IMG/VR virus record: IMGVR_UViG_3300025133_000029
Location: 32,001-96,000 of that record
Length of the DNA: 64,000 nucleotides
Direction: 5' to 3' (one strand)
Source: a virus
Part shown: positions 1 to 64,000 of the stretch, one piece after another
How the letters are laid out: each line of letters begins with the position of its first letter
How positions within the stretch are numbered: position 1 is the first letter of the stretch
Made by a program: the position numbers and the translations under genes
The notes under the pieces: generated by a model
The model's input: only the letters and a program-made list of their open reading frames with translations
The model's database searches: none
Told to the model about the DNA's origin: nothing

Positions 1-18
1 GTTTAGGAGAATTGGTCT

Positions 19-1227
19 ATGAGCTTGAGTACCGAAGAGCAAAATGAAATATCGATGTCTTTGTCTATCATTCCATTGGACGCCAAGGCAGCAGTCTTGA
101 GCTTGGATGGCGTGTCTCCGCATAAGTTGGGTGACATTATTGAGTTTATGGACGATGTGAAAAAGAAAAAAGGGTTGGATCTGCCGATAATCATCTTGGA
201 TGGACAGAGGATGTCCTTGGAGGTTGTTTCGCCTTTGGGCGAAGATAATTTTGTCTTTTTTCGATTTTCGGAGAGTTGTACATTGGAAGAAGTGACAGAG
301 GCCAAAGAGGAACTTGAGAAAATATTTTCGAAGGAAAGGGTTGTTATTATTCCAGGATCACCGGATATCGAGTTTGTTCCTTCGGGTGGGGCAAAAATAG
401 TGTTGTTGGATACTGGAAAATTATCGATCGGTGTTTTGACTGCCATCAATATGATTAAGAAAAAACTGGGTGATGATGTCGGAGTCATTCCAGTTAGGGG
501 AAAATGTGCGGTTCCCGAGGTTTTTACCACAGAAGATATGGAATCGCATGGATGGTATCCTTGGATCAAATACGTCAACCTCTTGGCAGCACATATAGGG
601 ATGTCGGAGCGTTTAGATATTTTCAGACACCTGCTCTCTAGGTTAATGGACGGCGAGGTGGTTCCCGAAAATGAGCTTGAGGAAATAGAGATAAACCTTC
701 TAGACTTTAAGCTACTACAGACACATGAAAGCAATAGAGATGGCAATACGGTGGAGTTTGCTACTTCTATTACAAAGCACAGAGATTTATTTTTTCAGGT
801 CCTCGAGGATTTCATCTTGGAGTTGAGGGGAGAGTCAGAGGTAGGTCGAACGCTTCCACCTCAACACTGGTTGCAGTATTTTATAGGAAAGCTTTGCAAG
901 TCTGCGATGGGTGGTGCAGAAAATTTCAAAATTGGTCTTTTTGAAGATAGAACACCTGTAGCAGAAGACCTAGGCTTTTCGGGGAAGCCCGATCGTTTTG
1001 AGGTCATTATTAATAAGCTTAAACCATTGTCATTAACAGTGGGTGAGGTTCTGCAGCAGTATAAGAGTAAATCTGCAAGCGTAAATGGTTTGGCTTCTGT
1101 TGTTAGAGATAAGCTATCGAATGCTCTAAGTCTTATCAATCATGAAGACTTATCCAATCGGGAAATGATTTCTCATATTGAGGACGCCCTTCAGACGTTG
1201 GAGCACATGGCTAAGTTAACGAGATAA
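19..1227 (+). CDS. hypothetical protein
   Basis: 402-aa ORF with AGGAG upstream; no recognisable motif. Confidence 0.7.
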   Translation: MSLSTEEQNEISMSLSIIPLDAKAAVLSLDGVSPHKLGDIIEFMDDVKKKKGLDLPIIILDGQRMSLEVVSPLGEDNFVFFRFSESCTLEEVTEAKEELEKIFSKERVVIIPGSPDIEFVPSGGAKIVLLDTGKLSIGVLTAINMIKKKLGDDVGVIPVRGKCAVPEVFTTEDMESHGWYPWIKYVNLLAAHIGMSERLDIFRHLLSRLMDGEVVPENELEEIEINLLDFKLLQTHESNRDGNTVEFATSITKHRDLFFQVLEDFILELRGESEVGRTLPPQHWLQYFIGKLCKSAMGGAENFKIGLFEDRTPVAEDLGFSGKPDRFEVIINKLKPLSLTVGEVLQQYKSKSASVNGLASVVRDKLSNALSLINHEDLSNREMISHIEDALQTLEHMAKLTR

Positions 1228-1252
1228 GAAAACAGATACAAGGAGTTTAGAG

Positions 1253-2035
1253 GTGGGTTCTTCTATTGATGCAACATGGCTGTTGGATTCTTGTGACAAA
1301 ACGTTTCCACATTTCTTTTCAAAACCATGCCTCTTTTTTGATCTTTGGATTGAATCAGAGATATTCGGCGGGAAAATTTTAGAGAATGTATTGCATGACA
1401 TCCAAGAGAACCAACTGGACCTAGAGGATGTCATGCGGGGGAGTGATGGGCACTCTTACTACGGTATCAAAAATTATACTACGGACATGTCAGCGGCTTG
1501 GAAGATTGTAGAGTTGTTTGGTGAAGGCATGGGTCTTGCGAACCCAGGATTTTCTTTTCGGGGGCCTTTGCGAAAGAGGGAAGGTCGGAGAGTGGGTAGA
1601 CTGCTAAGTAGTCTTGTGGGTTGGTATGTTGTTGCAGAACGGTATAACAAGAAGGAATTGATTTTCAATACGAATCCTGCGATGGTGATTTGTGAAGCGG
1701 CTCGAATTATTCGACGAGAGAAGTTCTTCATTTTTCCACATGAGCCAGAGGATCCAATCCCAGGAGCAAAGCAACTATCGCCGGAATTCCCATTGGAAGA
1801 TGACTTTTCGCAGACAGATGTGGGAGATGAGGTTGGGTGGAGTTTGGAAGAGTTTCCAAACTCTAGATCTCAAGAAGGAATGCGTCCTTTGCTAGAGAAC
1901 AATGTTTCTTCTGAACTTGGGGGGAGTCAACGTCTTTCAGAAGAGAAGAAAGGTTTTGCTTTATCAGTACCGGCTCCCCCTATCCAGGTTCCGTTACCTC
2001 CTTCAAGGAAGGGAAAGGGGAGAAAGAAGAAGTAG
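1253..2035 (+). CDS. phage ABA-sandwich (BC1872-like) domain protein
   Basis: Motif YTTDMSAAWKIVE and later NPAMVICEAA match the family pattern; AGGAG upstream. Confidence 0.55.
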   Translation: MGSSIDATWLLDSCDKTFPHFFSKPCLFFDLWIESEIFGGKILENVLHDIQENQLDLEDVMRGSDGHSYYGIKNYTTDMSAAWKIVELFGEGMGLANPGFSFRGPLRKREGRRVGRLLSSLVGWYVVAERYNKKELIFNTNPAMVICEAARIIRREKFFIFPHEPEDPIPGAKQLSPEFPLEDDFSQTDVGDEVGWSLEEFPNSRSQEGMRPLLENNVSSELGGSQRLSEEKKGFALSVPAPPIQVPLPPSRKGKGRKKK

Positions 2036-2047
2036 GGTTTGTAATAA

Positions 2048-3268
2048 ATGTCCATACGCTTTGTTGTTTCGGCAGATATTCATTGTCACAATTTTGAGGG
2101 ATTCTCGTCTCGTTTGCCATCGGGTCTACACGAGAGGATGTTTGTGCCCCTACGATGTCTTTCTTATATGAGAGAGGTTGCGCTCAGGGAAGGTATTTAT
2201 AATTTAATCATTGCGGGTGATTTATTTGATGCCAAGGGTCGCATTCCTGTTGTGGTAATCAATCATGTCTATAGAGAACTTTGTAAGTGGTCAGAAGAAG
2301 GGTTTCAGGTATTAGTTATACCGGGCAATCATGACCACGCTTTGCGGACGGGCGAAGAGCATGGCCTTTCTGTGTTTAGGGATCTTGATGGCTTTATGGT
2401 CATTGACGAGCCAGAAAAGTTTTATTGGAGCGTGATAGACGATTTTGGGGAAGAAAACTGGGTCTATGTTTCGGCGGTTCCCTATAGAGATAAACTGCGA
2501 GAGACATATTTTTCGATATCGGAAGAAGATGAAGCGGGAGACCATTTTCTTTTGTGCGTAGCGCATGGTGTTGTGGGGGGAACACATTACCGGAAAGACC
2601 AGGGCAAATCATTCGCGGTAGAAGGGGATGGGGTTGTTGATCACGAAGGGTTGCGAGAGTTTGATGTAATTCGAAGGAACTGGCTTGAGCCTTTTGATCG
2701 ATCCATTGTTGGCCATGTGCATTTGCCACAAAAGACAGGTAGGTATGATCATATATTGATTCCGGGGATGCCATGGCAACAATATCCGCATGAGTGTGGG
2801 GAGTATCGAGGGATATGGATTCTTTCTACAGATGAGGATGTGGATGATAACCATTTGCGCGTTCCAGATATTCCTTTCTTTATCAGGGCGGATCTTCATA
2901 TTGATGGTCGTTTGTCTTCTAGGGTTAAAGGACAGGGTGGTGAAAACTTATCGATGTCGATCGTTCCAGGGAACATAGTGCTGGTGACGCCTGAGTCCTC
3001 TGCTATCGAGCAGTCTGTTGTGAATGATGCTCTGAGTAAGTTGAGGGATAGCGGTGCTTCCTTTGTGGAGTTAACAAACCCGAGAGAGAAGATGGGAGAC
3101 AAACCACCACGCATTGAGCTAAACGCGGAAGAGTCGCCCTATGATGTTTTGGATAAAGTTTTACACTCTGGACATTTGGATCTGAAGGGATTTGAGCCAG
3201 AAGAGATAAGAGACTTGGGAAATGATGTTCTTGATGAGGTCTTAGGAAAAACAGAGGAGGAAGAATAA
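2048..3268 (+). CDS. sbcD: Mre11/SbcD-like metallophosphoesterase nuclease
   Basis: ADIH, AGDLFD, PGNHD, AHG and GHVH metallophosphoesterase motifs; Rad50-like partner 3.6 kb downstream. Confidence 0.85.
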   Translation: MSIRFVVSADIHCHNFEGFSSRLPSGLHERMFVPLRCLSYMREVALREGIYNLIIAGDLFDAKGRIPVVVINHVYRELCKWSEEGFQVLVIPGNHDHALRTGEEHGLSVFRDLDGFMVIDEPEKFYWSVIDDFGEENWVYVSAVPYRDKLRETYFSISEEDEAGDHFLLCVAHGVVGGTHYRKDQGKSFAVEGDGVVDHEGLREFDVIRRNWLEPFDRSIVGHVHLPQKTGRYDHILIPGMPWQQYPHECGEYRGIWILSTDEDVDDNHLRVPDIPFFIRADLHIDGRLSSRVKGQGGENLSMSIVPGNIVLVTPESSAIEQSVVNDALSKLRDSGASFVELTNPREKMGDKPPRIELNAEESPYDVLDKVLHSGHLDLKGFEPEEIRDLGNDVLDEVLGKTEEEE

Positions 3269-3269
3269 A

Positions 3270-4316
3270 ATGATAGAGTATAAAGAGTATGATCAAAAAG
3301 AACTGGTGGGATCTTGTATTTGTGTTCATTGTCAGAGTGTTGTCGATTTCAAAAAAATAAGAAGGACTTTTCTGAATGAGATTATTCGGTGTCCAGAGTG
3401 TCTAAGGATTGGTCTGTTTTACAGTAGGACCCAAGATGGTCTTCCAATCTATAGGGAAGAAGGACCTTTGCATTGGGGAGAACTGGTGAAAAATGGACTA
3501 GCGGTGCATTCTTGGACCCCGGATGACTTGAGAAACATTGCAGATGATTGGGAGTTTCGATTAAAGCAAAGCTCTTCGGACTCGGAAAGAGTGGCGAAGT
3601 ATAGAAGAGTCCCCTTAGACTTGGAGGAAACGCATAAACTTGCAACGAGAAATGTGGGATTGTTGCAAATCTATGAAGATTTCGAGTGGTTGTGTTTTCA
3701 CTGCAGGACAGAGCCTTTTAGTGCTATGGAGTTCGATGAGAAAGAAGGTGTAACTGCAGATGGAACATTACTTTGTCCCAAGTGTGGGATTGATGCAGTG
3801 ATTCCTTGCCATCCTGATTTGATGGGGATTATTAGTGGTGAAAATGACACACAGTCTTCTCGGGAATTATCTTCATTTATGGATAAGATGGAGGCTCATT
3901 ATTTCAAGAAGGATGAGAGAGTAAACGACTGGCCTCAAACTCTGGATGATTGCCTTACTTGTTTAGATGGTGTTTTGAACGAAGAGAACAAAGACTCACT
4001 GCGAAGGACAAAACGATCGGATCTTATTGCATGGCACACGTCACTCGGGCGCTGGATACGGAATAATTTTGGACTTTGGGAGAGGAATTTTCCACTTCTT
4101 AGTGATATTGCAGAGAAAGCGTTTCCTGCAGGCATGGATGACACTCATGCTATTGTGTGGCCTGCGGAGGAGGAAGTAAAAACGATTCATCCTGATAATG
4201 CTTCTTCCTGGATTACTTTTTACTTCTGGGAATATTTGCGAGAGAAGCAGCCGTTTGATGAGAGTTTGGAAAAAGAATTCTCTGTCGATGTTTTTTATTT
4301 AGGAAGAAGAAGATGA
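3270..4316 (+). CDS. multi-domain protein: Zn-ribbon modules plus DUF6794-like C-terminus
   Basis: CxxC pairs (CVHC/CPEC, CFHC/CPKCGIDAVI); C-terminal WPQTLDDC...HTSLGRWIRNNFGLW...HPDNAS resembles DUF6794. Confidence 0.55.
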   Translation: MIEYKEYDQKELVGSCICVHCQSVVDFKKIRRTFLNEIIRCPECLRIGLFYSRTQDGLPIYREEGPLHWGELVKNGLAVHSWTPDDLRNIADDWEFRLKQSSSDSERVAKYRRVPLDLEETHKLATRNVGLLQIYEDFEWLCFHCRTEPFSAMEFDEKEGVTADGTLLCPKCGIDAVIPCHPDLMGIISGENDTQSSRELSSFMDKMEAHYFKKDERVNDWPQTLDDCLTCLDGVLNEENKDSLRRTKRSDLIAWHTSLGRWIRNNFGLWERNFPLLSDIAEKAFPAGMDDTHAIVWPAEEEVKTIHPDNASSWITFYFWEYLREKQPFDESLEKEFSVDVFYLGRRR

Positions 4317-4322
4317 AAGAAG

Positions 4323-4652
4323 TTGAAAATGAAAGAAATTAAAGAGGAAAAAGAAGATTTTGAACTAGATTATGCTTGGTTGCAACGTCGGAAGGGTGTA
4401 AAGGTGATGCATCCTGTTCATGGGCTCGAGCTAAGACTTTTAGAGGGAGGCGATGAGGATTATGTTATTATGAGGTATCCTCAAAACAACATAAAGTTGC
4501 CAACAGTAAGCGAGGTTCCTCCTGAATTAGAAGCGTTGATACAAACTAGACTTGAATTGAAACGTCTTCTAGAAGGGGTGGAGACTGCTATCTCTTTTCA
4601 ATCTTTTGTTTCTTCGGGAAGGGGAATCTATAACAATGGCAAAGAAGATTAA
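4323..4652 (+). CDS. hypothetical protein
   Basis: ORF in tight co-directional gene run. Confidence 0.55.
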   Translation: MKMKEIKEEKEDFELDYAWLQRRKGVKVMHPVHGLELRLLEGGDEDYVIMRYPQNNIKLPTVSEVPPELEALIQTRLELKRLLEGVETAISFQSFVSSGRGIYNNGKED

Positions 4653-4872
4653 GTATGCTCAGTGCAAACTTCGTAAAGAAGTCGAAAATAAATATTATAA
4701 AGTAACGACGGCTTGGATACCTGAAAAATATGCAGTCATCAACAAAACCCTAAGAATAAGAAACACCGATACAGGTGAATGGGAAGATGGGTGGGTTGTT
4801 ACTCATTCGTTTCAGGTTTTGGACTCTCCACACCTTTCTTTTCCACGAACACTCGATGGGTATTGGCGATAA
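4636..4872 (+). CDS. small hypothetical phage protein
   Basis: Start reassigned to internal ATG (MAKKIKY); TTAWIPEKYA...DGWVV is phage-like. Confidence 0.55.
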   Translation: MAKKIKYAQCKLRKEVENKYYKVTTAWIPEKYAVINKTLRIRNTDTGEWEDGWVVTHSFQVLDSPHLSFPRTLDGYWR

Positions 4873-4878
4873 ATAAAA

Positions 4879-4899
4879 AATCTTTAGAGTCTAAAGATT
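4879..4899. repeat. dispersed palindrome copy 1 (intergenic)
   Basis: AATCTTTAGA-G-TCTAAAGATT. Confidence 0.95.
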
Positions 4900-4958
4900 T
4901 TTCCTCATCATTGTTTTCGGATAATATATGGTTTTCTTTGCTTGTGGGGAATTGAGCC

Positions 4959-5981
4959 TTGAGAATTATTTTTTATCTGATGTTCTCTATCTTTCTCTTT
5001 GTTTCTGGAGATACTCTGGGAGTATCTAAGAAGGAAAGTAATCCTACCTCTCTTCAAAGCTTCTTCAAAAAGAGCGTAATATCAGATCGTGGACTGTTTT
5101 TATATATAGAGAGAGGTTTTCTTCGGAAGAAGAAGTTCTATATAAAGAGATACACATCAAACAGATGGAGCGCGGAGAGTAGCCACGGACGATACTGGCC
5201 TGCTTCAGTGGTAAAAATATGGGCTGCGCTGGGAGCAGTTTTGTTTGCAAATGAGCTAGGCCAGGATAGTCGTCTGGTTTTGCGTGGAAGAGATTCTCGA
5301 GGTGTTTTTTCTTCGAATGTTATCTCTCTCTGTCGTCAGACATTAATCAGAGGTGGGAACCTTTCTTATGACAGGCTTTTGCGATTTGTTTCTCCTGCGG
5401 TTCTAAACTCGGTATATCGTCTTCGGTATAAGTTGAGGCGCATGTGGGTTTCTCGATTTTTCTCTTCAAGATCTCGTCTAAATCGATTTTGGATAAAGAA
5501 TTCTCGAAAGAAGTGGAATATTCTTCTTCGAGGAAAGATTAGTATTTCTAAAAAGAATTCCATATGCCGTTCGAATTGCATTTCCTTTAGCGACGTGTCT
5601 TCCATTATGAGGAGACTTGTTTTTCACGAGCGTTTATCAAAGAGAAAGAGGTTTAGGATTTCCAGTTACGATTCTCTTCACTTGCGATTGGCTATGAATC
5701 AATCGCCGCTTCGACTTAGAAGTGTAATAAGGAAATCTTTGGGGCGGAATATTATTGTTTATGGAAAATCTGGAAATGTTTTTGGTAGGTCTCGTGTAGA
5801 AATTGCTTTAATTGAGAGGGGATTTGGTGAGTATTATTTCATTGGGGTATCAATGAAATACAGAGGGATTCATAGGAGGATGGGGCAAAAGAGTGCATAT
5901 AGGCATTTAGGGAATCAAATGGAACGCCTCATTGGAAAGGTTCTCCGATATATAAAAAGAAAGCCTGTGGATTTCAGGTAA
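4959..5981 (+). CDS. secreted serine hydrolase of the beta-lactamase/PBP fold, very basic
   Basis: Hydrophobic signal-like N-terminus; SxxK motif (YWPASVVK), KTG-like motif (GKSG), GGNLSYDRL at the SDN position. Confidence 0.6.
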   Translation: MRIIFYLMFSIFLFVSGDTLGVSKKESNPTSLQSFFKKSVISDRGLFLYIERGFLRKKKFYIKRYTSNRWSAESSHGRYWPASVVKIWAALGAVLFANELGQDSRLVLRGRDSRGVFSSNVISLCRQTLIRGGNLSYDRLLRFVSPAVLNSVYRLRYKLRRMWVSRFFSSRSRLNRFWIKNSRKKWNILLRGKISISKKNSICRSNCISFSDVSSIMRRLVFHERLSKRKRFRISSYDSLHLRLAMNQSPLRLRSVIRKSLGRNIIVYGKSGNVFGRSRVEIALIERGFGEYYFIGVSMKYRGIHRRMGQKSAYRHLGNQMERLIGKVLRYIKRKPVDFR

Positions 5982-6020
5982 ATGCTCATAGTTGTGTTTA
6001 GTTAGAAGATATTTCTTTTT

Positions 6021-6899
6021 ATGCGAATAGAAAAAAACAAGGGAGTGATAGTAATGAATTCAAAGAATAACCTTTTGTATTATCTTGTAGATTGGAGTGG
6101 TGTTCCTTCTTATGTGCAGGGTTTAGCGGGAGATTTTTCCCAGGTTCGTGATATCAATCCAAATTGCGATTTGCATGTTGGATGCAGAGAAGATGAAGAG
6201 GGTTGGTTTATTCTGCAGGTTCCTTGTCCAACAGGAAGCTCTTATAGGATTCTGTGGTCGCAAAAAGATGAGTTGATTTCAAAGAGCGGACACAGGACTT
6301 TGAATCTTCATGTGATGGATAAAGCAAAGCGTTCGATCACTGCACTATTGGAGTGTAATGAAAAACTAAAGTTGTTTGTTCAAGATGATGACAAAGAAAG
6401 GATTGAAGAGTTTTCTGCAATCCTGCGCGGCGCACAAGGAACATGGGAAAGCTTAGAAGACAGCTTCCGATCTCATCTCGAGGATACCGCTCGTTTTGTG
6501 GGGACTTCGATGGGAGATAAGATGAGATATGAAGGATCTGGTGGTGGGGGAGATTATCTTTTACGATTGGTGGGTGAAATCTTTTTGGCGATTTGCGAGG
6601 ACGCAGAACTCTGCAAAGAAGGATTTTTGGATATACTGGGAAGTGTTTCGCCAGAGAAGGAAACGCCAAGTATTTTTTCTCCCTTGGTTCGTCTTTTGTA
6701 TTTGTTAACATCATGGAATGGGAATCTTGAAAAAGAGGAAGAAGATCTGCCTTCGGCAGGGGATGTCGTTTCTGATATAGACTTATCAAGGATCCGCCGA
6801 CAAAATCGGATTATTCGCAATATCTTCTTGGCCTCCGATGATGGGGTGGATTTAGATGAATCCAGACCTACTCTGAAGGAGGTGCCACCAACTTTGTAA
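6021..6899 (+). CDS. hypothetical protein
   Basis: 292-aa ORF; start may be ATG at 6054. Confidence 0.6.
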   Translation: MRIEKNKGVIVMNSKNNLLYYLVDWSGVPSYVQGLAGDFSQVRDINPNCDLHVGCREDEEGWFILQVPCPTGSSYRILWSQKDELISKSGHRTLNLHVMDKAKRSITALLECNEKLKLFVQDDDKERIEEFSAILRGAQGTWESLEDSFRSHLEDTARFVGTSMGDKMRYEGSGGGGDYLLRLVGEIFLAICEDAELCKEGFLDILGSVSPEKETPSIFSPLVRLLYLLTSWNGNLEKEEEDLPSAGDVVSDIDLSRIRRQNRIIRNIFLASDDGVDLDESRPTLKEVPPTL

Positions 6900-6915
6900 A
6901 AACTAGGGGTGAGGT

Positions 6916-8868
6916 GTGTCTCGGCAGGTTTATTTTTTCTCTTTTCGGAATGTGCTTTGTTTTGGCGATGTAGAAGTTCATCTCGATGATTCGGGTGGGG
7001 TTGTTGGTGTTTTTGGGGAGAGTGATGATTCATCTGCTTTTGATAGTAATGGGTCGGGGAAAACATCGCTTTTAGAGGGCATATACTGGACGCTCTACGG
7101 TGTAACGATAAAAAAGCGGCTAGCCGACGAGGTGATACGCTGGGACTCCACAGGCGGGGCTTGTGGGGTTGTTCGCGTTCGTACCCATGATCGAGATTTT
7201 GAGATTTGCCGATATCGTCGTGACCCAAAATACAAAAATGATCTGATCTTACGGGAGAGATTGGATGGTTCTTGGGTTGATATTTCTGGAGAAGAAAAGA
7301 AAGACATCCAGAATAAGGTTTGCAAGGTATTGGGGATATCTGCGAAGCTCTTTATGCAGATTGTTTTCTTTGGTCGTGACCAGAGATTCTCCAGCTTGGG
7401 AGACGCTAAACAAAAACAACTTATTGAAGAGGTTTTGGGTGTCGATATTTATGAGAAATCTGCACAGGTCGTTCGAGGGAAAGCGAAATCTATTCGTGAT
7501 GATTTGGAAAAAATAGAAATTAGGATAGAAGAGCAAGATAAGTTTTTAAGGTCTTTGCGCGAACGAGTTCAAGAGGGAAGGTTGGCAAAGCAGCGTTGGG
7601 AGATAGATTTTGAATCGAGGGGAGACAGGCTCAGAAAAACAATAGAGGATCTTGATGTAAAATTGTTTGAGATAGACAGGGAGCGAAAGAGGGATGTGTT
7701 CGGTCCTGGCTTAGGTCCTCTTTCGCATGATCCTCTCTTGGAAGAATTGGGGGATGTGAGAAGTAGAGAATCGGAAGTGGGAGTATCTGAGAGTCGGCTC
7801 TCTGTGATGTATCATGCTCAAAGAAATGATTGGATTAGAGAGAGAGGTCGGTTACAGGGGACGAAAGACTCAATCAACAGACAGCTGGATAGAATCAAAA
7901 GCCTAATAATGCAGGGTCGCTGTGTTTCATGTGGTCAAACCATTTCTGAGGGCTATGCTCAAGAAGAGTCAACTGCTAAAAACGAAGAGTTGTTGGCGAC
8001 TAAAAATCAATTGTCTGATGTTTCTAAAAATCTGGGTATGTGGGATGAGGCGATGATGCTTGAGCAGTCCAAACTTCGTTCAGAAAGAGAGGAGCTTGAA
8101 AACAGGAGGGTTGCTCTGGAGTCTCAGATTGGAGCAATTGAGAAGCAGCAGTCTCGTCTAGAGCATCTTGATTATCAATATGAAGATGCTCTAGCTAGAA
8201 GAAAGGATACAGAAAGGAACTTAGCTCTTTTGGGAGATGGTCTATATCCATATCTTTCCAATCTGGAGAACGTGGAAGAAGAGTTGTTATCAGCAGAGGA
8301 AGTGCATAGGGGTACGAAGGAATCTATTGATCAATTAACTTTATTGTATTCAAAATACAAAGTCTTAGAGGGTGCCTTTGGAACAAAGGGTATTAGATCG
8401 TATCTAATGGAATCTTTTTTTCCAGAGTTAAATAGAAGGCTCAGTTACTATTCGGACATCTTGAGCAATGGGCAGATGTCTGCCTATTTTTCAGCTTTAT
8501 CAACTAACTCAAAGGGTGAGGAGACAGATGGAATTAGCTTGCGGGTGGTAACACCTCGAAGGGAGGTAGGTTATGACTCTGGAAGTGGTGGAGAGCAAAC
8601 AAGATTAGATTTACCGATCATCCTGGCCCTGCAAGACGTGGCAGCGTTGCGAGGAGTTTCTCTGGGATTCTGTGCATTTGATGAAGTTTTTGATCGAATG
8701 GATAAGTCTGGGATTGATGGTATTATGGAAACGTTGCAAGATGCATCGACTAGACCACACACTCCTAATATTTTTGTAATTACGCACAAGGATGATCTAG
8801 CTCTTCGATTCTCTCGGAAAATTATTGTATCTAAGAAAAAAGATTGCACTTCTTTGCGCAATGGGTAA
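6916..8868 (+). CDS. sbcC: Rad50/SbcC-like SMC ATPase (T4 gp46-like)
   Basis: Walker A NGSGKT, coiled coils with Zn hook CVSCGQ, signature SGGE, Walker B FDEVFD, H-loop ITH. Confidence 0.9.
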   Translation: MSRQVYFFSFRNVLCFGDVEVHLDDSGGVVGVFGESDDSSAFDSNGSGKTSLLEGIYWTLYGVTIKKRLADEVIRWDSTGGACGVVRVRTHDRDFEICRYRRDPKYKNDLILRERLDGSWVDISGEEKKDIQNKVCKVLGISAKLFMQIVFFGRDQRFSSLGDAKQKQLIEEVLGVDIYEKSAQVVRGKAKSIRDDLEKIEIRIEEQDKFLRSLRERVQEGRLAKQRWEIDFESRGDRLRKTIEDLDVKLFEIDRERKRDVFGPGLGPLSHDPLLEELGDVRSRESEVGVSESRLSVMYHAQRNDWIRERGRLQGTKDSINRQLDRIKSLIMQGRCVSCGQTISEGYAQEESTAKNEELLATKNQLSDVSKNLGMWDEAMMLEQSKLRSEREELENRRVALESQIGAIEKQQSRLEHLDYQYEDALARRKDTERNLALLGDGLYPYLSNLENVEEELLSAEEVHRGTKESIDQLTLLYSKYKVLEGAFGTKGIRSYLMESFFPELNRRLSYYSDILSNGQMSAYFSALSTNSKGEETDGISLRVVTPRREVGYDSGSGGEQTRLDLPIILALQDVAALRGVSLGFCAFDEVFDRMDKSGIDGIMETLQDASTRPHTPNIFVITHKDDLALRFSRKIIVSKKKDCTSLRNG

Positions 8869-8919
8869 ACATAGGATGGGTCTAGGGGTTTTCTTTTATA
8901 TATAAAGAGTTGATGAGAA

Positions 8920-10107
8920 ATGAAAATTACAAGAAATAAGGTGGAGTTGAGTCTACCAAGACTTACATCTTTGGGTGAAGAGTTTGACCTTCCCGAAAGT
9001 CATTTCACACCAGGAACAATTGGACGCGTTTCTCAAATAAAGGGTCAGTCTGCGGGAAAAACGCATGTTATTCTTGATATAGTTGGTGGCAGAGCATTGT
9101 CATCACCAAGAGTGCAGGGTTCTGGAAATAATCAATATGAACAGGAAAGAGATAGACGTCCTCCGCAGATTGATATTTCAAGAATGCCAAATATGACTCC
9201 TCGTGATCGCTTTATGAATGGGACACAGAGGTTGGAAGGGGATGGTGGGACTCCTGTTTTTGCGTCTGGTGATCCTAGACCAAGAACAGGCCCTAACAAT
9301 CAAATTGTACAAAACTCTCCAGGAACGATAGACAAGTCGCTGGCGAATCCACTGGCGCAAGAGTTAGTGGCTGGGATGTTGGGTGGAGGTATGCAAGGGC
9401 AAGCAGTACCAGTCTCTCAAGAAGAGGCAGAGGCGAGAGGTTTGGTTGGGGGGGAGGAGGTTTCTCAACCAACTATTTCACACGACAATGCTAAACAAAG
9501 ATCCCAGGAGCAGAACGAAGCGTGGGCAGCGTCTGAATTTGGTATACAGGTAACTCGAGAACAAAAAAGCACTAGAACAAGGGGTGGGAGAAGAAAAAGT
9601 AGGTACTCTTCTAACTTTGTGGTTGGTGACGATGGTGATTACTTAAGACACCCAGATGGTTCGGTCATTAGACAGGAACAAGACGGGATTAGGGCATTGT
9701 CGAACTCTGGGGTTGGAGGGATACGTCCTCCACAGGCTAAAGAAGTTCAGGAACAATTTGTGCAGCAGGACATTCAACGTAGGAAGGCAAGTAAAAGTGA
9801 GGATGGGGCGCAGGTAAAATTTGAAGAGATGCCCGAGATGGACTTACTTGATGATCCTGAAGCATTGGAGAATTTGTTGTCGACTAATCCGGCAGGAGGA
9901 ACTTTGATTCCGGGTGTTCAGGGTGGGTCTGGCATTATAACAACAGGCAATGCTCATGTAGAGAGATCGCCTGTCAGTAATGTTCAAAGACAAACTCCCT
10001 ATCCTATTCCTCCTCATATGCAAAATGTTCCCCCTCCTTCACAACAGTTCTCTGGAATGATCCCGTTAGTCCCTGCTAATCCAGACAATAATGGAATGAA
10101 TAAATAA
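8920..10107 (+). CDS. low-complexity Gln/Gly/Pro-rich hypothetical protein
   Basis: 395-aa ORF; stop overlaps the next start (TAATG). Confidence 0.65.
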   Translation: MKITRNKVELSLPRLTSLGEEFDLPESHFTPGTIGRVSQIKGQSAGKTHVILDIVGGRALSSPRVQGSGNNQYEQERDRRPPQIDISRMPNMTPRDRFMNGTQRLEGDGGTPVFASGDPRPRTGPNNQIVQNSPGTIDKSLANPLAQELVAGMLGGGMQGQAVPVSQEEAEARGLVGGEEVSQPTISHDNAKQRSQEQNEAWAASEFGIQVTREQKSTRTRGGRRKSRYSSNFVVGDDGDYLRHPDGSVIRQEQDGIRALSNSGVGGIRPPQAKEVQEQFVQQDIQRRKASKSEDGAQVKFEEMPEMDLLDDPEALENLLSTNPAGGTLIPGVQGGSGIITTGNAHVERSPVSNVQRQTPYPIPPHMQNVPPPSQQFSGMIPLVPANPDNNGMNK

Positions 10108-10772
10108 TGTTTACTCATGTTTTCTTTGAGCCTCCTGTAGCTTGGGGACGTCCGCAATACAACAGAAGTTTGGGTATTTTTTATCCCCATAAGCCGTCTC
10201 AGAAGTTTGGTGAGCGTTTAGCAGAAGATGTTCTTTCATCTTTTGATCCTTCAGAGATAGAGCTTCCTCATTTTGAAGCAGGGAGACCTTTGGGAATAGA
10301 TTTGGATTTTGTATTGCCTCGTCCAAAGTCACTTAGGAGAAAAAAAGACCAGGGTGGTTTAATTTGGTTTGGGAAATCCAAGAAAAATGACTTGGACAAC
10401 TTAATTAAAGCTGTGTGGGATGGCTTGTCTAAGGTTATGTGGGATGACGATGGCAGGTTGGTGCAGAGTCGTTCTCGTAAGTTTTATGCAGAGAAGTGGG
10501 GTGCCCCTCGAATTTGTATGCGTGTGTACTACATGAGAGAGGAGCCGGTATTCTTGTGTACTGATTATGGTTTCTCTGAAGGATCCTGGGATGAATCTTT
10601 AGACTCTAAAGATTTTCTAATGATTGATGAGCCTTGCGAACAAGGTAAAGAGAGTTTAGTATTATCTAGAAATGAGGATGGCCATCTAGTTATGCCTCCA
10701 AGAGATTCTAGAGAATATGATGAGCTTCTTTGGTCTTTTATGAGATCGAGGTCGGGAACATTAAATGATTAG
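10107..10772 (+). CDS. rusA: RusA-family Holliday junction resolvase
   Basis: PRPKS...KNDLDNLIKAVWDGL...WDDD catalytic motifs. Confidence 0.85.
   Translation: MFTHVFFEPPVAWGRPQYNRSLGIFYPHKPSQKFGERLAEDVLSSFDPSEIELPHFEAGRPLGIDLDFVLPRPKSLRRKKDQGGLIWFGKSKKNDLDNLIKAVWDGLSKVMWDDDGRLVQSRSRKFYAEKWGAPRICMRVYYMREEPVFLCTDYGFSEGSWDESLDSKDFLMIDEPCEQGKESLVLSRNEDGHLVMPPRDSREYDELLWSFMRSRSGTLND
10594..10614. repeat. dispersed palindrome copy 2 (in rusA, encodes SLDSKD)
   Basis: AATCTTTAGA-C-TCTAAAGATT. Confidence 0.95.
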
Positions 10773-10978
10773 GATTTTTTAGCAATGAAGAGAAAAAATA
10801 GTTCCTCAAAAGGGTCTGATGCAACTAAGGCTTCTAGTGGTTCGGCGAATAAATCCGGGGAGAGCTTTTCTGCTAATTCGGGAAGTCCTCCGATCATACC
10901 AACATGCGCGTCGTGTTCACAATTGCTTACATCTTGTCGGTGTAAAGATAACAATTTGCAGAAGTAGGGAGAGGGGCT

Positions 10979-12703
10979 ATGTTGGGGAGTGCTCCGACTC
11001 CAGAGTCTGATCGTATTGTTCTTGATATTCCGCCGCACATTATGCGCAAGTATATGGAGCGGCGTTTGTCTTTGTGGGCAGAATTTTCAGGAATATATGT
11101 CGATAGGCGTCGTTTTTCTTTTGATGGTCATCAGTATTTGATGCCATTATTTGATGATAGATCGGAGCATATAGTGTTACTGAAGGCAGCTCAGATGGGT
11201 GCCACTGTTTACATGCTCGTTAAGGCGTTTCACATGGCTCTGTACCCACAGAGTTGGGGTTTTGATATTCCGATAAAGATCGGCTTTTATTTTCCCGAGG
11301 CGAGGGGGATTGGGCGAATAGTAAGAGACCGGGTGCAACCTATGTTGGAGTCCTGTTCTGATTTGCGTCCCTACTCAAGAGAAGCACGCCTGGATCTAAA
11401 GCCGGTTGGAAACTCGACTTTGTATTTTCTTTATATGGGTGGTCGGTCCTCCAAGGACTCGGTTCCTCTTAATGCTCTATTTATTGATGAGGTTCGACTC
11501 GTTAATTTACACGATGTTCATCAAACAAATTCTCGACTTTTGCATAGTAAACCCTATAAATTTAAAAATTATGTCTCTACGGCAGGGATGCCTAATAGCG
11601 ACATACATAGACTGTTTTTAAACACAGATAAAAAATGGTTTCATACTATTTGCCAACATTGCGGGACGGAGCAAATTCTTGCACAGGAGTTTCCTGAGTG
11701 CATTGCGGTTCCTGCACCTCACAGCACAGTCCAAGAATATTACTATATCTGTAAGAAACCAACCTGTCGGGGAAGGATAGAAGATAATCAGTTTGGAATG
11801 TATATAGCGGAAAATCCTGGACATGAGTATTCTGGTTATCACATAAGTCAGCTTATTTCTTATAATATTACGCCAAAAGAAATTTGGGAAAGATATAGAG
11901 ACACTACAGATTTCAAAGGTTTCTATAACGATATTTTGGGTCTTCCTTATGTTGATACAAAAAACAAACCAATATCGTTGGATATGCTTGATGATTTTGT
12001 AAATCCTTTCTTGGAGTGGGGCGACAAGTGTGGTGGTCCATACTATGCAGGAATCGATCAAATGATGGGCTACAACTACATGTTTATCATTGAACGACCC
12101 GCGGATAAAAAGTGGAGAATTGTTTGGTTTGAAATCATAGAGGACGAGAAACCATTCAGACGCTGCGCGGAGTTAATGGAAGAGTTTGATGTTCGTGTTT
12201 GTTTATGTGATGCACTTCCGAACGCCACAGAAGCTCTAGAGTTTGCAAATCATTTCAATAAAAGAGTTTTCTTGGCTTTTTCAGGTCAGTTTAAGGACCC
12301 CATAAGCTGGGAGGACGATCACAAGACGAAGAAGAAGCACAAAAAGGCTTCTCCTGAGACGTTTGGCAAATACAAAGTTCTTATAGATGCTTATCAGAGC
12401 TTGGATCATACATTGTCTCGTTTAGGAGAGGGTTGTGTGGAGTGGCCTGATCCAAGAGGACATCTTATTTCTTGTCACCCTTACAACGGGGGGCGCGTAG
12501 ACCATTATCCGATTATGGAGACCCATGCTTATCATCACTTTGATTGCCCGGTAAGAGAGCGTGTTCTTATAGAAGAAGAGACCGGAAAGTCGAGGATGCG
12601 ATGGAACTTTGCAGGGATACAAGATCCGCATGCTCTTTCGGCTTTCAATCTTGCTATGTGGGCATCAGAGAGAAAGAAGAGTACTTTTTCATTTTCATTC
12701 TAA
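10979..12703 (+). CDS. terL: terminase large subunit (GpA-like)
   Basis: Walker A KAAQMGAT, Walker B LFIDE, motif III VSTA, Zn-finger insert, FYNDILGLPY, nuclease YAGID and C-terminal DPH. Confidence 0.85.
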   Translation: MLGSAPTPESDRIVLDIPPHIMRKYMERRLSLWAEFSGIYVDRRRFSFDGHQYLMPLFDDRSEHIVLLKAAQMGATVYMLVKAFHMALYPQSWGFDIPIKIGFYFPEARGIGRIVRDRVQPMLESCSDLRPYSREARLDLKPVGNSTLYFLYMGGRSSKDSVPLNALFIDEVRLVNLHDVHQTNSRLLHSKPYKFKNYVSTAGMPNSDIHRLFLNTDKKWFHTICQHCGTEQILAQEFPECIAVPAPHSTVQEYYYICKKPTCRGRIEDNQFGMYIAENPGHEYSGYHISQLISYNITPKEIWERYRDTTDFKGFYNDILGLPYVDTKNKPISLDMLDDFVNPFLEWGDKCGGPYYAGIDQMMGYNYMFIIERPADKKWRIVWFEIIEDEKPFRRCAELMEEFDVRVCLCDALPNATEALEFANHFNKRVFLAFSGQFKDPISWEDDHKTKKKHKKASPETFGKYKVLIDAYQSLDHTLSRLGEGCVEWPDPRGHLISCHPYNGGRVDHYPIMETHAYHHFDCPVRERVLIEEETGKSRMRWNFAGIQDPHALSAFNLAMWASERKKSTFSFSF

Positions 12704-12708
12704 ACTAA

Positions 12709-12729
12709 AATCTTTAGACTCTAAAGATT
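12709..12729. repeat. dispersed palindrome copy 3 (after terL)
   Basis: AATCTTTAGA-C-TCTAAAGATT. Confidence 0.95.
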
Positions 12730-12744
12730 CTCGGGAGTGTTTTC

Positions 12745-13038
12745 GTGAAACGAGAAATTTATACGTGCGATTTTTGCAAAGAAGATTTTGACCCCAAAGA
12801 AGGAGAAATAAAAGAAAAGCTTATTGGTGTAGATGTCTTTCCGGGTGGGTTTGATCGGAAGTGGATGAAAACATCTCTTTTTTCTGCAAGTAGGCATGTT
12901 TGTGTTATGTGTTTGACTGATTTTTCACTACTTTTTAAAGAGTCACAAGAATCAGTCCACGATGTGTTGGAGAATGCAGAAGAAGCCGTGGAAGAAGTTG
13001 AGGGAGGTGGTGCTATTGGTAAAGAGAAAGTGGGGTAG
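12745..13038 (+). CDS. small Zn-binding hypothetical protein
   Basis: YTCDFC...HVCVMC. Confidence 0.55.
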   Translation: MKREIYTCDFCKEDFDPKEGEIKEKLIGVDVFPGGFDRKWMKTSLFSASRHVCVMCLTDFSLLFKESQESVHDVLENAEEAVEEVEGGGAIGKEKVG

Positions 13039-13040
13039 GC

Positions 13041-13316
13041 ATGGGAAGGAGAGTTTCCTTATTGGAGCTTAGTGCGATCCATACGGCCCTTGGGCTATTG
13101 GGTCGTAAGATATTTCGCATAAAGTGTTGTAATAGCCTAATGCAACAGGTTGATGTCAATAGTATAAGAAGGAGTGATACAACAACACCCTTCAACTTTA
13201 GTAAACTAGTATTGAGGTGCAGTGTTTGCACTAGAGAGATTCAGCTAGATCTGTTTCTTGGTAGATTTCCTGTTTATATGGCATCAAATTATTTATCACA
13301 TGACAACGGGGATTAG
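13041..13316 (+). CDS. small Cys-containing hypothetical protein
   Basis: CC and CxxC motifs; in gene run. Confidence 0.5.
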   Translation: MGRRVSLLELSAIHTALGLLGRKIFRIKCCNSLMQQVDVNSIRRSDTTTPFNFSKLVLRCSVCTREIQLDLFLGRFPVYMASNYLSHDNGD

Positions 13317-13322
13317 AAGAAA

Positions 13323-13661
13323 GTGCCGATTGATATAAAAACACCATTTTGTTCTTATTGGGTTGATGTGGATCCATCGAGATGTCCCGATGGTCCGGTT
13401 GAGAGAGAGATATATCCAGAAGACCTGATGCTGTTTATTATGAATGGATATTCTCCAGATGAGATTGCAGAGAGTTTATTTGCTCCAATCGATGCGATAG
13501 AGCATGCAATCATGCTCATCCCAAAAATGATGGCATGGCGTCGAGATCATTTGGCTAAAGAGTCTGCGGATTTTGATGCCAAACGTTTACCCAGTCTTTC
13601 TGAGGAGTATAGGGTGCCACATGCGAGAGATAATGTTTTGGTAAACGAAAAAATAGATTAG
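13323..13661 (+). CDS. hypothetical protein, possible HTH
   Basis: GYSPDEIAESL resembles a helix-turn-helix. Confidence 0.5.
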   Translation: MPIDIKTPFCSYWVDVDPSRCPDGPVEREIYPEDLMLFIMNGYSPDEIAESLFAPIDAIEHAIMLIPKMMAWRRDHLAKESADFDAKRLPSLSEEYRVPHARDNVLVNEKID

Positions 13662-13694
13662 TTTTTTCAATAGACATCGGGGATTTGAAAAAAA

Positions 13695-14327
13695 ATGGCA
13701 AAGAAAATAAAACGTATTGCACTTATAGGTAATAGCATTCTTGAGGAGGAGGATTGGCAGGCATCTTTGGTTAGTCAGGTAGGGGATTTATTTTCAAAGT
13801 TTTGTGATTCTGAAAATATGGCTCTTGATTTCCCTTGTAGTGTTTCGCCTGCATACGTTCCATTTTTTCCGCGCGGAATTGCTTATGTTGATCATATCAA
13901 AAGAGGGCAGGAGCTTGTTATTGCATCGGCATCTGATGTTACGGTTGTTCTCAACTTAGGTCATTCCTTTGATGGTGGAGGTCCAGAAGATCATCATTTG
14001 GAGGCTTTAATTCAAGCTTCGAATCTTTTGATAATATGGACCCCTACATCAGTGCACGTTGATGAGGTTTTACCGAATGATGTGGTGGGGAAAAATGCGG
14101 GGGTAATACCAGTAAGTGGCTCTGTTGGGGTTCTTGCGGCGGTTGTGTTGTATATTTGCTTAGAAAATGATTGGTCACTACAATTGAATACGCCAATCTC
14201 ATTGGCCTTGGGTGAATTTAATGACGATTCTGATTCTTTAGATTCTAAAGAAGAGGTTGAATTAGAAATAGAAGTTGAAATTATTGAAAAGTTAAAAGTT
14301 CCCGAGCCTGAAAAGGGTCTTCAGTAG
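13695..14327 (+). CDS. hypothetical protein
   Basis: 210-aa ORF. Confidence 0.6.
   Translation: MAKKIKRIALIGNSILEEEDWQASLVSQVGDLFSKFCDSENMALDFPCSVSPAYVPFFPRGIAYVDHIKRGQELVIASASDVTVVLNLGHSFDGGGPEDHHLEALIQASNLLIIWTPTSVHVDEVLPNDVVGKNAGVIPVSGSVGVLAAVVLYICLENDWSLQLNTPISLALGEFNDDSDSLDSKEEVELEIEVEIIEKLKVPEPEKGLQ
14234..14252. repeat. dispersed palindrome copy 4 (in CDS, encodes SLDSKE)
   Basis: TTCTTTAGA-T-TCTAAAGAA. Confidence 0.85.
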
Positions 14328-14422
14328 TTGTTTTCACTTGAATATTTTCTTTGATCTTTTTTCTTTTTTTAGATAGTTTGTGAATCATCTTCTCATTTAT
14401 TGTACGTTTTCTGGAGAAAGTA

Positions 14423-14743
14423 ATGAACAGAGCAGAGTTTTTAGACAAAATGTTTATCTCACAACTGGGAAGTGGCAATAAAGTTTTTGAGCGAGCGGAG
14501 CTTGAGGAAGCTTTTGATTTATTTTCCATGGTTATGCAGAACGTTCTCCTAGAGGGAGATGTTGTATATTTCAGAGAGTTTATGAAAATATCTGTCAAAA
14601 GAACTAAGCCAAAGGTTGGCAGGAATCCACAGACTGGTGATTCTATTGATATTCCAGCAAAGAATATTCTAAAAGTAACTCTTATGGATAAATTCGATCA
14701 GAGGTTGAATAGTTTGCCCGAGTATCCTTTAGCAGGCATATGA
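14423..14743 (+). CDS. HU/IHF-family DNA-binding protein
   Basis: MNRAE start and GRNPQTGDSIDIPA arm motif; GGAG RBS. Confidence 0.9.
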   Translation: MNRAEFLDKMFISQLGSGNKVFERAELEEAFDLFSMVMQNVLLEGDVVYFREFMKISVKRTKPKVGRNPQTGDSIDIPAKNILKVTLMDKFDQRLNSLPEYPLAGI

Positions 14744-14750
14744 TAGATAA

Positions 14751-15335
14751 ATGGGTGTGATCGTTAGATTCTTCAGAATATCCTCACCAATTATTCAGAG
14801 GGATTTTAGGATGGGTTTCCTTATTGACTCAAGACCATCCTTAGTCAAAGAGAATAACGAGAGAGAAGATATTAAATCGAGGTTAGTATATTGGGATAAA
14901 AAGGTTCTCCAAGCTCCTGGTCGTGATTCAAAAAGACATTTCTTCGAAGATATAGAAGAGGGTGGTGAGGATGAGATTCCATCTACATTATTGGGAAAGG
15001 GAGTAAACAGGGAGGCAGGGGATGAGGAGGTAATAGAAAGACAATACGCTCTTCTCCCAAAGAAAGAAGAGGAGAATGAGTTTATCCCGATAGATAATAT
15101 ACGTGTTCCATTACTGGGGGCGCAGACAAAGGGTGCGGCAGTAAGGGCAATCTTTTTGAAAATAATTGAGCATCCAGAATACAAGTCTTCAGGGGTCGTG
15201 GGTTTCTTTATATGTCCTCTGGATGTTCCTTCAAAGAAATTGATAAATGCTTCTTCGTTTCAAACATCTGTAGCATTTTTGGATTCAAATTATTTGGATT
15301 TATGGATGGGGGATTCGTATCAGGTATATATCTAA
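14751..15335 (+). CDS. hypothetical protein
   Basis: ORF in run; start may be ATG at 14811. Confidence 0.55.
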   Translation: MGVIVRFFRISSPIIQRDFRMGFLIDSRPSLVKENNEREDIKSRLVYWDKKVLQAPGRDSKRHFFEDIEEGGEDEIPSTLLGKGVNREAGDEEVIERQYALLPKKEEENEFIPIDNIRVPLLGAQTKGAAVRAIFLKIIEHPEYKSSGVVGFFICPLDVPSKKLINASSFQTSVAFLDSNYLDLWMGDSYQVYI

Positions 15336-15360
15336 GTAGAGGAATGGTGGGTGTAAAGAA

Positions 15361-15762
15361 ATGCGTAGAGTGTGTGTCTTTGGAGGAGCGGTTCTTTTTT
15401 TGTTTCTGCTTTTGTCTTGTAGGGTTCGGCAGAAGTTTGTTCAGGGCAAGACCGGTGTCCATTGTAATTCGATAAAAAACAACAAGAGATATAAGCGCGT
15501 AAAAAAGTCGTGCAATTATCATGTTAGAGAGCATATGCTTTCTATGGAGGCTTACTTTTCAGGATCCCTAAAGGTGTGCAAAAGGAGTCAGGTTTCACTT
15601 TATTATTTAGTAATGAACAAGTGCATAAAAATACTTATGGGGAAAGATTCCAGGTGTTCTGTTTTGGGCATAGAAATGTCGTTATTACCAAAGAATTGTA
15701 ACGAAATTGTTAATATGTTCTTTTTGTTCAAAGAGGAAGTGGAGAAGATACATTATGAGTGA
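15361..15762 (+). CDS. putative Cys-rich lipoprotein
   Basis: Basic N-terminus, hydrophobic stretch and lipobox-like LLSC. Confidence 0.4.
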   Translation: MRRVCVFGGAVLFLFLLLSCRVRQKFVQGKTGVHCNSIKNNKRYKRVKKSCNYHVREHMLSMEAYFSGSLKVCKRSQVSLYYLVMNKCIKILMGKDSRCSVLGIEMSLLPKNCNEIVNMFFLFKEEVEKIHYE

Positions 15763-16192
15763 GATACCTTTGCCTCCAACATATGATCGTATTTGTATTC
15801 AGCGTGGTCATCGTTACGAGGGGCAAGATGCTAAACTGGTGAGGTTTCGCGGTAACAATATTATTGTTGAATTTAAGGATGAGCATCAGGAGGAGTTTCA
15901 TCGTTCTTCTATGGTGACCAAAGGAGGCCCCAGAGCCAGAAGAGCAGCTAGGCTGGCCAAATCAAAGATGTCTGAAGAGACGCTAGCAGGCAAAATAAAG
16001 GATTTAATAATAAAGAGAGGGGGGATGCTTAAGCACGACATTATACATTTTTTCAAGGATCGAGCTTTGCGTGTGGAAGTGGAGTTTTGTATACAAAAAT
16101 GTAAAGATGACTATGGCTTGACAACCGACCCAAGGAAAGCAGATCCTAGAAAAGGGGGAAATGGGACGTTTTATTGCTTCCCCGAAGAATAG
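15755..16192 (+). CDS. hypothetical basic protein
   Basis: Start reassigned to MSEIPLP with GGAG upstream. Confidence 0.55.
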   Translation: MSEIPLPPTYDRICIQRGHRYEGQDAKLVRFRGNNIIVEFKDEHQEEFHRSSMVTKGGPRARRAARLAKSKMSEETLAGKIKDLIIKRGGMLKHDIIHFFKDRALRVEVEFCIQKCKDDYGLTTDPRKADPRKGGNGTFYCFPEE

Positions 16193-16204
16193 GAGCGATT
16201 TGCA

Positions 16205-16627
16205 GTGGTTGGGGATGATGATTTTTCTGGGTTTGGATTCCCTGTTTTGGATGCGCCCAGTATATTACTTTCAGAGTTTGGTATAGAGGGTTTACCCTCC
16301 CGGCAAATGTCTTTAGGGGAAGGGGTTTGGTCTTGGGATAATTTGTCAGAGGATGAAATAGATACGTATGTATACTTTATGCAAGAGGGTGGGGAATCTG
16401 GACCGATCAAAATAGGGATTAGTCGAAATCCTTATAAAAGAAGATCGAAGTTACAGACAGGGAATTCGAAATATATTAGATTAGTGGCGTATAGAAAGGG
16501 TATGAGGTGTGATGAAGATAGGCTTCATTATCTTTTCGCAAGAGATCGAGAGCGTGGGGAATTTTTCAAACTATCCCAAGATTTGATAGACTTGCTTCGA
16601 GATTGGTTTGGTGAGGGGATTATTTAG
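16205..16627 (+). CDS. GIY-YIG (T5orf172/MUG113-like) nuclease domain protein
   Basis: YVYFMQ...IKIGISRNP..R...LQTGN...E..LH..F.....RGEFF. Confidence 0.8.
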   Translation: MVGDDDFSGFGFPVLDAPSILLSEFGIEGLPSRQMSLGEGVWSWDNLSEDEIDTYVYFMQEGGESGPIKIGISRNPYKRRSKLQTGNSKYIRLVAYRKGMRCDEDRLHYLFARDRERGEFFKLSQDLIDLLRDWFGEGII

Positions 16628-16642
16628 CGGGGTCTTTCAATT

Positions 16643-16891
16643 TTGGCTTTCTTGAACACAACAATGGTCGTCATGTGTCAGTGTCCTTATAGATATGGGG
16701 AAGCTGACTTGTATAAGACGATGGTGGTCTTAGAAGACAAGAGAGCTTGGTTTGAGTTAGGGGATCGAGCTTATATGATAATACTTGAGTTGCATGCACA
16801 TGTGATAAGGATGAGATGGTCGATGCCAGAAGGTTTCGACACATTAGTTCGCGGGATAGCAGACGAGGGGTTTTGGGGAATAAAATCGTAA
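16643..16891 (+). CDS. hypothetical protein
   Basis: Short ORF filling the gap; start uncertain. Confidence 0.35.
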   Translation: MAFLNTTMVVMCQCPYRYGEADLYKTMVVLEDKRAWFELGDRAYMIILELHAHVIRMRWSMPEGFDTLVRGIADEGFWGIKS

Positions 16892-16911
16892 AACTTTAGA
16901 CTCTAAAGTTT
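16891..16911. repeat. dispersed palindrome copy 5
   Basis: AAACTTTAGA-C-TCTAAAGTTT. Confidence 0.9.
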
Positions 16912-17051
16912 GATTGTATAAATAAAAGCTCTTGTGCAAGAAAAGTGTTTTTTGTATGATTGCACACAGCCCCATTCATACTGTGGCTATGTGACTTTTA
17001 TTTATATTCTATCGATTTTATAAATATCTCTCAGGCTTTGGAGAGTGCAAG

Positions 17052-17436
17052 TGTGTCCGAGAAAAAAACGGATAAGTCTATACATCTTGTTCCGGTGCCC
17101 GAGTCATTGGGGGGCGATGAGGAAGAGAATCAAAGGATAAAGAGGCGGCTTGGACTTGGAATTGATAATTATGCAACTCGTGAAGAAGCTCGATCTATCT
17201 TCCAGTTTAGGAAATTTTCTGCGCCTGTTCCCATAATCAAGGATGGTGAGGTTATTGGGATATACTTGCATAAAGGAAAGCGTCGTCGCTTTAGAGATAG
17301 GTATTGTGATCTTTGCAATAAACAACTGGAAACAAGTCCAAAGATAACAGACCATAGTGATCCTTCGATGCCTTTATATTTTTGTTCTGAAGAGTGTGCG
17401 GATTCCTGGAGATTGGACGAGGAGATTGGAATATAA
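17052..17436 (+). CDS. TRASH/YHS-like Zn-binding protein
   Basis: CDLC...YFCSEEC; GTG start with GGAG upstream. Confidence 0.5.
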
Positions 17437-19055
17437 TGTCAAAAAGTGTTTGGTTCGTTCGTCGTTGTCGGGGTGAGAGGGCGGGGCTTTGTCCTTCGCG
17501 GTTTATTAAGGGTCGGCATATAATTGCTTCTGATGGGATGGAGGCAATAAAGTTGTATCTATTTCACTATAATGGTTGGGTAGAGAGTTCACTTGGTGCA
17601 GTAGAGCATTCTCATGTTTTTGAAAACTATACATCGGGAATTCGTTGGGACATTAAGGTTTACTCAGAGGGTCTGAAAAGAGAACCCCTCCTCCTCCTGG
17701 CGCAGTGTATGTTTTCTTTTGATGGGAAAAAGAAAGAGAGAGTTTTTCTGTGGCCGAGTGATGATAGTGCCGATATGGCAACGACTCCTGGGCTACATGT
17801 TTCCTTTCCTTCTATTTCTTCAGATATTGAAGAGATGGTTGCTTCGCTAGGAGTTGGATTTTATTCTGGTAAGGTTTATTCAGAAAATCCGATGTCGTAT
17901 AAGCACGATGTTGTTTTGGCGGAAAGTGAAGTCGGCGTTGCGAAATTGCTATACGTAGATGCTACAGAAGTTCAAGATTTGGATCCGAGTTTGCTTGAGG
18001 AGCGATCGGGAGAGTACTCGAGTAGGGGATCTGTTTTGCAGATAGATGTTTTTCCCCATCAAAATGTTTATACTTTTGCGCAAGTTTCTGCAGATCAACA
18101 TTCTCTTCGGAGTTCAGTGTTTGAGGATCTGGGGGTTCCCCCGCTGGGGAGTGCGGCGTTTACGGAGGGTGTTGCAGAGGGGATGTATCCAAAGCAGCCT
18201 CTTTACTCTGGGGAGAGTATGCTAATCAAACGATCGGATGAGGTTCCAACAGAGCATCGTGTCTGGCGTTTTGGTGATAAGGATCGAGATAAGGAGATAT
18301 TTACAAGAGGAGGTTTGCGGGTTGTCGATGTCAGTGTCGGGGAGAAGCCTTGCTATCTATGGAAGGTTGTCCTAGATGTGTTGTGGGCAGGGGAGAAGAA
18401 GTCATACGCGGCAGTACTACTTGCGGGGAGTGGTGAAGATGCAGTTGTTTCTTATTTTACTCACTTCTTTAAACATCTCCCCTTTCGCTCGGAAACTCCT
18501 TTTGTTTTAGAGGATTTGGTTACATCGCAAGTATTATGTCTTAATCGATCGAATAGTTCTTTCTGCATCGAAGCATCGAGAATTACTCATGGAAAGGGTG
18601 AGTGGGGTGAGGCGCCTGCAGACTTTGCTTGTGAGGGGGAGAGTGGGATTTCTTTGCTAGAAGAGGCAAGGGATCGACAGGATGGTGGAGACATGGGTCT
18701 GTATATTACCGTTTTGTATACCACGACCAATAGGAGAAAGGGCTACATCCGAAGTTATGCAAAGTCACCCATACAGGCGGCAGCGTTATCGTTGGTTCAT
18801 TGGACAGCAGTCCTCCCCAAGATTGGTGACGGAGCTTTGTATAACATGGGCGATCTGCAGACATCTTTACATGGGAAGGATTGCGACATCGTTCCTGCTG
18901 GGAAGATGTATGATGTGTTGGCAGAGTACACTGGCCTGCCAACACGACATGATTGCATTGAGTGTGAAGGAGATATCTTGGCAGGGCGGGTAGGGGAGCC
19001 GGAGAAGGATGGGGAAGAGTCTGTGGAATCTGTGAAAAATGGAGAAAATCTTTAG
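17436..19055 (+). CDS. hypothetical protein with repeated small modules
   Basis: TAATG coupling to the previous gene; stop codon lies inside a palindrome copy. Confidence 0.65.
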   Translation: MSKSVWFVRRCRGERAGLCPSRFIKGRHIIASDGMEAIKLYLFHYNGWVESSLGAVEHSHVFENYTSGIRWDIKVYSEGLKREPLLLLAQCMFSFDGKKKERVFLWPSDDSADMATTPGLHVSFPSISSDIEEMVASLGVGFYSGKVYSENPMSYKHDVVLAESEVGVAKLLYVDATEVQDLDPSLLEERSGEYSSRGSVLQIDVFPHQNVYTFAQVSADQHSLRSSVFEDLGVPPLGSAAFTEGVAEGMYPKQPLYSGESMLIKRSDEVPTEHRVWRFGDKDRDKEIFTRGGLRVVDVSVGEKPCYLWKVVLDVLWAGEKKSYAAVLLAGSGEDAVVSYFTHFFKHLPFRSETPFVLEDLVTSQVLCLNRSNSSFCIEASRITHGKGEWGEAPADFACEGESGISLLEEARDRQDGGDMGLYITVLYTTTNRRKGYIRSYAKSPIQAAALSLVHWTAVLPKIGDGALYNMGDLQTSLHGKDCDIVPAGKMYDVLAEYTGLPTRHDCIECEGDILAGRVGEPEKDGEESVESVKNGENL

Positions 19056-19067
19056 ACTCTAAAGATC
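19047..19067. repeat. dispersed palindrome copy 6 (supplies both stops of convergent genes)
   Basis: AATCTTTAGA-C-TCTAAAGATC. Confidence 0.95.
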
Positions 19068-20237
19068 CTTCCTTTTAAATATTCCAGAGATGAAAGTGTG
19101 AAATCTTCTCCAGAGTGTTGGTTTATTTGTGAGAAGCAATCTTGTTGTGAGTTGATTATTGCTTCGCTCGAGGGTTTCGTTGTGTTCGACAAGTGTTTGT
19201 ATTGTTTTGGCAAGTCTTCTGATGAAGTCTCGTTTTTTGTGTCCCTCGCCTGCCTCATCAATGCTTCTTGGTGTGAGCGATGGGTTGATGTCTGCGGGTA
19301 GGTTTTCTATGAAGCCATAGGCTTGGAAGAAGGGCTTTTTGTCTTGGGGAGACCATCTTTCGAGTTCTACTGTGCCTATATGCATATGCTCCATTACAAA
19401 TAAGGAGTATGCCAGCTCTTCTTGGGATAGAAGCTTTAAGGTTTCGAACTCATCTCCTCTGATGCCGAGATGTATTGACTTTGTTCGCGGGTCGTCTGGG
19501 TCCTCAGCAAAGATAAGAGGATTGGTGGCATCTCCCACATAAGGTCTTCTTGTGGGAACAGAGATCTCTTGTTTTTCTGGTGGATTGAAGGTGATGCTTT
19601 CGTGATGTTTCTCAATTAGCCCGAAGCTTTTGTTGTCGGTGATCGCTTCGGGGTCTGTGACTTTCCCAGTTTCCGCTTGTTTTACTCTAAAGTTTGGTCG
19701 CGGCTTGCCAAGGGCGGTCTGCTGCGCAGCAGTTGCGGAGAGGACGTTTGGTTTTGCTCTATAGGTTCGTATGGGGCCACGACTGACTTGGTTATTGTCT
19801 TCTTCTACTTTGTGAAATTGTTCGGCAAACTTTTCTAAGGATCTATGATCTTCCAGGAGAAGTTGGATTCGATATTTTATTTTGGGGTTACTGCTTTGGT
19901 TGTAAAGGAGGACAAGGTCTTCAATAGCTCCTAATCGAGCGATGTAGGACGGAGGATATGTTTCGGTGATGGCTTTGCTTTTTGTTATATTCCCAGGAGG
20001 TATTTCTATCTCCAGATCTGGCTCTGGGAGTATTAGCTTTGTTTTGTCTGATGTCGGTGGTATGTGAGGAAGCCACGGTTCTATTATCTCATAAACCGAT
20101 GGATTCTCGCTTGGAAATCCATTAGTTTCTATCACTTTCAGCACGTCTTCGTATGCTCCAGATGTTTCTGGAATGGTGACAGTCTTTAAGGTGTTGTCGT
20201 TTTGAAGGACTTCGGGTTTCTTTGTTTCGTTGGACAT
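19059..20237 (-). CDS. hypothetical protein
   Basis: 392-aa ORF with AGGAG RBS; stop codon lies inside the same palindrome. Confidence 0.7.
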   Translation of the reverse strand: MSNETKKPEVLQNDNTLKTVTIPETSGAYEDVLKVIETNGFPSENPSVYEIIEPWLPHIPPTSDKTKLILPEPDLEIEIPPGNITKSKAITETYPPSYIARLGAIEDLVLLYNQSSNPKIKYRIQLLLEDHRSLEKFAEQFHKVEEDNNQVSRGPIRTYRAKPNVLSATAAQQTALGKPRPNFRVKQAETGKVTDPEAITDNKSFGLIEKHHESITFNPPEKQEISVPTRRPYVGDATNPLIFAEDPDDPRTKSIHLGIRGDEFETLKLLSQEELAYSLFVMEHMHIGTVELERWSPQDKKPFFQAYGFIENLPADINPSLTPRSIDEAGEGHKKRDFIRRLAKTIQTLVEHNETLERSNNQLTTRLLLTNKPTLWRRFHTFISGIFKRKDL

Positions 20238-20392
20238 CTTAGGTCTCCTGTTCTGGTTTCTTGGTGGTTGATTCTTATTAGAGAGTTGATTTTTTTTCTA
20301 ATAAGAAAAACCTTGAGTTTCTAGAGAAGTTTAGTATCTTCTGGTTATAGATGTAATGCTTTTTTCAGTTTGAGCAAGAAGGAGACCTTCTG

Positions 20393-21082
20393 ATGTCCAC
20401 GATCCCCAAGAGGAAGAAAGACAAGAGTGCTTCTGGTCAGCCCGACGTAGAATATCGAAGAGATGGCCACGGGAACATAGTGGGGCAAATCCACGTCCCT
20501 GCCGCCACTCCAGTAGAGGATGGTGTGTTAGTGGTGGATGATGTGGAGGAGCGAAAGAGGGAGGAGACTGAAGAGAGGCTTCGCCCTATGGACGTGGCTC
20601 CATTGGGGGGAGCAGAATTGATGTTAGCGCTGCTTCTCTTTCAACAAATCACAGTAAAGCAGATGGAGGTTGTGATTCAGGAGAAGCCCGATTCCATTGG
20701 AGCTATTAGTGGGACGTTGGAATTTGTTGTGGATGACGAGGAGATATTAGCAGGTCTTGTGACTTTGGCAGACAGTCGTCAACAGAGTTTCACTGAGATG
20801 TTTTCTTTGATGTCTTCGGAAGATTTTCAAAAACTTCTTCGGGGATTGTCGAGTATTACTGCGGCGTGGTCGGCGAGAATAAATCATCTGACGGAACAGA
20901 ATCAACAGCTATTTGCGATGTTGGAGATGGCGAAGGCAGAGGTGGAGCGTCAAGACGGTATGGAGAGAACAGAAGCGGGTATTCTGGTTCCGGCAGGTCT
21001 GCATCAGCGTGTCGAATCTGAGTCTGAGGATGGAGAGAATGGTAAAAAAGAGGGTGTTACGAGCGATCTCATAATTGCATAA
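20393..21082 (+). CDS. hypothetical protein
   Basis: AAGGAG RBS; divergent from the previous gene. Confidence 0.7.
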   Translation: MSTIPKRKKDKSASGQPDVEYRRDGHGNIVGQIHVPAATPVEDGVLVVDDVEERKREETEERLRPMDVAPLGGAELMLALLLFQQITVKQMEVVIQEKPDSIGAISGTLEFVVDDEEILAGLVTLADSRQQSFTEMFSLMSSEDFQKLLRGLSSITAAWSARINHLTEQNQQLFAMLEMAKAEVERQDGMERTEAGILVPAGLHQRVESESEDGENGKKEGVTSDLIIA

Positions 21083-21104
21083 ATAGAGATAGAGGTTATT
21101 CATT

Positions 21105-21689
21105 ATGGTTAGCGACGTTATGTTTTCTTCTAAGAATGATAATTGGGCCACTCCCGATGATTTCTATGAGAAAGTGGATAGTATATTCTCTTTCTCTTTA
21201 GATGTTTGTGCATCTACTAGTAACGCAAAATGTTCGGTTTTTTACACCGAAAGCGACGATGGCCTCACGAAGCCATGGTTCGGCACATGCTGGATGAATC
21301 CTCCCTATTCTGATGTGATGTCTTGGATAGCAAAGGCACAGCAGGTGGGGCAACGTGATGGTGATACCGTTGTTTGCTTGGTCCCATCGAGAACAGAGAC
21401 ACGCTGGTGGCAGCTTTTTGTGAAGCATGCACAGTGTGTTGTTCATATTCGTGGTCGTCTGCAATTTAGGAGCGACGATGATGACGCCAACAGCAATCAC
21501 TCTGCTCCATTTCCTTCGAGCTTGGTTATTTTTCGAAAGAATCCTCTAACGGAAGATGAACTCGAGTCCTTGTCGGAACTGGGGCATGTTGTGATAACGT
21601 ATCATCCATCTTCCGTCTTGGTGGTTGAGGGTAAGAAAAAAACTCAATCTGACTTAGATTGGGAAAAAACATTTATGCAATGGCCATAA
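21105..21689 (+). CDS. phage N6-adenine DNA methyltransferase (phage Dam family)
   Basis: WATP...LDVCAS..NAKC...WMNPPYS...LVPSRTET.WW...GRLQF. Confidence 0.9.
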   Translation: MVSDVMFSSKNDNWATPDDFYEKVDSIFSFSLDVCASTSNAKCSVFYTESDDGLTKPWFGTCWMNPPYSDVMSWIAKAQQVGQRDGDTVVCLVPSRTETRWWQLFVKHAQCVVHIRGRLQFRSDDDDANSNHSAPFPSSLVIFRKNPLTEDELESLSELGHVVITYHPSSVLVVEGKKKTQSDLDWEKTFMQWP

Positions 21690-21708
21690 TTTCGCATGGA
21701 GTCTAATA

Positions 21709-22308
21709 ATGAAGTCTAGCTTAGAGATTGATTGGTCTTGGTTTAAAAAGATAAAAGAAAAGGAGGGGGCATCTTTCTCTTTGGGACTTCTGGGTAGGCC
21801 ATACGAAATTAGCAATGAGCGTCGTCTCTTTGGTGCTGCGTCTCGTTACTGGGCTGTTCAGATAGAGTGGGGAATTCCTTCGGAACAGTTATTCACAACA
21901 GAAGACATCCAACCTCGCTGGGATGATAATAAAATTGCTGAGGAAGAGACAGTTCTTCTTTTAACTGAGAGAGAATTTGGGAATGTCATCACGAGGGGGC
22001 TAAGAAACAGAGAGGATTTCGAATCGTATATTGGGGGAGTAGAAGATACTAATGAATTGCTAGGCAAGGCGGTTTTTAAAAACAATGAGGACCCCCGACC
22101 AGCAGCCCTGAAGCATTATTGGTATGTGCTTATTGAGTTTCCTTATGCATGTTTTGTGCAAGATAGTTTTCAATTTGCAGCGGGGAATGAAACACTTTTG
22201 CTTTTAACTCCACATGAGATGGAAGGAGCTTTGTATCGATCCGCGAGGAATCCTGAAGATATAATTTCGTTCTTACGGGAACATTCTTCTGAGGATTTGG
22301 TTGACTAG
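21709..22308 (+). CDS. hypothetical protein with an internally duplicated domain
   Basis: YWAVQIE...ETVLLLTERE...RNRED repeated as YWYVLIE...ETLLLLTPHE...RNPED. Confidence 0.65.
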   Translation: MKSSLEIDWSWFKKIKEKEGASFSLGLLGRPYEISNERRLFGAASRYWAVQIEWGIPSEQLFTTEDIQPRWDDNKIAEEETVLLLTEREFGNVITRGLRNREDFESYIGGVEDTNELLGKAVFKNNEDPRPAALKHYWYVLIEFPYACFVQDSFQFAAGNETLLLLTPHEMEGALYRSARNPEDIISFLREHSSEDLVD

Positions 22309-22309
22309 A

Positions 22310-22330
22310 AATCTTTAGACTCTAAAGATT
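22310..22330. repeat. dispersed palindrome copy 7
   Basis: AATCTTTAGA-C-TCTAAAGATT. Confidence 0.95.
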
Positions 22331-22333
22331 TTC

Positions 22334-23269
22334 TTGAGGAGGTATTTTATCTTGTCAGATAACAGAGGCGGTGAATTCTTAACTTCAGAATCTTTTGAAG
22401 TGGATCAGTTGATTTTTGAAGGGGGTTTTGCTTATAAGGAGAGGGATGAAATAAAAAGCTCATTCTTGCCACATACAATGGATGGGATTTTAGATGGAAA
22501 AGAGACTCTCAGCGTTGAGGTCCAAGACGCATTAAGCAGAACATCGGCTAAGTCATCTTTTCTAGAAGCTCGAAAACGAGTAATGAAAACTCTTGGAGTG
22601 GAGGAGTCTGCGGGGGTTGTTCTCATGACAGACAGCTTGAGGGAGATTGGTGCAAAGCATCCACGTAAAAAAGAAAGCTCAATAAGAAGATCAGATTTAT
22701 TTAAACCAAGCAGTATAGAATATAGCCGATGTGGTTCGTGTTGTGAGTCGTTTACTCTTTCATTGTCTCATAAAAGTCATGCAATGGTGTTAGAGGCATT
22801 AAGTAATGGAACTTCTCCAATTAGAATAGAAGTTAGCAACGATGATGGAACTTATGGACCAGAAACAAGAGAAGTCTCTTTTTTTGAAGATCTTTTAAAT
22901 TGGTTTCAAAATATTGTGCCTATCCCATTAGAGGAGGCATGGTCGAGAATGTTGGTATCACCAGGACATTACGAGGCTTCTGGCATTAATGCTTATCGAT
23001 GCCAGCTTTTTGTTAGAGATGAAGAGACTGGTCTAGGGGAATGCACCATACATGAAGAACGTCCTCGTGTTTGTCGCGAATTCCGCCCATATTCTGATGG
23101 TGGTTATTTGAGATCTAGAGGAGGAAATCCATACGTAGAGTGCAGTTATAGGATACATCACAATGAAGAACAGTCGGAGGTGTATAGACATTTATTAAAT
23201 AGATTTGTGGAAACGGACTTAACAACAAACCCATACGATGTGCTAGATGGAGAGGGTGTAGAAGAATGA
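22334..23269 (+). CDS. YkgJ-like cysteine-cluster (Zn/Fe-S chelating) protein
   Basis: RCGSCC ... C ... CTIHEERPRVCREF. Confidence 0.7.
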   Translation: MRRYFILSDNRGGEFLTSESFEVDQLIFEGGFAYKERDEIKSSFLPHTMDGILDGKETLSVEVQDALSRTSAKSSFLEARKRVMKTLGVEESAGVVLMTDSLREIGAKHPRKKESSIRRSDLFKPSSIEYSRCGSCCESFTLSLSHKSHAMVLEALSNGTSPIRIEVSNDDGTYGPETREVSFFEDLLNWFQNIVPIPLEEAWSRMLVSPGHYEASGINAYRCQLFVRDEETGLGECTIHEERPRVCREFRPYSDGGYLRSRGGNPYVECSYRIHHNEEQSEVYRHLLNRFVETDLTTNPYDVLDGEGVEE

Positions 23270-23712
23270 GTGATAAAGAAAATAAAGAAGTGGAAACGTT
23301 TGAAACAACATCGGACAATCGTGAGGAGGAGTTGGATGAGATCCAATCGATTCTTTCGAAAGTTTCAGAAAGTAGGTCAGAGCTTCCAGATAATGAGATA
23401 GAAGATCGGTGGAGTGCAGCTCAAGAATTAGTTTTTGTTGTTGCCGAAGCTCTTACCAGTGAAGAAGAGGATGTTAGAGGGGCAGCTTTTCAATCTCTGA
23501 TGGCAATGGGTGATGTTGCTTTATCTATTCTTCCGAATCTTAGAGATATTATGCAGAGTCCCAATTTCGGAGATTTGACAAAGAAAAATAGAATACAGCT
23601 TTTAGCTTTGGCGGGTCATTTGATACGATTGCAAAAGAGGGCGATGGAACAGTTTGGTGGTTTCAATGCATCCAAAGGTTCTCCGCGGACATATGTAGGG
23701 GTTTCAAGCTAA
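23266..23712 (+). CDS. HEAT-repeat-like hypothetical protein
   Basis: EEEDVRGAAFQSLMAMG...LPNL; ATGA overlap. Confidence 0.5.
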   Translation: MSDKENKEVETFETTSDNREEELDEIQSILSKVSESRSELPDNEIEDRWSAAQELVFVVAEALTSEEEDVRGAAFQSLMAMGDVALSILPNLRDIMQSPNFGDLTKKNRIQLLALAGHLIRLQKRAMEQFGGFNASKGSPRTYVGVSS

Positions 23713-23726
23713 GGAGAATAGTTTTC

Positions 23727-24548
23727 ATGCCGCAACTTTTAAGTATACCCAACAAAGAGTTTTATCCGGATTCAGTAGACAAGTTCAAGTCTTTATTGCC
23801 GGATCCAGACACTTTGGATGATTATCAATATTGTGTCTATGAGTGGATGTGCAAGATGTTCGAAGAACAGCTTCGCCGTCGCGCCATTTATAGATGGGTT
23901 GCTGGTCATGAGGGTTGTTTGTGGACACATACTTATGAAGGTGCAAAAAAACCTTTCATGAAGGCACACCAAGGAAATCCTTCATGGACATTCTGTACAG
24001 GCGTTTCGCTCGAGTTGTTTTATTTATCTTGGAAAACATGGATGGGTGAATTCTATGGTTCTGAGATAGACATGCATCACGATTTCATATGGACTGTGAG
24101 GGGGCATTTTGAAAGATGGAAGTCTCCACCCCAGGAGCCATATTATCGTGGCGCAGGAGGGGGCTTTGAGGCCCTGCAGGGGCACTTAGAGGAGAGGTGG
24201 AAGAAGTATGGGGAGTCCGAAGGGGAAGATGTGGGCTCAATGGATTGGGTGAAGTTTTCGCACCACCAAGACTTAGACAGTGCTCGCTTCGGTTCGGTTG
24301 TTCAGTTCCGTCGCACTACAGGAAAAATGGGCAAGGGGCATGCGGCGGTTTTGATAGGTATGGAAGATCGCGGAAAGTACAGGGCTTTGCGTGTTTTTAA
24401 TTCTAACTACGATTATGCGTTAGATTATAATTTTGGAAAGGTTTCTCCCAATGGTGGCATTGGGGTGACGTGGTACCAAGAGAATAAGCCATATAGTGAT
24501 GGGACTTATAGAGCTTCTGAGTATGGGACATTGATCATCCCTGAATAG
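23727..24548 (+). CDS. putative papain-like (NlpC/P60/CHAP-like) Cys-His hydrolase, possible cell-wall amidase
   Basis: TFCTG candidate catalytic Cys; GSVVQF...GHAAVLIG candidate His; AAGGAG RBS. Confidence 0.45.
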   Translation: MPQLLSIPNKEFYPDSVDKFKSLLPDPDTLDDYQYCVYEWMCKMFEEQLRRRAIYRWVAGHEGCLWTHTYEGAKKPFMKAHQGNPSWTFCTGVSLELFYLSWKTWMGEFYGSEIDMHHDFIWTVRGHFERWKSPPQEPYYRGAGGGFEALQGHLEERWKKYGESEGEDVGSMDWVKFSHHQDLDSARFGSVVQFRRTTGKMGKGHAAVLIGMEDRGKYRALRVFNSNYDYALDYNFGKVSPNGGIGVTWYQENKPYSDGTYRASEYGTLIIPE

Positions 24549-24629
24549 TTCCTTTTTTTTGACATATTTTTGTTTATATCCTTTTTAGTTTGGAGTGTTT
24601 TTTTACTCCACAAAAAGAGGAACATTTAT

Positions 24630-25370
24630 ATGTTTAGATCTGGAGACTTCCCTGGAAAGTTGTTTGTTTTTGAGGGTCCTGATGGGGTTGGTAAAACATC
24701 TTTGTCGAAATATGCGCATGCGAAACTACTTGATTTACATGATAATGGTGGGTGGTTCCCAGGAGCGACTCGAATTCTTTGGATGCGCCAACCCACGACA
24801 CGTTGGCGTGAGAAAATAAAGGAAGCGGATCCAAAGAACTGGCTCCAGGTTCTCTATATGTTTATGCGAGATAGGGAGAGGCAGTGGGAGGAGGAGCTTC
24901 GACCTGCGCTGGAAGATCGATGCATTGTTGTGATGGATCGGTATTTTTTGTCGAGCCTTGTTTACCAGGGGCTTTGTTTTTCTGCGATGTTTCGTGGGGA
25001 GCTAGAACATGCAGACAAGTTGAGGTATCAAAGAAATGTCTATGACATAATAAGAGGTCATAGCGATTTCGTTGTTCATCCTTATATGACTTTTGTTGTA
25101 GATGAGGATGATTTGATTATTCATGAGCGGCTTCAGGCTTCTCGTGGGGATACTATTGACGTTTTTGACGAAAACTCTATACAGACTCGAGTTAGAGAAA
25201 TTTATCGATATTTGTTGAGTTGGGACATAGATGATTGCTTAGAGGTGGGTCTTCCGACAATGACGACTATACACGGTCGAGGCAGATCAATAGAATCGAT
25301 ATTTGAAGATGATTTGCGAGGGATGTTGATAAGGGCCTTGGGGTATACTAAATTGGCTTCCCCTATTTAA
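24630..25370 (+). CDS. tmk: thymidylate kinase
   Basis: VFEGPDGVGKT P-loop, RQP, VVMDRYFLSSLVYQG. Confidence 0.9.
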   Translation: MFRSGDFPGKLFVFEGPDGVGKTSLSKYAHAKLLDLHDNGGWFPGATRILWMRQPTTRWREKIKEADPKNWLQVLYMFMRDRERQWEEELRPALEDRCIVVMDRYFLSSLVYQGLCFSAMFRGELEHADKLRYQRNVYDIIRGHSDFVVHPYMTFVVDEDDLIIHERLQASRGDTIDVFDENSIQTRVREIYRYLLSWDIDDCLEVGLPTMTTIHGRGRSIESIFEDDLRGMLIRALGYTKLASPI

Positions 25371-25387
25371 AAAGAGATGTAATTGTT

Positions 25388-26740
25388 ATGGTAAATGCAG
25401 ATAATCTAAAAACTTGTGTGGCAATATTTAAAGATGCAGTTTGTTGTGCCATTGGTGGGGACAATAGACCTCTTTCTATCATGCTATTGGCTTCGGCGTG
25501 TAAGTCGAGAGATATAGAAGAGGAAATAGCGGCTTCTGTTTTTTATCATCTTGCAGAGAACAATGGTTTTAGCTCAACTCCCTATTTTTCATACGATGGC
25601 AAAATGGCAAAACTTTTGGAAATACCTGAGAATGTAAGGCACGGAAGGACGCTGAGGAACTTACAAAAGTCTTGGATTGATTATTTTGAAGTTTTTTCAT
25701 TAGAGGATATGGAGATGTCATGGGAACAGGTGGGTGAAGATTGGGCAAGGCTTGTGACAGATAAATCTCTACATTTCTTACTGGAAAAGGTTTTTGATAG
25801 GGAGGTATTGAGGCTAGAGAAGGTTCTGAAAATTTATGACGATTCGATTGGGGGGAAGGCAAAGAAGGTTAATCAAAGTGATTTGGCAAAGTCGTGTGTG
25901 GAGTTAGGGGATCTTGTTTTTGCGTATCCGTGGGCGACTCATTTGATGATACAGAACTCTGGTGATGGAGGGGAGCCATGGATACATTTACATATTAATT
26001 CTGGCCTGGATGCTATTCCCTTCATGCGGGAATACTTTCTTCCAGGTTTTGAAGAAGCTTCAAGGGAAGGCGCACACCTACGTTGGCAGGGGACACCTGT
26101 TATAGTCTTTTGGCACCAAGCTTTTGAGAATAAAGAAATTATTGCGAAGACTTGCGGACCAAAATATCGACCAGATGTCGATGATATAAATGCTCCATCT
26201 ATGGATTCTTTGATTTTATGGATGTTGTTGACAAAAAAAATAAAGGACTTGAGGAGAGATGTAGATTTTACAGATAGGATATCGAGGACAAAAGATGAAA
26301 GATTGTTCTCATTAGACTTGGATGACAATTCGGATAGTTCTGTTTTGTTTTTTGCGCCAAATGAACAGATCTCGATGCTTTTTTGTTTTTCTGTGGGCTT
26401 ATTTGAGGTTTTGCATGGAAGAGACGATATGGTTTCTAGAGAGGATGAATACTACGTTTATTTTGTTCTTCGAAGTGTGGGTAACTTCCAATTTATGATT
26501 TATGATCATGAAATAAAATTGAGTCCAAAGGATTCAGTGGATCCGGGGATGTTTGCAGCGGGGGGTGTGGGAGACTATGAGCTTGCAGTGTTTTTCACAC
26601 GAACAAAAATTATAAAAGACGGTGGTAGTCTTGAGCTTAAGGATATTCTCAATGCGGGTAGTAACGATATGTATTGGGGTGAAATCTTTCGTTACAAAGT
26701 TGAGGGTGTAAATCCATTTTTGTTAAGGAAGTCAGTGTAG
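25388..26740 (+). CDS. hypothetical protein
   Basis: 450-aa ORF. Confidence 0.7.
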   Translation: MVNADNLKTCVAIFKDAVCCAIGGDNRPLSIMLLASACKSRDIEEEIAASVFYHLAENNGFSSTPYFSYDGKMAKLLEIPENVRHGRTLRNLQKSWIDYFEVFSLEDMEMSWEQVGEDWARLVTDKSLHFLLEKVFDREVLRLEKVLKIYDDSIGGKAKKVNQSDLAKSCVELGDLVFAYPWATHLMIQNSGDGGEPWIHLHINSGLDAIPFMREYFLPGFEEASREGAHLRWQGTPVIVFWHQAFENKEIIAKTCGPKYRPDVDDINAPSMDSLILWMLLTKKIKDLRRDVDFTDRISRTKDERLFSLDLDDNSDSSVLFFAPNEQISMLFCFSVGLFEVLHGRDDMVSREDEYYVYFVLRSVGNFQFMIYDHEIKLSPKDSVDPGMFAAGGVGDYELAVFFTRTKIIKDGGSLELKDILNAGSNDMYWGEIFRYKVEGVNPFLLRKSV

Positions 26741-26811
26741 CGAACTGGTTTTTTTTATGACATCTTGGATATAACTAGATTGGACAATTAATCATTGTAG
26801 GAAATCTAGAT

Positions 26812-27660
26812 ATGTCTGAAACAAAAAATATCCTATCTCCACCTATGGATGATGCGGAAATCGCATCTCTTTCTCATGTTGAAGTGGAGGATACAATTCA
26901 ATTGCCAAAAACCCACGAGGGTTGGCTTAAGCGGTTTTTAGCTTATTTGAACATATTTGGATTCCTTAGAGTTTTCTTTGGTCAAACTCGAGATTCTACA
27001 AATCGACCCAATAATATTCTCATGTTGTTTTATGCAGCATGTCTTATACATGCGTCTGTTTTGGTTGGATCTGTGTACTTTAAGGGGGCAAGATATCATT
27101 TGGTCTTAGATTGTCCACCGGGGACAAAGCAAAACTACATAGGCAAGAAGATTTTAAAGAAATCTTTAGAGTCTAAAGAAAAGTCTTCCAAAAAGGGGTT
27201 GCGGGGAAAGATAAAAAGGGGGGCTAAGAGTTTAGCTAAGAGAATAAAAAATAGGTTGTCGAGGAAGAGGGTTCGTCGAACTTTTAATAATCCATCACCC
27301 ACCGCAGTTTCAAAAAAAGAAAAAATCATATGCGGTGGTTTAAAGATTACAATACATTTGACTTTGCAGCCGTCGCCTTCTTTGCCTGGGGCGGTGTACT
27401 GGACGTGTTTTTGGGCATTAGTTTTTATAGGAATGTTGTATATGGGAAGGCATCAGCAGACTCGGGATTGGTCTGTTGATCTAATGTATGCGTGGAAGGG
27501 AGGAAGTAGAAGAGATGGTTTGGATTCGAGAACTGCATCTATTTCTGTTTCTGGAGAAGGAGTGAGTTTTGATACAGGAGATGCAGGGGGTACAGTGACT
27601 GCCCCTCCAAGTGTAGATCCTCGGGGAACTATGGGAGATAAGAAAGGACATAGTCACTGA
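26812..27660 (+). CDS. membrane protein with a basic loop
   Basis: Two to three hydrophobic segments flanking a K/R-rich region. Confidence 0.6.
   Translation: MSETKNILSPPMDDAEIASLSHVEVEDTIQLPKTHEGWLKRFLAYLNIFGFLRVFFGQTRDSTNRPNNILMLFYAACLIHASVLVGSVYFKGARYHLVLDCPPGTKQNYIGKKILKKSLESKEKSSKKGLRGKIKRGAKSLAKRIKNRLSRKRVRRTFNNPSPTAVSKKEKIICGGLKITIHLTLQPSPSLPGAVYWTCFWALVFIGMLYMGRHQQTRDWSVDLMYAWKGGSRRDGLDSRTASISVSGEGVSFDTGDAGGTVTAPPSVDPRGTMGDKKGHSH
27161..27181. repeat. dispersed palindrome copy 8 (in CDS, encodes SLESKE)
   Basis: AATCTTTAGA-G-TCTAAAGAAA. Confidence 0.9.
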
Positions 27661-27703
27661 TCGGTATAAATGTCGGGGGAGAATTGAAGATTTGGAGGTT
27701 TCT

Positions 27704-28564
27704 ATGACTATTGATCGCTATTCTTTTGTTGCAAGCTCGAGGAGAAGAAATAGAGAAGTTGAAGAGAAAGAAGTGGATTCGAGTTCTGAAGCACAACATC
27801 CTCTTTTTGGTGAAAGCAATTCGGAGTGTGTAGAGGACAGTGGGAGTATTGCGGAGTCTCGAGTGCAGGAGTTGCGGGTTAGGGAAATCTTCCCTTCTCT
27901 CAATTACTTTTTTAGTTTTTTCAAATCAATGCGAAGCAATAGGGAGTATCGTGTTCTTGTCCCAGTTGATTCTTTTTGTAACTGTATAAGGAATAAGAAC
28001 AGTGATGAGTTGTGGAATTCTCTTGTTTCGTTTGGTGGTGAGCGGGTTTTGTATGCTTCTGTAGTTAGCTCCCCTAAAGGTCTAAGATCTTTTTACTCAT
28101 GTTCTTATTTAGAGTGTGTTCTTGAGAAGCATATGGAATCGTTTATAGAAAATGAAACTGGAGAAGATTATCCTTCCCCAAATAATGATTTTCTTTCCAG
28201 AACCATTTCTGATGTTTTAGAAGTTTGGTCTTGCCATGGTTATAAGGGTTTCGTAAGGGAGGTTAGAAAGCATCTACGTGTTTGGAAGTACTTTTGTTTT
28301 CTATTTTCTCTTTGGGATAATATTGTAAAACAGGGACCATCTAATATTTCTGTACAATTAATGCAAAGTATTCGAGATGATATGTCGAGAGTTTTTTGCG
28401 ACAAGGCTAGTTCTCCATTATGGTCTCAGGAAATATGGAGAGATGAGTTTCGAGAGATGGGACAAGAAATTTTTGCTCGTATGGAATTAGAGTCTCCTGA
28501 TAAGGTTTCTGTTATCCGAAGAATGTCATCTTCCTGGGATCGTGTGATATCAAGATCGTCTTAA
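27704..28564 (+). CDS. hypothetical protein
   Basis: GGAGG RBS before MTIDR. Confidence 0.6.
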   Translation: MTIDRYSFVASSRRRNREVEEKEVDSSSEAQHPLFGESNSECVEDSGSIAESRVQELRVREIFPSLNYFFSFFKSMRSNREYRVLVPVDSFCNCIRNKNSDELWNSLVSFGGERVLYASVVSSPKGLRSFYSCSYLECVLEKHMESFIENETGEDYPSPNNDFLSRTISDVLEVWSCHGYKGFVREVRKHLRVWKYFCFLFSLWDNIVKQGPSNISVQLMQSIRDDMSRVFCDKASSPLWSQEIWRDEFREMGQEIFARMELESPDKVSVIRRMSSSWDRVISRSS

Positions 28565-28588
28565 TCTTTTGATGGGGTAGTTTTTTTT

Positions 28589-29332
28589 ATGATAGCAGTC
28601 GACGGAAGAGAAATAGTTTATCTGGGGATTCCATACTCGCATAAGGATGCGGAAGTGCGGCGAAAGAGGTTTGAGATCTCTTGTCTTGTTGCGAGTATTC
28701 TTATGAAGAATGATGTTGTTGTATATGCGCCAATTACTCATTGTTATCCTATCGCGGTAAAACAAGGTCTTCCTCATGGTTGGGACTTTTGGGAGAAGTT
28801 TGACACCGCATACCTGCGCTGCAGTAAAGCTTTATATGTTGTAACCATGGAAGGTTGGGAGAGTTCGAAAGGGCTAAACGCAGAGATTCAAATAGCAGAA
28901 AACCTGGGGATACCTGTTTTTTATTTGTCTTTGTATGAGAAGGTGAATATCAAAGTAGAAGAATATATGAATACAGGCGTGGAGGTTGCGGAGTTTGCTG
29001 AAACTCCAAAAGAGACAACTGTATTAGATCCGCCTAGACTTCCTTTCTTTTTAATGCCTCAGTATAGAGAAGCTGGGTGTTTGGATGTGGTTAATGTTTA
29101 CAACCGTGTGGATGGGGATCTGGAGATGGTATATCAATTCGCAGCACCACCAACAACACAGGTGGAATTTGAGGTTATTAATCATCGTACGTATGGGGTG
29201 TTGGTTAAATACAAGGATCAGATTATTTATGTTTCTTATAGGGATTGTTCTTCTTTGCGAGACATTGAAGAAGGTGGGATTTATGATGGATCTATGAATG
29301 AGGACTTTTTTGTTCGTATGGGAGAGAGGTAG
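28589..29332 (+). CDS. DUF1937-like (nucleoside deoxyribosyltransferase fold) protein with a C-terminal extension
   Basis: YLGIPYSH...YAPITHC...GWESSKGLNAEI..A..LGIPV. Confidence 0.7.
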   Translation: MIAVDGREIVYLGIPYSHKDAEVRRKRFEISCLVASILMKNDVVVYAPITHCYPIAVKQGLPHGWDFWEKFDTAYLRCSKALYVVTMEGWESSKGLNAEIQIAENLGIPVFYLSLYEKVNIKVEEYMNTGVEVAEFAETPKETTVLDPPRLPFFLMPQYREAGCLDVVNVYNRVDGDLEMVYQFAAPPTTQVEFEVINHRTYGVLVKYKDQIIYVSYRDCSSLRDIEEGGIYDGSMNEDFFVRMGER

Positions 29333-29353
29333 AATCTTTAGAGTCTAAAGATT
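29333..29353. repeat. dispersed palindrome copy 9
   Basis: AATCTTTAGA-G-TCTAAAGATT. Confidence 0.95.
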
Positions 29354-29385
29354 CTCAATGTGGTGACAATAGAGAGAGTGGTGAA

Positions 29386-29583
29386 ATGGATTATTCTTCA
29401 GTCGAACTTTTTGTAATTGAGCATCGAGATCGATCGGCACTTGTTCTTATTGAGGGTGAGGAGGTGGTGCTTCCATATTCTCAATGTGGGGGCTTGCATC
29501 GAATCGATACGGATAAAGAGGGTGTTGTGGAAGTGCCTGATTGGATATTGAGGGACAGAGGGCTTGAGGATTGCATTTCGTAG
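29386..29583 (+). CDS. small phage protein
   Basis: SALV..EGEEVVLPYSQ...VEVPDWI...RGL is a common small phage protein pattern. Confidence 0.55.
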   Translation: MDYSSVELFVIEHRDRSALVLIEGEEVVLPYSQCGGLHRIDTDKEGVVEVPDWILRDRGLEDCIS

Positions 29584-29586
29584 GAG

Positions 29587-29910
29587 ATGACGAAATTGAA
29601 AAAAGATGGTCAAAAAGAAAATAAACGAGTGGTTATAACGGTTGAACTCTGGGAGAGTGATGTGGAGTTTATGCGAAACTTTATGGATGAGGTTCGCAAT
29701 TTCACAGGTGGGATTGTTGAGGTCTTTGGTGTAAGGACAGATCTTTTGCTATCCCCGTTCTTTCGAAATACGTTATTAAGACAGGGCCAGTCTTTGGAGA
29801 AGATGATAGAAGTTGTGGGACTATCTAACGTTTATCGAGATAACCTTGGGGATCCTCTGTCAGTGTCTAATTCTTGCTCTTGTTGCAAATGTGAAAATAA
29901 AGACTCTTGA
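29587..29910 (+). CDS. hypothetical protein
   Basis: ORF in run. Confidence 0.5.
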   Translation: MTKLKKDGQKENKRVVITVELWESDVEFMRNFMDEVRNFTGGIVEVFGVRTDLLLSPFFRNTLLRQGQSLEKMIEVVGLSNVYRDNLGDPLSVSNSCSCCKCENKDS

Positions 29911-30035
29911 ATAAATATTGAACCTTTCTTATATTTTTCTTGTATAGTTCTTATAGCTCATTGGTGATGAGTTGTATCTTTTTATAAGTCGAGGTGTTAC
30001 TTGATATAGATATTTTAAGGGACCGGGGAGAGAAT

Positions 30036-31028
30036 ATGAAAAAAATAGTATTGATTTGGGAGAGAAACTCTGAAGAAGACTTGGAGTATAATAGAGAAAT
30101 AATTGAAGGAATACAGTTGTCCGGAGATATTTTAGGGGTGTCTGTGGACGTTTTTGAACTGAATCCTGTATATCGTTTTTATGGTAACGATATACCTGAT
30201 TCCGCATATCCAAATGTCCCAGAATATGATGACATGGTTCTGGGGTTTTGGATTGGGTTTATACCAAAGCGAGAACATTATCAGAGTGTTTATGACTTTC
30301 TAAAGTCCAGAAATGTTGTTCTTGTGAACACCCCAATCGAGCATCTGCGGGGGATAGAGTTTGATTTGGAGAGTTATAATTCTTTGGGATTTAGAACACC
30401 TCTGAGTGTCGAGGTTCGCGATAAAGAAACGGGCCTAGATGCTGCGGAAAGAGATCTAGGTTTTCCTGTATTTGTCAAAGGAAGAGTGCAGTCCCTGAAG
30501 CAGCGGGGTCCGAGTGCTTGTATAGCCTATGACAAAAAAGAGCTAGCGGATATTCTGGATGTGTATATAGAGGCAGGAATGCAAGCAGGTTTGTGCGATT
30601 TGATTCGCGATGGATTGATTTTACGTCGTTATCATCCCTTGGTTTCAGGGAGAAAAACGGACTATGGTTTTCCACAGGGGCGAGAGTTTAGGGTCCTTGT
30701 GTTCAAAGGAATGGTTGTTGGTAGAGGTTATTATTGGCGGAATTTAGATCCACCTCATTCTGAAATATCAGATGATGAGAAGAAACAAATTGATCGGCTG
30801 GCGGAGATGGCTTATCAGGCTTTTGATATTTCTTATATGTCTGTAGACATTGCCCAAAAGGCGGGTAATATGGAGTGGATTCTTGTCGAAGTTGGTGATG
30901 CTCAGTTCTCGGGGATAAACCATATTAATCCTCTGTGGTTGTGGCAGAATATTTTGAGGGCTCTTCTGGGAATATCGTGTGGAACGGTTATTCAAGAAAT
31001 ATCCTCGTTTGCCTCTATGACATTCTAG
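30036..31028 (+). CDS. ATP-grasp protein (R2K/DUF4343-like)
   Basis: FPVFVKG..SLK...REFRV...VDIAQ...WILVEVGDAQFSG. Confidence 0.75.
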   Translation: MKKIVLIWERNSEEDLEYNREIIEGIQLSGDILGVSVDVFELNPVYRFYGNDIPDSAYPNVPEYDDMVLGFWIGFIPKREHYQSVYDFLKSRNVVLVNTPIEHLRGIEFDLESYNSLGFRTPLSVEVRDKETGLDAAERDLGFPVFVKGRVQSLKQRGPSACIAYDKKELADILDVYIEAGMQAGLCDLIRDGLILRRYHPLVSGRKTDYGFPQGREFRVLVFKGMVVGRGYYWRNLDPPHSEISDDEKKQIDRLAEMAYQAFDISYMSVDIAQKAGNMEWILVEVGDAQFSGINHINPLWLWQNILRALLGISCGTVIQEISSFASMTF

Positions 31029-31084
31029 TTTTTAGCAGGGTAGTACTCAGGCGAGGTTTTTTTTTAGAAGGAGTTCTAATTCTC

Positions 31085-31669
31085 TTGAGTAAATTGCCTA
31101 GTCCGCCGTTGCCGAATGTTCCTCCTCCGCAAAAAAAAGTGTCCCCTGGCATTGTCACAGAAGATCCCAGTAATCAAATAAACTTCTTTTCTCCCCCCCC
31201 TTCGGTTTCTTTGTCTCCACCCTCTTCGCCCCCTCCGGCTCCACCCTCTTCTCCTCCTCCACCACTTCGAGTAGTTCCGCAACCACCACTATCCAGTTCA
31301 GAGGTGGTGTTTTCTCCTCCTTCTCTTGAGGGAACGAATCTTGGCTTCATAAGTCCTACACAACCCATGCCAGTTGTTCCTTTACCAGAGTCTGTTTTAC
31401 AGGAGAGACGAAAGAAGGAGATAGAGGCAACTATAGGAAGAAAAAGAGGTCGGGCTAAGTTTGTTTCCCCACATGAGTTCAGGATGGTTTATCGGTATCC
31501 TGAAGGAAGTAGATTTTCTAAAGTTTCTCATTTACATGATAAGGATTGTCGTATACTTATAAAGCGAACAGCAGAAGATCCACAGTGTGAGTCAGGCAGG
31601 TGTTGGGTGGAGTTTAAAGATGGTCTTCATGTTTGTGTTCCACGAAGTCGCATTTTCACAAAAGAGTAA
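31085..31669 (+). CDS. proline-rich protein with a small C-terminal SH3-like barrel
   Basis: AAGGAG followed by an in-frame TTG at 31085; poly-Pro/Ser N-terminus. Confidence 0.55.
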   Translation: MSKLPSPPLPNVPPPQKKVSPGIVTEDPSNQINFFSPPPSVSLSPPSSPPPAPPSSPPPPLRVVPQPPLSSSEVVFSPPSLEGTNLGFISPTQPMPVVPLPESVLQERRKKEIEATIGRKRGRAKFVSPHEFRMVYRYPEGSRFSKVSHLHDKDCRILIKRTAEDPQCESGRCWVEFKDGLHVCVPRSRIFTKE

Positions 31670-31694
31670 AATACAGTGAGTGCAGGGAGTTATT

Positions 31695-33317
31695 ATGTCT
31701 TATATCTGTATTGTTGATGATTTGCCCCCAGAGATCATTTCAATGCTTCAGGCTTTCTATAGCCGTAGCCCAAAGTCTATTCGTATTCGCTTAGAGGAGT
31801 TGGGCTATATCCCCAATAGGGACGAATGGATTATAAGTGTATTATCGGAGTGGATTGGGGATTTATTGGGCAACGAAGGGAGAAACGAAGAAAACGCCAA
31901 AGATTTTGAGAGATTCGAGGGCATTATAGAAGAATTTCGGGGAGCAGATAAGAGGGGCATTCAAGAGAAGTTGGAGATGTTCTATGTGAATTATGGGCAC
32001 AAATCTATTGGCGATTGTGGGTATTTCACAATTTTCATAGAGGATGTATCGATACTGGCAGCGAAGGTTATTCAGGATAATCCTCTATACTCTGGACAGG
32101 AAGCTTCGACTCGGTATATGGACTTCTCTGTTAGTCGAGCGCATTCGAGTAACTTACATTGCAATCCTTATGGATCAAGGGAGTCGGGTCATGATGTTTG
32201 GCAGAGAGCGAATGATCTACTTGACGGTTGGTTCTCTTTATATACGGACACTGTGCTAGAGTTGGAAAAAGGTTTGTACAAGAACCTCGATCGTCCATCG
32301 GAGATCTCGGAAAGTAGGTGGGGACGGGCTATTAAGGCGCGATCTTTTGATATAGCAAGATCGTTATTGCCGATAGGCACGAGGACGAATTTATCTTGGA
32401 CTACAAACTTACGCCAAGCCGCTGATCATTGTGTCAGGATGTGGCAGCATCCATCTTCAGAGATTCAGTTTTTGGCTACACAAATCATGCAAACTATGCG
32501 GATAAAGTATCCTCATAGTTTTCGAAAAGATTGGATAGATCGTGTTCCCATGACAGGAGGACAGGAGCTATCATTTGAACAAAAAATGCAGATGAATTTC
32601 TGGAGAAGTTCTGATACCGATAAAATGATGTGGGGGAGTGAGGATTGTAAGGGATCCCCTGGTTCTCTCTTTCAAGTGGTAACTGGAGAAGGGTCTAGAA
32701 GTAAGTTACTGGGTTTTTCTTCTCTGTATGATATTAGTGGTGCAGAGAAGATGATAGAAACGATGGGATTAAGAAACAGAAATAGGTTTTTTGAAATCCC
32801 AAGAATATTTGATCGCTTTGGAAGCTTGTCGGCTCTTTTTGATTTAGATTTTGGATCCTTTAGAGATATACAGAGACACCGTCCTTGTTATCTCCCCATT
32901 CCTTTAGTTGAGAATGTCACATCGTTGCATTCTTGGTATTTAGAACAGATGGAAGGTTTGCTTTCTGGTGTGGTCTATGGCGAGTTTCGGGCGAGATGTG
33001 GGGAACTCCTGCAGGAAATACCAGAGCAGAAGCGTTTTGATGATGAAGACTTGGTTCGCCAAATGTATTTATCTCCATTGGGAGCATCTTCTGTCTCTCC
33101 ACTCGTTGCTTCTTTGAAAGGGTGGGTGTATATATCGGAGATTCGAACAACGAAGCATGTACATCCTACTTTGCGGGAAGTAGCTATTTTGATGTTTCGA
33201 TTTATTGAAAGATTACATCCAGATTTGGCAAGAGGGATGTTTTGTGATTTGTCGGATGATGAGATGTCTATTCGACGCGGAGATCAAGACATTTTTGAAA
33301 AAGGCACCGTTTTATAG
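31695..33317 (+). CDS. thyX: FAD-dependent thymidylate synthase (two-domain ThyX)
   Basis: YGHKSIGD, QEASTRY, DIARSLLP..T.T, DFGSFRDIQRHR. Confidence 0.85.
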   Translation: MSYICIVDDLPPEIISMLQAFYSRSPKSIRIRLEELGYIPNRDEWIISVLSEWIGDLLGNEGRNEENAKDFERFEGIIEEFRGADKRGIQEKLEMFYVNYGHKSIGDCGYFTIFIEDVSILAAKVIQDNPLYSGQEASTRYMDFSVSRAHSSNLHCNPYGSRESGHDVWQRANDLLDGWFSLYTDTVLELEKGLYKNLDRPSEISESRWGRAIKARSFDIARSLLPIGTRTNLSWTTNLRQAADHCVRMWQHPSSEIQFLATQIMQTMRIKYPHSFRKDWIDRVPMTGGQELSFEQKMQMNFWRSSDTDKMMWGSEDCKGSPGSLFQVVTGEGSRSKLLGFSSLYDISGAEKMIETMGLRNRNRFFEIPRIFDRFGSLSALFDLDFGSFRDIQRHRPCYLPIPLVENVTSLHSWYLEQMEGLLSGVVYGEFRARCGELLQEIPEQKRFDDEDLVRQMYLSPLGASSVSPLVASLKGWVYISEIRTTKHVHPTLREVAILMFRFIERLHPDLARGMFCDLSDDEMSIRRGDQDIFEKGTVL

Positions 33318-33340
33318 TTTTTTATTAGAGGAGTGTTGTT

Positions 33341-33745
33341 ATGAGTAAGATAGGGGCGGTTCCCAATCCACTTTCTGTTCCAGTTCCATCGGTTCCCAAG
33401 AACATGATTAAAAGGAGGAGAGGGGAAGAAGAGACAGTGGTAAGTATAGATGGGAAGTTACTAAGCTCGAGTTTAATAAAAAATTCGACTGAATTGGTAA
33501 AGATTCGGATTGCTCTTGTTATGGATGAATATGGCAATTGGAGTGCTTCGGGGTGGAATCCGAAGGAGGGGGGCGAGGGTCCAGAGGCGATGCTGGACAT
33601 TGCGCATGATGGTGACTTTGTGGATCCGGATGGATATACGAATCGTGTTTTGTTCCCGTTTTGGGTTGAGGTTATGGTTCCTATCCCACAGCCCCGGGTT
33701 TTAGAGGGAGCTTCGATTATTCCGGCAAGGAGACCCACTGAGTAG
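33341..33745 (+). CDS. hypothetical protein
   Basis: GAGGAG RBS. Confidence 0.6.
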   Translation: MSKIGAVPNPLSVPVPSVPKNMIKRRRGEEETVVSIDGKLLSSSLIKNSTELVKIRIALVMDEYGNWSASGWNPKEGGEGPEAMLDIAHDGDFVDPDGYTNRVLFPFWVEVMVPIPQPRVLEGASIIPARRPTE

Positions 33746-33780
33746 TTTTTTTATATTTTTATAAATGAGGATTCAATAGA

Positions 33781-33954
33781 TTGAAGAAGAAAATATCTTG
33801 GATGTGGGACAATATGAAAAATGCTGCAACAGTGACGATACTATCTGGTATTTATGTTAAAAATATAGATGCAGATCAGCTTGGTGTGTTGTGTACGGTT
33901 TGGATTGTTTTTATTATTCTTAGTTTGATTTTCTCTACAAATAAGGACTCTTGA
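33781..33954 (+). CDS. small membrane protein (57 aa), absent from the ORF track
   Basis: TTG start after GAGG; hydrophobic C-terminus LGVLCTVWIVFIILSLIF; stop 5 nt before the NYN gene. Confidence 0.4.
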   Translation: MKKKISWMWDNMKNAATVTILSGIYVKNIDADQLGVLCTVWIVFIILSLIFSTNKDS

Positions 33955-33958
33955 AGAT

Positions 33959-34789
33959 ATGAGAAAAGTGGGTGTCTTTGTTGATGTTAATTTCTTGAAT
34001 AACTCTGGTGGTTTCGGCATGAATTATGATGTACTCCGAAACTTTGCAATACGCGACGGTGGAGTACTTTCTAATTTATTTGCCTATATGAATTATAACC
34101 AGTTCAGGGCGGAAGAAGAAGAGGCGTACCATCGTCGGCAGAGGGATTTTGAAGATCGTCTTCGTGATTTTGGTTTTACTGTTACTTCTCTTCTTTACAA
34201 TGAGGTTTTTTCTCGAACAGATGGGAATTCTTTTTTGCAGTCAACATCTGAAGTGCGAATGGCAATGGATGTTTTGGTAGCATCCGAATATCTAGATACT
34301 GTTGTTATTGTTTCTGGGAGCGATGTTTTCTATAGTCTCTTTTCGATTTTGCGTAATAAGGGATGTAGGGTTGAGGTTATTGGATTCAAAAATGTTTCGG
34401 AAGCAGTACGATGTGGAAGTGACTTTTTTATATCTGGGTATTTGATTCCGAATCTTCTTTCACCACATGATTCAGATGGTATCCGTGAGGATTCTCGTAG
34501 GAAGTGGGGTTTTCCCGGATTCAGGACTCGTGGTATTTGTTATTCTTTTAATCAAGAGAAGAAGTTTGGGTTTATTCGATTCTTACGATCGTTGGACAAA
34601 CTTTGGATTGTCGATGCTCGAAATCCCGAGTCTCCTTGGGGAACGGCATTTATTCATCTCACGGAGTTACCAAACTCAGTGAACTTCGAGGATTTGCCGA
34701 GTCGGGATAAAATTTTTGAGTTTACTTTATGGGAGTCAGACAAGGGATTTCAGTCAAAAGAAGTTGTGCAGGTCCACGAGTTTCGTTAA
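33959..34789 (+). CDS. NYN (LabA/DUF88) PIN-like RNase domain with C-terminal cold-shock-like OB domain
   Basis: VFVD, MAMD, VSGSDVF, GCRVEVIGF..VS..L/V...D.F; C-terminal RGIC..F...K.FGFI...F.H. Confidence 0.75.
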   Translation: MRKVGVFVDVNFLNNSGGFGMNYDVLRNFAIRDGGVLSNLFAYMNYNQFRAEEEEAYHRRQRDFEDRLRDFGFTVTSLLYNEVFSRTDGNSFLQSTSEVRMAMDVLVASEYLDTVVIVSGSDVFYSLFSILRNKGCRVEVIGFKNVSEAVRCGSDFFISGYLIPNLLSPHDSDGIREDSRRKWGFPGFRTRGICYSFNQEKKFGFIRFLRSLDKLWIVDARNPESPWGTAFIHLTELPNSVNFEDLPSRDKIFEFTLWESDKGFQSKEVVQVHEFR

Positions 34790-34810
34790 TTTTCAACATG
34801 TCCAAATACT

Positions 34811-34856
34811 AAAAAAAAGGGAAATCTTTAGAATCTAAAGATTTCCCTTTTTTTTT
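34811..34856. terminator. long hairpin (22-bp arms) flanked by A8/T9, possibly a bidirectional terminator, centred on a palindrome copy
   Basis: AAAAAAAAGGGAAATCTTTAGA-A-TCTAAAGATTTCCCTTTTTTTT. Confidence 0.6.
34823..34843. repeat. dispersed palindrome copy 10
   Basis: AATCTTTAGA-A-TCTAAAGATT. Confidence 0.95.
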
Positions 34857-34930
34857 ATTTAATCGGGTTTTTATATTTTGTTTACGGGGTTACTAATGGC
34901 AAAAACGAATAGGAAAGAGAGAAAGTTGAA

Positions 34931-35887
34931 ATGAAAATCCATGGCCTGATAATTGATCCTCAGATTTCCTTTTCTTGGCCCGGTCTGCAGGAACTCACGG
35001 GGAAGAATCCAGATGATATTCTTCCACCAGAAGTTCGACCCCATATGGGGGATATGTATGATCGTCTTTTGAATAGGGGTGAGTTATATGTGGACGGAGC
35101 CCATGAGGATATGCTGCGATTGGCAGCGATGTTGGATCGTTTGCGCGATAGGTTGGATGATGTTCATGTCACGCTCGATTCGCATCGGTTTGTGGATCAG
35201 GCGCATCCTTCTTGGTGGAGGCGTACTAGTGATGGATCCCCGCCCCCCCACTATACGATATTGGGGATAAATAACGATCGTGTCGTTCGGATGGATCCAC
35301 AGAGCGATGGATCGCTTGTTCCTACGGGAGATGAATTTACTACGCGCATCCCCTCTTTTATGTACAAAGGAGGGCCAACCAAGAAAGGGAGCAAAGGATA
35401 CCTGGAGGCGCTGGCGAGTAACGGTCGCTATCCCCATGTCGTGTGGCCAGTGCATTGTATGATCGGCACAATGGGCCACTTGGTTCACCCTGCGGTTATG
35501 GCAGCGCTACTGCGATGGGAAGAGCAGTTTTGTTCTGTGGACTATGTGACGAAAGGATCCAACCCACAGACGGAGCATTATTCTGGAGTGCAGGCAGAGG
35601 TTGTGGACCCCAGCGACCCCTCGACGCAGATCAATATGGAGTTGATACGGACTCTGGAAGAGGCCGATATTGTCTTTCTGGCGGGAGAAGCTCGATCCCA
35701 TTGCTTGGCAAACACGGCGAGAGATATTGTCGCAAAATTCTCAGATCCGAGCTATGTCAAGAAGCTCTATCTGATCGAAGATTGCACCTCTGATGTTCCG
35801 GGGTTTGAACATCTGGGCGAAAAGTTTGTTCAAGATATGGTGGGGTTGGGAATGAATGTTTCTAACTCATTAGATTTCTTGGCCTAG
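34931..35887 (+). CDS. nicotinamidase/isochorismatase-family cysteine hydrolase
   Basis: IIDPQ (Asp), LDSH, WPVHC, KG..P.TEHYS (Lys), AGEARSHC (Cys). Confidence 0.85.
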   Translation: MKIHGLIIDPQISFSWPGLQELTGKNPDDILPPEVRPHMGDMYDRLLNRGELYVDGAHEDMLRLAAMLDRLRDRLDDVHVTLDSHRFVDQAHPSWWRRTSDGSPPPHYTILGINNDRVVRMDPQSDGSLVPTGDEFTTRIPSFMYKGGPTKKGSKGYLEALASNGRYPHVVWPVHCMIGTMGHLVHPAVMAALLRWEEQFCSVDYVTKGSNPQTEHYSGVQAEVVDPSDPSTQINMELIRTLEEADIVFLAGEARSHCLANTARDIVAKFSDPSYVKKLYLIEDCTSDVPGFEHLGEKFVQDMVGLGMNVSNSLDFLA

Positions 35888-35946
35888 ACATTGTTTGGGT
35901 CGATAAGTCTGAAGTAGTTCTTTTTACAAATATGGAGAGCGATTAA

Positions 35947-36687
35947 ATGCCTCGAATTACAGACGAGACAATGGAAGACCATCAGATGGGTGGTTCGAAC
36001 TATTCTTTTTCGGCGAAGAGGATAGACGACTTGGGAGCCTCAGAGTACACCCTCGCCTTTATCGCGGTGGACGTGACGGGATCGTTGCAAGGACAGGAAG
36101 CAAACCTCGAGAAGATGTTGAAGCTTTGTGTCGCGGCTTGCCGTAGAAACCCAAGAGCAGACAACATGATGCTTCGTGTTGTTTTGTTCTCCAGTCAGTT
36201 TCACGGGTATCTGGAGGAAATTCATGGTTTCCGACCTTTGCCCGAAATCAAGGAAGATGATTATACCGGGGTCATCGATTGCAGGGGGGGGACGCCACTG
36301 TACGAGGCGGCTTATACCAACCTGACCGCTTTGCAGCAATTCGCAAAAGATCTTTCGGACAACGACTTTTTTGTCAACGGCATCGGCTTTGTTTTGACCG
36401 ATGGCGAAGACAATATGTCCAAGGTCACTCGGACTATGGTGAAGGATTCGATCGGCGATCTGGTCAAGAGCGAGGATCTGGAGTCCTTTCGCCCAATCTT
36501 GATCGGCTTCGGGCAATCCACATGGCTGCGAAAATTTCAAAATGAAGCAGGCTTCGATCAGTTCGTCGATGCAGGGAGCGCGAGTGAGTCGACGTTGGCG
36601 AAGGTGGCAGACTTTGTGTCTCAGTCTTTGTCTTCTGCCTCGCAGTCTCTGGGAACTGGCGGTCCATCCGTTGCCCTGACTTTCTAG
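35947..36687 (+). CDS. vWA domain protein (TerY-like)
   Basis: MIDAS-like DVTGS, GGTPLYEA, LTDGEDN; GGAG RBS. Confidence 0.8.
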   Translation: MPRITDETMEDHQMGGSNYSFSAKRIDDLGASEYTLAFIAVDVTGSLQGQEANLEKMLKLCVAACRRNPRADNMMLRVVLFSSQFHGYLEEIHGFRPLPEIKEDDYTGVIDCRGGTPLYEAAYTNLTALQQFAKDLSDNDFFVNGIGFVLTDGEDNMSKVTRTMVKDSIGDLVKSEDLESFRPILIGFGQSTWLRKFQNEAGFDQFVDAGSASESTLAKVADFVSQSLSSASQSLGTGGPSVALTF

Positions 36688-36706
36688 GGGCTTAGTTGAT
36701 ATGAGA

Positions 36707-36727
36707 AATCTTTAGACTCTAAAGATT
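36707..36727. repeat. dispersed palindrome copy 11
   Basis: AATCTTTAGA-C-TCTAAAGATT. Confidence 0.95.
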
Positions 36728-36739
36728 TCTCTGCTTGTT

Positions 36740-36776
36740 CGCGATTGTGGTGATTTCCGCAGTCGCGTTTTTTTTT
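36740..36776 (+). terminator. intrinsic terminator
   Basis: CGCGATTGTGG/CCGCAGTCGCG stem with two G-U pairs, followed by T9. Confidence 0.7.
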
Positions 36777-36898
36777 GGTTTTTTTACATGTCGTATGACA
36801 CAAAAAGACACACAAGTTGGCTAGTCTTTTTGGGAGTCGAGAAGGGTTTTGTTCTTTCTTGACTAGTGGCTCTTTTTCTAGATAGGAGAGAAAATCTG

Positions 36899-39436
36899 AT
36901 GAGTACCACACAGCCCTTTAATCCTGATTGCAAGTTTATTATGTATGACTTTGCGGCTCGTCCCAAAGCTTACTTCGTCGCGGAGGAGTTGGATGTGAAG
37001 CCACCCGACCCTGGGGAGACAACAATGCGGGATGCGGCACATCACGTCATTGTTGTGGATCGATCAGGATCGATGTGGGGGGAGATGAAGTCGTTGAAAA
37101 ACACACTCCTGAAGCTTCTCACTCTTCAGGAGTATCGGGACAAGGCGCTCAAGGTGTCTTTGATTTCTTATTCGGGAGTTCGCGATCTGACTCTCCACTT
37201 TGAGAAGGTGGATGTCGCGGACATTATGGAGATGGACTCTCCATACCAAAAAGAAATCAAAAGCATCCGGGTCACGGGCTTGACTTGTATCAGTCAGGCG
37301 ATGCAAATGGCAGAGGGCTTAGTCGAGGATGGAGAGTTGACGTGTATCACTCTTCACACAGACGGCTACGCCAACGATCACTCCCCACGAGATGAAAGGA
37401 GAAAGTTGCGGGAGATCTGCAACCGACTGAAGGAACGCAACTGCTTCCTCAACACGATTGCATACTCGCGGTATAGCGACTTCCCGCTTATGGCGGAACT
37501 GGCGAACATGGTTTCGGGTTCTTGTGTGAAGGCACAGAGCGCAGCGGATGTGTATGACAGCTTGTATCAAACATCTTCTCTCTTGGCTCAAAGCGCTCCC
37601 CCGACGTTGGTCTTTCCTGATGGAAACGATTTCGAGCAGCAAGTGTATGTGGAGTGGGGGGGGAGAAAGGTCATCGGAAGCAACGGTGAGCTTGTTATCA
37701 GGGGTGTAGACTCCTGCGGTGATGTTAAGCTCTATCGCTATCAAGAGGTGTCTCAAAAAGAGTATGAATACTCGGATGCCTTCGACTGCCTCACGGGCTG
37801 GACGGATGACATCTTCCCGATATTGGCTTTTGTGCGATATTGTATTGCGTCGGGCCAACTGAATCGAGCGAAGTTTCTTTTGTTTTCGACTCTGAATATG
37901 ACGCTCTCTGATCGTCATGCAGCAGCGTTGGACAGTGAAAGGATTGCGGCGTTCGCCACAGACGTTGATGCGGCTCTCTTTGACAACTCGATGCCCGACA
38001 ATCACATCTTCGCGGACGAGATGGCCCCGAGTGACATGGTTTCGATTTTGGAGCTTGCAGAGCTTCTGAGTGAATACTCGGACGCCATCGAAATCAACAA
38101 AGAAGCGCTCTTCGAAGTGTACAACAAGAGAAGCGTGAAGCGTGTTCCGGGGAAGATTGACCCGTTGGGGAAATATATCCCGCCTCGCTTCAAGCTTCGC
38201 CCAAAGAACTCCAGTGATGAGTATTTCTCGATTCGGGGTGTGGAGTGCAACGAGTCGTCGGCCACCATTAATCTTCTCTTCTCGTATGAAGCGGATCTTG
38301 TGGAACAGGATGCGGGAGAGAATATCGTGGGGGTTGTCGAGGAGGTTTCCAGTGTTCGTTTGAACAATTTGCGCGATTATCGAAACTATACGCTGGTGGG
38401 CGACGGTCTACTGGCGGTACCGCATCTGCAGGTGAGGTTTCGATCCAAGAAAGCCTTTGCGGCTCTCGAGAGAGCGGGTCTGGTGGATGGTCCATGGAAT
38501 CCATCGGAAGATTACATTCTGGACTTGGAACATCTTCCACTGGTCGATTTCCAGGATGCAAGCTTCGACAGTCTCTCGGGCGAGTTTGAACGGATGGCCA
38601 AGCTCAAAATGCTCGCCAAGATGCTAGAGGCAGCTTTGAAGGGTCAGTCTGATCTGTACACGCCCGAGCAGATCGCAGCTCTCGACAGTCACCACCTCAA
38701 GCCATCGCTTTTCTATTCGGGTCCTTCGATCTACAAGTATGTCAAAGATGGCCTGACGCGGGAAGCGGCACTGAGCCAGGGGGTTCTTGATACGAGAGTG
38801 AAGCACAAGGTTCTCTTTGGCACAGAGGACACGTTGTCTCTCGATAAGATTCCGAGTGCCAACGCCTTCCTCCGGGCCTATTTCACAGTGACCGATGCGA
38901 AGGGGCAGTTGGTTGACAAGCCCACGGTGCAGGATGCCTTGGCCCCTAATGCGATGGTGGGTTGGAAGGTCTTGAGTTCGCGCAAAAAGGTGACGCGGCT
39001 CGACGATATGTTGAAGCCACTCGCCGCCTCCTTCTTTGGCATTGACACGCCCTACGAAGTGTTGTCGGTTCTTCGAAGCAGCAGCCTGAATCATCTCACA
39101 GATGACTTCGAAGACTTTAGCAATCGAGACGAATCGACAATCCTGGATGACCTTGTTGAGTTTTTGACTCAAATGAAGCGAGACGTCAAAGGGGTTATCG
39201 ATCGAGTCTACCGCGACAAGATTTGCCCCATTGTGTTTTACATCGGAGCCACTGGTTTGCTCCCCGATAACTATGATGTCCCGGCTATGGGGAAAGTGGA
39301 GCTTGGGGAAGTTTGCCCCAATATCAAAACGGGCAAAAAGGAAGAGGACGCCATCTTCTTCAAAGTAGATGATGTTCTTCTCACGGTCTACACGGAAGTA
39401 GCCGAGTTCTCCAGGGAACAAGCCGCCTCGAATTAG
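36899..39436 (+). CDS. large vWA domain protein with unassigned C-terminal region
   Basis: VVDRSGSM, GLT, HTDG MIDAS motifs; AGGAG RBS before MSTTQ. Confidence 0.8.
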   Translation: MSTTQPFNPDCKFIMYDFAARPKAYFVAEELDVKPPDPGETTMRDAAHHVIVVDRSGSMWGEMKSLKNTLLKLLTLQEYRDKALKVSLISYSGVRDLTLHFEKVDVADIMEMDSPYQKEIKSIRVTGLTCISQAMQMAEGLVEDGELTCITLHTDGYANDHSPRDERRKLREICNRLKERNCFLNTIAYSRYSDFPLMAELANMVSGSCVKAQSAADVYDSLYQTSSLLAQSAPPTLVFPDGNDFEQQVYVEWGGRKVIGSNGELVIRGVDSCGDVKLYRYQEVSQKEYEYSDAFDCLTGWTDDIFPILAFVRYCIASGQLNRAKFLLFSTLNMTLSDRHAAALDSERIAAFATDVDAALFDNSMPDNHIFADEMAPSDMVSILELAELLSEYSDAIEINKEALFEVYNKRSVKRVPGKIDPLGKYIPPRFKLRPKNSSDEYFSIRGVECNESSATINLLFSYEADLVEQDAGENIVGVVEEVSSVRLNNLRDYRNYTLVGDGLLAVPHLQVRFRSKKAFAALERAGLVDGPWNPSEDYILDLEHLPLVDFQDASFDSLSGEFERMAKLKMLAKMLEAALKGQSDLYTPEQIAALDSHHLKPSLFYSGPSIYKYVKDGLTREAALSQGVLDTRVKHKVLFGTEDTLSLDKIPSANAFLRAYFTVTDAKGQLVDKPTVQDALAPNAMVGWKVLSSRKKVTRLDDMLKPLAASFFGIDTPYEVLSVLRSSSLNHLTDDFEDFSNRDESTILDDLVEFLTQMKRDVKGVIDRVYRDKICPIVFYIGATGLLPDNYDVPAMGKVELGEVCPNIKTGKKEEDAIFFKVDDVLLTVYTEVAEFSREQAASN

Positions 39437-39467
39437 ATCCGATTTTTCTATTTCGGGTTTTGTTGAG

Positions 39468-39531
39468 CGGGTAAGTCTTTTACTTTAGAGATGTAAAATC
39501 TTTAGAGTCTAAAGATTTGCCCGTTTTTTTT
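39468..39531 (+). terminator. terminator-like hairpin overlapping a palindrome copy
   Basis: CGGGTAAGTCTTT pairs with AAAGATTTGCCCG (two G-U pairs), followed by T8. Confidence 0.5.
39497..39517. repeat. dispersed palindrome copy 12
   Basis: AATCTTTAGA-G-TCTAAAGATT. Confidence 0.95.
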
Positions 39532-39541
39532 GGAGTTGCAA

Positions 39542-40498
39542 ATGGCAGTGGTGCGTGATGTAGATAGTTTTTTTCGCCGAGGTTCTACACATAAGATTTG
39601 TGAAGATTATGCGTGGAGTGGTTTCTTCAATCGCGGAGGCGGGGCTGATGATATAGGAAGATCTTTAGTGGTCGTTTCCGATGGATGCTCTACTTCCCCC
39701 TTTACAGATTTTGGTGCTAGGTTATTGGTAAGATCTCTTATGAATAGAGTCGCTTCTTGGGGTGAATATATAAATATGGAGTGGCTTATTGAACAAGCCC
39801 ATGGGCTTGTTCTGTCCATGAAGATGCCTTCCGATTGTTTGAATGCGACTTTGCTTTATGCTCTTGAAAATAATAAAGGCGATATAAATGTGGGGATTTC
39901 GGGTGATGGCATGGTTCTGGCGAAGTTGCGCTATTCGGGCGAGTGGAAGTGGTTAGATGTTTCTTTTTCTGGAAACTGTCCTGCCTATCTTCATTACCTT
40001 GCCCACTATGAACACTTGAAAGGATTTGCGAATGTAGTTGTCGGTAATCTGCCGACAACTAATGGAGATGAAGACCTGTCAACGCCCCTGGGAGTAAGGT
40101 ATTGCAAAGGGACATTAGTCGAAGAGATCGATTCAATCCCAGAGGTTGAAGATGTTCTCTGCGTTTTTCGTGAATCAGATGAAGGAGATTTCGCAGATTT
40201 TCAAGATCGTTACTCATTGTCTTTCACTCTTGATTCGGATAGGTACTCCTCTGTTTTGATAGCGACAGATGGATTGTCTAGTTTTTTCACATCTGGATTA
40301 ACTAGAGATAATTTACAATCTCTTTTTGAGGACTTGGTTATCAGACAAGTAACAAAGATAAGGAGTTTTCGAGGTGAGTTTCTTCAACGCCGAATGCGCA
40401 AGTTTATTGATAAATATTGTGTGGATCGTCTAATAACGCACAGTGATGATGTTGCCATTGCGGGGTTATTTATGCCCAAAGGAAAAAGTAATGTCTAA
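39542..40498 (+). CDS. PP2C-like protein phosphatase (TerY-P type)
   Basis: H..CEDY, VVSDGCS, ATLL, GDG, IATDGL, HSDD. Confidence 0.8.
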   Translation: MAVVRDVDSFFRRGSTHKICEDYAWSGFFNRGGGADDIGRSLVVVSDGCSTSPFTDFGARLLVRSLMNRVASWGEYINMEWLIEQAHGLVLSMKMPSDCLNATLLYALENNKGDINVGISGDGMVLAKLRYSGEWKWLDVSFSGNCPAYLHYLAHYEHLKGFANVVVGNLPTTNGDEDLSTPLGVRYCKGTLVEEIDSIPEVEDVLCVFRESDEGDFADFQDRYSLSFTLDSDRYSSVLIATDGLSSFFTSGLTRDNLQSLFEDLVIRQVTKIRSFRGEFLQRRMRKFIDKYCVDRLITHSDDVAIAGLFMPKGKSNV

Positions 40499-40955
40499 AG
40501 AAAGATCTATTGTTTCGAAGAGGTGTTTTTTTCGGTTCAGTAGTGTATGGGGTGCGACAGCTACGGACTTGGACACTTTTATCAATCATTGGATCGCGTT
40601 GCGAGATGCAATAGTTTCTGAACAAGGAAAAGATTACCCAGACACTCCGAGTCCGTATTTAGAAAATGAGATTTATTTCTGTCCCGATAGTGCAGAGTGT
40701 CCAGAATGCGGAACAAACTCAGAGCCGATGTTGATTACAGCCTACGACAGGTTAGAAACGGATGAAGAGTTCGAGAATCGTGTGGGGGTAGAGGAAGTAG
40801 AAAAACAAACAAGAGCATTAGTAGAGAAGGAGAGATTGAAACGAGATCTTGCATCAGCTTCGCAACTTCTTTTGAGCCATGGCTATGAAGTCATAGTGCC
40901 TTTTGTCGAATCAAAAGATGTGGCTTGTATAGTAAATGATTCGGACGAATCTTGA
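40491..40955 (+). CDS. hypothetical protein with CxxC motif
   Basis: Overlaps the PP2C stop; CPECG. Confidence 0.55.
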   Translation: MSKERSIVSKRCFFRFSSVWGATATDLDTFINHWIALRDAIVSEQGKDYPDTPSPYLENEIYFCPDSAECPECGTNSEPMLITAYDRLETDEEFENRVGVEEVEKQTRALVEKERLKRDLASASQLLLSHGYEVIVPFVESKDVACIVNDSDES

Positions 40956-40976
40956 ATATTATGGAGACTTAGACAG

Positions 40977-42734
40977 TTGCGGATTTATTTAGAAGGTGGT
41001 GGATATATAAATTTAAATCAAAGTCACTATGTCGGAGGAGGTGGCGAGGGTGATGTTTATACAAAGAATGGAGTTGCGTATAAAATTTATCACAATCCTA
41101 TAAAAATGATTCCATTGGGAAAAGTGACAGAATTATCAGTTTTGCGTAATTCGTGTTTCATAAAGCCCGAATCAATTATTTTCGATAAAAAGAAAAACCC
41201 TTTGGGATATGCTATGCGCTTTGTACAGGGCGGGATACCCTTATGTTCTATTTTTCCTCCGTCTTATAGAAAAAGGCATTCTATCACTCACGATCAGATC
41301 TATGAGCTTATTGGAGAATTGAGTGTGGGGATTTCGCTTGCGCACAAAGAAGGGATTATTTTAGTTGATCTCAATGAAATGAATTTCCTGGTGTCGCCTG
41401 ATTTCTCGTCTGTTTGGTTTATTGACGCAGACAGCTATCAGACCCCTTCTTTTCCAGGCACTGCTATCATGGAGTCGATCCGCGATTGGAGCAGCAATGT
41501 TTTTACAGAGCTATCGGATTGGTTTAGTTTTGCGGTGATTTCTTTTCAGATGTTTACGGGCATTCATCCTTTTAGAGGTAAATATAAGGGACCTAAAGAG
41601 CAATATAGAAAGAAATTGCCCTCTGACACAGAAGGGGATGATTTTGCGATAACAAGGCGGCGCATGAAGGATAATATCTCTGTTTTCGATCCAGATGTGG
41701 GAGTTCCACGAGTGGCGTATCCCTTTGATGTTATACCTGATGATTTTCTTGATTGGTATAAGAAGATTTTTGTTAGAGGTGAGCGCCTTCTACCGCCAAC
41801 ATTAGTAGGGGATGTGATTTTTATTGCTCCTCAAATAACGAATCTGGAAAGCACCGACAGGCTTGTCGTCCAGCTGTGGCATTCTTTTGGAAAAGATATT
41901 TTAGATATCGTTCAGGATTCTTTGGGCAATAGATCCTTTATAAAGTTACCGGGTGAGGTTTTCGAAGAAAGACGATTTATTCATGCCCACACTTGCGGCC
42001 AAGTGGCATTGACTAGGAGTGGTTGTCCTATCGAAGTATTCCTATATAAGGATGATGGATTAAATAAAATTAGAATTTCTATTTTGAGCAATGATCTGAC
42101 GTTTACAGATGGGGATAGGATTAAATATTTGGATGTCGCGGCAGAATCTATTTCTGTCTATGAAGGAAATGCTTATGCAAAGTGCGGCAGTTCAATTATT
42201 CGCATCGACTGCGCTGCCGGGAAGATCCCAATCTTCCCACATGTTACTGACGTGCTCCCACATGCTTCTTATTTATTTAGTGGAGGAGTTCTGCAGAATC
42301 TTCTTGGTTCGGCTTACGTTTCTTTGTTTGTGAATATAAAGGAAACGCACCAAATAAGATTGGGAGAATTGGATGGCTATCAAATCATCGAAGCCAAATT
42401 TGATAGAAGAGTGCTTATTGTTAGGGCAAACAAGGACGGAAAGCTGAATCGCCTTGTCTTTAGATTCGCAGATGATTTCTCAGATTATGATGTTCGTTTG
42501 GTAAAAGATATTGCGAATGTGGGGATTAATTTTGTTGTTTTAGATTCAGGTGTTTGTGTTTTGATGGACGAAGAAGAGAACATCGAAGTTTTTCGTTCGA
42601 AACCGGGAAAGATACAGGTTATGAAAGTTGAAGATGATTCTTTGGGTGGGGATATGAGATTGATTCGATGGGGAGGGAAGTTGGGATTTACTAGGGGTAG
42701 CGGTCTCTATACTTTGTCTATGAAGTCAATTTGA
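40977..42734 (+). CDS. Ser/Thr protein kinase (TerY-P type) with beta-rich C-terminus
   Basis: GGGGEGDVY, AYKIY, DLNEMNFLV, FIDADSYQ, DWFSFAV, GIHPF. Confidence 0.85.
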   Translation: MRIYLEGGGYINLNQSHYVGGGGEGDVYTKNGVAYKIYHNPIKMIPLGKVTELSVLRNSCFIKPESIIFDKKKNPLGYAMRFVQGGIPLCSIFPPSYRKRHSITHDQIYELIGELSVGISLAHKEGIILVDLNEMNFLVSPDFSSVWFIDADSYQTPSFPGTAIMESIRDWSSNVFTELSDWFSFAVISFQMFTGIHPFRGKYKGPKEQYRKKLPSDTEGDDFAITRRRMKDNISVFDPDVGVPRVAYPFDVIPDDFLDWYKKIFVRGERLLPPTLVGDVIFIAPQITNLESTDRLVVQLWHSFGKDILDIVQDSLGNRSFIKLPGEVFEERRFIHAHTCGQVALTRSGCPIEVFLYKDDGLNKIRISILSNDLTFTDGDRIKYLDVAAESISVYEGNAYAKCGSSIIRIDCAAGKIPIFPHVTDVLPHASYLFSGGVLQNLLGSAYVSLFVNIKETHQIRLGELDGYQIIEAKFDRRVLIVRANKDGKLNRLVFRFADDFSDYDVRLVKDIANVGINFVVLDSGVCVLMDEEENIEVFRSKPGKIQVMKVEDDSLGGDMRLIRWGGKLGFTRGSGLYTLSMKSI

Positions 42735-42757
42735 TCATGGTTGCGTATGTGTGATTT

Positions 42758-43747
42758 TTATTTGGCATCTAGCCGCAGGCGGATGAGGGTGGCGTCCGCG
42801 GGTGCCCCTGTGTTTTTAAAGTTACTAAAGCTAATCACGGCGTTAGTTTGTTCCACGCCGAGGAGGAGATCGCCACTTTTGTCATAGGTTATATGGCCGT
42901 GGAGATTCATGTCTTCGATATTGGGCCAGCCACCCGAGTAGGTGCCTGAGCGGAAGAAGATTCCTCGTTTGGTTTGTTCGATGCACATTACGTCGTCGGT
43001 AAGGTGTAAACCACTGCTGGTGAAGCCATTTGCCCCACCTGCGGACCCGTGGTAGATCCCCCATTGATCGTTGTTACCACCATCATGTCGGAAGATGCTA
43101 CCGGCCATGAGTTCGCCGCCGACGCCACCTTGCCGTTCCAACATCATCATAAAAGAGTCCCAGTTGTTGACCGGAACAAAGGAGAAGTGGGACCAGATCC
43201 GTAGCAGATTATTGGCGGCGTTATAACTGGGCCAGAGCGAAGAGATCAAGGCGTAGAGGTGGGGAGAACTGCGGTTCCCATAATCATAGGTCCCGGTGGC
43301 GGTATCCCATACAATTCCTGTTGAACCATCTATATCTAGAGCAGTGGCGTTGTTCAGATCTTCGGCTTGCCATGTTTTACCGTCGATGGTGACAGCCCCG
43401 GAGGCAGCTGGGCTCAGAAGATCCTTAATGTCTAAAGCGGGAAGCGCAGAGAAGTCCACACTGTATTTTGTATTCCATCCAGGAGGAATTGGCGTTGGTG
43501 GCGTTACTAACCATCTGCCGGGATCCATCGCCGCTATTGCCCCTGGTCGGATTACGGTTAGACCGTCGTCTGTAGCGGTGGAACTGTCTTCGTAGTGAAA
43601 CAATTGGTTTAAAGACTCAACATAAATCAATTGTTTATCTTTTTGTCCCGTCACTAAACGAAGTGCAGCAGCGTCGACTGCGCCATCGTGAAGGTCGTCG
43701 CTACCGCCGCTCCCTTGTAGTGTTCCATCTATGTAGATAGGCGACAT
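42758..43747 (-). CDS. putative virion fibre/spike or carbohydrate-binding structural protein
   Basis: N-terminal STATDDGLTVIRP...GRW resembles tailspike/fibre N-termini; Gly/Trp-rich beta C-terminus; higher GC; start reassigned to MSPIY. Confidence 0.5.
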   Translation of the reverse strand: MSPIYIDGTLQGSGGSDDLHDGAVDAAALRLVTGQKDKQLIYVESLNQLFHYEDSSTATDDGLTVIRPGAIAAMDPGRWLVTPPTPIPPGWNTKYSVDFSALPALDIKDLLSPAASGAVTIDGKTWQAEDLNNATALDIDGSTGIVWDTATGTYDYGNRSSPHLYALISSLWPSYNAANNLLRIWSHFSFVPVNNWDSFMMMLERQGGVGGELMAGSIFRHDGGNNDQWGIYHGSAGGANGFTSSGLHLTDDVMCIEQTKRGIFFRSGTYSGGWPNIEDMNLHGHITYDKSGDLLLGVEQTNAVISFSNFKNTGAPADATLIRLRLDAK

Positions 43748-44215
43748 GTTCGACTCTCTTTTTGCTATGACGTCGTAGGTAATGTTCTCACATGATTGCT
43801 TTGGACAATATGGGAGCGCACCACCTACCACGCAGTGCTGAAAAAACTAAAACTACTCGTCAATGAGACTATCACAAAACCTATTGCAGCACAACGATTG
43901 ACCAGATTACTGTGATTGCCTATTCTACGGCCCTCTACTAGGAAAGTGACTGGGAGTTGGTTGTTTTTGTGATAGTATTTTTTCTAGTGGCAGATATTGT
44001 TTTTCTGAACTTGCTTTTATATCCTCTTTAAAAAAAGATAGAAGAGCAGGCACCAAGGGGAGAGTGCTTAGTTAGTAATATCTTGTCGTGATTATATTGC
44101 TCTCTAATTTTTTCCACATGGTTTCGGTTTGGCTTTTTCATTATAGAAGGTGGTTACCCTAAAGGTATTGCCAAGAAATATAGAGAAGTGAAAACGGTAT
44201 TGTCTTGATGTCTGT

Positions 44216-44252
44216 AGCCCTTTCGACTTTGGTTAAGAGGGCTTTTCTTTTG
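44216..44252 (+). terminator. putative intrinsic terminator
   Basis: AGCCCT...AGGGCT stem followed by TTTCTTTT. Confidence 0.45.
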
Positions 44253-44272
44253 TTGTTTATGAGTTGTGTTTA

Positions 44273-44293
44273 TTTCTTTAGACTCTAAAGATT
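44273..44293. repeat. dispersed palindrome copy 13
   Basis: TTTCTTTAGA-C-TCTAAAGATT. Confidence 0.9.
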
Positions 44294-44422
44294 TTTAAAA
44301 TGTCTTTTTGACATCTTTTCTTTTTCTTCGCGAAAATCGATGAGTGTCTCACCTTGGCCCTGTGTTTATCTTTTATAGTGTATAAGATTCTTATGGAGTC
44401 ATCATAAAATACGAGGTTTTTG

Positions 44423-45532
44423 ATGAGTAATAAAGAAGATGTGATGCTTCGGTATCAAAAGATGGTAGAGGTCTTACGAAAAAATCCTGGCAAATATGTG
44501 TTTTTGATTGCGCAAGTGGATCCAGATGCTTTGGGATCCACCGTGGCTTTGAAGGAGTTATTAGAATATGTCACTTCTGAGTTCGAAGATGTCGGTGATG
44601 CGAAATGGTCGTTTTCATGTTGTTATGCAGGAGGAATAGGGCATCCGCAGAATCGATGTATTTTTACAAAATATAATCTTGGTACAAGTATTCGTCTATT
44701 AGAGGAATCTTTACCTCTCATTATTTCTTCCCATGCCAATGAGGTGAAATATATTTTGGTTGATTCTTCGGATATGTTGGATCAACGACTCCCCGAATTT
44801 CTCCGTGAGGAACGTCCACTCATTATTGTGGATCATCATCGTGGCTCCACTCTCGAGGATGGGGATGACGTTATGTATTGGATTGAGGACTTGGGTTCTG
44901 CCAGTACAATGGTTTTTGAATTAATGCATGAAGGGGCAAACTTTTTTGATGACATCTTACGGAATCGACCAGAAAGACGTGAGCAGCTTGCGGATCTTTT
45001 GGCTTTAGGGATTTATATAGATACGCATGATATGCGAACTGGATCCAGGCGTGATCTGGCGGCATTCAATTTACTGGGGGAGTGGAGAAGTAATATTCAT
45101 GTGGCAACGGATTATCCCCTGCCTCCTAGTTATTTTGCCAACTTGCGGACAGCGTTGGAGACGATGCGACGTGAGGATCATATACTGGTGGCTAATTTGG
45201 GAGTTATTGAATCGCGATGCGCGGACGACATCGCGGTTATCTCGGATGAGCTTATTCGGATGGAGGGGGTATCGCTGGTACTAACGTGGGCTGTTGTGGA
45301 TGGGAAGGTTAGAATAAGCGCTCGTGGGACGAATCTAAGTAACCCATTGGACGAGTGGCTAGCCAGTCGCTTTGGGGAGCGCAGTGGGGCTAAAATCACC
45401 CCTACAGGTAAAGGTGAAGGGGGTGCGTTGCTAGATGTGGGGATGGATTTTTGGGTAACGGCAGATACAACAAACGAGCTAGTGTCGTTGGTGGGCAAGC
45501 GAATATGTTCGTTAGCCTTCGGAAGTGATTGA
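44423..45532 (+). CDS. DHH/DHHA1-family phosphoesterase
   Basis: DPDALGS, LVD, IVDHH, GIYIDT, ISAR motifs. Confidence 0.85.
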   Translation: MSNKEDVMLRYQKMVEVLRKNPGKYVFLIAQVDPDALGSTVALKELLEYVTSEFEDVGDAKWSFSCCYAGGIGHPQNRCIFTKYNLGTSIRLLEESLPLIISSHANEVKYILVDSSDMLDQRLPEFLREERPLIIVDHHRGSTLEDGDDVMYWIEDLGSASTMVFELMHEGANFFDDILRNRPERREQLADLLALGIYIDTHDMRTGSRRDLAAFNLLGEWRSNIHVATDYPLPPSYFANLRTALETMRREDHILVANLGVIESRCADDIAVISDELIRMEGVSLVLTWAVVDGKVRISARGTNLSNPLDEWLASRFGERSGAKITPTGKGEGGALLDVGMDFWVTADTTNELVSLVGKRICSLAFGSD

Positions 45533-45536
45533 GATT

Positions 45537-46034
45537 TCAGGAGGGGGGACTGAGCTTCATAAGGATGCTACGACCCTGACGGAGAGGGTTTTGGTCCACG
45601 GAGCAGGAGAGGGAACTCTTGAAGCGCTCGAGCAGTCTCATCCCAATCTCAGGGTGGCTGGCTTCTCTTCCGCGGAATTGAAGGACCACCTTTACTTGGT
45701 GTCCTTGATTGAGAAACTCTTGTGCGCGTCGTATTTTTGTCTCGAAGTCGTGATCCCCAATCTTGGGTCTCATCTTTATTTCTTTGACAGTTGTTCTTTT
45801 TTGCCGATTTTCTTTTCTTCGCTTCTTTTGTTCATATTGCAGCTTTCCATAGTCGACAATTCGGCAAACCGGAGGATCTGCATCGGGAGACACCTCGACT
45901 AAATCCAGATCCGAAGCTTCGGCAGTTCGGAGCGCTTGTGCCAAAGGAAAGGTTCCTAGTTGAGCGCCTTCCTGATCGATAAGCCTGACCACTCGTGATG
46001 TTATTTGGTCGTTGATTCGTAATTGTTTTTTAAT
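45537..46034 (-). CDS. infC: translation initiation factor IF-3 with ATT start codon
   Basis: LDLVEVSP..PPVCRI.DYGK, KEIKMRPKI..HD, FRGRE; the frame extends 14 codons upstream (IKKQLRINDQITSR) to an ATT lying 8 nt after GAGGAG. Confidence 0.95.
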   Translation of the reverse strand: MKKQLRINDQITSRVVRLIDQEGAQLGTFPLAQALRTAEASDLDLVEVSPDADPPVCRIVDYGKLQYEQKKRRKENRQKRTTVKEIKMRPKIGDHDFETKIRRAQEFLNQGHQVKVVLQFRGREASHPEIGMRLLERFKSSLSCSVDQNPLRQGRSILMKLSPPS

Positions 46035-46151
46035 TGTTCTATCTCCTCTGTGTGTTTGTTTCTATCGAATAGACTCTTTTGGTGATTCGATAGTTCGTTC
46101 TATAATAATGAAGTACTTCCCAAGATAGCGAAATGAATAAGGGGTTTGGAA

Positions 46152-46397
46152 ATGTCCACTTTGATGTCTTCCTCGATTCGCCAGAGTTTTATCGATGCTC
46201 TCTCTAAAACAATAAAAGAAAAAGATGTGCTAGATGCAGTGCTAGAGGCTTTCGATTCTTGTGTAAATGGGGATTCGATACAGGCGCTCGTAAAAGAATC
46301 GTGCTCTTGTTCATATGAGTATGAGCAGCAGGTAGAAGAGATTATGATACTTCGAGCCGAGAATAGAGAACTTCGGCGTCACGCAAAAATACCATAA
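46152..46397 (+). CDS. small hypothetical protein
   Basis: ORF with coiled-coil-like end. Confidence 0.45.
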   Translation: MSTLMSSSIRQSFIDALSKTIKEKDVLDAVLEAFDSCVNGDSIQALVKESCSCSYEYEQQVEEIMILRAENRELRRHAKIP

Positions 46398-46460
46398 TTG
46401 CTTGATAGATAATTTGCCACAAGTGTCCTGTATCAGAGAGAATTAGTTATTCGCTTTTGC

Positions 46461-46481
46461 GATCTTTAGAATCTAAAGATC
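46461..46481. repeat. dispersed palindrome copy 14
   Basis: GATCTTTAGA-A-TCTAAAGATC. Confidence 0.9.
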
Positions 46482-46622
46482 CTGTATTTTTATTCGAGAA
46501 ATATTATGTGGTTTTTTGCAGTTTCCGGCGAGATCAATATGTGGGCAGTCGCGGGAATTCTTTCGTTTTTTATTGCTATTATCGTGCATCTTATTGAGGA
46601 TGATGACTTGGGGAGTTAGGGC

Positions 46623-47267
46623 ATGCGAAAAGTAGAATCGGGTTCCAGGTTTCCTGGTGGATTTAAACCAGACTTATATGATCGGACTTTTGGGGAAAAG
46701 GATCTGGTTTGGTACCAAGCAAATAAAAACAGATTTGCGGTTTGGACTATTTGTGTATTGGTGGGGTTGGCTATATTTGCTTTTGGGAAGTATTCGACAG
46801 TGGTTCAGGTGAAAGCAGCTTCTGTTATGTTTGGATATCCAGGACTCAGTCCGATCTACACTCGCTTCTATATCATCTTGTCTGCTTTTGTTGTTTGTGT
46901 GATCTCTTCTATCTTTTGGATAAGGTCGGGCTGGGTCTTTATAGGACTTTGGTTTGATCGCTTCTCTCACAAGTTTCTATACGATGATGGGATGAAGAGA
47001 GTGGGAGAGTTCCTCTCCACACATCCTCATCTTGGATTGGTTGAGTTGTGGAGAAAGGGTGAGAAAGGACTCTTGTTTGTTTATGATCACAATATGTTTA
47101 GCGGAAGCCACGAGGAAACAATCGGCCTGCTGAACGATCTGTATAAACCCTTCTTCTTAGATTGTTTTTATTGGGCAGAAGATCTTGAGTTCGTTGACTA
47201 CGAGGAGAAGAGGGTAGGGAACGAGTTGATCTGGGTAAACCGAGGGTGGTCGGGCTTCGAGAGCTAA
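46623..47267 (+). CDS. two-TM membrane protein
   Basis: Two hydrophobic helices. Confidence 0.6.
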   Translation: MRKVESGSRFPGGFKPDLYDRTFGEKDLVWYQANKNRFAVWTICVLVGLAIFAFGKYSTVVQVKAASVMFGYPGLSPIYTRFYIILSAFVVCVISSIFWIRSGWVFIGLWFDRFSHKFLYDDGMKRVGEFLSTHPHLGLVELWRKGEKGLLFVYDHNMFSGSHEETIGLLNDLYKPFFLDCFYWAEDLEFVDYEEKRVGNELIWVNRGWSGFES

Positions 47268-47381
47268 ACGGATTATTCCTCTTTTCTGATATTTGGTAAA
47301 TGCTCTCTTTATTACACTGATGTTAGTTGGCGAGACTTGCAGGTTCTCGCTTTTTTATTATGCATCAGGAGTGATAGGAAC

Positions 47382-48263
47382 ATGACCTTGAGAAGTAACA
47401 TAACGTTAAACAAGAGAGTCCTTCCCAGTGGAAACCCGATTTACATGCGTCCTCTAATGATACACAACGAGGCTGAGATTGGATGCATCCATGATGCAAC
47501 TGCCTTTCGGTATCTGGCAGATGGAGGGGTGTCGGGGGGTAGGATCTGGGCAGGCGATCTCCCTGATCCAAGTACGGAGAGTAAAGAGACTCGACATCTG
47601 GAGGTAGTTGATTCTAGGAAGGTGTCTTTTGGCAGCCTTCCTTGTTTCTCTGTGACTAAGGGTGGTCGTGTCTGGGATGGGGTTGTTGATTCAGAGACGA
47701 GTGTTTCTGTCTTCTTCTTGCCTTTAAAAGTGTATCGGATCGTGTTGGACTGTTTTTTTGATTACAGAAAGAAACATCAATATCTGCAGAAGTTTTTCGG
47801 CGCAATCGATGGATTTGCACCACCACTGACCTTTCCAGGAGAAGGCTTTGGCAACGGAGGAGGAGACTTTGGATCGGAATGTCTGTCTTACCTTATGGAG
47901 GAGATGGAGGAGCGTGAGGAAAGAAACGCTCGACTCGGAGTTCACGCGGGTGGGTATTCCGCTTTTGAATATTTCCTGGATGTATTCTTTGGAGGCAAGA
48001 AGAAAACGGCTGCTCGGGAAACCCTCCTAGAAAAGCTTCGAATCATTATCGAGAACCCAATCCCCATTCTCAGGATCGAGAAGTCTGGTCAGAGGGCGTC
48101 TACGGCGTATAATGTGAGTGCAGTCATTTCGCCTGAAGACTATGTGGGTGCATGGGCAGAAGATCTCACAGATATGTACAAGGCTATTCCTTTTGTTGGG
48201 GAAGGCATTCCAAGAGAAGCGCTTGAAGAGTGTTTTATCGAGAGCTATCCCAGAGAGCTTTAA
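47382..48263 (+). CDS. hypothetical protein, possible gp32-like ssDNA-binding OB fold
   Basis: FFLPLKVYRIV and RIEKSGQRASTAYNV weakly recall phage SSB motifs. Confidence 0.35.
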   Translation: MTLRSNITLNKRVLPSGNPIYMRPLMIHNEAEIGCIHDATAFRYLADGGVSGGRIWAGDLPDPSTESKETRHLEVVDSRKVSFGSLPCFSVTKGGRVWDGVVDSETSVSVFFLPLKVYRIVLDCFFDYRKKHQYLQKFFGAIDGFAPPLTFPGEGFGNGGGDFGSECLSYLMEEMEEREERNARLGVHAGGYSAFEYFLDVFFGGKKKTAARETLLEKLRIIIENPIPILRIEKSGQRASTAYNVSAVISPEDYVGAWAEDLTDMYKAIPFVGEGIPREALEECFIESYPREL

Positions 48264-48296
48264 TTCTGGTTACATAAAGGAAGGTAAAGAGAGAAG

Positions 48297-49004
48297 ATGA
48301 CCGATAGAGCAAAAAAGACTTTCCATGAGAATCTCCGCAAATTAGAAGAGTGCTACTCCGAAAAGGAACTCCCCGCAAGTTGGAAAGACGGCCTACTTTG
48401 GAAGCTGGAGAAGACCAACCTGGATATTTCGGCGATGAAATCTCGGATACGTTATTATTTTTTCTTGGGTATTTTTCTGACTGCCTCGTTCTATCTTTGC
48501 CGCGAGGTGGGTTTATTTCAACACGACCTTTTTAACTTTACATCTTTACTATTCCTAATTATATCCGGATTATTTGCGGTTATAGAGGTTATCTATAGCT
48601 CAAATGTTTTCTTAAAGAGAAACAATCGTATCTTGATTCTATCGAAAGGTAGGGATCTGTTCCTGGAGTGGGTGGATGTTTTTCTTCCCACAGATTGCTA
48701 TCTGATCTATCGAAAAAACGACGCTCTTGTCTTCTTGTTAAACCCTGAGAAGATGGTGTATCAAAGCGGGGGCGAAGAGGTGAGGGCAAATCAGATATGT
48801 CGATTCAGGGGTGTTTTAGAGGACTTTTTTCTGTTGGATCCGCAAAGCTCATTCAACAGATATAGTGATCTCCGCCTTTGCTTTCCCTGGTTGGAGCGTT
48901 GTGAGATTGCTTTGGTTTCATCTCTAGATATTAGATCGGTAAGGATAAGGTCTGAAGGTTTGGGGAAAGAGGTTTTGTGGGATGCGGCGGTAAAAAAAGC
49001 CTGA
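48297..49004 (+). CDS. two-TM membrane protein
   Basis: Two hydrophobic helices; architecture like 46623..47267. Confidence 0.6.
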   Translation: MTDRAKKTFHENLRKLEECYSEKELPASWKDGLLWKLEKTNLDISAMKSRIRYYFFLGIFLTASFYLCREVGLFQHDLFNFTSLLFLIISGLFAVIEVIYSSNVFLKRNNRILILSKGRDLFLEWVDVFLPTDCYLIYRKNDALVFLLNPEKMVYQSGGEEVRANQICRFRGVLEDFFLLDPQSSFNRYSDLRLCFPWLERCEIALVSSLDIRSVRIRSEGLGKEVLWDAAVKKA

Positions 49005-49006
49005 GC

Positions 49007-49027
49007 AATCTTTAGAGTCTAAAGATT
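49007..49027. repeat. dispersed palindrome copy 15
   Basis: AATCTTTAGA-G-TCTAAAGATT. Confidence 0.95.
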
Positions 49028-49056
49028 TAGTATGAAAAAAAACGAAAGATAGGTGA

Positions 49057-50007
49057 ATGTGTAAGATGGAAAACAACGGAAAGCCTTGGAGAGTAGGATT
49101 ATTGGATACGTTCAGAAGCAATAAAGAAGCTCGGCTATGGGCTTCGATTATGAACAAAATTAGACAATGCTTTGGGTGTTATGGATTTTATCCGTCCAGT
49201 TTTATTTGTTCTTCTGTTTTCTTGGAGGAAGTTTCTAAAATACTTGGTTTCTTGCCGAGTGGTATTGAGTTCGAATACCAAGAACACCATGGCCTGTCTC
49301 TGCTCATTGTGATTGATAATGGGGTGCCGTATGGTTCATTTGATGTTGTGGATGAGTCATATTTGGAGGGGATGCGGATCGCCCCTCTTTTGTTTAAGTC
49401 TCGTCAGCTAGCCAACAACACAATAAATGAACGATTTGATACAAGAGTAGCTTTGGGGGAGTGTTGGGAGGAACTTCATAGTTCGATGCGTCGTCGCTAT
49501 TTTTTCTGGGCGCGTGAATTATGGATTCTTCTGCAAAGAACAGAGGGAGGGGTTTCTTCTTACATGGGGGAAGAGACCGATAGTGATGAGGATAGCAATA
49601 TGGAACCGGGTGGCCGAGATTTTGTCTTCGAGCGTCGTAGAACGTTACCGACTGGAATCATTTGTAAGAAGATTGTTGAATACATTGCGCAGGAGCATTG
49701 GAAGGATTTGCTCGTGGAGTTGGACCTTTCTAAAATGAAGGGTCCATTTTCTGCAGATGAGTTCAAACAGGTCACAAAAAGATCACAGTGGAAGTCAGGC
49801 ACAGAGATTTTTATATTTTCCGATAAAGCTAAACAACGGGAGTGGGATATCCTTGGGTCGGTAAACACAACGATGGATTTCATGGTGAATGTAATAGAGG
49901 CTCAAGATTCACTGACTGTTGTTGTGGGCAGTATTTTTGGTGGAATTGCTCCCCAATTGTTAAGTTGGTTAAAGGATTTGGATGGAATTAAATACGTGGA
50001 GAGATGA
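49057..50007 (+). CDS. hypothetical protein
   Basis: 316-aa ORF. Confidence 0.6.
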   Translation: MCKMENNGKPWRVGLLDTFRSNKEARLWASIMNKIRQCFGCYGFYPSSFICSSVFLEEVSKILGFLPSGIEFEYQEHHGLSLLIVIDNGVPYGSFDVVDESYLEGMRIAPLLFKSRQLANNTINERFDTRVALGECWEELHSSMRRRYFFWARELWILLQRTEGGVSSYMGEETDSDEDSNMEPGGRDFVFERRRTLPTGIICKKIVEYIAQEHWKDLLVELDLSKMKGPFSADEFKQVTKRSQWKSGTEIFIFSDKAKQREWDILGSVNTTMDFMVNVIEAQDSLTVVVGSIFGGIAPQLLSWLKDLDGIKYVER

Positions 50008-50035
50008 TCTTCAACTTTTCTTGAGGTAATAATAG

Positions 50036-50272
50036 ATGAGTCGTTCATATAATTTTGGAACATGCACGATCAATATTCCAGACGGTATGAGAGTTCGGTG
50101 CCTTCAGCATCGGTGGGAATCGAGGGGTAGTTCTGTTGTAGTGGACAGAAACCCAGGAGGCACAGATTCAACAGGAGATCAACACTACAACTTGGAGCGT
50201 TGTTCTTTTTGCGGAGCCGAGCGAAGAAGTGGTGTCTTTTTCATGTCTGGTGCTTCGACCTCAACAGACTAA
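50036..50272 (+). CDS. small Zn-ribbon protein
   Basis: CLQHRW...RCSFCGAER; GAGG RBS. Confidence 0.5.
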   Translation: MSRSYNFGTCTINIPDGMRVRCLQHRWESRGSSVVVDRNPGGTDSTGDQHYNLERCSFCGAERRSGVFFMSGASTSTD

Positions 50273-51279
50273 AGGAACAAAAGGTTACTCGTTTGCCAAA
50301 GAAAATTGAAGAGTTGTTTAACTCAGTAAGAAACAAGCCAAACTATGTAGATGAAAAAGAAGAAAGAAATTGGGTGGATTCACTATTTATAAGTGGAGGT
50401 AGTAAAGTGTTTCGTTTTATGGAAGATGTTAGGGAAATGTGCTTATCTGGTTCATGCGATGATGCGATGAAGGTTGAAAAAGATATAGCAAAGGGAATAG
50501 ATACCGATACGGGTGATAAGGAAGGAGAAGATCTCTTCTTTCCCGAAGAGGTGGGGCAACTTCTTTATCAAAGAGACCCTCGTGAGCTAATCTCTTCTTA
50601 TCCGGACTTGCCCAGAGTGGTTCCAAACTTTTCAGTAAATACTATGTCTGGGATTAGTGAGGGGAGGCATGTTTGGACTGCGTGTCTAGATCTTATGGAG
50701 TGGTCACTAACGAGCAGTTGTGTACCAAAGAGGGATGTGGGGACGTTGGATTGTTTAATGGGGATAACACCCCATTACGAGGCGGCTTGGCAGGATTTTA
50801 GAAATTGGCCGTTAGCAAAAAGTACGGACAGAAATGATCCCCTTCGTTGGGGAAATAGACCATTACTTCTTATGTCTATTGTAGTTCTTCGCTATAATGG
50901 GGAGTACTTTCTATATGTTTGCCATTCATCATTGCGGGGGATGAGTTCGGACAGACAAAGAGCATCAAAGAGGGGATTGTTTCTCTGGAACTTTATATGT
51001 CACAACATGCATTGGTGGCTACCAAAGAGTATTGGGGGAGGGGGGTTGGCGGTTTGCTATTCGGTGACAAGAGATCCTCTAGAGAGGGAGAATGTTGCTA
51101 AACTTGGGACTTTGATGGGGGTGTATGGAGGGGTAGATGCTTGTATCATTGGAAATAGTGGGACTGTATTAATGCATCATCCTAATGATTTTGAATTAGA
51201 TGATCATTTAGGATTAGAGTTATTGCCATTAAGGAATTCTGATGGGGTTAGATCGTCTTTGAAGATTTTTGAGTCATAA
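50200..51279 (+). CDS. hypothetical protein (start uncertain)
   Basis: Long ORF; true start probably near 50290. Confidence 0.55.
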   Translation: MFFLRSRAKKWCLFHVWCFDLNRLKEQKVTRLPKKIEELFNSVRNKPNYVDEKEERNWVDSLFISGGSKVFRFMEDVREMCLSGSCDDAMKVEKDIAKGIDTDTGDKEGEDLFFPEEVGQLLYQRDPRELISSYPDLPRVVPNFSVNTMSGISEGRHVWTACLDLMEWSLTSSCVPKRDVGTLDCLMGITPHYEAAWQDFRNWPLAKSTDRNDPLRWGNRPLLLMSIVVLRYNGEYFLYVCHSSLRGMSSDRQRASKRGLFLWNFICHNMHWWLPKSIGGGGLAVCYSVTRDPLERENVAKLGTLMGVYGGVDACIIGNSGTVLMHHPNDFELDDHLGLELLPLRNSDGVRSSLKIFES

Positions 51280-51288
51280 GAAAAAGGT

Positions 51289-51729
51289 CTAGGGGATATT
51301 CTCTATTTTTGTTTTCTCCATTAGATCTTTGGATGAATGCAGAAGATTATCTATTGTTTTATCCTCTACTTTTATAAGTTCCGCAGATAGTTTTTTTTTG
51401 TTTCTTTGAGATTTTTTTTCAAGATCGGCTATTTGTTTATTTATTTGCTTTCTTTTTTCTTTGCGACCTGCTTCTGTTTTTTTTATAAGAGCAAGTTTGT
51501 GTTTATTGACGGCTATATTTTTTTCATATCTGGCTTGGTCTCTCTGAGCTTTTAGCCACTTGGTACTAACCCGAAGTTTGTATACGGTTCTTTTATATCG
51601 TCGAATCACAAACTGTTGTACGGATATGATAGCGAGAGTGGCGGCTAAACCCCAGACAAGTATTTTTACCCAAATTTTCTCTGAGTACCCACTTGCGATT
51701 TTGCCAAAAAAGTTTTTTACTTTTTCCAT
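51289..51729 (-). CDS. single-TM basic coiled-coil protein
   Basis: N-terminal TM then K-rich coiled coil (topology like an i-spanin; unproven). Confidence 0.55.
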   Translation of the reverse strand: MEKVKNFFGKIASGYSEKIWVKILVWGLAATLAIISVQQFVIRRYKRTVYKLRVSTKWLKAQRDQARYEKNIAVNKHKLALIKKTEAGRKEKRKQINKQIADLEKKSQRNKKKLSAELIKVEDKTIDNLLHSSKDLMEKTKIENIP

Positions 51730-51738
51730 AATCGTCTT

Positions 51739-53157
51739 CTAGTTTTTTTGTGTTTTTGGCACCGGGACAATTGGAATGGACTCTGCTTTAGAATCTTTAG
51801 AGTCTAAAGATTCTTCTTCCAGAATCTTTCCTTGCTCGTCGAATTCTATATCGACGGGTGTTATATCGGATAATTCTCCAGATATGAGGTGTGGCTCAAT
51901 TCCAACTCGTTTCATTCTGTCGAGAATAATGGCTCCATATCCAGGATCAAGCTCTATCCCATATCCTCGGCGACCCGTGCTTTCTGCGGCGATAAGAGAA
52001 GTGCCGCTTCCCAAGAAAGCATCGTATACAGAATCTCCGGGGTTTGTGTGGTTTTCTATAGGTCGGCGCATGCATTCTATTGGTTTTTGTGTTCCATGAC
52101 CTGTTTGTTCGTCGAGTTCGTCATTTCCTCCTCCAAAGGCAGCCAGATTTCTTATTTCCCAAACATTTGATTGTTTTCTTCCTCCCTGCCAATTTGCGCT
52201 CTTTCCCTTTCTTACTGCATACCAAGCCATCTCATATTGTTGGTGGTAGTGACTTCTTGAGAATGCAAAGTGTTGCTTTTTCCAAACAACCATTGTTCTT
52301 GGTATAAAGTTGCAGTCTCGCAGTCCATCCATAATAACATCGGTAAATATGGCGGCGTGCCATACATAGGCAACATCTCCGGGAAAGAGTTTATATGCAT
52401 CTCGCCAGTCTGCTATGTGGTCATTAGCGACTTTTCCAGTAGATCGAACATTTCCTCGCATTGTGTCAGCTTCATTTCTCCATCCCGGATCATAGTTCAC
52501 TCCGTAGGGAGGGTCGGTAACCATAAGGAGTGGAACTTCACCACCAAAGAGAGTACTTACGGCTTGAGGATCTGTTGAAGATCCGATCATGAGTCTATGG
52601 TCACCGCATTGCCAGAGTTGTCCTAGTTGAGTTTTCCATTCGCGTTGCATGTCCTCTCTGGGGTCAAAGTCTTGTCTGTTTTCTTCATCACGGACATTGT
52701 TTTTCTTTTGATCGATTTTGACGCCTTGAAGGATTTCTCGGAGGTCTTCGGTTTTGAAACCTGTTCCTCTTAGTTTTATTGCGCTTTGTTTTACGTTCTC
52801 GAGTATTTCTGAAAGTATTTTATTGTCGTACGTTGCGATGTCAGATGTGCGGTTATCGGCGAGGAGTATTCGGAGAGCTTGGTCATCATCTACGTCTATA
52901 AATATAACGGGGACTTTAGTTTCTCCTTCTTCCAGGAGAGCTTTGTATCTGTGGTTTCCAACAAGGATGAAATTTGTTGTTTTTTGAACAATCAATACGC
53001 CATAGAAACCATTAACTTGAAGGCTTTCGCGTATGAGGTCGATGTTTCCTTTTCTTGGGTTTCTTGGGTGAGTAAACACTGAATCAATGGGAACTTCTTC
53101 AATAGAAGATCCATCATTCAGGAAGTGTATTTTTTGTTCTTGCTTGATTTCTTCCAT
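51739..53157 (-). CDS. ParB/Srx-domain fused DNA methyltransferase (N4/N6 family)
   Basis: HPRNPRKG...GNHR ParB-like N-terminus; TDPPYG, HGTQKP, YDAFLGSGT, GIELDP. Confidence 0.9.
   Translation of the reverse strand: MEEIKQEQKIHFLNDGSSIEEVPIDSVFTHPRNPRKGNIDLIRESLQVNGFYGVLIVQKTTNFILVGNHRYKALLEEGETKVPVIFIDVDDDQALRILLADNRTSDIATYDNKILSEILENVKQSAIKLRGTGFKTEDLREILQGVKIDQKKNNVRDEENRQDFDPREDMQREWKTQLGQLWQCGDHRLMIGSSTDPQAVSTLFGGEVPLLMVTDPPYGVNYDPGWRNEADTMRGNVRSTGKVANDHIADWRDAYKLFPGDVAYVWHAAIFTDVIMDGLRDCNFIPRTMVVWKKQHFAFSRSHYHQQYEMAWYAVRKGKSANWQGGRKQSNVWEIRNLAAFGGGNDELDEQTGHGTQKPIECMRRPIENHTNPGDSVYDAFLGSGTSLIAAESTGRRGYGIELDPGYGAIILDRMKRVGIEPHLISGELSDITPVDIEFDEQGKILEEESLDSKDSKAESIPIVPVPKTQKN
51792..51812. 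repeat. dispersed palindrome copy 16 (in MTase CDS, encodes SLDSKD on the - strand)
   Basis: AATCTTTAGA-G-TCTAAAGATT. Confidence 0.95.
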
Positions 53158-53205
53158 GGGTTTTTCCTTCTGTTGTTTTTTTGGCGAAATAAAGCGAGGA
53201 GTGTT

Positions 53206-53658
53206 TTATTGTGGGAACTTTATCTCTGGTGTATCCGGAGCTTGATTTGTCTCTTTTGGTTCACTGGATTGTGAGAGACCTTTGGTCGCTTTGTGAATCT
53301 CGCCAACAACTTTTGTTTGTATGAATTGGATAGCACTTTCACTGACATCACCGTCAGGGTATACCAAATATAATTGTCTTGCCATCAATAATTTTTGTTG
53401 GGCACGAATTACAGAAAGACCAGATGCGGATGCTAAGTCTTCGGCGTTGTAGATTGTATGTTCCCAGAGAGCATTCCATAATTCATTGTCTGACATGGTT
53501 GCGCCATTTTTTATTTCATTTGGGGGATCCCATTTTACACCGATACGACGCCATGCGAGGATTAGATTCAAGAGTGAGTCGTCACCAATGAGAGAGTGTG
53601 CATTTTCAATACTGTCTTTGACAATAAATGAGCGGAGGAGTGTTGATGGATGAGCCAT
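53206..53658 (-). CDS. hypothetical protein
   Basis: Start reassigned to MAHPS, downstream of the terminator. Confidence 0.55.
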   Translation of the reverse strand: MAHPSTLLRSFIVKDSIENAHSLIGDDSLLNLILAWRRIGVKWDPPNEIKNGATMSDNELWNALWEHTIYNAEDLASASGLSVIRAQQKLLMARQLYLVYPDGDVSESAIQFIQTKVVGEIHKATKGLSQSSEPKETNQAPDTPEIKFPQ

Positions 53659-53675
53659 TATTATTCCTTGTACGC

Positions 53676-53715
53676 AAAAAAAAAGGGCCATGACGTTAAT
53701 TCGCCATGGCCCTTT
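53676..53715 (-). terminator. intrinsic terminator
   Basis: AAAGGGCCATG/CATGGCCCTTT stem with a U-tract on the minus strand. Confidence 0.7.
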
Positions 53716-53754
53716 CGATAATAGTCTTTTTTTGAGTCTATTGACTCATTTTTT

Positions 53755-54186
53755 TTAGAAGAGTCCGGAAGATGCCATCGATTGACGAGCGAGTCGATAG
53801 TCATTTTCTATAGCGGTTCTGAGCAGGAGAGCCTCATCGTTGGACAGTGGAGCTTTTACGCGAACAACGCTCTCGGGCAGATTTTGGAATTTAAATCCAA
53901 GAACAGAAGACATTGCGAGGGCCTCAAACTCAGTTAGGGCGATGCCAAGGTTTGATTTCCGAAGAGCTTCCTGAACGATTCCTTTGGCGTATCCTATATC
54001 AATAGCTCCATTTGGATATCGACGCCACAGTCCATGTCCAATGTTTCTGCTCTCTTGTGAGGGAACAATGCTTCCAGTTGGTCTGTTTTCAAAAGGCCAA
54101 TTGCTTGTTCTTCTTCTCAGATGAAGAGGTATGGCAGATGGTCTGGGTGATTTCATAAGTATGGATGCGTTGTGTGAGGTTTGCAT
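53755..54186 (-). CDS. hypothetical protein, possibly virion-associated
   Basis: Follows the large Pro-rich gene; contains LMKS, LRKS and VKA motifs. Confidence 0.55.
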   Translation of the reverse strand: MQTSHNASILMKSPRPSAIPLHLRRRTSNWPFENRPTGSIVPSQESRNIGHGLWRRYPNGAIDIGYAKGIVQEALRKSNLGIALTEFEALAMSSVLGFKFQNLPESVVRVKAPLSNDEALLLRTAIENDYRLARQSMASSGLF

Positions 54187-54188
54187 GA

Positions 54189-57185
54189 TTAAATTTCTCC
54201 TCCCATAGCAGGTGCGGCTCCTTCATCAGAGCCACCCATGCTATCTATCATTTTAGCGAGTTCGTTGTTGGTTTCTTGTAGTTTTGCAAGGTTGTCTGTG
54301 TCCGGGTGAAGTTTGTCCCCCATGGCTTTCTCGAGGTCTTGTATGGCTTTTTCGAGTTCGAAGCTAGTAGAACTCGAAACTGTGTATGGGTGACTGGCGT
54401 CTGTGACTTGTCCCTCTGGTCTTTCGCTAAAGATGGGGACGGCGACCTGTGAAAGTTCGCTTATGGCGGGAATGCTTTTGTGCAAGCTCTTTTGAGCCGA
54501 ATCCAACTCACGAAGTTCTTTTGCTTGCCAAAGCAAACATTTTCTTTGCAAGAGAAAATACTTGCCTTGAACATCACGAAGTTCTTCTCGGAGGGTTTGT
54601 CTTTTATTTTTATCTGGATCTATAACTGTTCCATAGTTCCAGTTCGTGTCAGTAAGATCGTAGAGTTTTGCTTCGATTTCTTGTTCTTCTGCGAGGATTT
54701 CCATGCTTTGTGCTTGAAATGGAGTTCCTGAGAAGAAATCAATCCTCTCTCGGAGATTTTCGTGGAGCCATGCTTTGCTAATATCCACATTGCCGGGGAT
54801 TGATTTTCCGAGATTTTCTTCGAATTGGACACTTTTTTGGGTCTTGTCGTTTCGACGGCATTCAGCGGCTTTGAAGCGCATGGCCTGTGCTTGCAGTTTT
54901 AGGATGTCGACTTCGCACTTCTTTTCGTCTTCGTCTAGTTTTTTTCTCTTTTTCTCATCGGGGTCATGTTTATTTCCAGCTTCCCATTTTATGGGTCGAA
55001 GCGCTCGGCGTTTTGCGATTAGCTCTTTGAGCTTCGCGCAGAGTTCAATTGATTTTGCGTAGTAGGGTGTCCCATAAAAGTCTTCGTAGATATGGGTGTC
55101 ATCCCCCACCGCAATACTCATTGGTATTCCAAAGCCCTTGGAAAAGTCTTGTTCTAAGAGACCCATGGCCTGATCAAGAGCGTTGGGATAAAGTTGGGCT
55201 TCAAGCTCTAAAATGGATCGTTCCAATGCTTTGTTCATTGTTTGGGCCTCTGGGTTATATTCGAAGGAGTCCTGATATCCTTCGTATGGGTGTTGGTAAC
55301 TTGGGTCTCTTCTTGATAGCGCATGTCCGACGCCTTCATCCCATTCTTTGTTTTCTTTTTGGCGATCAAGGTGTTGAGCGGCGGCACGGTCGTATTTGTC
55401 GCGATATCCACCCATTCGTGCCAATGCAGTGCCCGTTCCTTCAGCCCATTCTTTGTCTTCTTTTTGGCGATCAAGGTGTTGAGCGGCGGCACGATCGTAT
55501 TTGTCGTGATATCCACCCATTTGTGCTAATGCAGTGCCTGTTCCTTCAGCCCATTCTTTTTGTCTATCTTTGTGTCGAAGTTGGGCAGCAGCGGCTCTTT
55601 CGTGTTTGTTTCGAAAGATGTCAGCCGCGGTGTCTTTGATAGCGGTAGCTGCTTGCCCAGGGGCTTGTGCTGCTTGTCCTACTTTGTCTATTGGTCTGAG
55701 GGCGGCGTGGGCTAATTGGGCTATAAATTCTCCACCTGTTGGATCATTTGCAGCACCACCTGCATTGAATCCAAGAACAGCTGGTGATGTTGGTGAGAGT
55801 CCCGCTACTCCTCCGATCCCTGCATATTCTTGGAAGGGGTTGGGTTTAGCGGGAAGATTGGGAGTTTGTTCTTTGCCAAGTCCAGCAGATCCTTCCCGCC
55901 GCTGCTGTCCAACTTGGCGAGAGAATTTCTCTGGGTTTTTTGGAGCCGTCGTTGTTTTAGGCGGGGCAGACGGTGCTGAAGATCCTTGTGGGGGTGCGGA
56001 ACTGGAAGTTGAGGGTGTTGAGGGTGTTGAGGGTGTTGAGGAGCTAGGTCCAAAAGGTGTTTGGTTTTGTTGGGGGCTTTGGTTTTGTCCTTGGCTTTCT
56101 TGGGGACGGGGAGTGTTGTTGGGTGAAAACTTTGCATCGAAAGAAGAACCAGATCTTTGGTTTCCTGCGGCTTGCTTAACCTTCTCATCACTAAACGAGT
56201 AGTTTCGAACTTGGTTTGGGTTTGATCCTGTATATGTGTTGTTTTGGCCTGCGTTACCTGTGGATGTCCCTCCATTCGTAGCGTTATTGGATGTTCCTCC
56301 ACCGACAGATGTAGTGGAGGACGGCTGGGGAGCGGGGGGGCTGGTTGCACTACCACCTTGCGGCGAGGATGCTGGTGGTGTGCTTGTGGAATTACCAGCG
56401 CCCCCCATTGCCTTTCCCAGCACACCATTCCAGCTCTTCATTGTATCTTCTCCCGGCATGGCGAGAGGTGAAGGAAGACCTTGCGCAGCTGCAGGGCTGG
56501 CGGGTGTAATATTAGGAATAGCTCCAGGGTTAGCTCCGGGGACGGGTGGGGCCATTGGAGGTGCGGGAATTCCATGAGGATTGCTTCCTCCCATTCTTGG
56601 TCCACCAAGGGGCATGGGGGAGGGGGGAGGGGTAAGTGTGGGCATGGCGTCTTCCGGAGCAGAAGATGGTCCGGGGAGAGGTGGCGGGGGAGAAAGCATT
56701 GTGCTTTGGATATTGCCACGAGTGGGGGGTGTTCCCCAACCACCTAGAGGTGGATTGTTTGTTTCGTTTTGGGGTTCGATCTCATCTTCTTGGGGTTCGA
56801 TCTCATTTTCTTGGGATGGAGGGCTTGGAGGAAAGGCATTCATGCTTTGGGGCATGTTAGGAGGAGCGGAGTCGAATCCAGGTGCCTGTCCTCTGCCGGG
56901 AGGCTTCGCAGGCATTGGGGGCTGTATCATAGGCGGGTTGGCTTTGTGGAGATTTCTCATCTCGGCAGGAAAGATGGTATGACTTCTGACGAAAGGAACA
57001 CCTCGAGAAGTCACGTTATTTCCAGAGGGTAGAAAGGAGACAGACTGTTGGGGGAAATATTGCCCAACGGGAGCGTGGTTGTGTTGCACTCCTTGCACTA
57101 TTCCTGCGTGAGTGGTTCTCCTTTGAAATCGCGAAGGGTTGCCAGGGAGAAGTTGTCCTGGCAATGGTTGTTTGGGGTGACTCAT
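54189..57185 (-). CDS. 998-aa Pro/Gly/Ser-rich protein with repeats, putative processed inner-head protein
   Basis: GAGGA RBS; low-complexity N-terminal half, 35-aa repeats, duplicated helical domain, many K-[S/A/G] motifs. Confidence 0.65.
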   Translation of the reverse strand: MSHPKQPLPGQLLPGNPSRFQRRTTHAGIVQGVQHNHAPVGQYFPQQSVSFLPSGNNVTSRGVPFVRSHTIFPAEMRNLHKANPPMIQPPMPAKPPGRGQAPGFDSAPPNMPQSMNAFPPSPPSQENEIEPQEDEIEPQNETNNPPLGGWGTPPTRGNIQSTMLSPPPPLPGPSSAPEDAMPTLTPPPSPMPLGGPRMGGSNPHGIPAPPMAPPVPGANPGAIPNITPASPAAAQGLPSPLAMPGEDTMKSWNGVLGKAMGGAGNSTSTPPASSPQGGSATSPPAPQPSSTTSVGGGTSNNATNGGTSTGNAGQNNTYTGSNPNQVRNYSFSDEKVKQAAGNQRSGSSFDAKFSPNNTPRPQESQGQNQSPQQNQTPFGPSSSTPSTPSTPSTSSSAPPQGSSAPSAPPKTTTAPKNPEKFSRQVGQQRREGSAGLGKEQTPNLPAKPNPFQEYAGIGGVAGLSPTSPAVLGFNAGGAANDPTGGEFIAQLAHAALRPIDKVGQAAQAPGQAATAIKDTAADIFRNKHERAAAAQLRHKDRQKEWAEGTGTALAQMGGYHDKYDRAAAQHLDRQKEDKEWAEGTGTALARMGGYRDKYDRAAAQHLDRQKENKEWDEGVGHALSRRDPSYQHPYEGYQDSFEYNPEAQTMNKALERSILELEAQLYPNALDQAMGLLEQDFSKGFGIPMSIAVGDDTHIYEDFYGTPYYAKSIELCAKLKELIAKRRALRPIKWEAGNKHDPDEKKRKKLDEDEKKCEVDILKLQAQAMRFKAAECRRNDKTQKSVQFEENLGKSIPGNVDISKAWLHENLRERIDFFSGTPFQAQSMEILAEEQEIEAKLYDLTDTNWNYGTVIDPDKNKRQTLREELRDVQGKYFLLQRKCLLWQAKELRELDSAQKSLHKSIPAISELSQVAVPIFSERPEGQVTDASHPYTVSSSTSFELEKAIQDLEKAMGDKLHPDTDNLAKLQETNNELAKMIDSMGGSDEGAAPAMGGEI
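55334..55560. repeat. 105-bp tandem repeat (~2.2 copies) within CDS
   Basis: CCCATTCTTT at 55340, 55445 and 55550; encodes EWAEGTGTALA.MGGY.DKYDRAAAQHLDRQKE. Confidence 0.9.
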
Positions 57186-57212
57186 TTTTATTTTCCTCGA
57201 ATGTGTATGAAA

Positions 57213-57233
57213 AATCTTTAGAATCTAAAGATC
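57213..57233. repeat. dispersed palindrome copy 17 (divergent intergenic region)
   Basis: AATCTTTAGA-A-TCTAAAGATC. Confidence 0.95.
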
Positions 57234-57380
57234 TTTCTACGGTGTTTTGTAAGCCCAGGTTAATAGCCCAGGTGAATGAGTGTCAAGCGTGAGTTTTGTA
57301 TAAATGATGGATAATTCGTTTTTCGAGTGATGTTTGTGTTGTTATTTTGTGTGCTTTCTTTATAGGTGTTTTATTTAGAT

Positions 57381-58520
57381 ATGAACAAGAAAACATTGCC
57401 ATCTCCTCCTCTCCCATCTCCACCACAGCCTCCCTCGGTGTCTTCGCGCGGTGTTCTGCCAAGTCCTCCCCTGCCTTCTCCACCATTACCACCAATTGTG
57501 CCTTTTGTTCCACCCTCTCCTCCTGTTTCGAATGTGGGTGGTATGGGAGTTTTCTTTAAGGTTCCTCGAGGTGTTGAAGTCGATGATGCTCCTGTTGGTG
57601 GTGATCGTGTTTTGTTTTCTCCACAAGTGAACGAGGTTCCTGTGGAGAAGTTGGGATTGGCTCCTATCCCTCCAAAGCCATCGCCACCGAGTCCCATTGA
57701 TTTGGTTTCTTTGGATAGGGGTTCTCCAGAGCCTAAAGGCTTTGCGACCCTACCAAGGCCATCGCAAGATGGAGATAGTGGGGTGGCGGGACATTTCACT
57801 TTCCCGGTTGGGGGAGGAAGAGTTGAGGTCGCACCCAAACAAGAGGATTCGTATGTAGTTGAAGAGTATGTGAGTTTGAGCGAGCAGATAAAGAGAAGTC
57901 TTGTTTCCTTTGATGGAGATAAGACAATGATGATTCTAGGAAATCGTCTAGATTCTGAATCAACCTCTTCTCATATTTTGAACATGCTTAGGGGGAGTGG
58001 TTTCCCCCCTACTCCAACACCTTATTTCCCCTCTGATATGACGTACAAGCCATCTCATCACGAAGCCTTATTGTCTCTTCTTGGTGTCACTAATTTATTG
58101 ATCGTCTGTATCTGTTCTCCGAAGAATAGAGATCTTGGTAAGTTTCGAGTGACTTCAAGATTCTCTTCAACCCCTTTTCCACCAGATCATATTTCAAAAC
58201 ATGGGATGGCTTGTTACCACAAGGCATTTGAATTGAACGTCCCTCGCATATGGGTGGACTTGGACAAGGATCCGATCGCAGCAAGGAATTATGTAGAGGA
58301 TTCTATTTCTTTGTGTCTGAGTCTAGAGGAGATGGTTTCGGATATACCATTTACGCAGCAGCACCCTCTTGCGCCACAGACTTTGTCTCGTCTGTATCAC
58401 AATCCTGATTTGGGATCTTTTACAATTCTTGTGGTGGGACCATCGATAGAGCATATGGGGGGAGAGGAGGCTTTGAACCCTGTGGTGGGTGGGATACTGG
58501 GGGCGTGTCTTCCTTTCTAG
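57381..58520 (+). CDS. proline-rich N-terminus plus globular domain
   Basis: LPSPPLPSPP repeats; long ORF. Confidence 0.6.
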   Translation: MNKKTLPSPPLPSPPQPPSVSSRGVLPSPPLPSPPLPPIVPFVPPSPPVSNVGGMGVFFKVPRGVEVDDAPVGGDRVLFSPQVNEVPVEKLGLAPIPPKPSPPSPIDLVSLDRGSPEPKGFATLPRPSQDGDSGVAGHFTFPVGGGRVEVAPKQEDSYVVEEYVSLSEQIKRSLVSFDGDKTMMILGNRLDSESTSSHILNMLRGSGFPPTPTPYFPSDMTYKPSHHEALLSLLGVTNLLIVCICSPKNRDLGKFRVTSRFSSTPFPPDHISKHGMACYHKAFELNVPRIWVDLDKDPIAARNYVEDSISLCLSLEEMVSDIPFTQQHPLAPQTLSRLYHNPDLGSFTILVVGPSIEHMGGEEALNPVVGGILGACLPF

Positions 58521-58897
58521 TCTTCGTTGTCGGGGAGCATGTTGTTGTTCCCTCTTCGTTCGACCTTCGCTCCTTGTATGGCATCAACGACGGGGGCAAG
58601 AATGGGGTAGCTCCGACGATCGGAGAGGACACCGTTTTGACTGATTCCGTGTGGGTCACAAAAAACGGTGCCATCTCTGTAGAGCATTAGAGATCGAACG
58701 TCGAGTTCTTCTGGGTATCTTTGTGCGCGAGATAGCCCGAATGGATCGTTGAGGTCGACAACATATCCATCCGGGAGACCGATAGAGGAACGGCACTGCA
58801 GCAAGACTCTGTCGTCTTCCAACACAATTGCAACCCAATCCCTACCTAGTGGGATTGCGTTTCCTATATTGGGTGGTGGTTCTTTTTCTTTGGGCAT
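58517..58897 (-). CDS. hypothetical protein
   Basis: 126-aa ORF, convergent with the previous gene. Confidence 0.5.
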   Translation of the reverse strand: MPKEKEPPPNIGNAIPLGRDWVAIVLEDDRVLLQCRSSIGLPDGYVVDLNDPFGLSRAQRYPEELDVRSLMLYRDGTVFCDPHGISQNGVLSDRRSYPILAPVVDAIQGAKVERRGNNNMLPDNED

Positions 58898-58919
58898 GAG
58901 GCAATCTTTGTGAGTTGAA

Positions 58920-58940
58920 AATCTTTAGAGTCTAAAGATT
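58920..58940. repeat. dispersed palindrome copy 18
   Basis: AATCTTTAGA-G-TCTAAAGATT. Confidence 0.95.
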
Positions 58941-58945
58941 TTTAT

Positions 58946-59452
58946 TTAGATGCCGCCTTGATGTCTTCGATCACGAGAAACAACGATTCGCCCAATCATG
59001 GGAAGAGTTGCTCCGAGTGTGATTATTTTGAGAATGTCTCCTTGGGGGAGATGTATGTTGTCGGTGAGCATGACATACTGATCTGTGTTGGCGAGGGTGA
59101 CAATCAGTTGTGGGGTCTTGGAGTTTTTTCGGAAGACGAATATCCCACTGCCAGCACCACGCGCCACAGGCTCTAGCCCACCAATTGTTTCAAAGGCGAT
59201 GGATTCGATGATGACGTTGCCACCAAACATCCATCGGCCACCTTGGGTGGGTCCAGTAGCTCCTCCAGGTGTTCCTTGGGCGGCATTGGGAGTGGCTCCC
59301 GTAAACTGCGAGGTAGGAACGTGTTGCGAGATCCACTGGATGTCGGTTCTGGTCGAAAAAGGAATGGGGAGGGGTTGGAACTGTTGTTCGACAACAGGGT
59401 TTCTGTAGTTACTGCTTCGTTGCTTTGAGGTGTATTGATTATCTATGGGCAT
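58946..59452 (-). CDS. hypothetical protein, possibly structural
   Basis: AAGGA RBS; beta-rich C-terminus. Confidence 0.55.
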   Translation of the reverse strand: MPIDNQYTSKQRSSNYRNPVVEQQFQPLPIPFSTRTDIQWISQHVPTSQFTGATPNAAQGTPGGATGPTQGGRWMFGGNVIIESIAFETIGGLEPVARGAGSGIFVFRKNSKTPQLIVTLANTDQYVMLTDNIHLPQGDILKIITLGATLPMIGRIVVSRDRRHQGGI

Positions 59453-59501
59453 GATCCTGTCCTTCGCTAGTAGAGAGCATTTTGTTTCACTTCAAGATAC
59501 G

Positions 59502-60212
59502 TTACTTATCTTTATCTGTGAAAGTATCTTCTGGATCAAGAGAGAATGGTCGTGTGTGTGGCATTGGCATTGGGGATTCATCATTTTCTTGATCGATGAA
59601 TCCGGGTTGTCCCTTTTGAACTGCGGGTTCTATATAGTGTATGTCTCTACCGCGCATAGCAAGAAGTTGTTCTGATTTCATCCCAACTCGTAAGGATAGA
59701 ATTTGAGTTGCGACAGCTTCCAGATTCTCTTCACTGAGTTCGGCGTGGAGGTGAGCATGTCTTACTTCACCCTCATGCTTAACCGAATGTTCGATCCGCT
59801 GTGGGGTTTGGTGGATGGCATTGCAGTCTTGGAGGATTTTTGTTTCTCTCAGACGAAGCTCCGATATGAATTTGAGACACCTGATCCGGTCACTTACCTT
59901 ATTAGCACTTTGGAAGTCTGTCCATGCCTCTTCTCTCATTTGAGCAAATTCGGATCTAATCTCTCCCAGGTATGCGTTCTGGTCTATAGATTCTACGCTT
60001 TGAGAGGCAGAGTCTCGATAAGCTTTTATGTAATTGTAAACAGTCTTTCGCGAGACATTTAGTATTTGAGCAACCTGACTAACTGTGTACCCACGAAGCC
60101 TCATTTGGTAGGCTTGCCATATCTTCTCTTTTTTAGACTCTTCGTCTGGGTTGTACTCGACAATTGTAATAGGAAGCCCATCACTTCCACGTTTAATCAT
60201 CTCGTTGCTCAT
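59502..60212 (-). CDS. HTH protein, possible terminase small subunit
   Basis: AYQMRLRGYTVSQVAQILNVSRKTVYNYI followed by helical region; GAGGA RBS. Confidence 0.5.
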   Translation of the reverse strand: MSNEMIKRGSDGLPITIVEYNPDEESKKEKIWQAYQMRLRGYTVSQVAQILNVSRKTVYNYIKAYRDSASQSVESIDQNAYLGEIRSEFAQMREEAWTDFQSANKVSDRIRCLKFISELRLRETKILQDCNAIHQTPQRIEHSVKHEGEVRHAHLHAELSEENLEAVATQILSLRVGMKSEQLLAMRGRDIHYIEPAVQKGQPGFIDQENDESPMPMPHTRPFSLDPEDTFTDKDK

Positions 60213-60302
60213 ATAAACCGTTCCTCTATTTATGTAGAAAATCCACTACGGATTATTTTTCTAGGAGAATTATATCAATAAACTTCATGTTTGATAAACA
60301 AA

Positions 60303-60323
60303 AATCTTTAGACTCTAAAGTTT
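60303..60323. repeat. dispersed palindrome copy 19 (upstream of parB)
   Basis: AATCTTTAGA-C-TCTAAAGTTT. Confidence 0.9.
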
Positions 60324-60531
60324 TTTATGTTTGGGGCTTGAGTTTTTTTTATATGAGAGTATCTTGTTTTTTCCGCATCTCCGAGGAGCAGAGGTTTTTT
60401 AGTATGATCTCGGAGTTCTGCTCTATTTCTTTCTAGTAATTGGCGTAAATGCTTGGCTTTCTACAGGAAAGAAGATCAATTTTTTATTATTGCGAGGTGC
60501 CCTTGTCGTCTAATCATTAAGGAGATTGAGT

Positions 60532-61884
60532 ATGACGGTACAGAACGAAACCGAAGAAATTGTCCAGACCAACACCGAAGAAGAAGAAGTCGAAGAGACC
60601 GGAACCAAGGCGAAGAAGAAAGGCTCTTCCAAGAAGAAGTCCGGAGCGAAGAAGAAAAAAACTGGTGGCAAAAAGAAAGCCGCTTCCTCCAAAAAGGGAG
60701 GGGGCAAGAAAAAAGCTGCGGCTAAGGCAAAAACCGTTGAGCCTGTGGTGGTTGTTCCTCCAGAAGAAGGAGCCGATGAGTCTCAGCAAGAGGGCGAAGT
60801 GATCGAGGCGGTTCGGGAGCTTGAGTCTCGAAACATGGATCCTCGGTTGATTACCTACCCGCAGCGATTCAAGAACTCTCGGATGAAGCCAGACCCTATC
60901 CACCTTCGCGATCTCAAGGCCAGCGTCAAGCGAAACGGGATCCTGACCCCTCTCATCGTCTGGGAGATTCCTGACGAATCTCAGGAGTCCGGTTTTCGCC
61001 ACGACATCATCTCGGGGTTCAGCCGCTTCAAGGTCATCAATGACTTGATCGCGGAAAATGAACTCAGCTTCTCGGAAATCCCCATCAGAATCTATCGCGG
61101 CAACATCGCGGGTGCGGCAGAGATCAACTTTGCCGAGAACCTGCAGCGCAAAGATCTCTCGCCCTTTGAAATCTGTATGTATCTTCAGTACATGCGAGAG
61201 GAAGTGGACATCAAAAGCACCGACCTCGCCTTGATCGTAGGCAAGTCTGAGGCATGGGTTTCGGTCGCTCTGAAGTTCATGGACAACGCGATCGGTGAGC
61301 TTCAGAAGGTCGTCGAAGAAGGAAAGATGTCCTACTCCTTGGCTCTCGATGTCTCTGGCTTCGAGCCGCATGTGCAAGGAAACTGGGTTGACGCCTACCG
61401 AAAGACTCTCGCCACGAGCGGAAAGAAAAGCGCGGTGCGGGAGGCCAAAAAGAAAGCAGGGAAGGCTAAGAAGAAAAAGAAAAAGCCTTCGGACGCTTAC
61501 CTTCCCCCCGAGACAGTCGTTGCCACGTTCAACTCCTATTACGATATGGAACTGGACACCTATGACGACTTGGTCAAGTCCTACCTCTTCGGCTTGATGG
61601 CAGGCATGGCCCACTGCCTGGGCTATGACGTCAACCTGACCCAAATCGAGAGACCGGACATCGGAAACATCAACGTCAAAGATCTCCCCCTCCTTCAGGC
61701 GACAGAGGACGATGGAGAGGGCGAAGGTGAAGGCGAGTCGGCAGAAAGCACCTCCGAAGGTGAGTCGGCAGAAGAGTCCACTGAGGTCGTTACCGAAGAA
61801 GAGACGACGGAAGAAGGCACCGAAGCCGAAGCCGAGTCGACAGAAGAATCTACCGAAGCCGAAGCCGAAGGCGAAGAAGAGTAG
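60532..61884 (+). CDS. parB: ParB/Spo0J-family protein with Lys-rich N-terminus and acidic C-terminal tail
   Basis: LKASVKRNGILTPLIV, IISGFSR, AENLQRKDLSPFE, HTH DLALIVGKSEAWVS; AAGGAG RBS; strong GC3 codon bias. Confidence 0.85.
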   Translation: MTVQNETEEIVQTNTEEEEVEETGTKAKKKGSSKKKSGAKKKKTGGKKKAASSKKGGGKKKAAAKAKTVEPVVVVPPEEGADESQQEGEVIEAVRELESRNMDPRLITYPQRFKNSRMKPDPIHLRDLKASVKRNGILTPLIVWEIPDESQESGFRHDIISGFSRFKVINDLIAENELSFSEIPIRIYRGNIAGAAEINFAENLQRKDLSPFEICMYLQYMREEVDIKSTDLALIVGKSEAWVSVALKFMDNAIGELQKVVEEGKMSYSLALDVSGFEPHVQGNWVDAYRKTLATSGKKSAVREAKKKAGKAKKKKKKPSDAYLPPETVVATFNSYYDMELDTYDDLVKSYLFGLMAGMAHCLGYDVNLTQIERPDIGNINVKDLPLLQATEDDGEGEGEGESAESTSEGESAEESTEVVTEEETTEEGTEAEAESTEESTEAEAEGEEE

Positions 61885-61928
61885 AATCCCGCATCGAGGT
61901 TCTTTCTTCCCCACTCACACCCCTCCTT

Positions 61929-62450
61929 CTATCCTTCCTCTTCCCGTTTTCTCGGGATATCCCCCAACCACATCTTGATCTGATATTGTGATTCGCCGAC
62001 GTGCTTTGCATCAGCCGGATTCAAGAACTCTTGTGAGAGTCGAAGTTTGTTCGGTGCCTCTTCCAGGTTGAATGCAAAGTGATAATATCTTTCACTGGAG
62101 AGTCGACCCTTGGGAAAGCCATAGGATCTTTCTAATTTTCGAATATGGTCTGGATCCAAAACACCAACAAGAGCAATGAGTCTCTCATTGCGTAGATCTA
62201 TATCAGAGATTTCATCTGCGGTAAGCTTCTCTCTGTATCCATACCAAATTGGATATTTGTTTGTCATACACTCAGCAATGCGCCACTCCTCACCGCTGAT
62301 GCTTCGTGATTCGCGCATCGCGACTTCAAGAGATTCGCGGCAAGCAGCGCTCTCAGCCACTCGAGCGCGTTGTCGTTCCTCTTGCTCTGCTCTTCTTCTT
62401 GCCTTACGCCGTTCTCTGTTTTTATTCTTCTTCTTTTTGCCTTTTCTCAT
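61929..62450 (-). CDS. basic hypothetical protein
   Basis: ORF following 62457..62972. Confidence 0.5.
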   Translation of the reverse strand: MRKGKKKKNKNRERRKARRRAEQEERQRARVAESAACRESLEVAMRESRSISGEEWRIAECMTNKYPIWYGYREKLTADEISDIDLRNERLIALVGVLDPDHIRKLERSYGFPKGRLSSERYYHFAFNLEEAPNKLRLSQEFLNPADAKHVGESQYQIKMWLGDIPRKREEEG

Positions 62451-62456
62451 TTCGCA

Positions 62457-62972
62457 TCACTCTTCTGGGTTTTCTTTTTTCGAGCTTTTCTTCTTTTTGC
62501 TTTTCTTCTTGGTAGGTGGTGTGGGGGCAGCAGGCGTTTCTTCTATTGGACTATCTTCAGATGACTCATCTGCTTTGGGAATTTCTGCTACCGAGTCGCC
62601 GGGTGAGAGTTTTTGCTTATTGGCTCGATGGAAGACTCGGACTTCTTGTGAGAGGTTCTTTACTTGCTCTTGGAGTTGGAGGATCAATTCTTTTGATGCG
62701 TCTTGCCCGTCTGTTAAGGAGGCAATTTGTCTGCTTTTCTCGGATACTGTTGCTTGGAGGTCATCTGTCTGTGAGCGCAGAGCCTTTCTCGCGAGTTTGT
62801 TGTCATAAAGAAGCCCACAGACATAGGTCCACAAACCTTTCAATCGTCGTAGCTGCTCTATTCTGTCTTCATCTTTTGTGCCGACAATATACTCTTCCAG
62901 GGCACTAAAGACTTCCTTACCTTCATCAATGTAATTAATGGGATCGTCTATCTGAAGTTCTTTGTCGGACAT
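62457..62972 (-). CDS. coiled-coil hypothetical protein
   Basis: GAGGA RBS. Confidence 0.65.
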   Translation of the reverse strand: MSDKELQIDDPINYIDEGKEVFSALEEYIVGTKDEDRIEQLRRLKGLWTYVCGLLYDNKLARKALRSQTDDLQATVSEKSRQIASLTDGQDASKELILQLQEQVKNLSQEVRVFHRANKQKLSPGDSVAEIPKADESSEDSPIEETPAAPTPPTKKKSKKKKSSKKENPEE

Positions 62973-63011
62973 CTTGTGTTATCCTCTTTTTGTTACATTT
63001 TTATGGACTAA

Positions 63012-63032
63012 AATCTTTAGAGTCTAAAGAAG
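63012..63032. repeat. dispersed palindrome copy 20 (divergent intergenic region)
   Basis: AATCTTTAGA-G-TCTAAAGAAG. Confidence 0.9.
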
Positions 63033-63071
63033 TCAAAATTCGATATTCTTTATAACATGAGGTTTGTATAG

Positions 63072-63752
63072 ATGAGAAGTGATTCGTGGTGGAAGGGCTT
63101 TGTCCTTGGAGCAATTATTGGTTTCTCTCTTTGGTTTGTTTTTCAGAATATTGCCAGGGGAGAAAAGACAAAGATTCCATGTGTCTATAAAAACGCGAGA
63201 GGGCAATTTCGATTCAATAAAGAGAAGAGATCTTGCATACAATACACAAGGACAGATGAGGTCGCTGCGCAAAAAAGACTCATCGTCCTAAAAAATTATA
63301 TTGAAAAAAAAGAACCCATATGGCGAGAGAAAGAGAAGAGGTATAAGCAACTCGAAGGATCTTATAAGAAGAGCGAGAAAGAAAGGGATAATGAAAGAAA
63401 GCTTTTCAGAGAGATAATCGAGAGCAAAGACAAGCAGGTTGGTGTTTGGCGAAAGGCTTTCTTGGATGTTAAGAAGCTGGCCGCACCACCAGAAAAGAGA
63501 TTCTGGGAGAATCCGTGGTTTTGGTCAACGGCTATTATTGTGGTTGGGTTAGGGGCAGGGGTGATTGCGTGGTTGAGCAGAGGAGGGGATTCTGGTGGGC
63601 AAAACGTTAGAATATCGCCCCAGAAAGGGCCACAGTCGGGTCTTCTTTATGGCTATCGAGCAAGGGCTAGGGTGAGGGTAGGCGGGGGCATATATCGGCG
63701 CAAAACGGGAGTTTCGGGCGGGAGTAATTTCTTAGTGTTACGCGCTCGATAG
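63072..63752 (+). CDS. membrane-anchored coiled-coil protein
   Basis: N-terminal and C-proximal hydrophobic helices; GAGG RBS. Confidence 0.6.
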   Translation: MRSDSWWKGFVLGAIIGFSLWFVFQNIARGEKTKIPCVYKNARGQFRFNKEKRSCIQYTRTDEVAAQKRLIVLKNYIEKKEPIWREKEKRYKQLEGSYKKSEKERDNERKLFREIIESKDKQVGVWRKAFLDVKKLAAPPEKRFWENPWFWSTAIIVVGLGAGVIAWLSRGGDSGGQNVRISPQKGPQSGLLYGYRARARVRVGGGIYRRKTGVSGGSNFLVLRAR

Positions 63753-64000
63753 AAGATTACCACTCTGCATCTTCTTCCATCTCATCGAGGATTTTTGACA
63801 AGTCTTCAGGGTTTTTGGTTAGGATAGGAGGTGTAGCGGGGCTTTGTTCTTCTTCGTGGAACCACTCGCTCTCTAATTCTTGTAAGTCCTCTTGGTAGAC
63901 AGGGGCGAGTTCTTTGTGTTTTTTCTCCAGTTCTTTTTTTGTGCTTTCGAGTGGGTCTATCTTTTGTGGTTCGGGCAAAGGGGGAGTTGAGCTTGGGGCG

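What the first reader, a model, noticed from the sequence alone, without database searches (positions are those of the whole stretch)
4879..63032. A 21-bp palindrome (AATCTTTAGA-N-TCTAAAGATT) dispersed 20 times across the phage genome: candidate DNA-organising or partitioning site system
Seen: 20 copies starting at about 4879, 10594, 12709, 14234, 16891, 19047, 22310, 27161, 29333, 34823, 36707, 39497, 44273, 46461, 49007, 51792, 57213, 58920, 60303 and 63012. The 14 core bases CTTTAGA-N-TCTAAAG are invariant; the centre base varies (G 8, C 8, A 3, T 1). A rough chance expectation at ~40% GC is below 0.001 copies per 64 kb. Copies lie 1.4-5.7 kb apart (mean ~3 kb), are never clustered, and sit in co-directional, convergent and divergent junctions as well as inside four genes. 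Known: position-independent palindromes bound by dimeric proteins are typical of parS/ParB, Noc NBS, SlmA SBS and matS. Inference: this is a genome-wide binding site for a phage protein that compacts, segregates, protects or marks phage DNA as self, rather than an ordinary operator, promoter or terminator. I do not recognise the motif from any described system.
Basis: partly seen in the sequence, partly recalled or inferred. Interest (0 to 1): 0.92.

Follow-up and report, generated by a model that had tools for sequence, protein, structure and literature searches.

The report
Evenly spaced palindrome lattice in phage
An uncultured marine jumbo phage repeats one exact 15-21 bp DNA palindrome about every 3 kb along its chromosome. 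Sister phages keep the same lattice with a different spelling, so it is most likely a set of docking sites for a phage DNA-binding protein, probably its own partner-less ParB/KorB-type clamp.

Summary
The window holds 20 exact copies of CTTTAGANTCTAAAG (0 expected). The whole 161-kb record holds 52, and a 66-kb contig that is probably the rest of the same genome type holds 16 more. There are almost no degenerate copies. Spacing is much more even than chance (CV 0.53 against about 0.98), even when only intergenic regions are allowed.

Three sister lineages (large terminase 46-58% identical) keep the lattice with other spellings: GTTAGG-W-CCTAAC and GTTCAGT-S-ACTGAAC. Both halves have changed symmetrically.

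The predicted RNA hairpins are weak (-5.8 to 0 kcal/mol), few sites have T-tracts, and the centre base ignores gene strand. Separate canonical terminators sit beside some copies. The sites are therefore not ordinary terminators or promoters.

Site positions are mostly not conserved at syntenic junctions, although density and evenness are. This points to genome-wide coverage rather than control of particular genes.

A divergent ParB family with no ParA partner occurs in all four lattice lineages and was not found in a lattice-free relative. The 13-bp core differs from the KorB operator of plasmid RK2 only at the two innermost positions.

The protein that reads the sites is not proven; a small acidic HTH protein fits the distribution equally well. 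This scan has noted similar lattices in other phages. Cluster O mycobacteriophages are the published precedent, and their repeats have no known function.

The parts
4879..4899 (.). palindrome copy 1, intergenic (17 nt after a stop, 70 nt before the next start)
10594..10614 (.). copy 2, inside the C-terminal extension of the RusA-like gene (10107-10772), read as SLDSK; a copy sits at the same gene's 3' end in relative G7
12709..12729 (.). copy 3, 16 nt after the large-terminase stop; the only position kept in all four lineages
14233..14253 (.). copy 4 (3 flank mismatches), inside the 210-aa gene 13695-14327
16891..16911 (.). copy 5, intergenic
19047..19067 (.). copy 6, at a convergent junction; the palindrome supplies the TAG stop codons of both genes (17394-19055 + and 19059-20237 -)
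22310..22330 (.). copy 7, intergenic
27161..27181 (.). copy 8, inside the 282-aa gene 26812-27660 (SLESK)
29333..29353 (.). copy 9, 43 nt upstream of a conserved 65-aa gene (a copy is also upstream of its G6 homologue)
34823..34843 (.). copy 10, embedded in a longer GC-clamped stem with T-runs on both sides (a true bidirectional terminator)
36707..36727 (.). copy 11, followed 13 bp later by a separate strong terminator (36740-36767 plus T9)
39497..39517 (.). copy 12, intergenic
44273..44293 (.). copy 13, in a divergent 676-bp intergenic region
46461..46481 (.). copy 14, intergenic
49007..49027 (.). copy 15, intergenic
51792..51812 (.). copy 16, inside the 3' end of the ParB_N-N6_N4 methyltransferase gene; G6 has a copy at the 3' end of its methyltransferase gene
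57213..57233 (.). copy 17, divergent junction
58920..58940 (.). copy 18, intergenic on the minus-strand block
60303..60323 (.). copy 19, in the divergent region between the 236-aa HTH gene and parB (about 220 nt before the parB start)
63012..63032 (.). copy 20, centre of a 100-bp divergent intergenic region
60532..61884 (+). ParB-family gene with no ParA partner (450 aa): lysine-rich N-tail, ParB N-terminal CTPase-type domain (GFSR, ENLQR), ParB-type HTH, helical domain, acidic tail. Leading candidate reader.
13323..13661 (+). 112-aa acidic protein with a LuxR/sigma-region-4-like HTH, conserved in all four lattice lineages. Alternative candidate reader.
59502..60212 (-). 236-aa HTH_23/Terminase_5 protein, transcribed divergently from parB; also present in the lattice-free relative G008, so a less likely reader (probably a small terminase subunit)
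51739..53157 (-). ParB_N-N6_N4 DNA methyltransferase fusion. The palindrome centre GANTC is the recognition sequence of the CcrM and HinfI methyltransferases (from memory); any link is untested.

Best explanation
The palindromes are a genome-wide lattice of high-affinity docking sites on double-stranded DNA for a two-fold symmetric phage protein. The most likely reader is the phage's own ParB/KorB-family protein (window 60532-61884), which has no ParA partner.

Proposed mechanism, all inferred. A ParB dimer recognises the 13-bp core nTnAGn-N-nCTnAn together with its A-tract and T-tract flanks (about 21 bp in all). It closes as a nucleotide-dependent clamp and slides or spreads outward. With a loading site every 3-7 kb, neighbouring clamps could reach the whole chromosome.

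The purpose would then be a property of the whole genome, such as global silencing or timing, compaction, or marking and shielding the phage DNA. It would not be control of particular genes, and it would not be ParA-driven partitioning.

Shown here: the sites exist, are invariant within a genome and are evenly spaced. They change symmetrically between sister phages and do not depend on orientation. They are too weak to act as hairpin terminators. A ParB-fold protein occurs in every lineage that has the lattice.

Not shown: that ParB binds the sites, that it binds CTP or slides, and what the biological effect is.
For: (1) Sequence-specific symmetric recognition rather than structure. The 14 core bases are invariant in all 52+16 copies and there are only 3 near-copies. 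In G7 the positions +-7 are non-complementary in 4 of 6 copies, and in G6 the arms are only 6 bp long.

(2) Co-evolution. The sister lineages use TTTAGA-N-TCTAAA (G0/G1, G7), GTTAGG-W-CCTAAC (G6, L394) and GTTCAGT-S-ACTGAAC (G9/G10). The changes are symmetric, each spelling is invariant within its genome, and neither of the two spellings cross-checked (G0 and G6) occurs in the other genome.

(3) Evenness is seen independently in G0, G1, G6 and G9 (CV 0.46-0.53, P<=0.007 each). Positions at syntenic junctions are mostly not conserved (5 shared among 61 junctions, p=0.2). Long genes in G1 and G9 carry internal copies.

(4) The centre base read on the coding strand is G 16 and C 14.

(5) The ParB subfamily is present in all four lattice lineages: P0001 in G0; G9_40726; P0003 on L394, which carries four G6-type sites, two of them just upstream of parB; and P0007 on L397, which carries three G7-type sites, one 38 bp upstream of the operon that ends in parB. 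It was not found in the lattice-free relative G008, which still has the neighbouring HTH and portal genes.

(6) The AlphaFold model (pLDDT above 90 over residues 100-310, and mostly 75-93 on to about 390) matches ParB-CTP, Noc and KorB structures (Foldseek E 3e-10 to 8e-8). The GxRR-like (GFRR/GFSR) and ENxQR motifs are conserved.

(7) The KorB operator TTTAGCGGCTAAA is a 13-bp palindrome with a footprint over 22 bp (PMC5577506). The G0 core matches it at 10 of 12 specified positions. KorB is a CTP clamp that slides up to 1.5 kb from its operator (PMC11790492).

(8) No ParA-type ATPase was found in about 517 kb of family sequence.
Against: There is no binding evidence of any kind.

The ParB recognition helix does not co-vary simply with the three site spellings. 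G0 and G7-type ParB share a core site yet differ in that helix more than G0 and G6-type do.

G9 has no site near its parB.

In G0 the GxRR box reads GFSR, so CTP binding is uncertain.

Many other genes share the same distribution across lineages, including a 112-aa HTH protein whose operon follows the one positionally conserved site.

GC-rich contigs (G011, L342, L330) carry the G9-type palindrome without this ParB.

Four more distant ParB_N relatives have no lattice in their 10-20 kb loci.

The strong intergenic preference (about 85%) is unlike parS, although stop codons in two of three frames on each strand may explain it.
Confidence: 0.45

Rival explanations
1. The sites are docking sites of this kind, but for a different phage-encoded dimeric DNA-binding protein. 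The candidates are the conserved 112-aa LuxR/sigma-r4-like HTH protein at window 13323-13661 or an unidentified protein. It would act as a genome-wide roadblock or insulator between cistrons, like a symmetric version of the stoperators of Cluster A mycobacteriophages.
For: The 112-aa protein is conserved in all four lattice lineages and was not detected around the terminase gene of the lattice-free G008. The only site whose position is kept in all lineages lies just downstream of the large terminase gene and upstream of the small operon containing this gene. Its model has a three-helix unit that superposes on LuxR-type DNA-binding domains (rmsd 0.7-2 A over 33-40 residues). Sites hug stop codons and lie 19-43 nt before the next start, that is, between cistrons.
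Against: The Foldseek E-values are about 1, so the match is not significant. The protein is strongly acidic in all four lineages (pI 4.4-5.0), and acidic residues occupy the usual base-contacting positions of the putative recognition helix. It shows no covariation with site spelling. Site orientation is random with respect to transcription, sites occur in convergent and divergent junctions, and positions turn over. These features fit coverage better than roadblocks at particular operons.
Confidence: 0.22
2. The sites are targets of a sequence-specific enzyme rather than of a structural or regulatory binder. Examples are a phage nuclease or nickase that makes ends for recombination-dependent replication, a recombinase, or a methylation-dependent self-mark centred on GANTC (G0/G7) or GGWCC (G6).
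For: The all-or-none conservation, with almost no degenerate copies, resembles the specificity of an enzyme. The phage carries a T4-like recombination set: UvsX-like, a weak UvsY-like match (E 0.027, below the Pfam cut-off), SbcCD-like, RusA-like and Dda-like. G0, G6 and G7 encode N6_N4 methyltransferases, and a site sits at the 3' end of the methyltransferase gene in both G0 and G6. Even spacing would suit evenly distributed entry points.
Against: No methyltransferase of this family was found in G9/G10. GANTC is not depleted and occurs 794 times, so the 5-bp centre cannot explain the 13-21 bp conservation. No dedicated nuclease was identified that co-varies with the sites. Cutting a palindrome on both strands every 3 kb would fragment the genome.
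Confidence: 0.1
3. The signal acts at the RNA level. The transcribed palindrome forms a short hairpin between cistrons that is recognised by a processing or stabilising factor, in the way RNase III sites work in T7 or REP elements work in bacteria.
For: Most copies lie in transcribed intercistronic spacers directly after stop codons. A palindrome gives the same hairpin in transcripts from either strand. Symmetric changes between lineages are also what compensatory stem changes would look like.
Against: The hairpins are very weak: -5.8 kcal/mol in G0, -1.1 in G6, 0 in G7 and -4.3 in G9. In G7 pairing at +-7 is broken in 4 of 6 copies. Within a genome there is no covariation at all, only invariance. 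Copies also sit in the middle of divergent promoter regions and at mid-gene positions that keep the spacing even.
Confidence: 0.07
4. The sites are ordinary intrinsic terminators or promoters for the host RNA polymerase.
For: One copy (34823) is the tip of a genuine bidirectional terminator, and a few others are followed by T-runs. In the early-gene region outside the window some copies lie 17-38 nt from a GTAAAT promoter-like motif.
Against: Only 5 of 52 copies have 6 or more T or A in the 8-nt flank, and the mean folding energy is weak. Copy 36707 is followed immediately by a separate strong terminator. Copies occur in divergent junctions, where a terminator is not needed, and in convergent junctions, where a promoter is not needed. 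Some intergenic spacers are only about 41 nt long, which leaves no room for a promoter. The centre base is independent of strand.
Confidence: 0.03
5. The reader is a host-encoded protein, or the repeat is a selfish REP-like mobile palindrome.
For: Unrelated GC-rich contigs share the exact G9-type palindrome without sharing proteins. Site positions turn over quickly between lineages.
Against: No genome among 185,579 prokaryote species carries the 19-mer more than once. Spacing is even rather than clustered. The stems are too short for REP-type hairpins. I noticed no HUH or RAYT-type transposase, but I did not search for one systematically. The site after the terminase gene has kept its position through all changes of spelling.
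Confidence: 0.05

Closest known systems
KorB and its OB operators on IncP-1 plasmid RK2 (PMC11790492, PMC5577506, PMC13768133)
   Same: Both involve a ParB-family protein and a perfect 13-bp palindrome with an unspecified G/C centre, dispersed over the replicon at kilobase intervals. The OB core TTTAGC-S-GCTAAA and the phage core TTTAGA-S-TCTAAA match at 10 of 12 specified positions, and both have A/T-rich favourable flanks. KorB loads at OB and slides as a CTP clamp for up to about 1.5 kb.
   Different: The phage protein is only distantly related to KorB by sequence (phmmer E 0.12 to the KorB chain, Pfam KorB domain E 0.0016). No ParA/IncC partner and no KorA-like partner were identified. There are at least 68 sites on a roughly 230-kb virus, against the dozen I recall for a 60-kb plasmid. 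Spacing is even and the sites are not tied to particular promoters. Binding is untested.
17-bp dyad repeats of Cluster O mycobacteriophages such as Corndog, TGTTCGG-NNN-CCGAACA (PMC4351075)
   Same: These phages carry more than 30 copies of an inverted repeat whose arms are invariant, spread through the genome, with a variable centre. The repeats show no orientation relative to transcription and are mostly not at promoters. The authors predict a dimeric DNA-binding protein and a role other than transcription initiation. ParB-like domain proteins are present, and the function is unknown.
   Different: The sequence and geometry differ (7-3-7 against 7-1-7), and the phages and hosts are unrelated. 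About one third of the Cluster O copies are intragenic and they are denser at one genome end. Changes of spelling between lineages and statistical evenness were not reported there.
Stoperators of mycobacteriophage L5 and Cluster A phages, as described in PMC4351075 and from memory
   Same: Both have dozens of copies of a 13-bp site in short intergenic spacers throughout the genome, read by one phage protein. From memory, the site consensus co-evolves with the repressor between phages.
   Different: Stoperators are asymmetric and oriented with transcription, and they serve prophage silencing by the immunity repressor. Here the sites are palindromic and orientation-free. I came across no integrase or repressor, but I did not search for them specifically.
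Chromosome-wide sites of Noc (NBS), MatP (matS), SlmA (SBS) and ParB (parS)
   Same: These are palindromes of 12-16 bp read by dimers and used for DNA organisation rather than gene-specific control. Noc is a ParB-family member with no ParA partner, and it is the best sequence match in the PDB for the phage protein (E 6e-8).
   Different: Those sites are regional or clustered, mostly intragenic and tolerate mismatches. The phage lattice covers the whole genome, is evenly spaced, is nearly mismatch-free and is largely intergenic.

Membership tests
ParB/KorB-type clamp with palindromic loading sites | A protein with the ParB N-terminal (CTPase) fold | tested here: met
   Pfam ParB_N E 2.6e-4, below the cut-off. 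phmmer to Noc, Spo0J and ParB structures E 6e-8 to 2e-5. Foldseek to ParB-CTP, Noc and KorB structures E 3e-10 to 8e-8 with a confident model.
ParB/KorB-type clamp with palindromic loading sites | Nucleotide-binding motifs GxxRxxA (GERR) and ENxQR | tested here: inconclusive
   ENLQR is present. The subfamily consensus is GFRR, but the window's protein reads GFSR. Nucleotide binding cannot be tested here.
ParB/KorB-type clamp with palindromic loading sites | A ParB-type HTH DNA-binding domain following the N-domain | tested here: met
   HTH_ParB 24.9 bits, over the cut-off, in the six-frame search. KorB-domain match E 0.0016. The structure matches cover the DNA-binding domain.
ParB/KorB-type clamp with palindromic loading sites | A 13-16 bp palindromic site on the same replicon | tested here: met
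   The core matches KorB OB at 10 of 12 positions.
ParB/KorB-type clamp with palindromic loading sites | The protein binds, and loads at, those sites | not testable with these tools
   The only evidence is co-occurrence in 4 of 4 lattice lineages and absence from 1 lattice-free relative.
ParABS partition system | A ParA/Soj-type ATPase partner and a ParA-binding motif in ParB | tested here: not met
   No AAA_31 match in G000, G001, G006, G009 or G010. No [LFI]G[KR]G[LFI] motif is visible in the ParB sequence (motif as defined in PMC12704722).
Intrinsic (Rho-independent) terminators | A stable GC-rich hairpin followed by a U-tract | tested here: not met
   Core hairpin energies are -5.8, -1.1, 0 and -4.3 kcal/mol. 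Only 5 of 52 copies have a T/A-rich flank. A separate terminator sits next to copy 36707.
Stoperators (Cluster A mycobacteriophages) | An asymmetric site oriented with the direction of transcription | tested here: not met
   The site is a perfect palindrome. The centre base on the coding strand is G 16 and C 14.
Cluster O-type dispersed dyad repeats | At least 30 invariant inverted repeats dispersed genome-wide, with a variable centre and no orientation | tested here: met
   compared with PMC4351075. This is the same kind of feature, but it is not homologous in sequence.
REP/RAYT-type mobile palindromes | Hairpin-forming imperfect palindromes of 20-40 nt, plus a RAYT transposase | tested here: inconclusive
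   The arms are only 6-7 bp in G6, G7 and G9, and the hairpins are unstable. I did not search specifically for a RAYT gene.

The most novel reading that the evidence does not exclude
A clade of apparently lytic marine jumbo phages uses a ParB/KorB-type nucleotide-gated clamp with no ParA partner, together with an evenly spaced lattice of about 70 loading sites, to coat or mark its entire chromosome. The purpose could be self-recognition, shielding from nucleases or host defences, global transcriptional timing or compaction. The clamp and all of its sites have switched specificity together at least twice between sister lineages. This would be a virus-wide use of ParB clamps that is neither partitioning nor local gene silencing.
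Probability: 0.3. Interest if true: 0.85.

Novelty: new variant of a known kind. Interest (0 to 1): 0.68.

Why it matters
Dispersed invariant palindromes have been on record for one phage group since 2015 without a function. ParB-fold proteins with no ParA partner are now known to be widespread in phages, also without a function (PMC12704722).

This clade offers a clean, testable link between the two. It provides three natural pairs of site spelling and ParB orthologue for swap experiments. It shows a statistically even lattice whose positions drift while its coverage is kept. It also shows near-identity to the well-studied KorB operator.

If the link holds, it would show how a virus can address its whole chromosome with one protein. 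It would also give a case study of how a DNA-binding protein and dozens of its sites change specificity together. If another protein reads the sites, the lattice still defines a genome-wide signal of unknown function in large uncultured phages.

Tried and rejected
1. HU (window 14423) as reader: it has no homologue in G6, G7 or G9.

2. The 236-aa HTH_23/Terminase_5 protein as reader: it is also present in lattice-free G008 and looks like a small terminase subunit.

3. ParB 'absent from G6'. This was an artefact of an incomplete contig. A 19-kb contig (L394) that carries G6-type sites encodes the ParB module, and its twin L395 comes from the same Ga01804xx sample series as the G6-type contigs. 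The G6 contig also lacks a block of more than 30 kb of large genes that is shared by G1 and G10.

4. GANTC restriction avoidance or methylation as the explanation: GANTC is not depleted (794 copies, observed/expected 1.33).

5. Linking the sites to the GTAAATGC promoter-like motif: they are adjacent only in the early region outside the window and nowhere in the window.

6. Recognition-helix covariation for ParB and for the 112-aa HTH protein: no clear pattern.

7. Net charge as a way to separate the candidates: both are acidic, so it is uninformative.

8. Exact-string literature searches for all three spellings: no hits.

9. Cultured relatives: none closer than 30% large-terminase identity, and no DNA match.

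10. Distant ParB_N relatives in viral contigs (23-28% identity): no lattice in their loci, which is uninformative because only the N-domain matched.

11. The short contigs of ParB homologues P0004-P0006 and P0008-P0010 were either too short or had no DNA available.

12. The bacterial ParB P0002 is chromosomal and irrelevant.

13. L009 (a local cluster of direct repeats) and L257 (CTAAGA-S-TCTTAG) are not part of this family.

Full report
**Observation**

The window holds 20 exact copies of CTTTAGANTCTAAAG, against 0 in shuffles. These are the only places within 3 mismatches of the 21-mer.

The window is bases 32001-96000 of a 161-kb viral record, G000, which holds 52 copies. Only two further places have one mismatch and one has two. 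Positions +-8 to +-10 are also strongly conserved (AAT...ATT), and conservation then decays into an A-tract on the left and a T-tract on the right.

The gap CV is 0.53, against about 0.98 for random placement; 0 of 20000 simulations were that low. About 85% of copies are intergenic in a genome that is 87% coding. Even when the same number of intergenic regions is drawn at random, the observed evenness is reached in 5e-5 of simulations or fewer.

**What kind of phage this is**

There is no DNA match among cultured phages. The best cultured large terminase is only 30% identical. The record encodes:
- a large terminase;
- SbcC- and SbcD-like, RusA-like, UvsX-like and Dda-like proteins, and a weak UvsY-like match;
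- a DnaB-like helicase, a primase, a DNA polymerase and an SSB;
- HU, a ParB_N-methyltransferase fusion, and a divergent ParB with an HTH.

A 66-kb contig (G001, 16 copies) and a 25-kb contig (G002, 7 copies) carry the same 21-mer but share no DNA or protein with G000. Three observations make G001 most likely the missing part of the same genome type, which gives at least 68 sites in about 227 kb:
- G001 shares about 20 large proteins with contig G010.
- G000 shares dozens with G009, which comes from the same sample as G010.
- A contig encoding the identical ParB occurs in the sample that yielded G002.

**Sister lineages use other spellings**

Terminase-based searches recovered three related lineages.

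| Lineage | Terminase identity | Site | Copies |
|---|---|---|---|
| G7/L237 | 56% | AAAS-TTTAGA-N-TCTAAA-STTT | about one per 3.5 kb |
| G6 (144 kb) | 58% | GTTAGG-W-CCTAAC | 28 invariant copies, 2 near-copies, CV 0.46 |
| G9/G10/L238 | 46% | GTTCAGT-S-ACTGAAC | 15+5 |

In G7, positions +-7 are non-complementary in 4 of 6 copies. In G6 no arm extends beyond 6-7 bp.

The skeleton shared by all lineages is nTnAGn-N-nCTnAn, flanked by A- and T-tracts. The G0 and G6 spellings were cross-checked and neither occurs in the other genome. Terminase relatives at 41% identity or less, including the 77.6-kb G008, have no such family.

No genome among 185,579 prokaryote species has the 19-mer more than once.

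**What the sites are not**

*Hairpins and terminators.* Folding energies of the core are -5.8 (G0), -1.1 (G6), 0 (G7) and -4.3 (G9) kcal/mol. Only 5 of 52 copies have a T/A-rich flank. One copy (34823) forms the tip of a genuine bidirectional terminator. Copy 36707 is followed 13 bp later by a separate strong terminator, so the palindrome does not do that job itself.

*Oriented signals.* The centre base read on the coding strand is G 16 and C 14.

*Promoters.* Copies occur in co-directional, convergent and divergent junctions. Some intercistronic spacers are only about 41 nt long, which leaves room for the palindrome and a ribosome-binding site only. The GTAAATGC promoter-like motif noted elsewhere in this genome lies near copies only outside the window.

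*Restriction avoidance.* GANTC, the centre of the palindrome, is not depleted.

**Placement**

Sites hug stop codons and often supply the TAG or TAA themselves. They lie 19-43 nt before the next start. The motif closes two of three reading frames on each strand, and all intragenic copies use the one open frame (S-L-D/E-S-K). Coding constraint may therefore explain much of the intergenic preference.

G9's motif closes fewer frames, and G9 has more intragenic copies, several of them in the interior of genes of 3-6 kb. G1 has one copy in the middle of an 8-kb gene.

Among 61 gene junctions that are syntenic between lineages, 17 carry a site in G0/G1 and 12 in the relative, but only 5 in both (p=0.2). 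The one position kept in all lineages is directly downstream of the large terminase gene.

Density and evenness, in contrast, recur in G0, G1, G6 and G9 (CV 0.46-0.53, P<=0.007 each). Maximum gaps are about half of what random placement would give. This pattern fits selection for coverage of the whole chromosome, not for control of particular genes.

**Who reads the sites**

*ParB.* The protein at window 60532-61884 matches Pfam only weakly, but the other evidence is clear:
- phmmer links it to Noc, Spo0J and ParB structures.
- A confident AlphaFold model matches ParB-CTP, Noc and KorB structures.
- Its subfamily conserves GFRR (GFSR in this phage) and ENxQR.

It first seemed to be absent from G6. 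However, its closest homologue in 1.8 billion representative proteins (P0003) lies on a 19-kb contig, L394, whose twin L395 comes from the same sample series as the G6-type contigs. L394 carries four GTTAGGWCCTAAC copies, two of them just upstream of parB. The homologue P0007 lies on a contig from the G7 sample that carries three G7-type copies, one of them 38 bp upstream of the operon that ends in parB. G9 also has an orthologue.

G008 has no lattice. It keeps the neighbouring HTH and portal genes but has no detectable ParB. No ParA-type ATPase exists in any record.

The 13-bp KorB operator TTTAGCGGCTAAA, with a footprint over 22 bp (PMC5577506), matches the G0 core at 10 of 12 positions. KorB is a CTP clamp that slides up to 1.5 kb from its operator (PMC11790492).

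*Counter-evidence.* There is no simple covariation in the recognition helix, and G9 has no site near its parB. A second protein has the same distribution across lineages. It is an acidic 112-aa protein with a LuxR/sigma-r4-like HTH (window 13323-13661), and it lies in the operon that follows the conserved post-terminase site. Its structural matches are not significant, and its putative recognition helix is acidic.

HU is not conserved in the sister lineages. The 236-aa HTH protein is also present in G008.

**Literature**

Exact-string searches for the three spellings found nothing. Cluster O mycobacteriophages carry more than 30 invariant 17-bp dyad repeats of unknown function (PMC4351075). 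A 2025 survey reports that ParB-fold proteins with no ParA partner, and ParB-methyltransferase fusions, are common in phages; it does not mention palindromes (PMC12704722).

This scan has noted comparable lattices in other phages, including one with RTTYAGYNRCTRAAY, which is the G9 spelling. I treat those notes as leads only.

**Verdict**

The best reading (0.45) is a lattice of loading sites for the phage's ParB/KorB-type clamp, which has no ParA partner, serving a function that covers the whole genome. The same reading with a different phage protein as reader is second (0.22). Enzyme-target, RNA-level, terminator or promoter, and host or selfish-element readings are less likely. It is a new variant of a known kind, and its function is unproven.

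Noticed in passing
G011 (IMGVR_UViG_3300037193_000597), L342, L330: GC-rich (67-69%) viral contigs carry exactly the G9-type palindrome GTTCAGT-S-ACTGAAC. G011 has 38 copies in 36 kb, mostly 18-26 nt before start codons, with centre C 25, G 9 and A 4. They share no detectable protein with G9/G10, and G011 has only a 207-aa ParB_N-only protein. I could not tell whether this is convergence, a shared reader or a host factor.
   Followed up: partly
G000:102305/102362 (outside the window); L394:8451/8508: Site doublets lie exactly 57 bp apart in two different lineages; the one in L394 is just upstream of parB. A second G000 doublet is 107 bp apart (142162/142269).
   Followed up: no
window 19047-19067: One palindrome supplies the TAG stop codons of both genes at a convergent junction whose intergenic gap is only 3 bp.
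   Followed up: partly
G000:14176-17247 and G000:29461-31539 (outside the window); G6:100312-103782: The DnaB-like helicase of G000 is 1023 aa, against about 440-470 aa in G6, G7 and G9. The UvsX-like recombinase is 692 aa and has HNH-endonuclease matches in its middle. In G6 it is the DNA polymerase that is much longer. These look like intein or homing-endonuclease insertions that differ between lineages.
   Followed up: no
window 51739-53157 (-): A ParB_N-N6_N4 DNA methyltransferase fusion. The palindrome centre GANTC is the recognition sequence of the CcrM and HinfI methyltransferases (from memory). G6 has GGWCC at the centre and a different N6_N4 methyltransferase that lacks ParB_N. Both genes end at a palindrome copy.
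   Followed up: partly
G001:15748-23161 and homologues in G6 and G010: Three large proteins (944, 878 and 616 aa) are conserved across the clade at 35-52% identity and have no PHROG match. They are probably novel virion or core proteins.
   Followed up: partly
G000:97453 (outside the window): A one-mismatch copy (CTTTAGACGCTAAAG) lies in the largest site-free gap (95.0-102.3 kb), near the 5' end of a 4.9-kb gene. It may be a decayed or weak site that keeps the spacing.
   Followed up: no
L257 (IMGVR_UViG_3300031853_000589): An unrelated low-GC viral contig has four copies of CTAAGA-S-TCTTAG within 2.3 kb. This is a different palindrome family that also has a GASTC centre.
   Followed up: no

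Follow-up and report, generated by a model that had tools for sequence, protein, structure and literature searches.

What does a lone ParB-type protein do in a large tailed phage, and does it read the palindrome that recurs throughout the phage DNA? The locus lies in a window of 64,000 nt, corresponding to positions 32,001 to 96,000 of the 161-kb IMG/VR record IMGVR_UViG_3300025133_000029. CTP switches of the ParB family operate in the segregation of chromosomes and plasmids, in Noc and in a small set of regulators (KorB, VirB and BisD). Orphan ParB genes also abound in phage genomes, where their roles are so far putative. The best explanation of the observations described here, to which we assign a probability of roughly 0.55, is that the lone ParB-type protein docks on the genome-wide palindrome and likely controls or insulates transcription. 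The gene and the parts of its product are arranged as follows, in window coordinates.

60519–60524, plus strand: ribosome-binding site AAGGAG, 7 nt 5' of the ATG, read from the sequence
60532–61884, plus strand: parB coding sequence, orphan ParB/KorB type, 450 aa plus stop (start ATG 60532, stop 61882–61884)
60532–60843, plus strand: disordered N-terminal region, aa 1–104, with three charge blocks (composition, pLDDT)
60844–61146, plus strand: ParB N-terminal domain of the nucleotide-binding type, aa 105–205 (Pfam ParB_N at aa 117–205; pLDDT >90)
61147–61416, plus strand: helix-turn-helix (HTH) domain, aa 206–295, with recognition helix GKSEAWVS (Pfam HTH_ParB/KorB below cut-off; pLDDT 95–98)
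61417–61494, plus strand: second Lys-rich linker, aa 296–321, net charge +11 (composition; modelled as part helix, part low confidence)
61495–61626, plus strand: clade-specific C-terminal two-helix element, aa 322–365 (helices 326–337 and 346–362, pLDDT ~90)
61684–61881, plus strand: acidic Glu/Ser/Thr tail, aa 385–450 (composition; pLDDT <50)

The ATG at 60532 is preferred over the TTG at 60526, the start given in the ORF list, because AAGGAG is spaced 7 nt from it. This arrangement bears out the strong ribosome-binding site proposed in a sequence-only reading of the locus, which had also described GC3-rich codons unlike those of the neighbours and a ParB/Spo0J core flanked by a Lys/Ala-rich segment, a Lys-rich linker and an acidic tail of ~60 aa. 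The GC3 of parB is 0.653, compared with 0.39–0.50 in the neighbours, and ranks third among 152 genes (genome mean 0.447, sd 0.097). Motifs and composition agree with the described domain order, and the tail measures 66 aa. The core contains the motifs FKNSR (113–117), GILTPLIVWE (136–145), SGFSRFKV (161–168), ENLQRKDL (202–209) and GKSEAWVSVA (237–246).

By composition, the N-terminal region is divided into a block of net charge −8 (aa 1–27), a Lys/Ala/Gly-rich block of net +19 with 20 Lys and Arg residues (aa 28–75), and another block of net −8 (aa 76–104). In the AF2 model, pLDDT is below 50 across aa 1–76 and the first 85 residues are disordered. An HMMER search places the protein beside a clade of nine relatives (P0004–P0012, 30–37% identity, encoded on contigs absent from IMG/VR), three of which (P0004, P0010 and P0012) also possess Lys-rich N-termini. 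The two-helix element is conserved in all nine, with the motif YGxxxALxWAL in these relatives, and may serve as a dimerisation element. The acidic tail (net −29; 29 Asp and Glu, 16 Ser and Thr, no Lys or Arg) is missing in all nine closest relatives. The identical ParB protein is recorded on 9 contigs, and a metagenome scan for its kin returned only distant ParBs among the matches listed.

The protein is a partner-less member of the ParB/KorB/Noc superfamily, with a sulfiredoxin-like ParB_N fold followed by an HTH. It matches the PHROG ParB-like family (E 9e-15) and TIGR00180 (E 1e-12), and falls just under the Pfam cut-offs for ParB_N (E 2.6e-4, 21.4 bits against 26.3) and HTH_ParB (E 2e-4, 21.9 bits against 22.6). 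In phmmer searches of the PDB, it finds Noc, Spo0J and ParB chains at E 6e-8 to 1e-6, the best being Noc (7nfu, E 6e-8). Moreover, the ParB core is modelled with pLDDT >90, and Foldseek relates it with probability 1.0 to ParB, Noc and KorB structures (8qa9_B at TM 0.65). The KorB family profile PF08535 scores below its cut-off (E 0.067, 13.6 bits against 22.3), and the phmmer comparison with the KorB structure 8qa8 gives E 0.12. By hhalign, the protein aligns significantly with a true KorB homologue (97.4%, E 1.4e-11), an alignment that pairs GKSEAWVS with GKSKAWVS, which we read as superfamily kinship and not as KorB membership; the KSxxWVS helix is common among mobile-element ParBs and not KorB-specific. 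The description 'Noc-like', taken as family membership, does not hold, with TIGR04285 scoring 45.7 bits against a cut-off of 315. In addition, the N-terminus is modelled as disordered and charge-blocked, with no membrane-targeting amphipathic helix predicted.

The class I CTP-binding residues of Caulobacter ParB are R60, S74, G79, R103, R104, N136 and R139 (PMC8367383). Alignment mapping finds six of the seven in the phage protein, as R117, S131, G136, R165, N203 and R206. The remaining one, R103, whose replacement by Ala abolishes CTP binding in Caulobacter ParB (PMC8367383), is equivalent to Ser164 at a position occupied by Arg in 85 of 96 homologues. Box II of the protein is GFSR and box III is ENLQR; phmmer alignments pair GFSR with the GERR of Noc, Bacillus subtilis Spo0J and Caulobacter ParB, in agreement with the early remark that GFSRFKV stands in place of the canonical GERR box. 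The neighbouring Caulobacter residue E102 is equivalent to Phe163, and KorB has Ala at this position, yet is an active CTPase (PMC11790492). With Ser164 at the CTP-contact arginine, clamp behaviour is uncertain. Likewise, the canonical C-terminal dimerisation domain (PF23552 type, Pfam ParB_C) has no Pfam match in the protein, so closure into a clamp is not guaranteed.

The palindrome, AAATCTTTAGA-S-TCTAAAGATTT, spans 25 bp and is present in 52 copies in the 161-kb record and in 16 copies in a 66-kb contig, which amounts to at least 68 copies across at least 227 kb, or about one per 3 kb. Copy 19 is located in the intergenic region that parB shares with a divergent gene, and the surroundings of the locus contain the following features.

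51739–53157: ParB_N–methyltransferase fusion
58923–58937, no strand: palindrome copy 18
59502–60212, minus strand: gene of an HTH_23/Terminase_5-type protein, 236 aa, divergent to parB (Pfam HTH_23, E 7.6e-9)
60269–60297, minus strand: sigma-70-like promoter of the HTH gene (TTATCA, 17 nt, TG-TATAAT; 10/12), a consensus match only, beginning 6 bp from the 21-mer palindrome
60303–60323, no strand: palindrome copy 19 (21-mer), core CTTTAGACTCTAAAG at 60306–60320, centre 60313
60445–60475, minus strand: copy of a repeated promoter-like motif, ...AAAGCCAAGCATTTAC as read on the minus strand, pointing from parB through the palindrome to the HTH gene
63015–63029, no strand: palindrome copy 20

The 21-mer ends 209 nt before the parB ATG, matching the distance of ~210 bp given earlier, and the right flank of this copy is TT where the consensus has AT. 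A rough gene map places a palindrome in about a quarter of the intergenic gaps overall and in 41% of the divergent gaps, so the copy upstream of parB is weak evidence by itself. The core CTTTAGACTCTAAAG has 20 exact copies in the window, with 0.01 expected. Near-matches are scarce: beside the 52 exact copies, the record contains only two with one mismatch and one with two mismatches, the latter overlapping an exact copy. Fourteen bases are invariant across the 68 copies, the centre base is C in 33, G in 30, A in 3 and T in 2, and the information spans a 12-nt half-site, fading smoothly outward. Most copies in the record are intergenic (45 of 52), with all types of intergenic gap represented, and seven lie within genes. 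The spacing is more even than chance, with a CV of 0.52 compared with 0.90 for random intergenic placement, and none of 5000 trials reaches 0.52. These are the features to be expected of a site on which a dimer of high specificity loads. Other ParB-type palindromes were sought in the record and none fit.

Eight palindromes follow just downstream of a copy of the repeated AGCATTTAC motif, at a constant distance of +25 or +38. The promoter-like motif has 45 copies in the record, of which the one at 60445–60475 is the only one near parB. A fixed promoter architecture was rejected for the palindromes, whose sequence information stops at 12 nt from the centre and which occur in every gap type; the seven intragenic sites together with this range of gaps make a purely promoter-linked role unlikely. 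A host-genome origin of the motif was also rejected, with only three single matches, none dispersed, in ~185,000 bacterial species genomes. The core central to every palindrome copy is GANTC, and restriction avoidance of GANTC was discarded in view of 794 GANTC sites, slightly above expectation.

The only other motif-bearing contigs are the 66-kb contig (G001) and G002, both without ParB; a looser motif scan of IMG/VR gave only single chance matches besides these two, among the matches listed. Taken as unrelated phages, they would contradict a link between ParB and the palindrome, a view set aside in light of their structural genes and tetranucleotide usage. The two contigs have no detectable DNA or protein similarity to the record. 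They carry portal, sheath and baseplate genes missing from it, and their tetranucleotide usage correlates with that of the record at 0.96. On these two grounds G001 and G002 are read as the structural module of the same lineage, and the absence of ParB there is therefore no test either way. With the record estimated by CheckV as ~68% complete, the 66-kb contig, which contains structural genes only, fills most of the estimated genome gap.

ParB is the best candidate for the reader of the palindrome. In a Pfam census of 149 ORFs of 50–400 aa, the DNA-binding proteins comprise one HTH protein (the divergent neighbour), one HU-like protein and methyltransferases, the phage encoding N6/N4 and Dam enzymes. 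Besides ParB and the HTH neighbour, Pfam recognises a sequence-specific DNA-binding domain in no protein of the record, which supports ParB as the reader. In addition, the palindrome resembles the RK2 KorB operator OB, TTTAGC(G/C)GCTAAA (PMC13768133). The phage core TTTAGA(S)TCTAAA agrees with it at five of six half-site positions (2–6 from the centre, TTTAG), in the same register and with the same G/C centre, a resemblance with a family-wise chance of ~5% by our own estimate.

The likeness to KorB extends beyond the operator. Both proteins possess a ParB-fold N-domain, an HTH, and disordered N-terminal and linker regions (PMC11790492, PMC13768133), and box II has no glutamate in either, being GARR in KorB and GFSR here. 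Both palindromes are odd-centred, and the sites are dispersed at kilobase spacing (12 in ~60 kb of RK2, 52 in 161 kb of the phage), some adjoining promoters and others distant from them. In contrast to KorB, the phage has no IncC/ParA and no recognisable KorA or TrbA as clamp-locking partner, and its replicon is a large tailed phage without sign of lysogeny instead of a plasmid. Its ParB ends in the two-helix element and not in the KorB C-terminal domain, adds an H1-like Lys-rich block and the 66-aa acidic tail, and has Ser in place of the first Arg of box II. The phage also has about five times as many sites, more evenly spaced. In principle, specificity could be predicted from KorB Thr211 and Arg240, following what Khare et al. 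(2004) reportedly found; Thr211 aligns with Ser269 of the phage ParB, which we regard as a lead only.

The palindromes may instead be read by the HTH neighbour, by an unrecognised phage protein or by a host factor, which we consider somewhat unlikely. In that case ParB would be real, but might recognise another site, activate a DNA-modifying enzyme or work with the ParB_N–methyltransferase fusion at 51739–53157. The HTH neighbour is the main rival candidate, or possibly a partner of ParB: it has a clear HTH, shares the intergenic palindrome, and occurs with identical sequence on 9 contigs, equal to the count for ParB. However, it also matches the terminase small-subunit family PF06056, and terminase small subunits normally act at a single packaging site. 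A homologue search with this protein found no match but itself. Half-sites of 12 nt with A/T-rich outer parts would also suit HTH dimers of the Hin/resolvase type, and further DNA binders may be hidden among the ORFs, the majority of which match no Pfam family. Published phage ParB homologues that act outside segregation, independently of the NTP-binding residues, too favour another reader; among them, the ParBs associated with phage T-dioxygenases activate a DNA-modifying enzyme and have no DNA-binding domain (PMC13229309), whereas the protein described here has a confident HTH. The GANTC core of every site, together with the N6/N4 and Dam methyltransferases, also speaks for another reader, although GANTC is otherwise unremarkable. 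Against another reader, the motif is dispersed in none of the bacterial species genomes searched, and a reader of the ParB family is indicated by the sequence and register that the site shares with the KorB operator (PMC13768133).

It is improbable that the palindromes act as nucleic-acid hairpins (bidirectional terminators, attenuators or RNA-processing sites) unrelated to ParB. The predominance of intergenic copies would suit such elements, as would the A-run and T-run that form the left and right consensus flanks, respectively, and a modest covariation between the two flanks at positions 9–10 (p 0.002–0.008). A few copies tip long terminator-like hairpins, for example at window positions 34810–34856 (−24.6 kcal/mol), but typical copies fold weakly (−5 to −9 kcal/mol) and no Rfam family matches. 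Structure alone cannot account for the invariant bases and the near-lack of degenerate copies; copies also lie inside genes and in divergent promoter regions, and terminators would not be expected to show over-even spacing.

The absence of ParA, first noted for the window, extends to the entire 161-kb record and the related 66-kb contig, where profiles PF13614 and PF01656, both positive in control genomes, found none. The N-terminal ParA-binding motif [LFI]G[KR]G[LFI], as defined in a survey (PMC12704722), is absent from the phage ParB. The locus therefore lacks both the partner and the docking motif of a canonical ParABS system. Neither tubulin (PF00091, searched for TubZ/PhuZ) nor an integrase or other lysogeny gene was found in the record or the 66-kb contig, and the Pfam census recognised no KorA-like protein. 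That ParB is a classical partition protein of a plasmid-like prophage, relying on a host ParA or on one from the part of its genome that the record lacks, is thus highly improbable: the incompleteness of the record and the dispersed centromere sites of the plasmid-prophage N15 speak for it, but ParA, integrase and tubulin were not found in 227 kb of the lineage, the ParA-binding motif is lacking, the 66-kb contig covers most of the gap with structural genes only, and at least 68 even sites far exceed the needs of a centromere.

Returning to ParB as the reader, a mechanism can be proposed. A dimer would dock through its HTH on the 25-bp palindrome. The N-domain may then close over the DNA, with or without nucleotide, and the protein may leave the site and spread over 1–2 kb, like KorB and ParB. 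Given the even spacing, the spreading zones would overlap and the entire phage chromosome would be marked or coated. More speculatively, the Lys-rich blocks could provide non-specific DNA affinity, which the acidic blocks might temper, or the acidic blocks might bridge molecules. The output is likely genome-wide control or insulation of transcription, and the protein might also organise the phage DNA physically or protect it. A KorB-like role in transcription would fit at least as well as compaction, with eight copies placed at +25 or +38 from the promoter-like motif. A further, tentative extension, which we hold doubtful, is a chromatin-like layer: the at least 68 even loading sites would recruit a partner-less ParB clamp, whose H1-like block and acidic tail would bridge or condense the DNA, so that the chromosome would be coated, self-marked, and silenced or shielded during infection, as a virus-encoded genome-wide counterpart of KorB or Noc.

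The cellular Noc of Bacillus subtilis has ~70 NBS sites and acts in nucleoid occlusion of cell division. It is likewise an orphan ParB paralogue without ParA, and it loads at many dispersed palindromes of 14–16 bp and spreads, as the phage ParB might by analogy. The NBS differs from the phage site in being an even palindrome of another sequence (ATTTCCCGGGAAAT type), and the charged, disordered N-terminus described above contrasts with the membrane-targeting helix of Noc. The stoperators of Cluster A mycobacteriophages are also dozens of copies of one 13–14-bp site, mostly in short intergenic gaps, and are read by a phage-encoded DNA-binding protein for genome-wide transcription control (PMC9283540, PMC6550527). 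They are asymmetric and orientation-dependent, and the immunity repressor that binds them, a temperate-phage protein, is monomeric (PMC9283540, PMC6550527), whereas the site here is a perfect palindrome with a ParB-fold dimer as its candidate reader, in a phage where no lysogeny genes were found. Orphan ParB-CTPase-fold proteins are similarly found outside a parAB operon, without the ParA-binding motif and on mobile elements (PMC12704722). VirB and BisD are ParB-like transcription regulators working through DNA clamps (PMC10770331, PMC12409273). The available sections of these three sources describe neither a phage-wide array of evenly spaced sites nor such a charge-block pattern, and we found no published description of a phage ParB together with a palindrome array.

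If ParB reads the array, orphan phage ParBs would gain a concrete and testable job, namely to control or organise an entire viral chromosome by means of a single, repeated loading site. The protein would also offer two natural experiments, one on how disordered, charge-patterned tails affect the behaviour of a ParB clamp and the other, given Ser at the key arginine, on whether the nucleotide switch is dispensable. The phage is uncultured, yet ParB and a 25-bp site are small enough for direct biochemistry.

Dispersed palindromes of the ParB-family type also accompany other phage ParBs. Among the IMG/VR phage ParB loci, ParA lies near ParB in only 3 of 104. The palindrome TTTCCCNNGGGAAA has 3–6 copies in each of five ParB-encoding IMG/VR phage records and none in controls, and GTTTCGCATGCGAAAC has five copies in 10.7 kb; an apparent control match, L212, proved to be a coding repeat. 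Across other phage loci, ParB sequence groups track palindrome types, and as members of a group are also kin, this tracking is not independent covariation. A provirus with a true KorB–IncC pair carries TTTAGCSGCTAAA three times.

The window contains 20 copies of the dispersed palindrome CTTTAGANTCTAAAG, against 0.01 expected, and the record contains 52. Degenerate copies are rare (two with one mismatch, plus one with two mismatches that overlaps a real site). Each half-site carries information over 12 nt (TCTAAAGATTTt), fading smoothly away from the centre, with no extra motif at a fixed distance from the palindrome. The centre base is most often C (33 copies) or G (30) and rarely A (3) or T (2). 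Intergenic positions account for 45 of the 52 sites, which occupy gaps between co-directional (29), divergent (9) or convergent (5) genes. The mean spacing is 3.0 kb with a CV of 0.52; random choice among intergenic gaps gave a CV of 0.90, none of 5000 trials was equally even, and the widest gap (7.3 kb) is also below expectation. No Rfam family matches the palindrome. RNA folding of typical copies is weak (-5 to -9 kcal/mol), and a few copies are located at the tips of long terminator-like hairpins. The copy at 34810-34856 caps a hairpin with a perfect 21-bp stem, bordered by A- and T-runs and folding with -24.6 kcal/mol; this structure resembles a bidirectional terminator, and a comparable long palindrome is found at record position 10041. 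The only other repeated palindromes in the record are 10-bp tandem arrays with a GCTAGC core (GGGCTAGCGG / GGGTTAGCTA) near the right end (record positions 157374-160890), downstream of several occurrences of a promoter-like motif; they may serve as iterons, packaging signals or end-related repeats.

The record is a linear IMG/VR virus sequence of 161,002 bp, estimated by CheckV to be ~68% complete, and the window covers its bases 32001-96000. It derives from a tailed phage, with genes for a large terminase (~30% identity to terminases of 90-kb myoviruses) and an SbcC-like nuclease among others of phage type; it yielded no tyrosine integrase. GC skew on the + strand is strongly positive (0.1-0.3) across nearly all 64 kb of the window and tracks the mostly rightward gene orientation. 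Outside the record, the exact palindrome 19-mer is present on only two IMG/VR contigs, the mutually overlapping G001 (IMGVR_UViG_3300006923_000020; 65.9 kb with 16 copies) and G002 (25.4 kb with 7), and the palindrome is dispersed in none of the species-representative bacterial genomes. Apart from the palindromes, neither contig has detectable DNA or protein similarity to the record. Their genes include those for the portal, tail sheath, baseplate and fibres missing from the record, and their tetranucleotide usage correlates with it at 0.96, exceeding the correlation between the record's own two halves. The two contigs are probably the missing structural third of the same phage lineage, in which case the array would comprise at least 68 sites over at least 227 kb, and the absence of ParB from both contigs would have no test value for the link between ParB and the palindrome. 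G001 (loci L009-L012) also carries a 2655-aa ORF at 57721-65688 (-).

The region around parB contains the following features.

57366-58520 (+): ORF with a proline-rich N-terminus of repeated PSPPLPSPP units, no family match
59502-60212 (-): HTH_23/Terminase_5-type protein (the HTH neighbour)
60306-60320: core of the palindrome copy upstream of parB
60445 (-): promoter-like motif copy, directed at the HTH gene
60532-61884 (+): parB
61929-62450 (-): 173-aa ORF convergent with parB, with an extremely basic Arg/Lys/Glu-rich N-terminus (KKKKNKNRERRKARRRAEQEERQRAR), no family match

In the ORF list, parB spans 60526-61884 with a TTG start; AAGGAG at 60519-60524, 7 nt ahead of the ATG at 60532, points to that ATG and thus to a 450-aa product. 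This product is an orphan member of the ParB superfamily with an unusual charge-block architecture. The sequence-only reading, which described a ParB core with Lys-rich segments, an acidic tail and GC3-rich codons, is borne out: successive segments carry charges of -8, +19, -8, core, +11, -5 and -29, and parB, with a GC3 of 0.653 where the genome averages 0.447 (sd 0.097), ranks third among 152 genes. The other GC3-rich genes are mostly within the right-hand cassette region. Pfam ParB_N (aa 117-205) and HTH_ParB (aa 207-277) match slightly below their curated cut-offs, and NCBIfam TIGR00180 matches under its cut-off (E 1e-12). The protein is assigned to ParB-like partition proteins in PHROGs (E 9e-15), matches Pfam KorB at E 0.067, and scores 45.7 bits with the NCBIfam Noc model against a cut-off of 315. 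In sequence, the solved structures nearest to the protein are 7nfu (Noc, E 6e-8), 6sdk (B. subtilis Spo0J) and 6t1f (Caulobacter ParB), with RK2 KorB reaching only E 0.12. An AlphaFold2 model based on 96 homologues has pLDDT >90 over aa 110-310 and ~90 for two helices within aa 326-362, and is disordered at residues 1-85 and 380-450. Foldseek assigns a probability of 1.0 to matches between this model and structures of ParB, Noc and KorB, the top superpositions being 1vz0 (TM 0.68), 8qa9_B from the KorB-KorA-DNA complex (0.65) and 6t1f (0.64). The closest predicted viral structures are numerous unnamed phage 'Spo0J/ParB' proteins, and the closest ESM Atlas clusters are mostly viral, with a KorB domain in 45% of the top cluster's members.

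Exhaustive HMMER searching of 1.84 billion representatives (4594 ParB-family hits) yielded only nine close relatives, at 30-37% identity; a word-indexed search of 5.8 billion proteins returned nothing but the ParB protein itself, on nine contigs. The clade shares the motifs FxNSR, PLIVWE, GFRR, ENxQREDL and GKSPxWVS and a C-terminal YGxxxALxWAL element. Lys-rich N-termini also occur in three relatives, the long acidic tail in none. Box II, correctly noted before as noncanonical, reads GFSRFKV where aligned to GERRxRA; within the best 150 hits, GFRR (32) outnumbers GERR (24), and GFSR is confined to the ParB protein. Since the KSxxWVS helix is widespread in ParBs of mobile elements, the protein belongs to this broad branch rather than to KorB proper.

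Caulobacter residues were mapped by phmmer alignment to the PDB chain (chain number plus 10) and by profile alignment. In Caulobacter ParB, alanine substitution at any of seven class I residues abolishes CTP binding (R60, S74, G79, R103, R104, N136 and R139; PMC8367383); six of them are retained as R117, S131, G136, R165, N203 and R206. The R103 equivalent is Ser164, a position occupied by Arg in 85 of 96 homologues. Phe replaces the catalytic Glu; in KorB, which remains able to hydrolyse CTP, this position is Ala (PMC11790492). The counterpart of KorB R117, which is required for CTP binding, is retained. Judged by these alignments, the nucleotide pocket appears conserved across the clade and weakened in the ParB protein. 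According to a recent survey, the ParB fold can bind ATP or GTP as well (PMC12704722), and some phage ParBs function without nucleotide-binding residues altogether (PMC13229309). The ParB protein might undergo CTP-dependent clamping, and its charged tails might drive compaction.

The KorB operator of RK2, TTTAGC(G/C)GCTAAA, is present in 12 copies across ~60 kb (PMC13768133). The phage core TTTAGA(S)TCTAAA is identical to it at positions 2-6 from the centre, and the two share an odd geometry and a G/C centre; the chance of such likeness is roughly ~0.5% per known site and ~5% over ~10 known ParB-family sites. In a 46-kb provirus, L122 (IMGVR_UViG_3300013810_000004), a gene for a true homologue of KorB (8qa8, E 1e-50; C-terminal DUF7673) follows ParA/IncC at 7523-11019, with three RK2-type OB sites TTTAGCSGCTAAA / GTTTAGCSGCTAAAC around the KorB-ParA pair. 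The clade profile matches this KorB with 97.4% probability (E 1.4e-11), aligning GKSEAWVS with GKSKAWVS and Ser269 with the equivalent of KorB Thr211, a residue that reportedly plays a role in site specificity. The phage arrangement is a variant of the KorB/OB or Noc/NBS arrangement, on a large phage.

The ParB protein is the best-supported candidate reader of the palindrome array, with a probability of about 0.55. The main rival is that the HTH neighbour reads the palindrome instead. Its gene is divergent from parB, with a palindrome between both genes, 6 bp from a sigma-70-like promoter directed at the HTH gene. The palindrome upstream of parB is present as reported earlier, but has little weight in itself as evidence for a link to ParB, because very many gaps carry one. 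The promoter-like motif (gTTCAc-n4-TATAAAAAAGCAGAGCATTTAC; ...AGCATTTAC) has 45 copies in the record, mostly at 131-161 kb, and nearly all those in the right-hand 30 kb (record positions 131000-161002) share one orientation. At eight copies elsewhere, a palindrome is centred exactly +25 or +38 from the AGCATTTAC start, an operator-like position. Pfam searching of 149 ORFs (50-400 aa) from the whole record, a census that is not exhaustive as many ORFs have no Pfam match, gave one HTH protein, one HU-like protein and a Dam methylase, and no Cro/CI-type or ribbon-helix-helix protein. Identical best E-values equate the HTH protein with the parB neighbour, and as the sole such protein it is the chief competitor of ParB. 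The census also identified IF3, Cpn10, a ThiF-type enzyme, RusA, an NYN nuclease, a PP2C phosphatase and ATP-grasp (R2K) proteins.

The lack of ParA in the window extends to the whole 161-kb record and the related 66-kb contig (PF13614, PF01656), and tubulin (PF00091; TubZ, PhuZ) is likewise without a match in either, control genomes being positive. The ParB protein also lacks [LFI]G[KR]G[LFI], the ParA-binding motif (PMC12704722). A second ParB_N domain, at 51739-53157 (-), is fused to an N6/N4 DNA methyltransferase (PF01555, E 1e-21), and a palindrome copy lies at 51795 within the 3' end of this gene. GANTC, which is targeted by CcrM-type enzymes of this methyltransferase's family, forms the core of every palindrome, so that methylation of the sites is conceivable.

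At least three copies of one palindrome were found in 10 of 100 ParB-containing IMG/VR loci and in 2 of 64 control loci, both of the latter being artefacts. GTTTCGCATGCGAAAC reaches five copies within 10.7 kb in a ParB-encoding record, and in five records (16-47 kb) the Noc-site-like TTTCCCNNGGGAAA is dispersed in 3-6 copies per record, a control pattern giving no hits. ParA is within 10 kb at only 3 of 104 ParB loci. Dispersed ParB-family-type palindromes with no ParA nearby occur in ParB-encoding phage or provirus records, at L077, L085, L096, L097 and L102 (records G005-G009) and at L076, L086 and L098. These counts indicate that phages repeatedly combine an orphan ParB with ParB-family-type sites at kilobase spacing. 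The papers retrieved, on KorB, VirB, BisD, Noc, orphan ParBs (a survey), phage dioxygenases that depend on ParB, and mycobacteriophage stoperators, describe no phage-wide ParB site array. Among the phages compared, the one studied here exceeds all others in array density and genome size.
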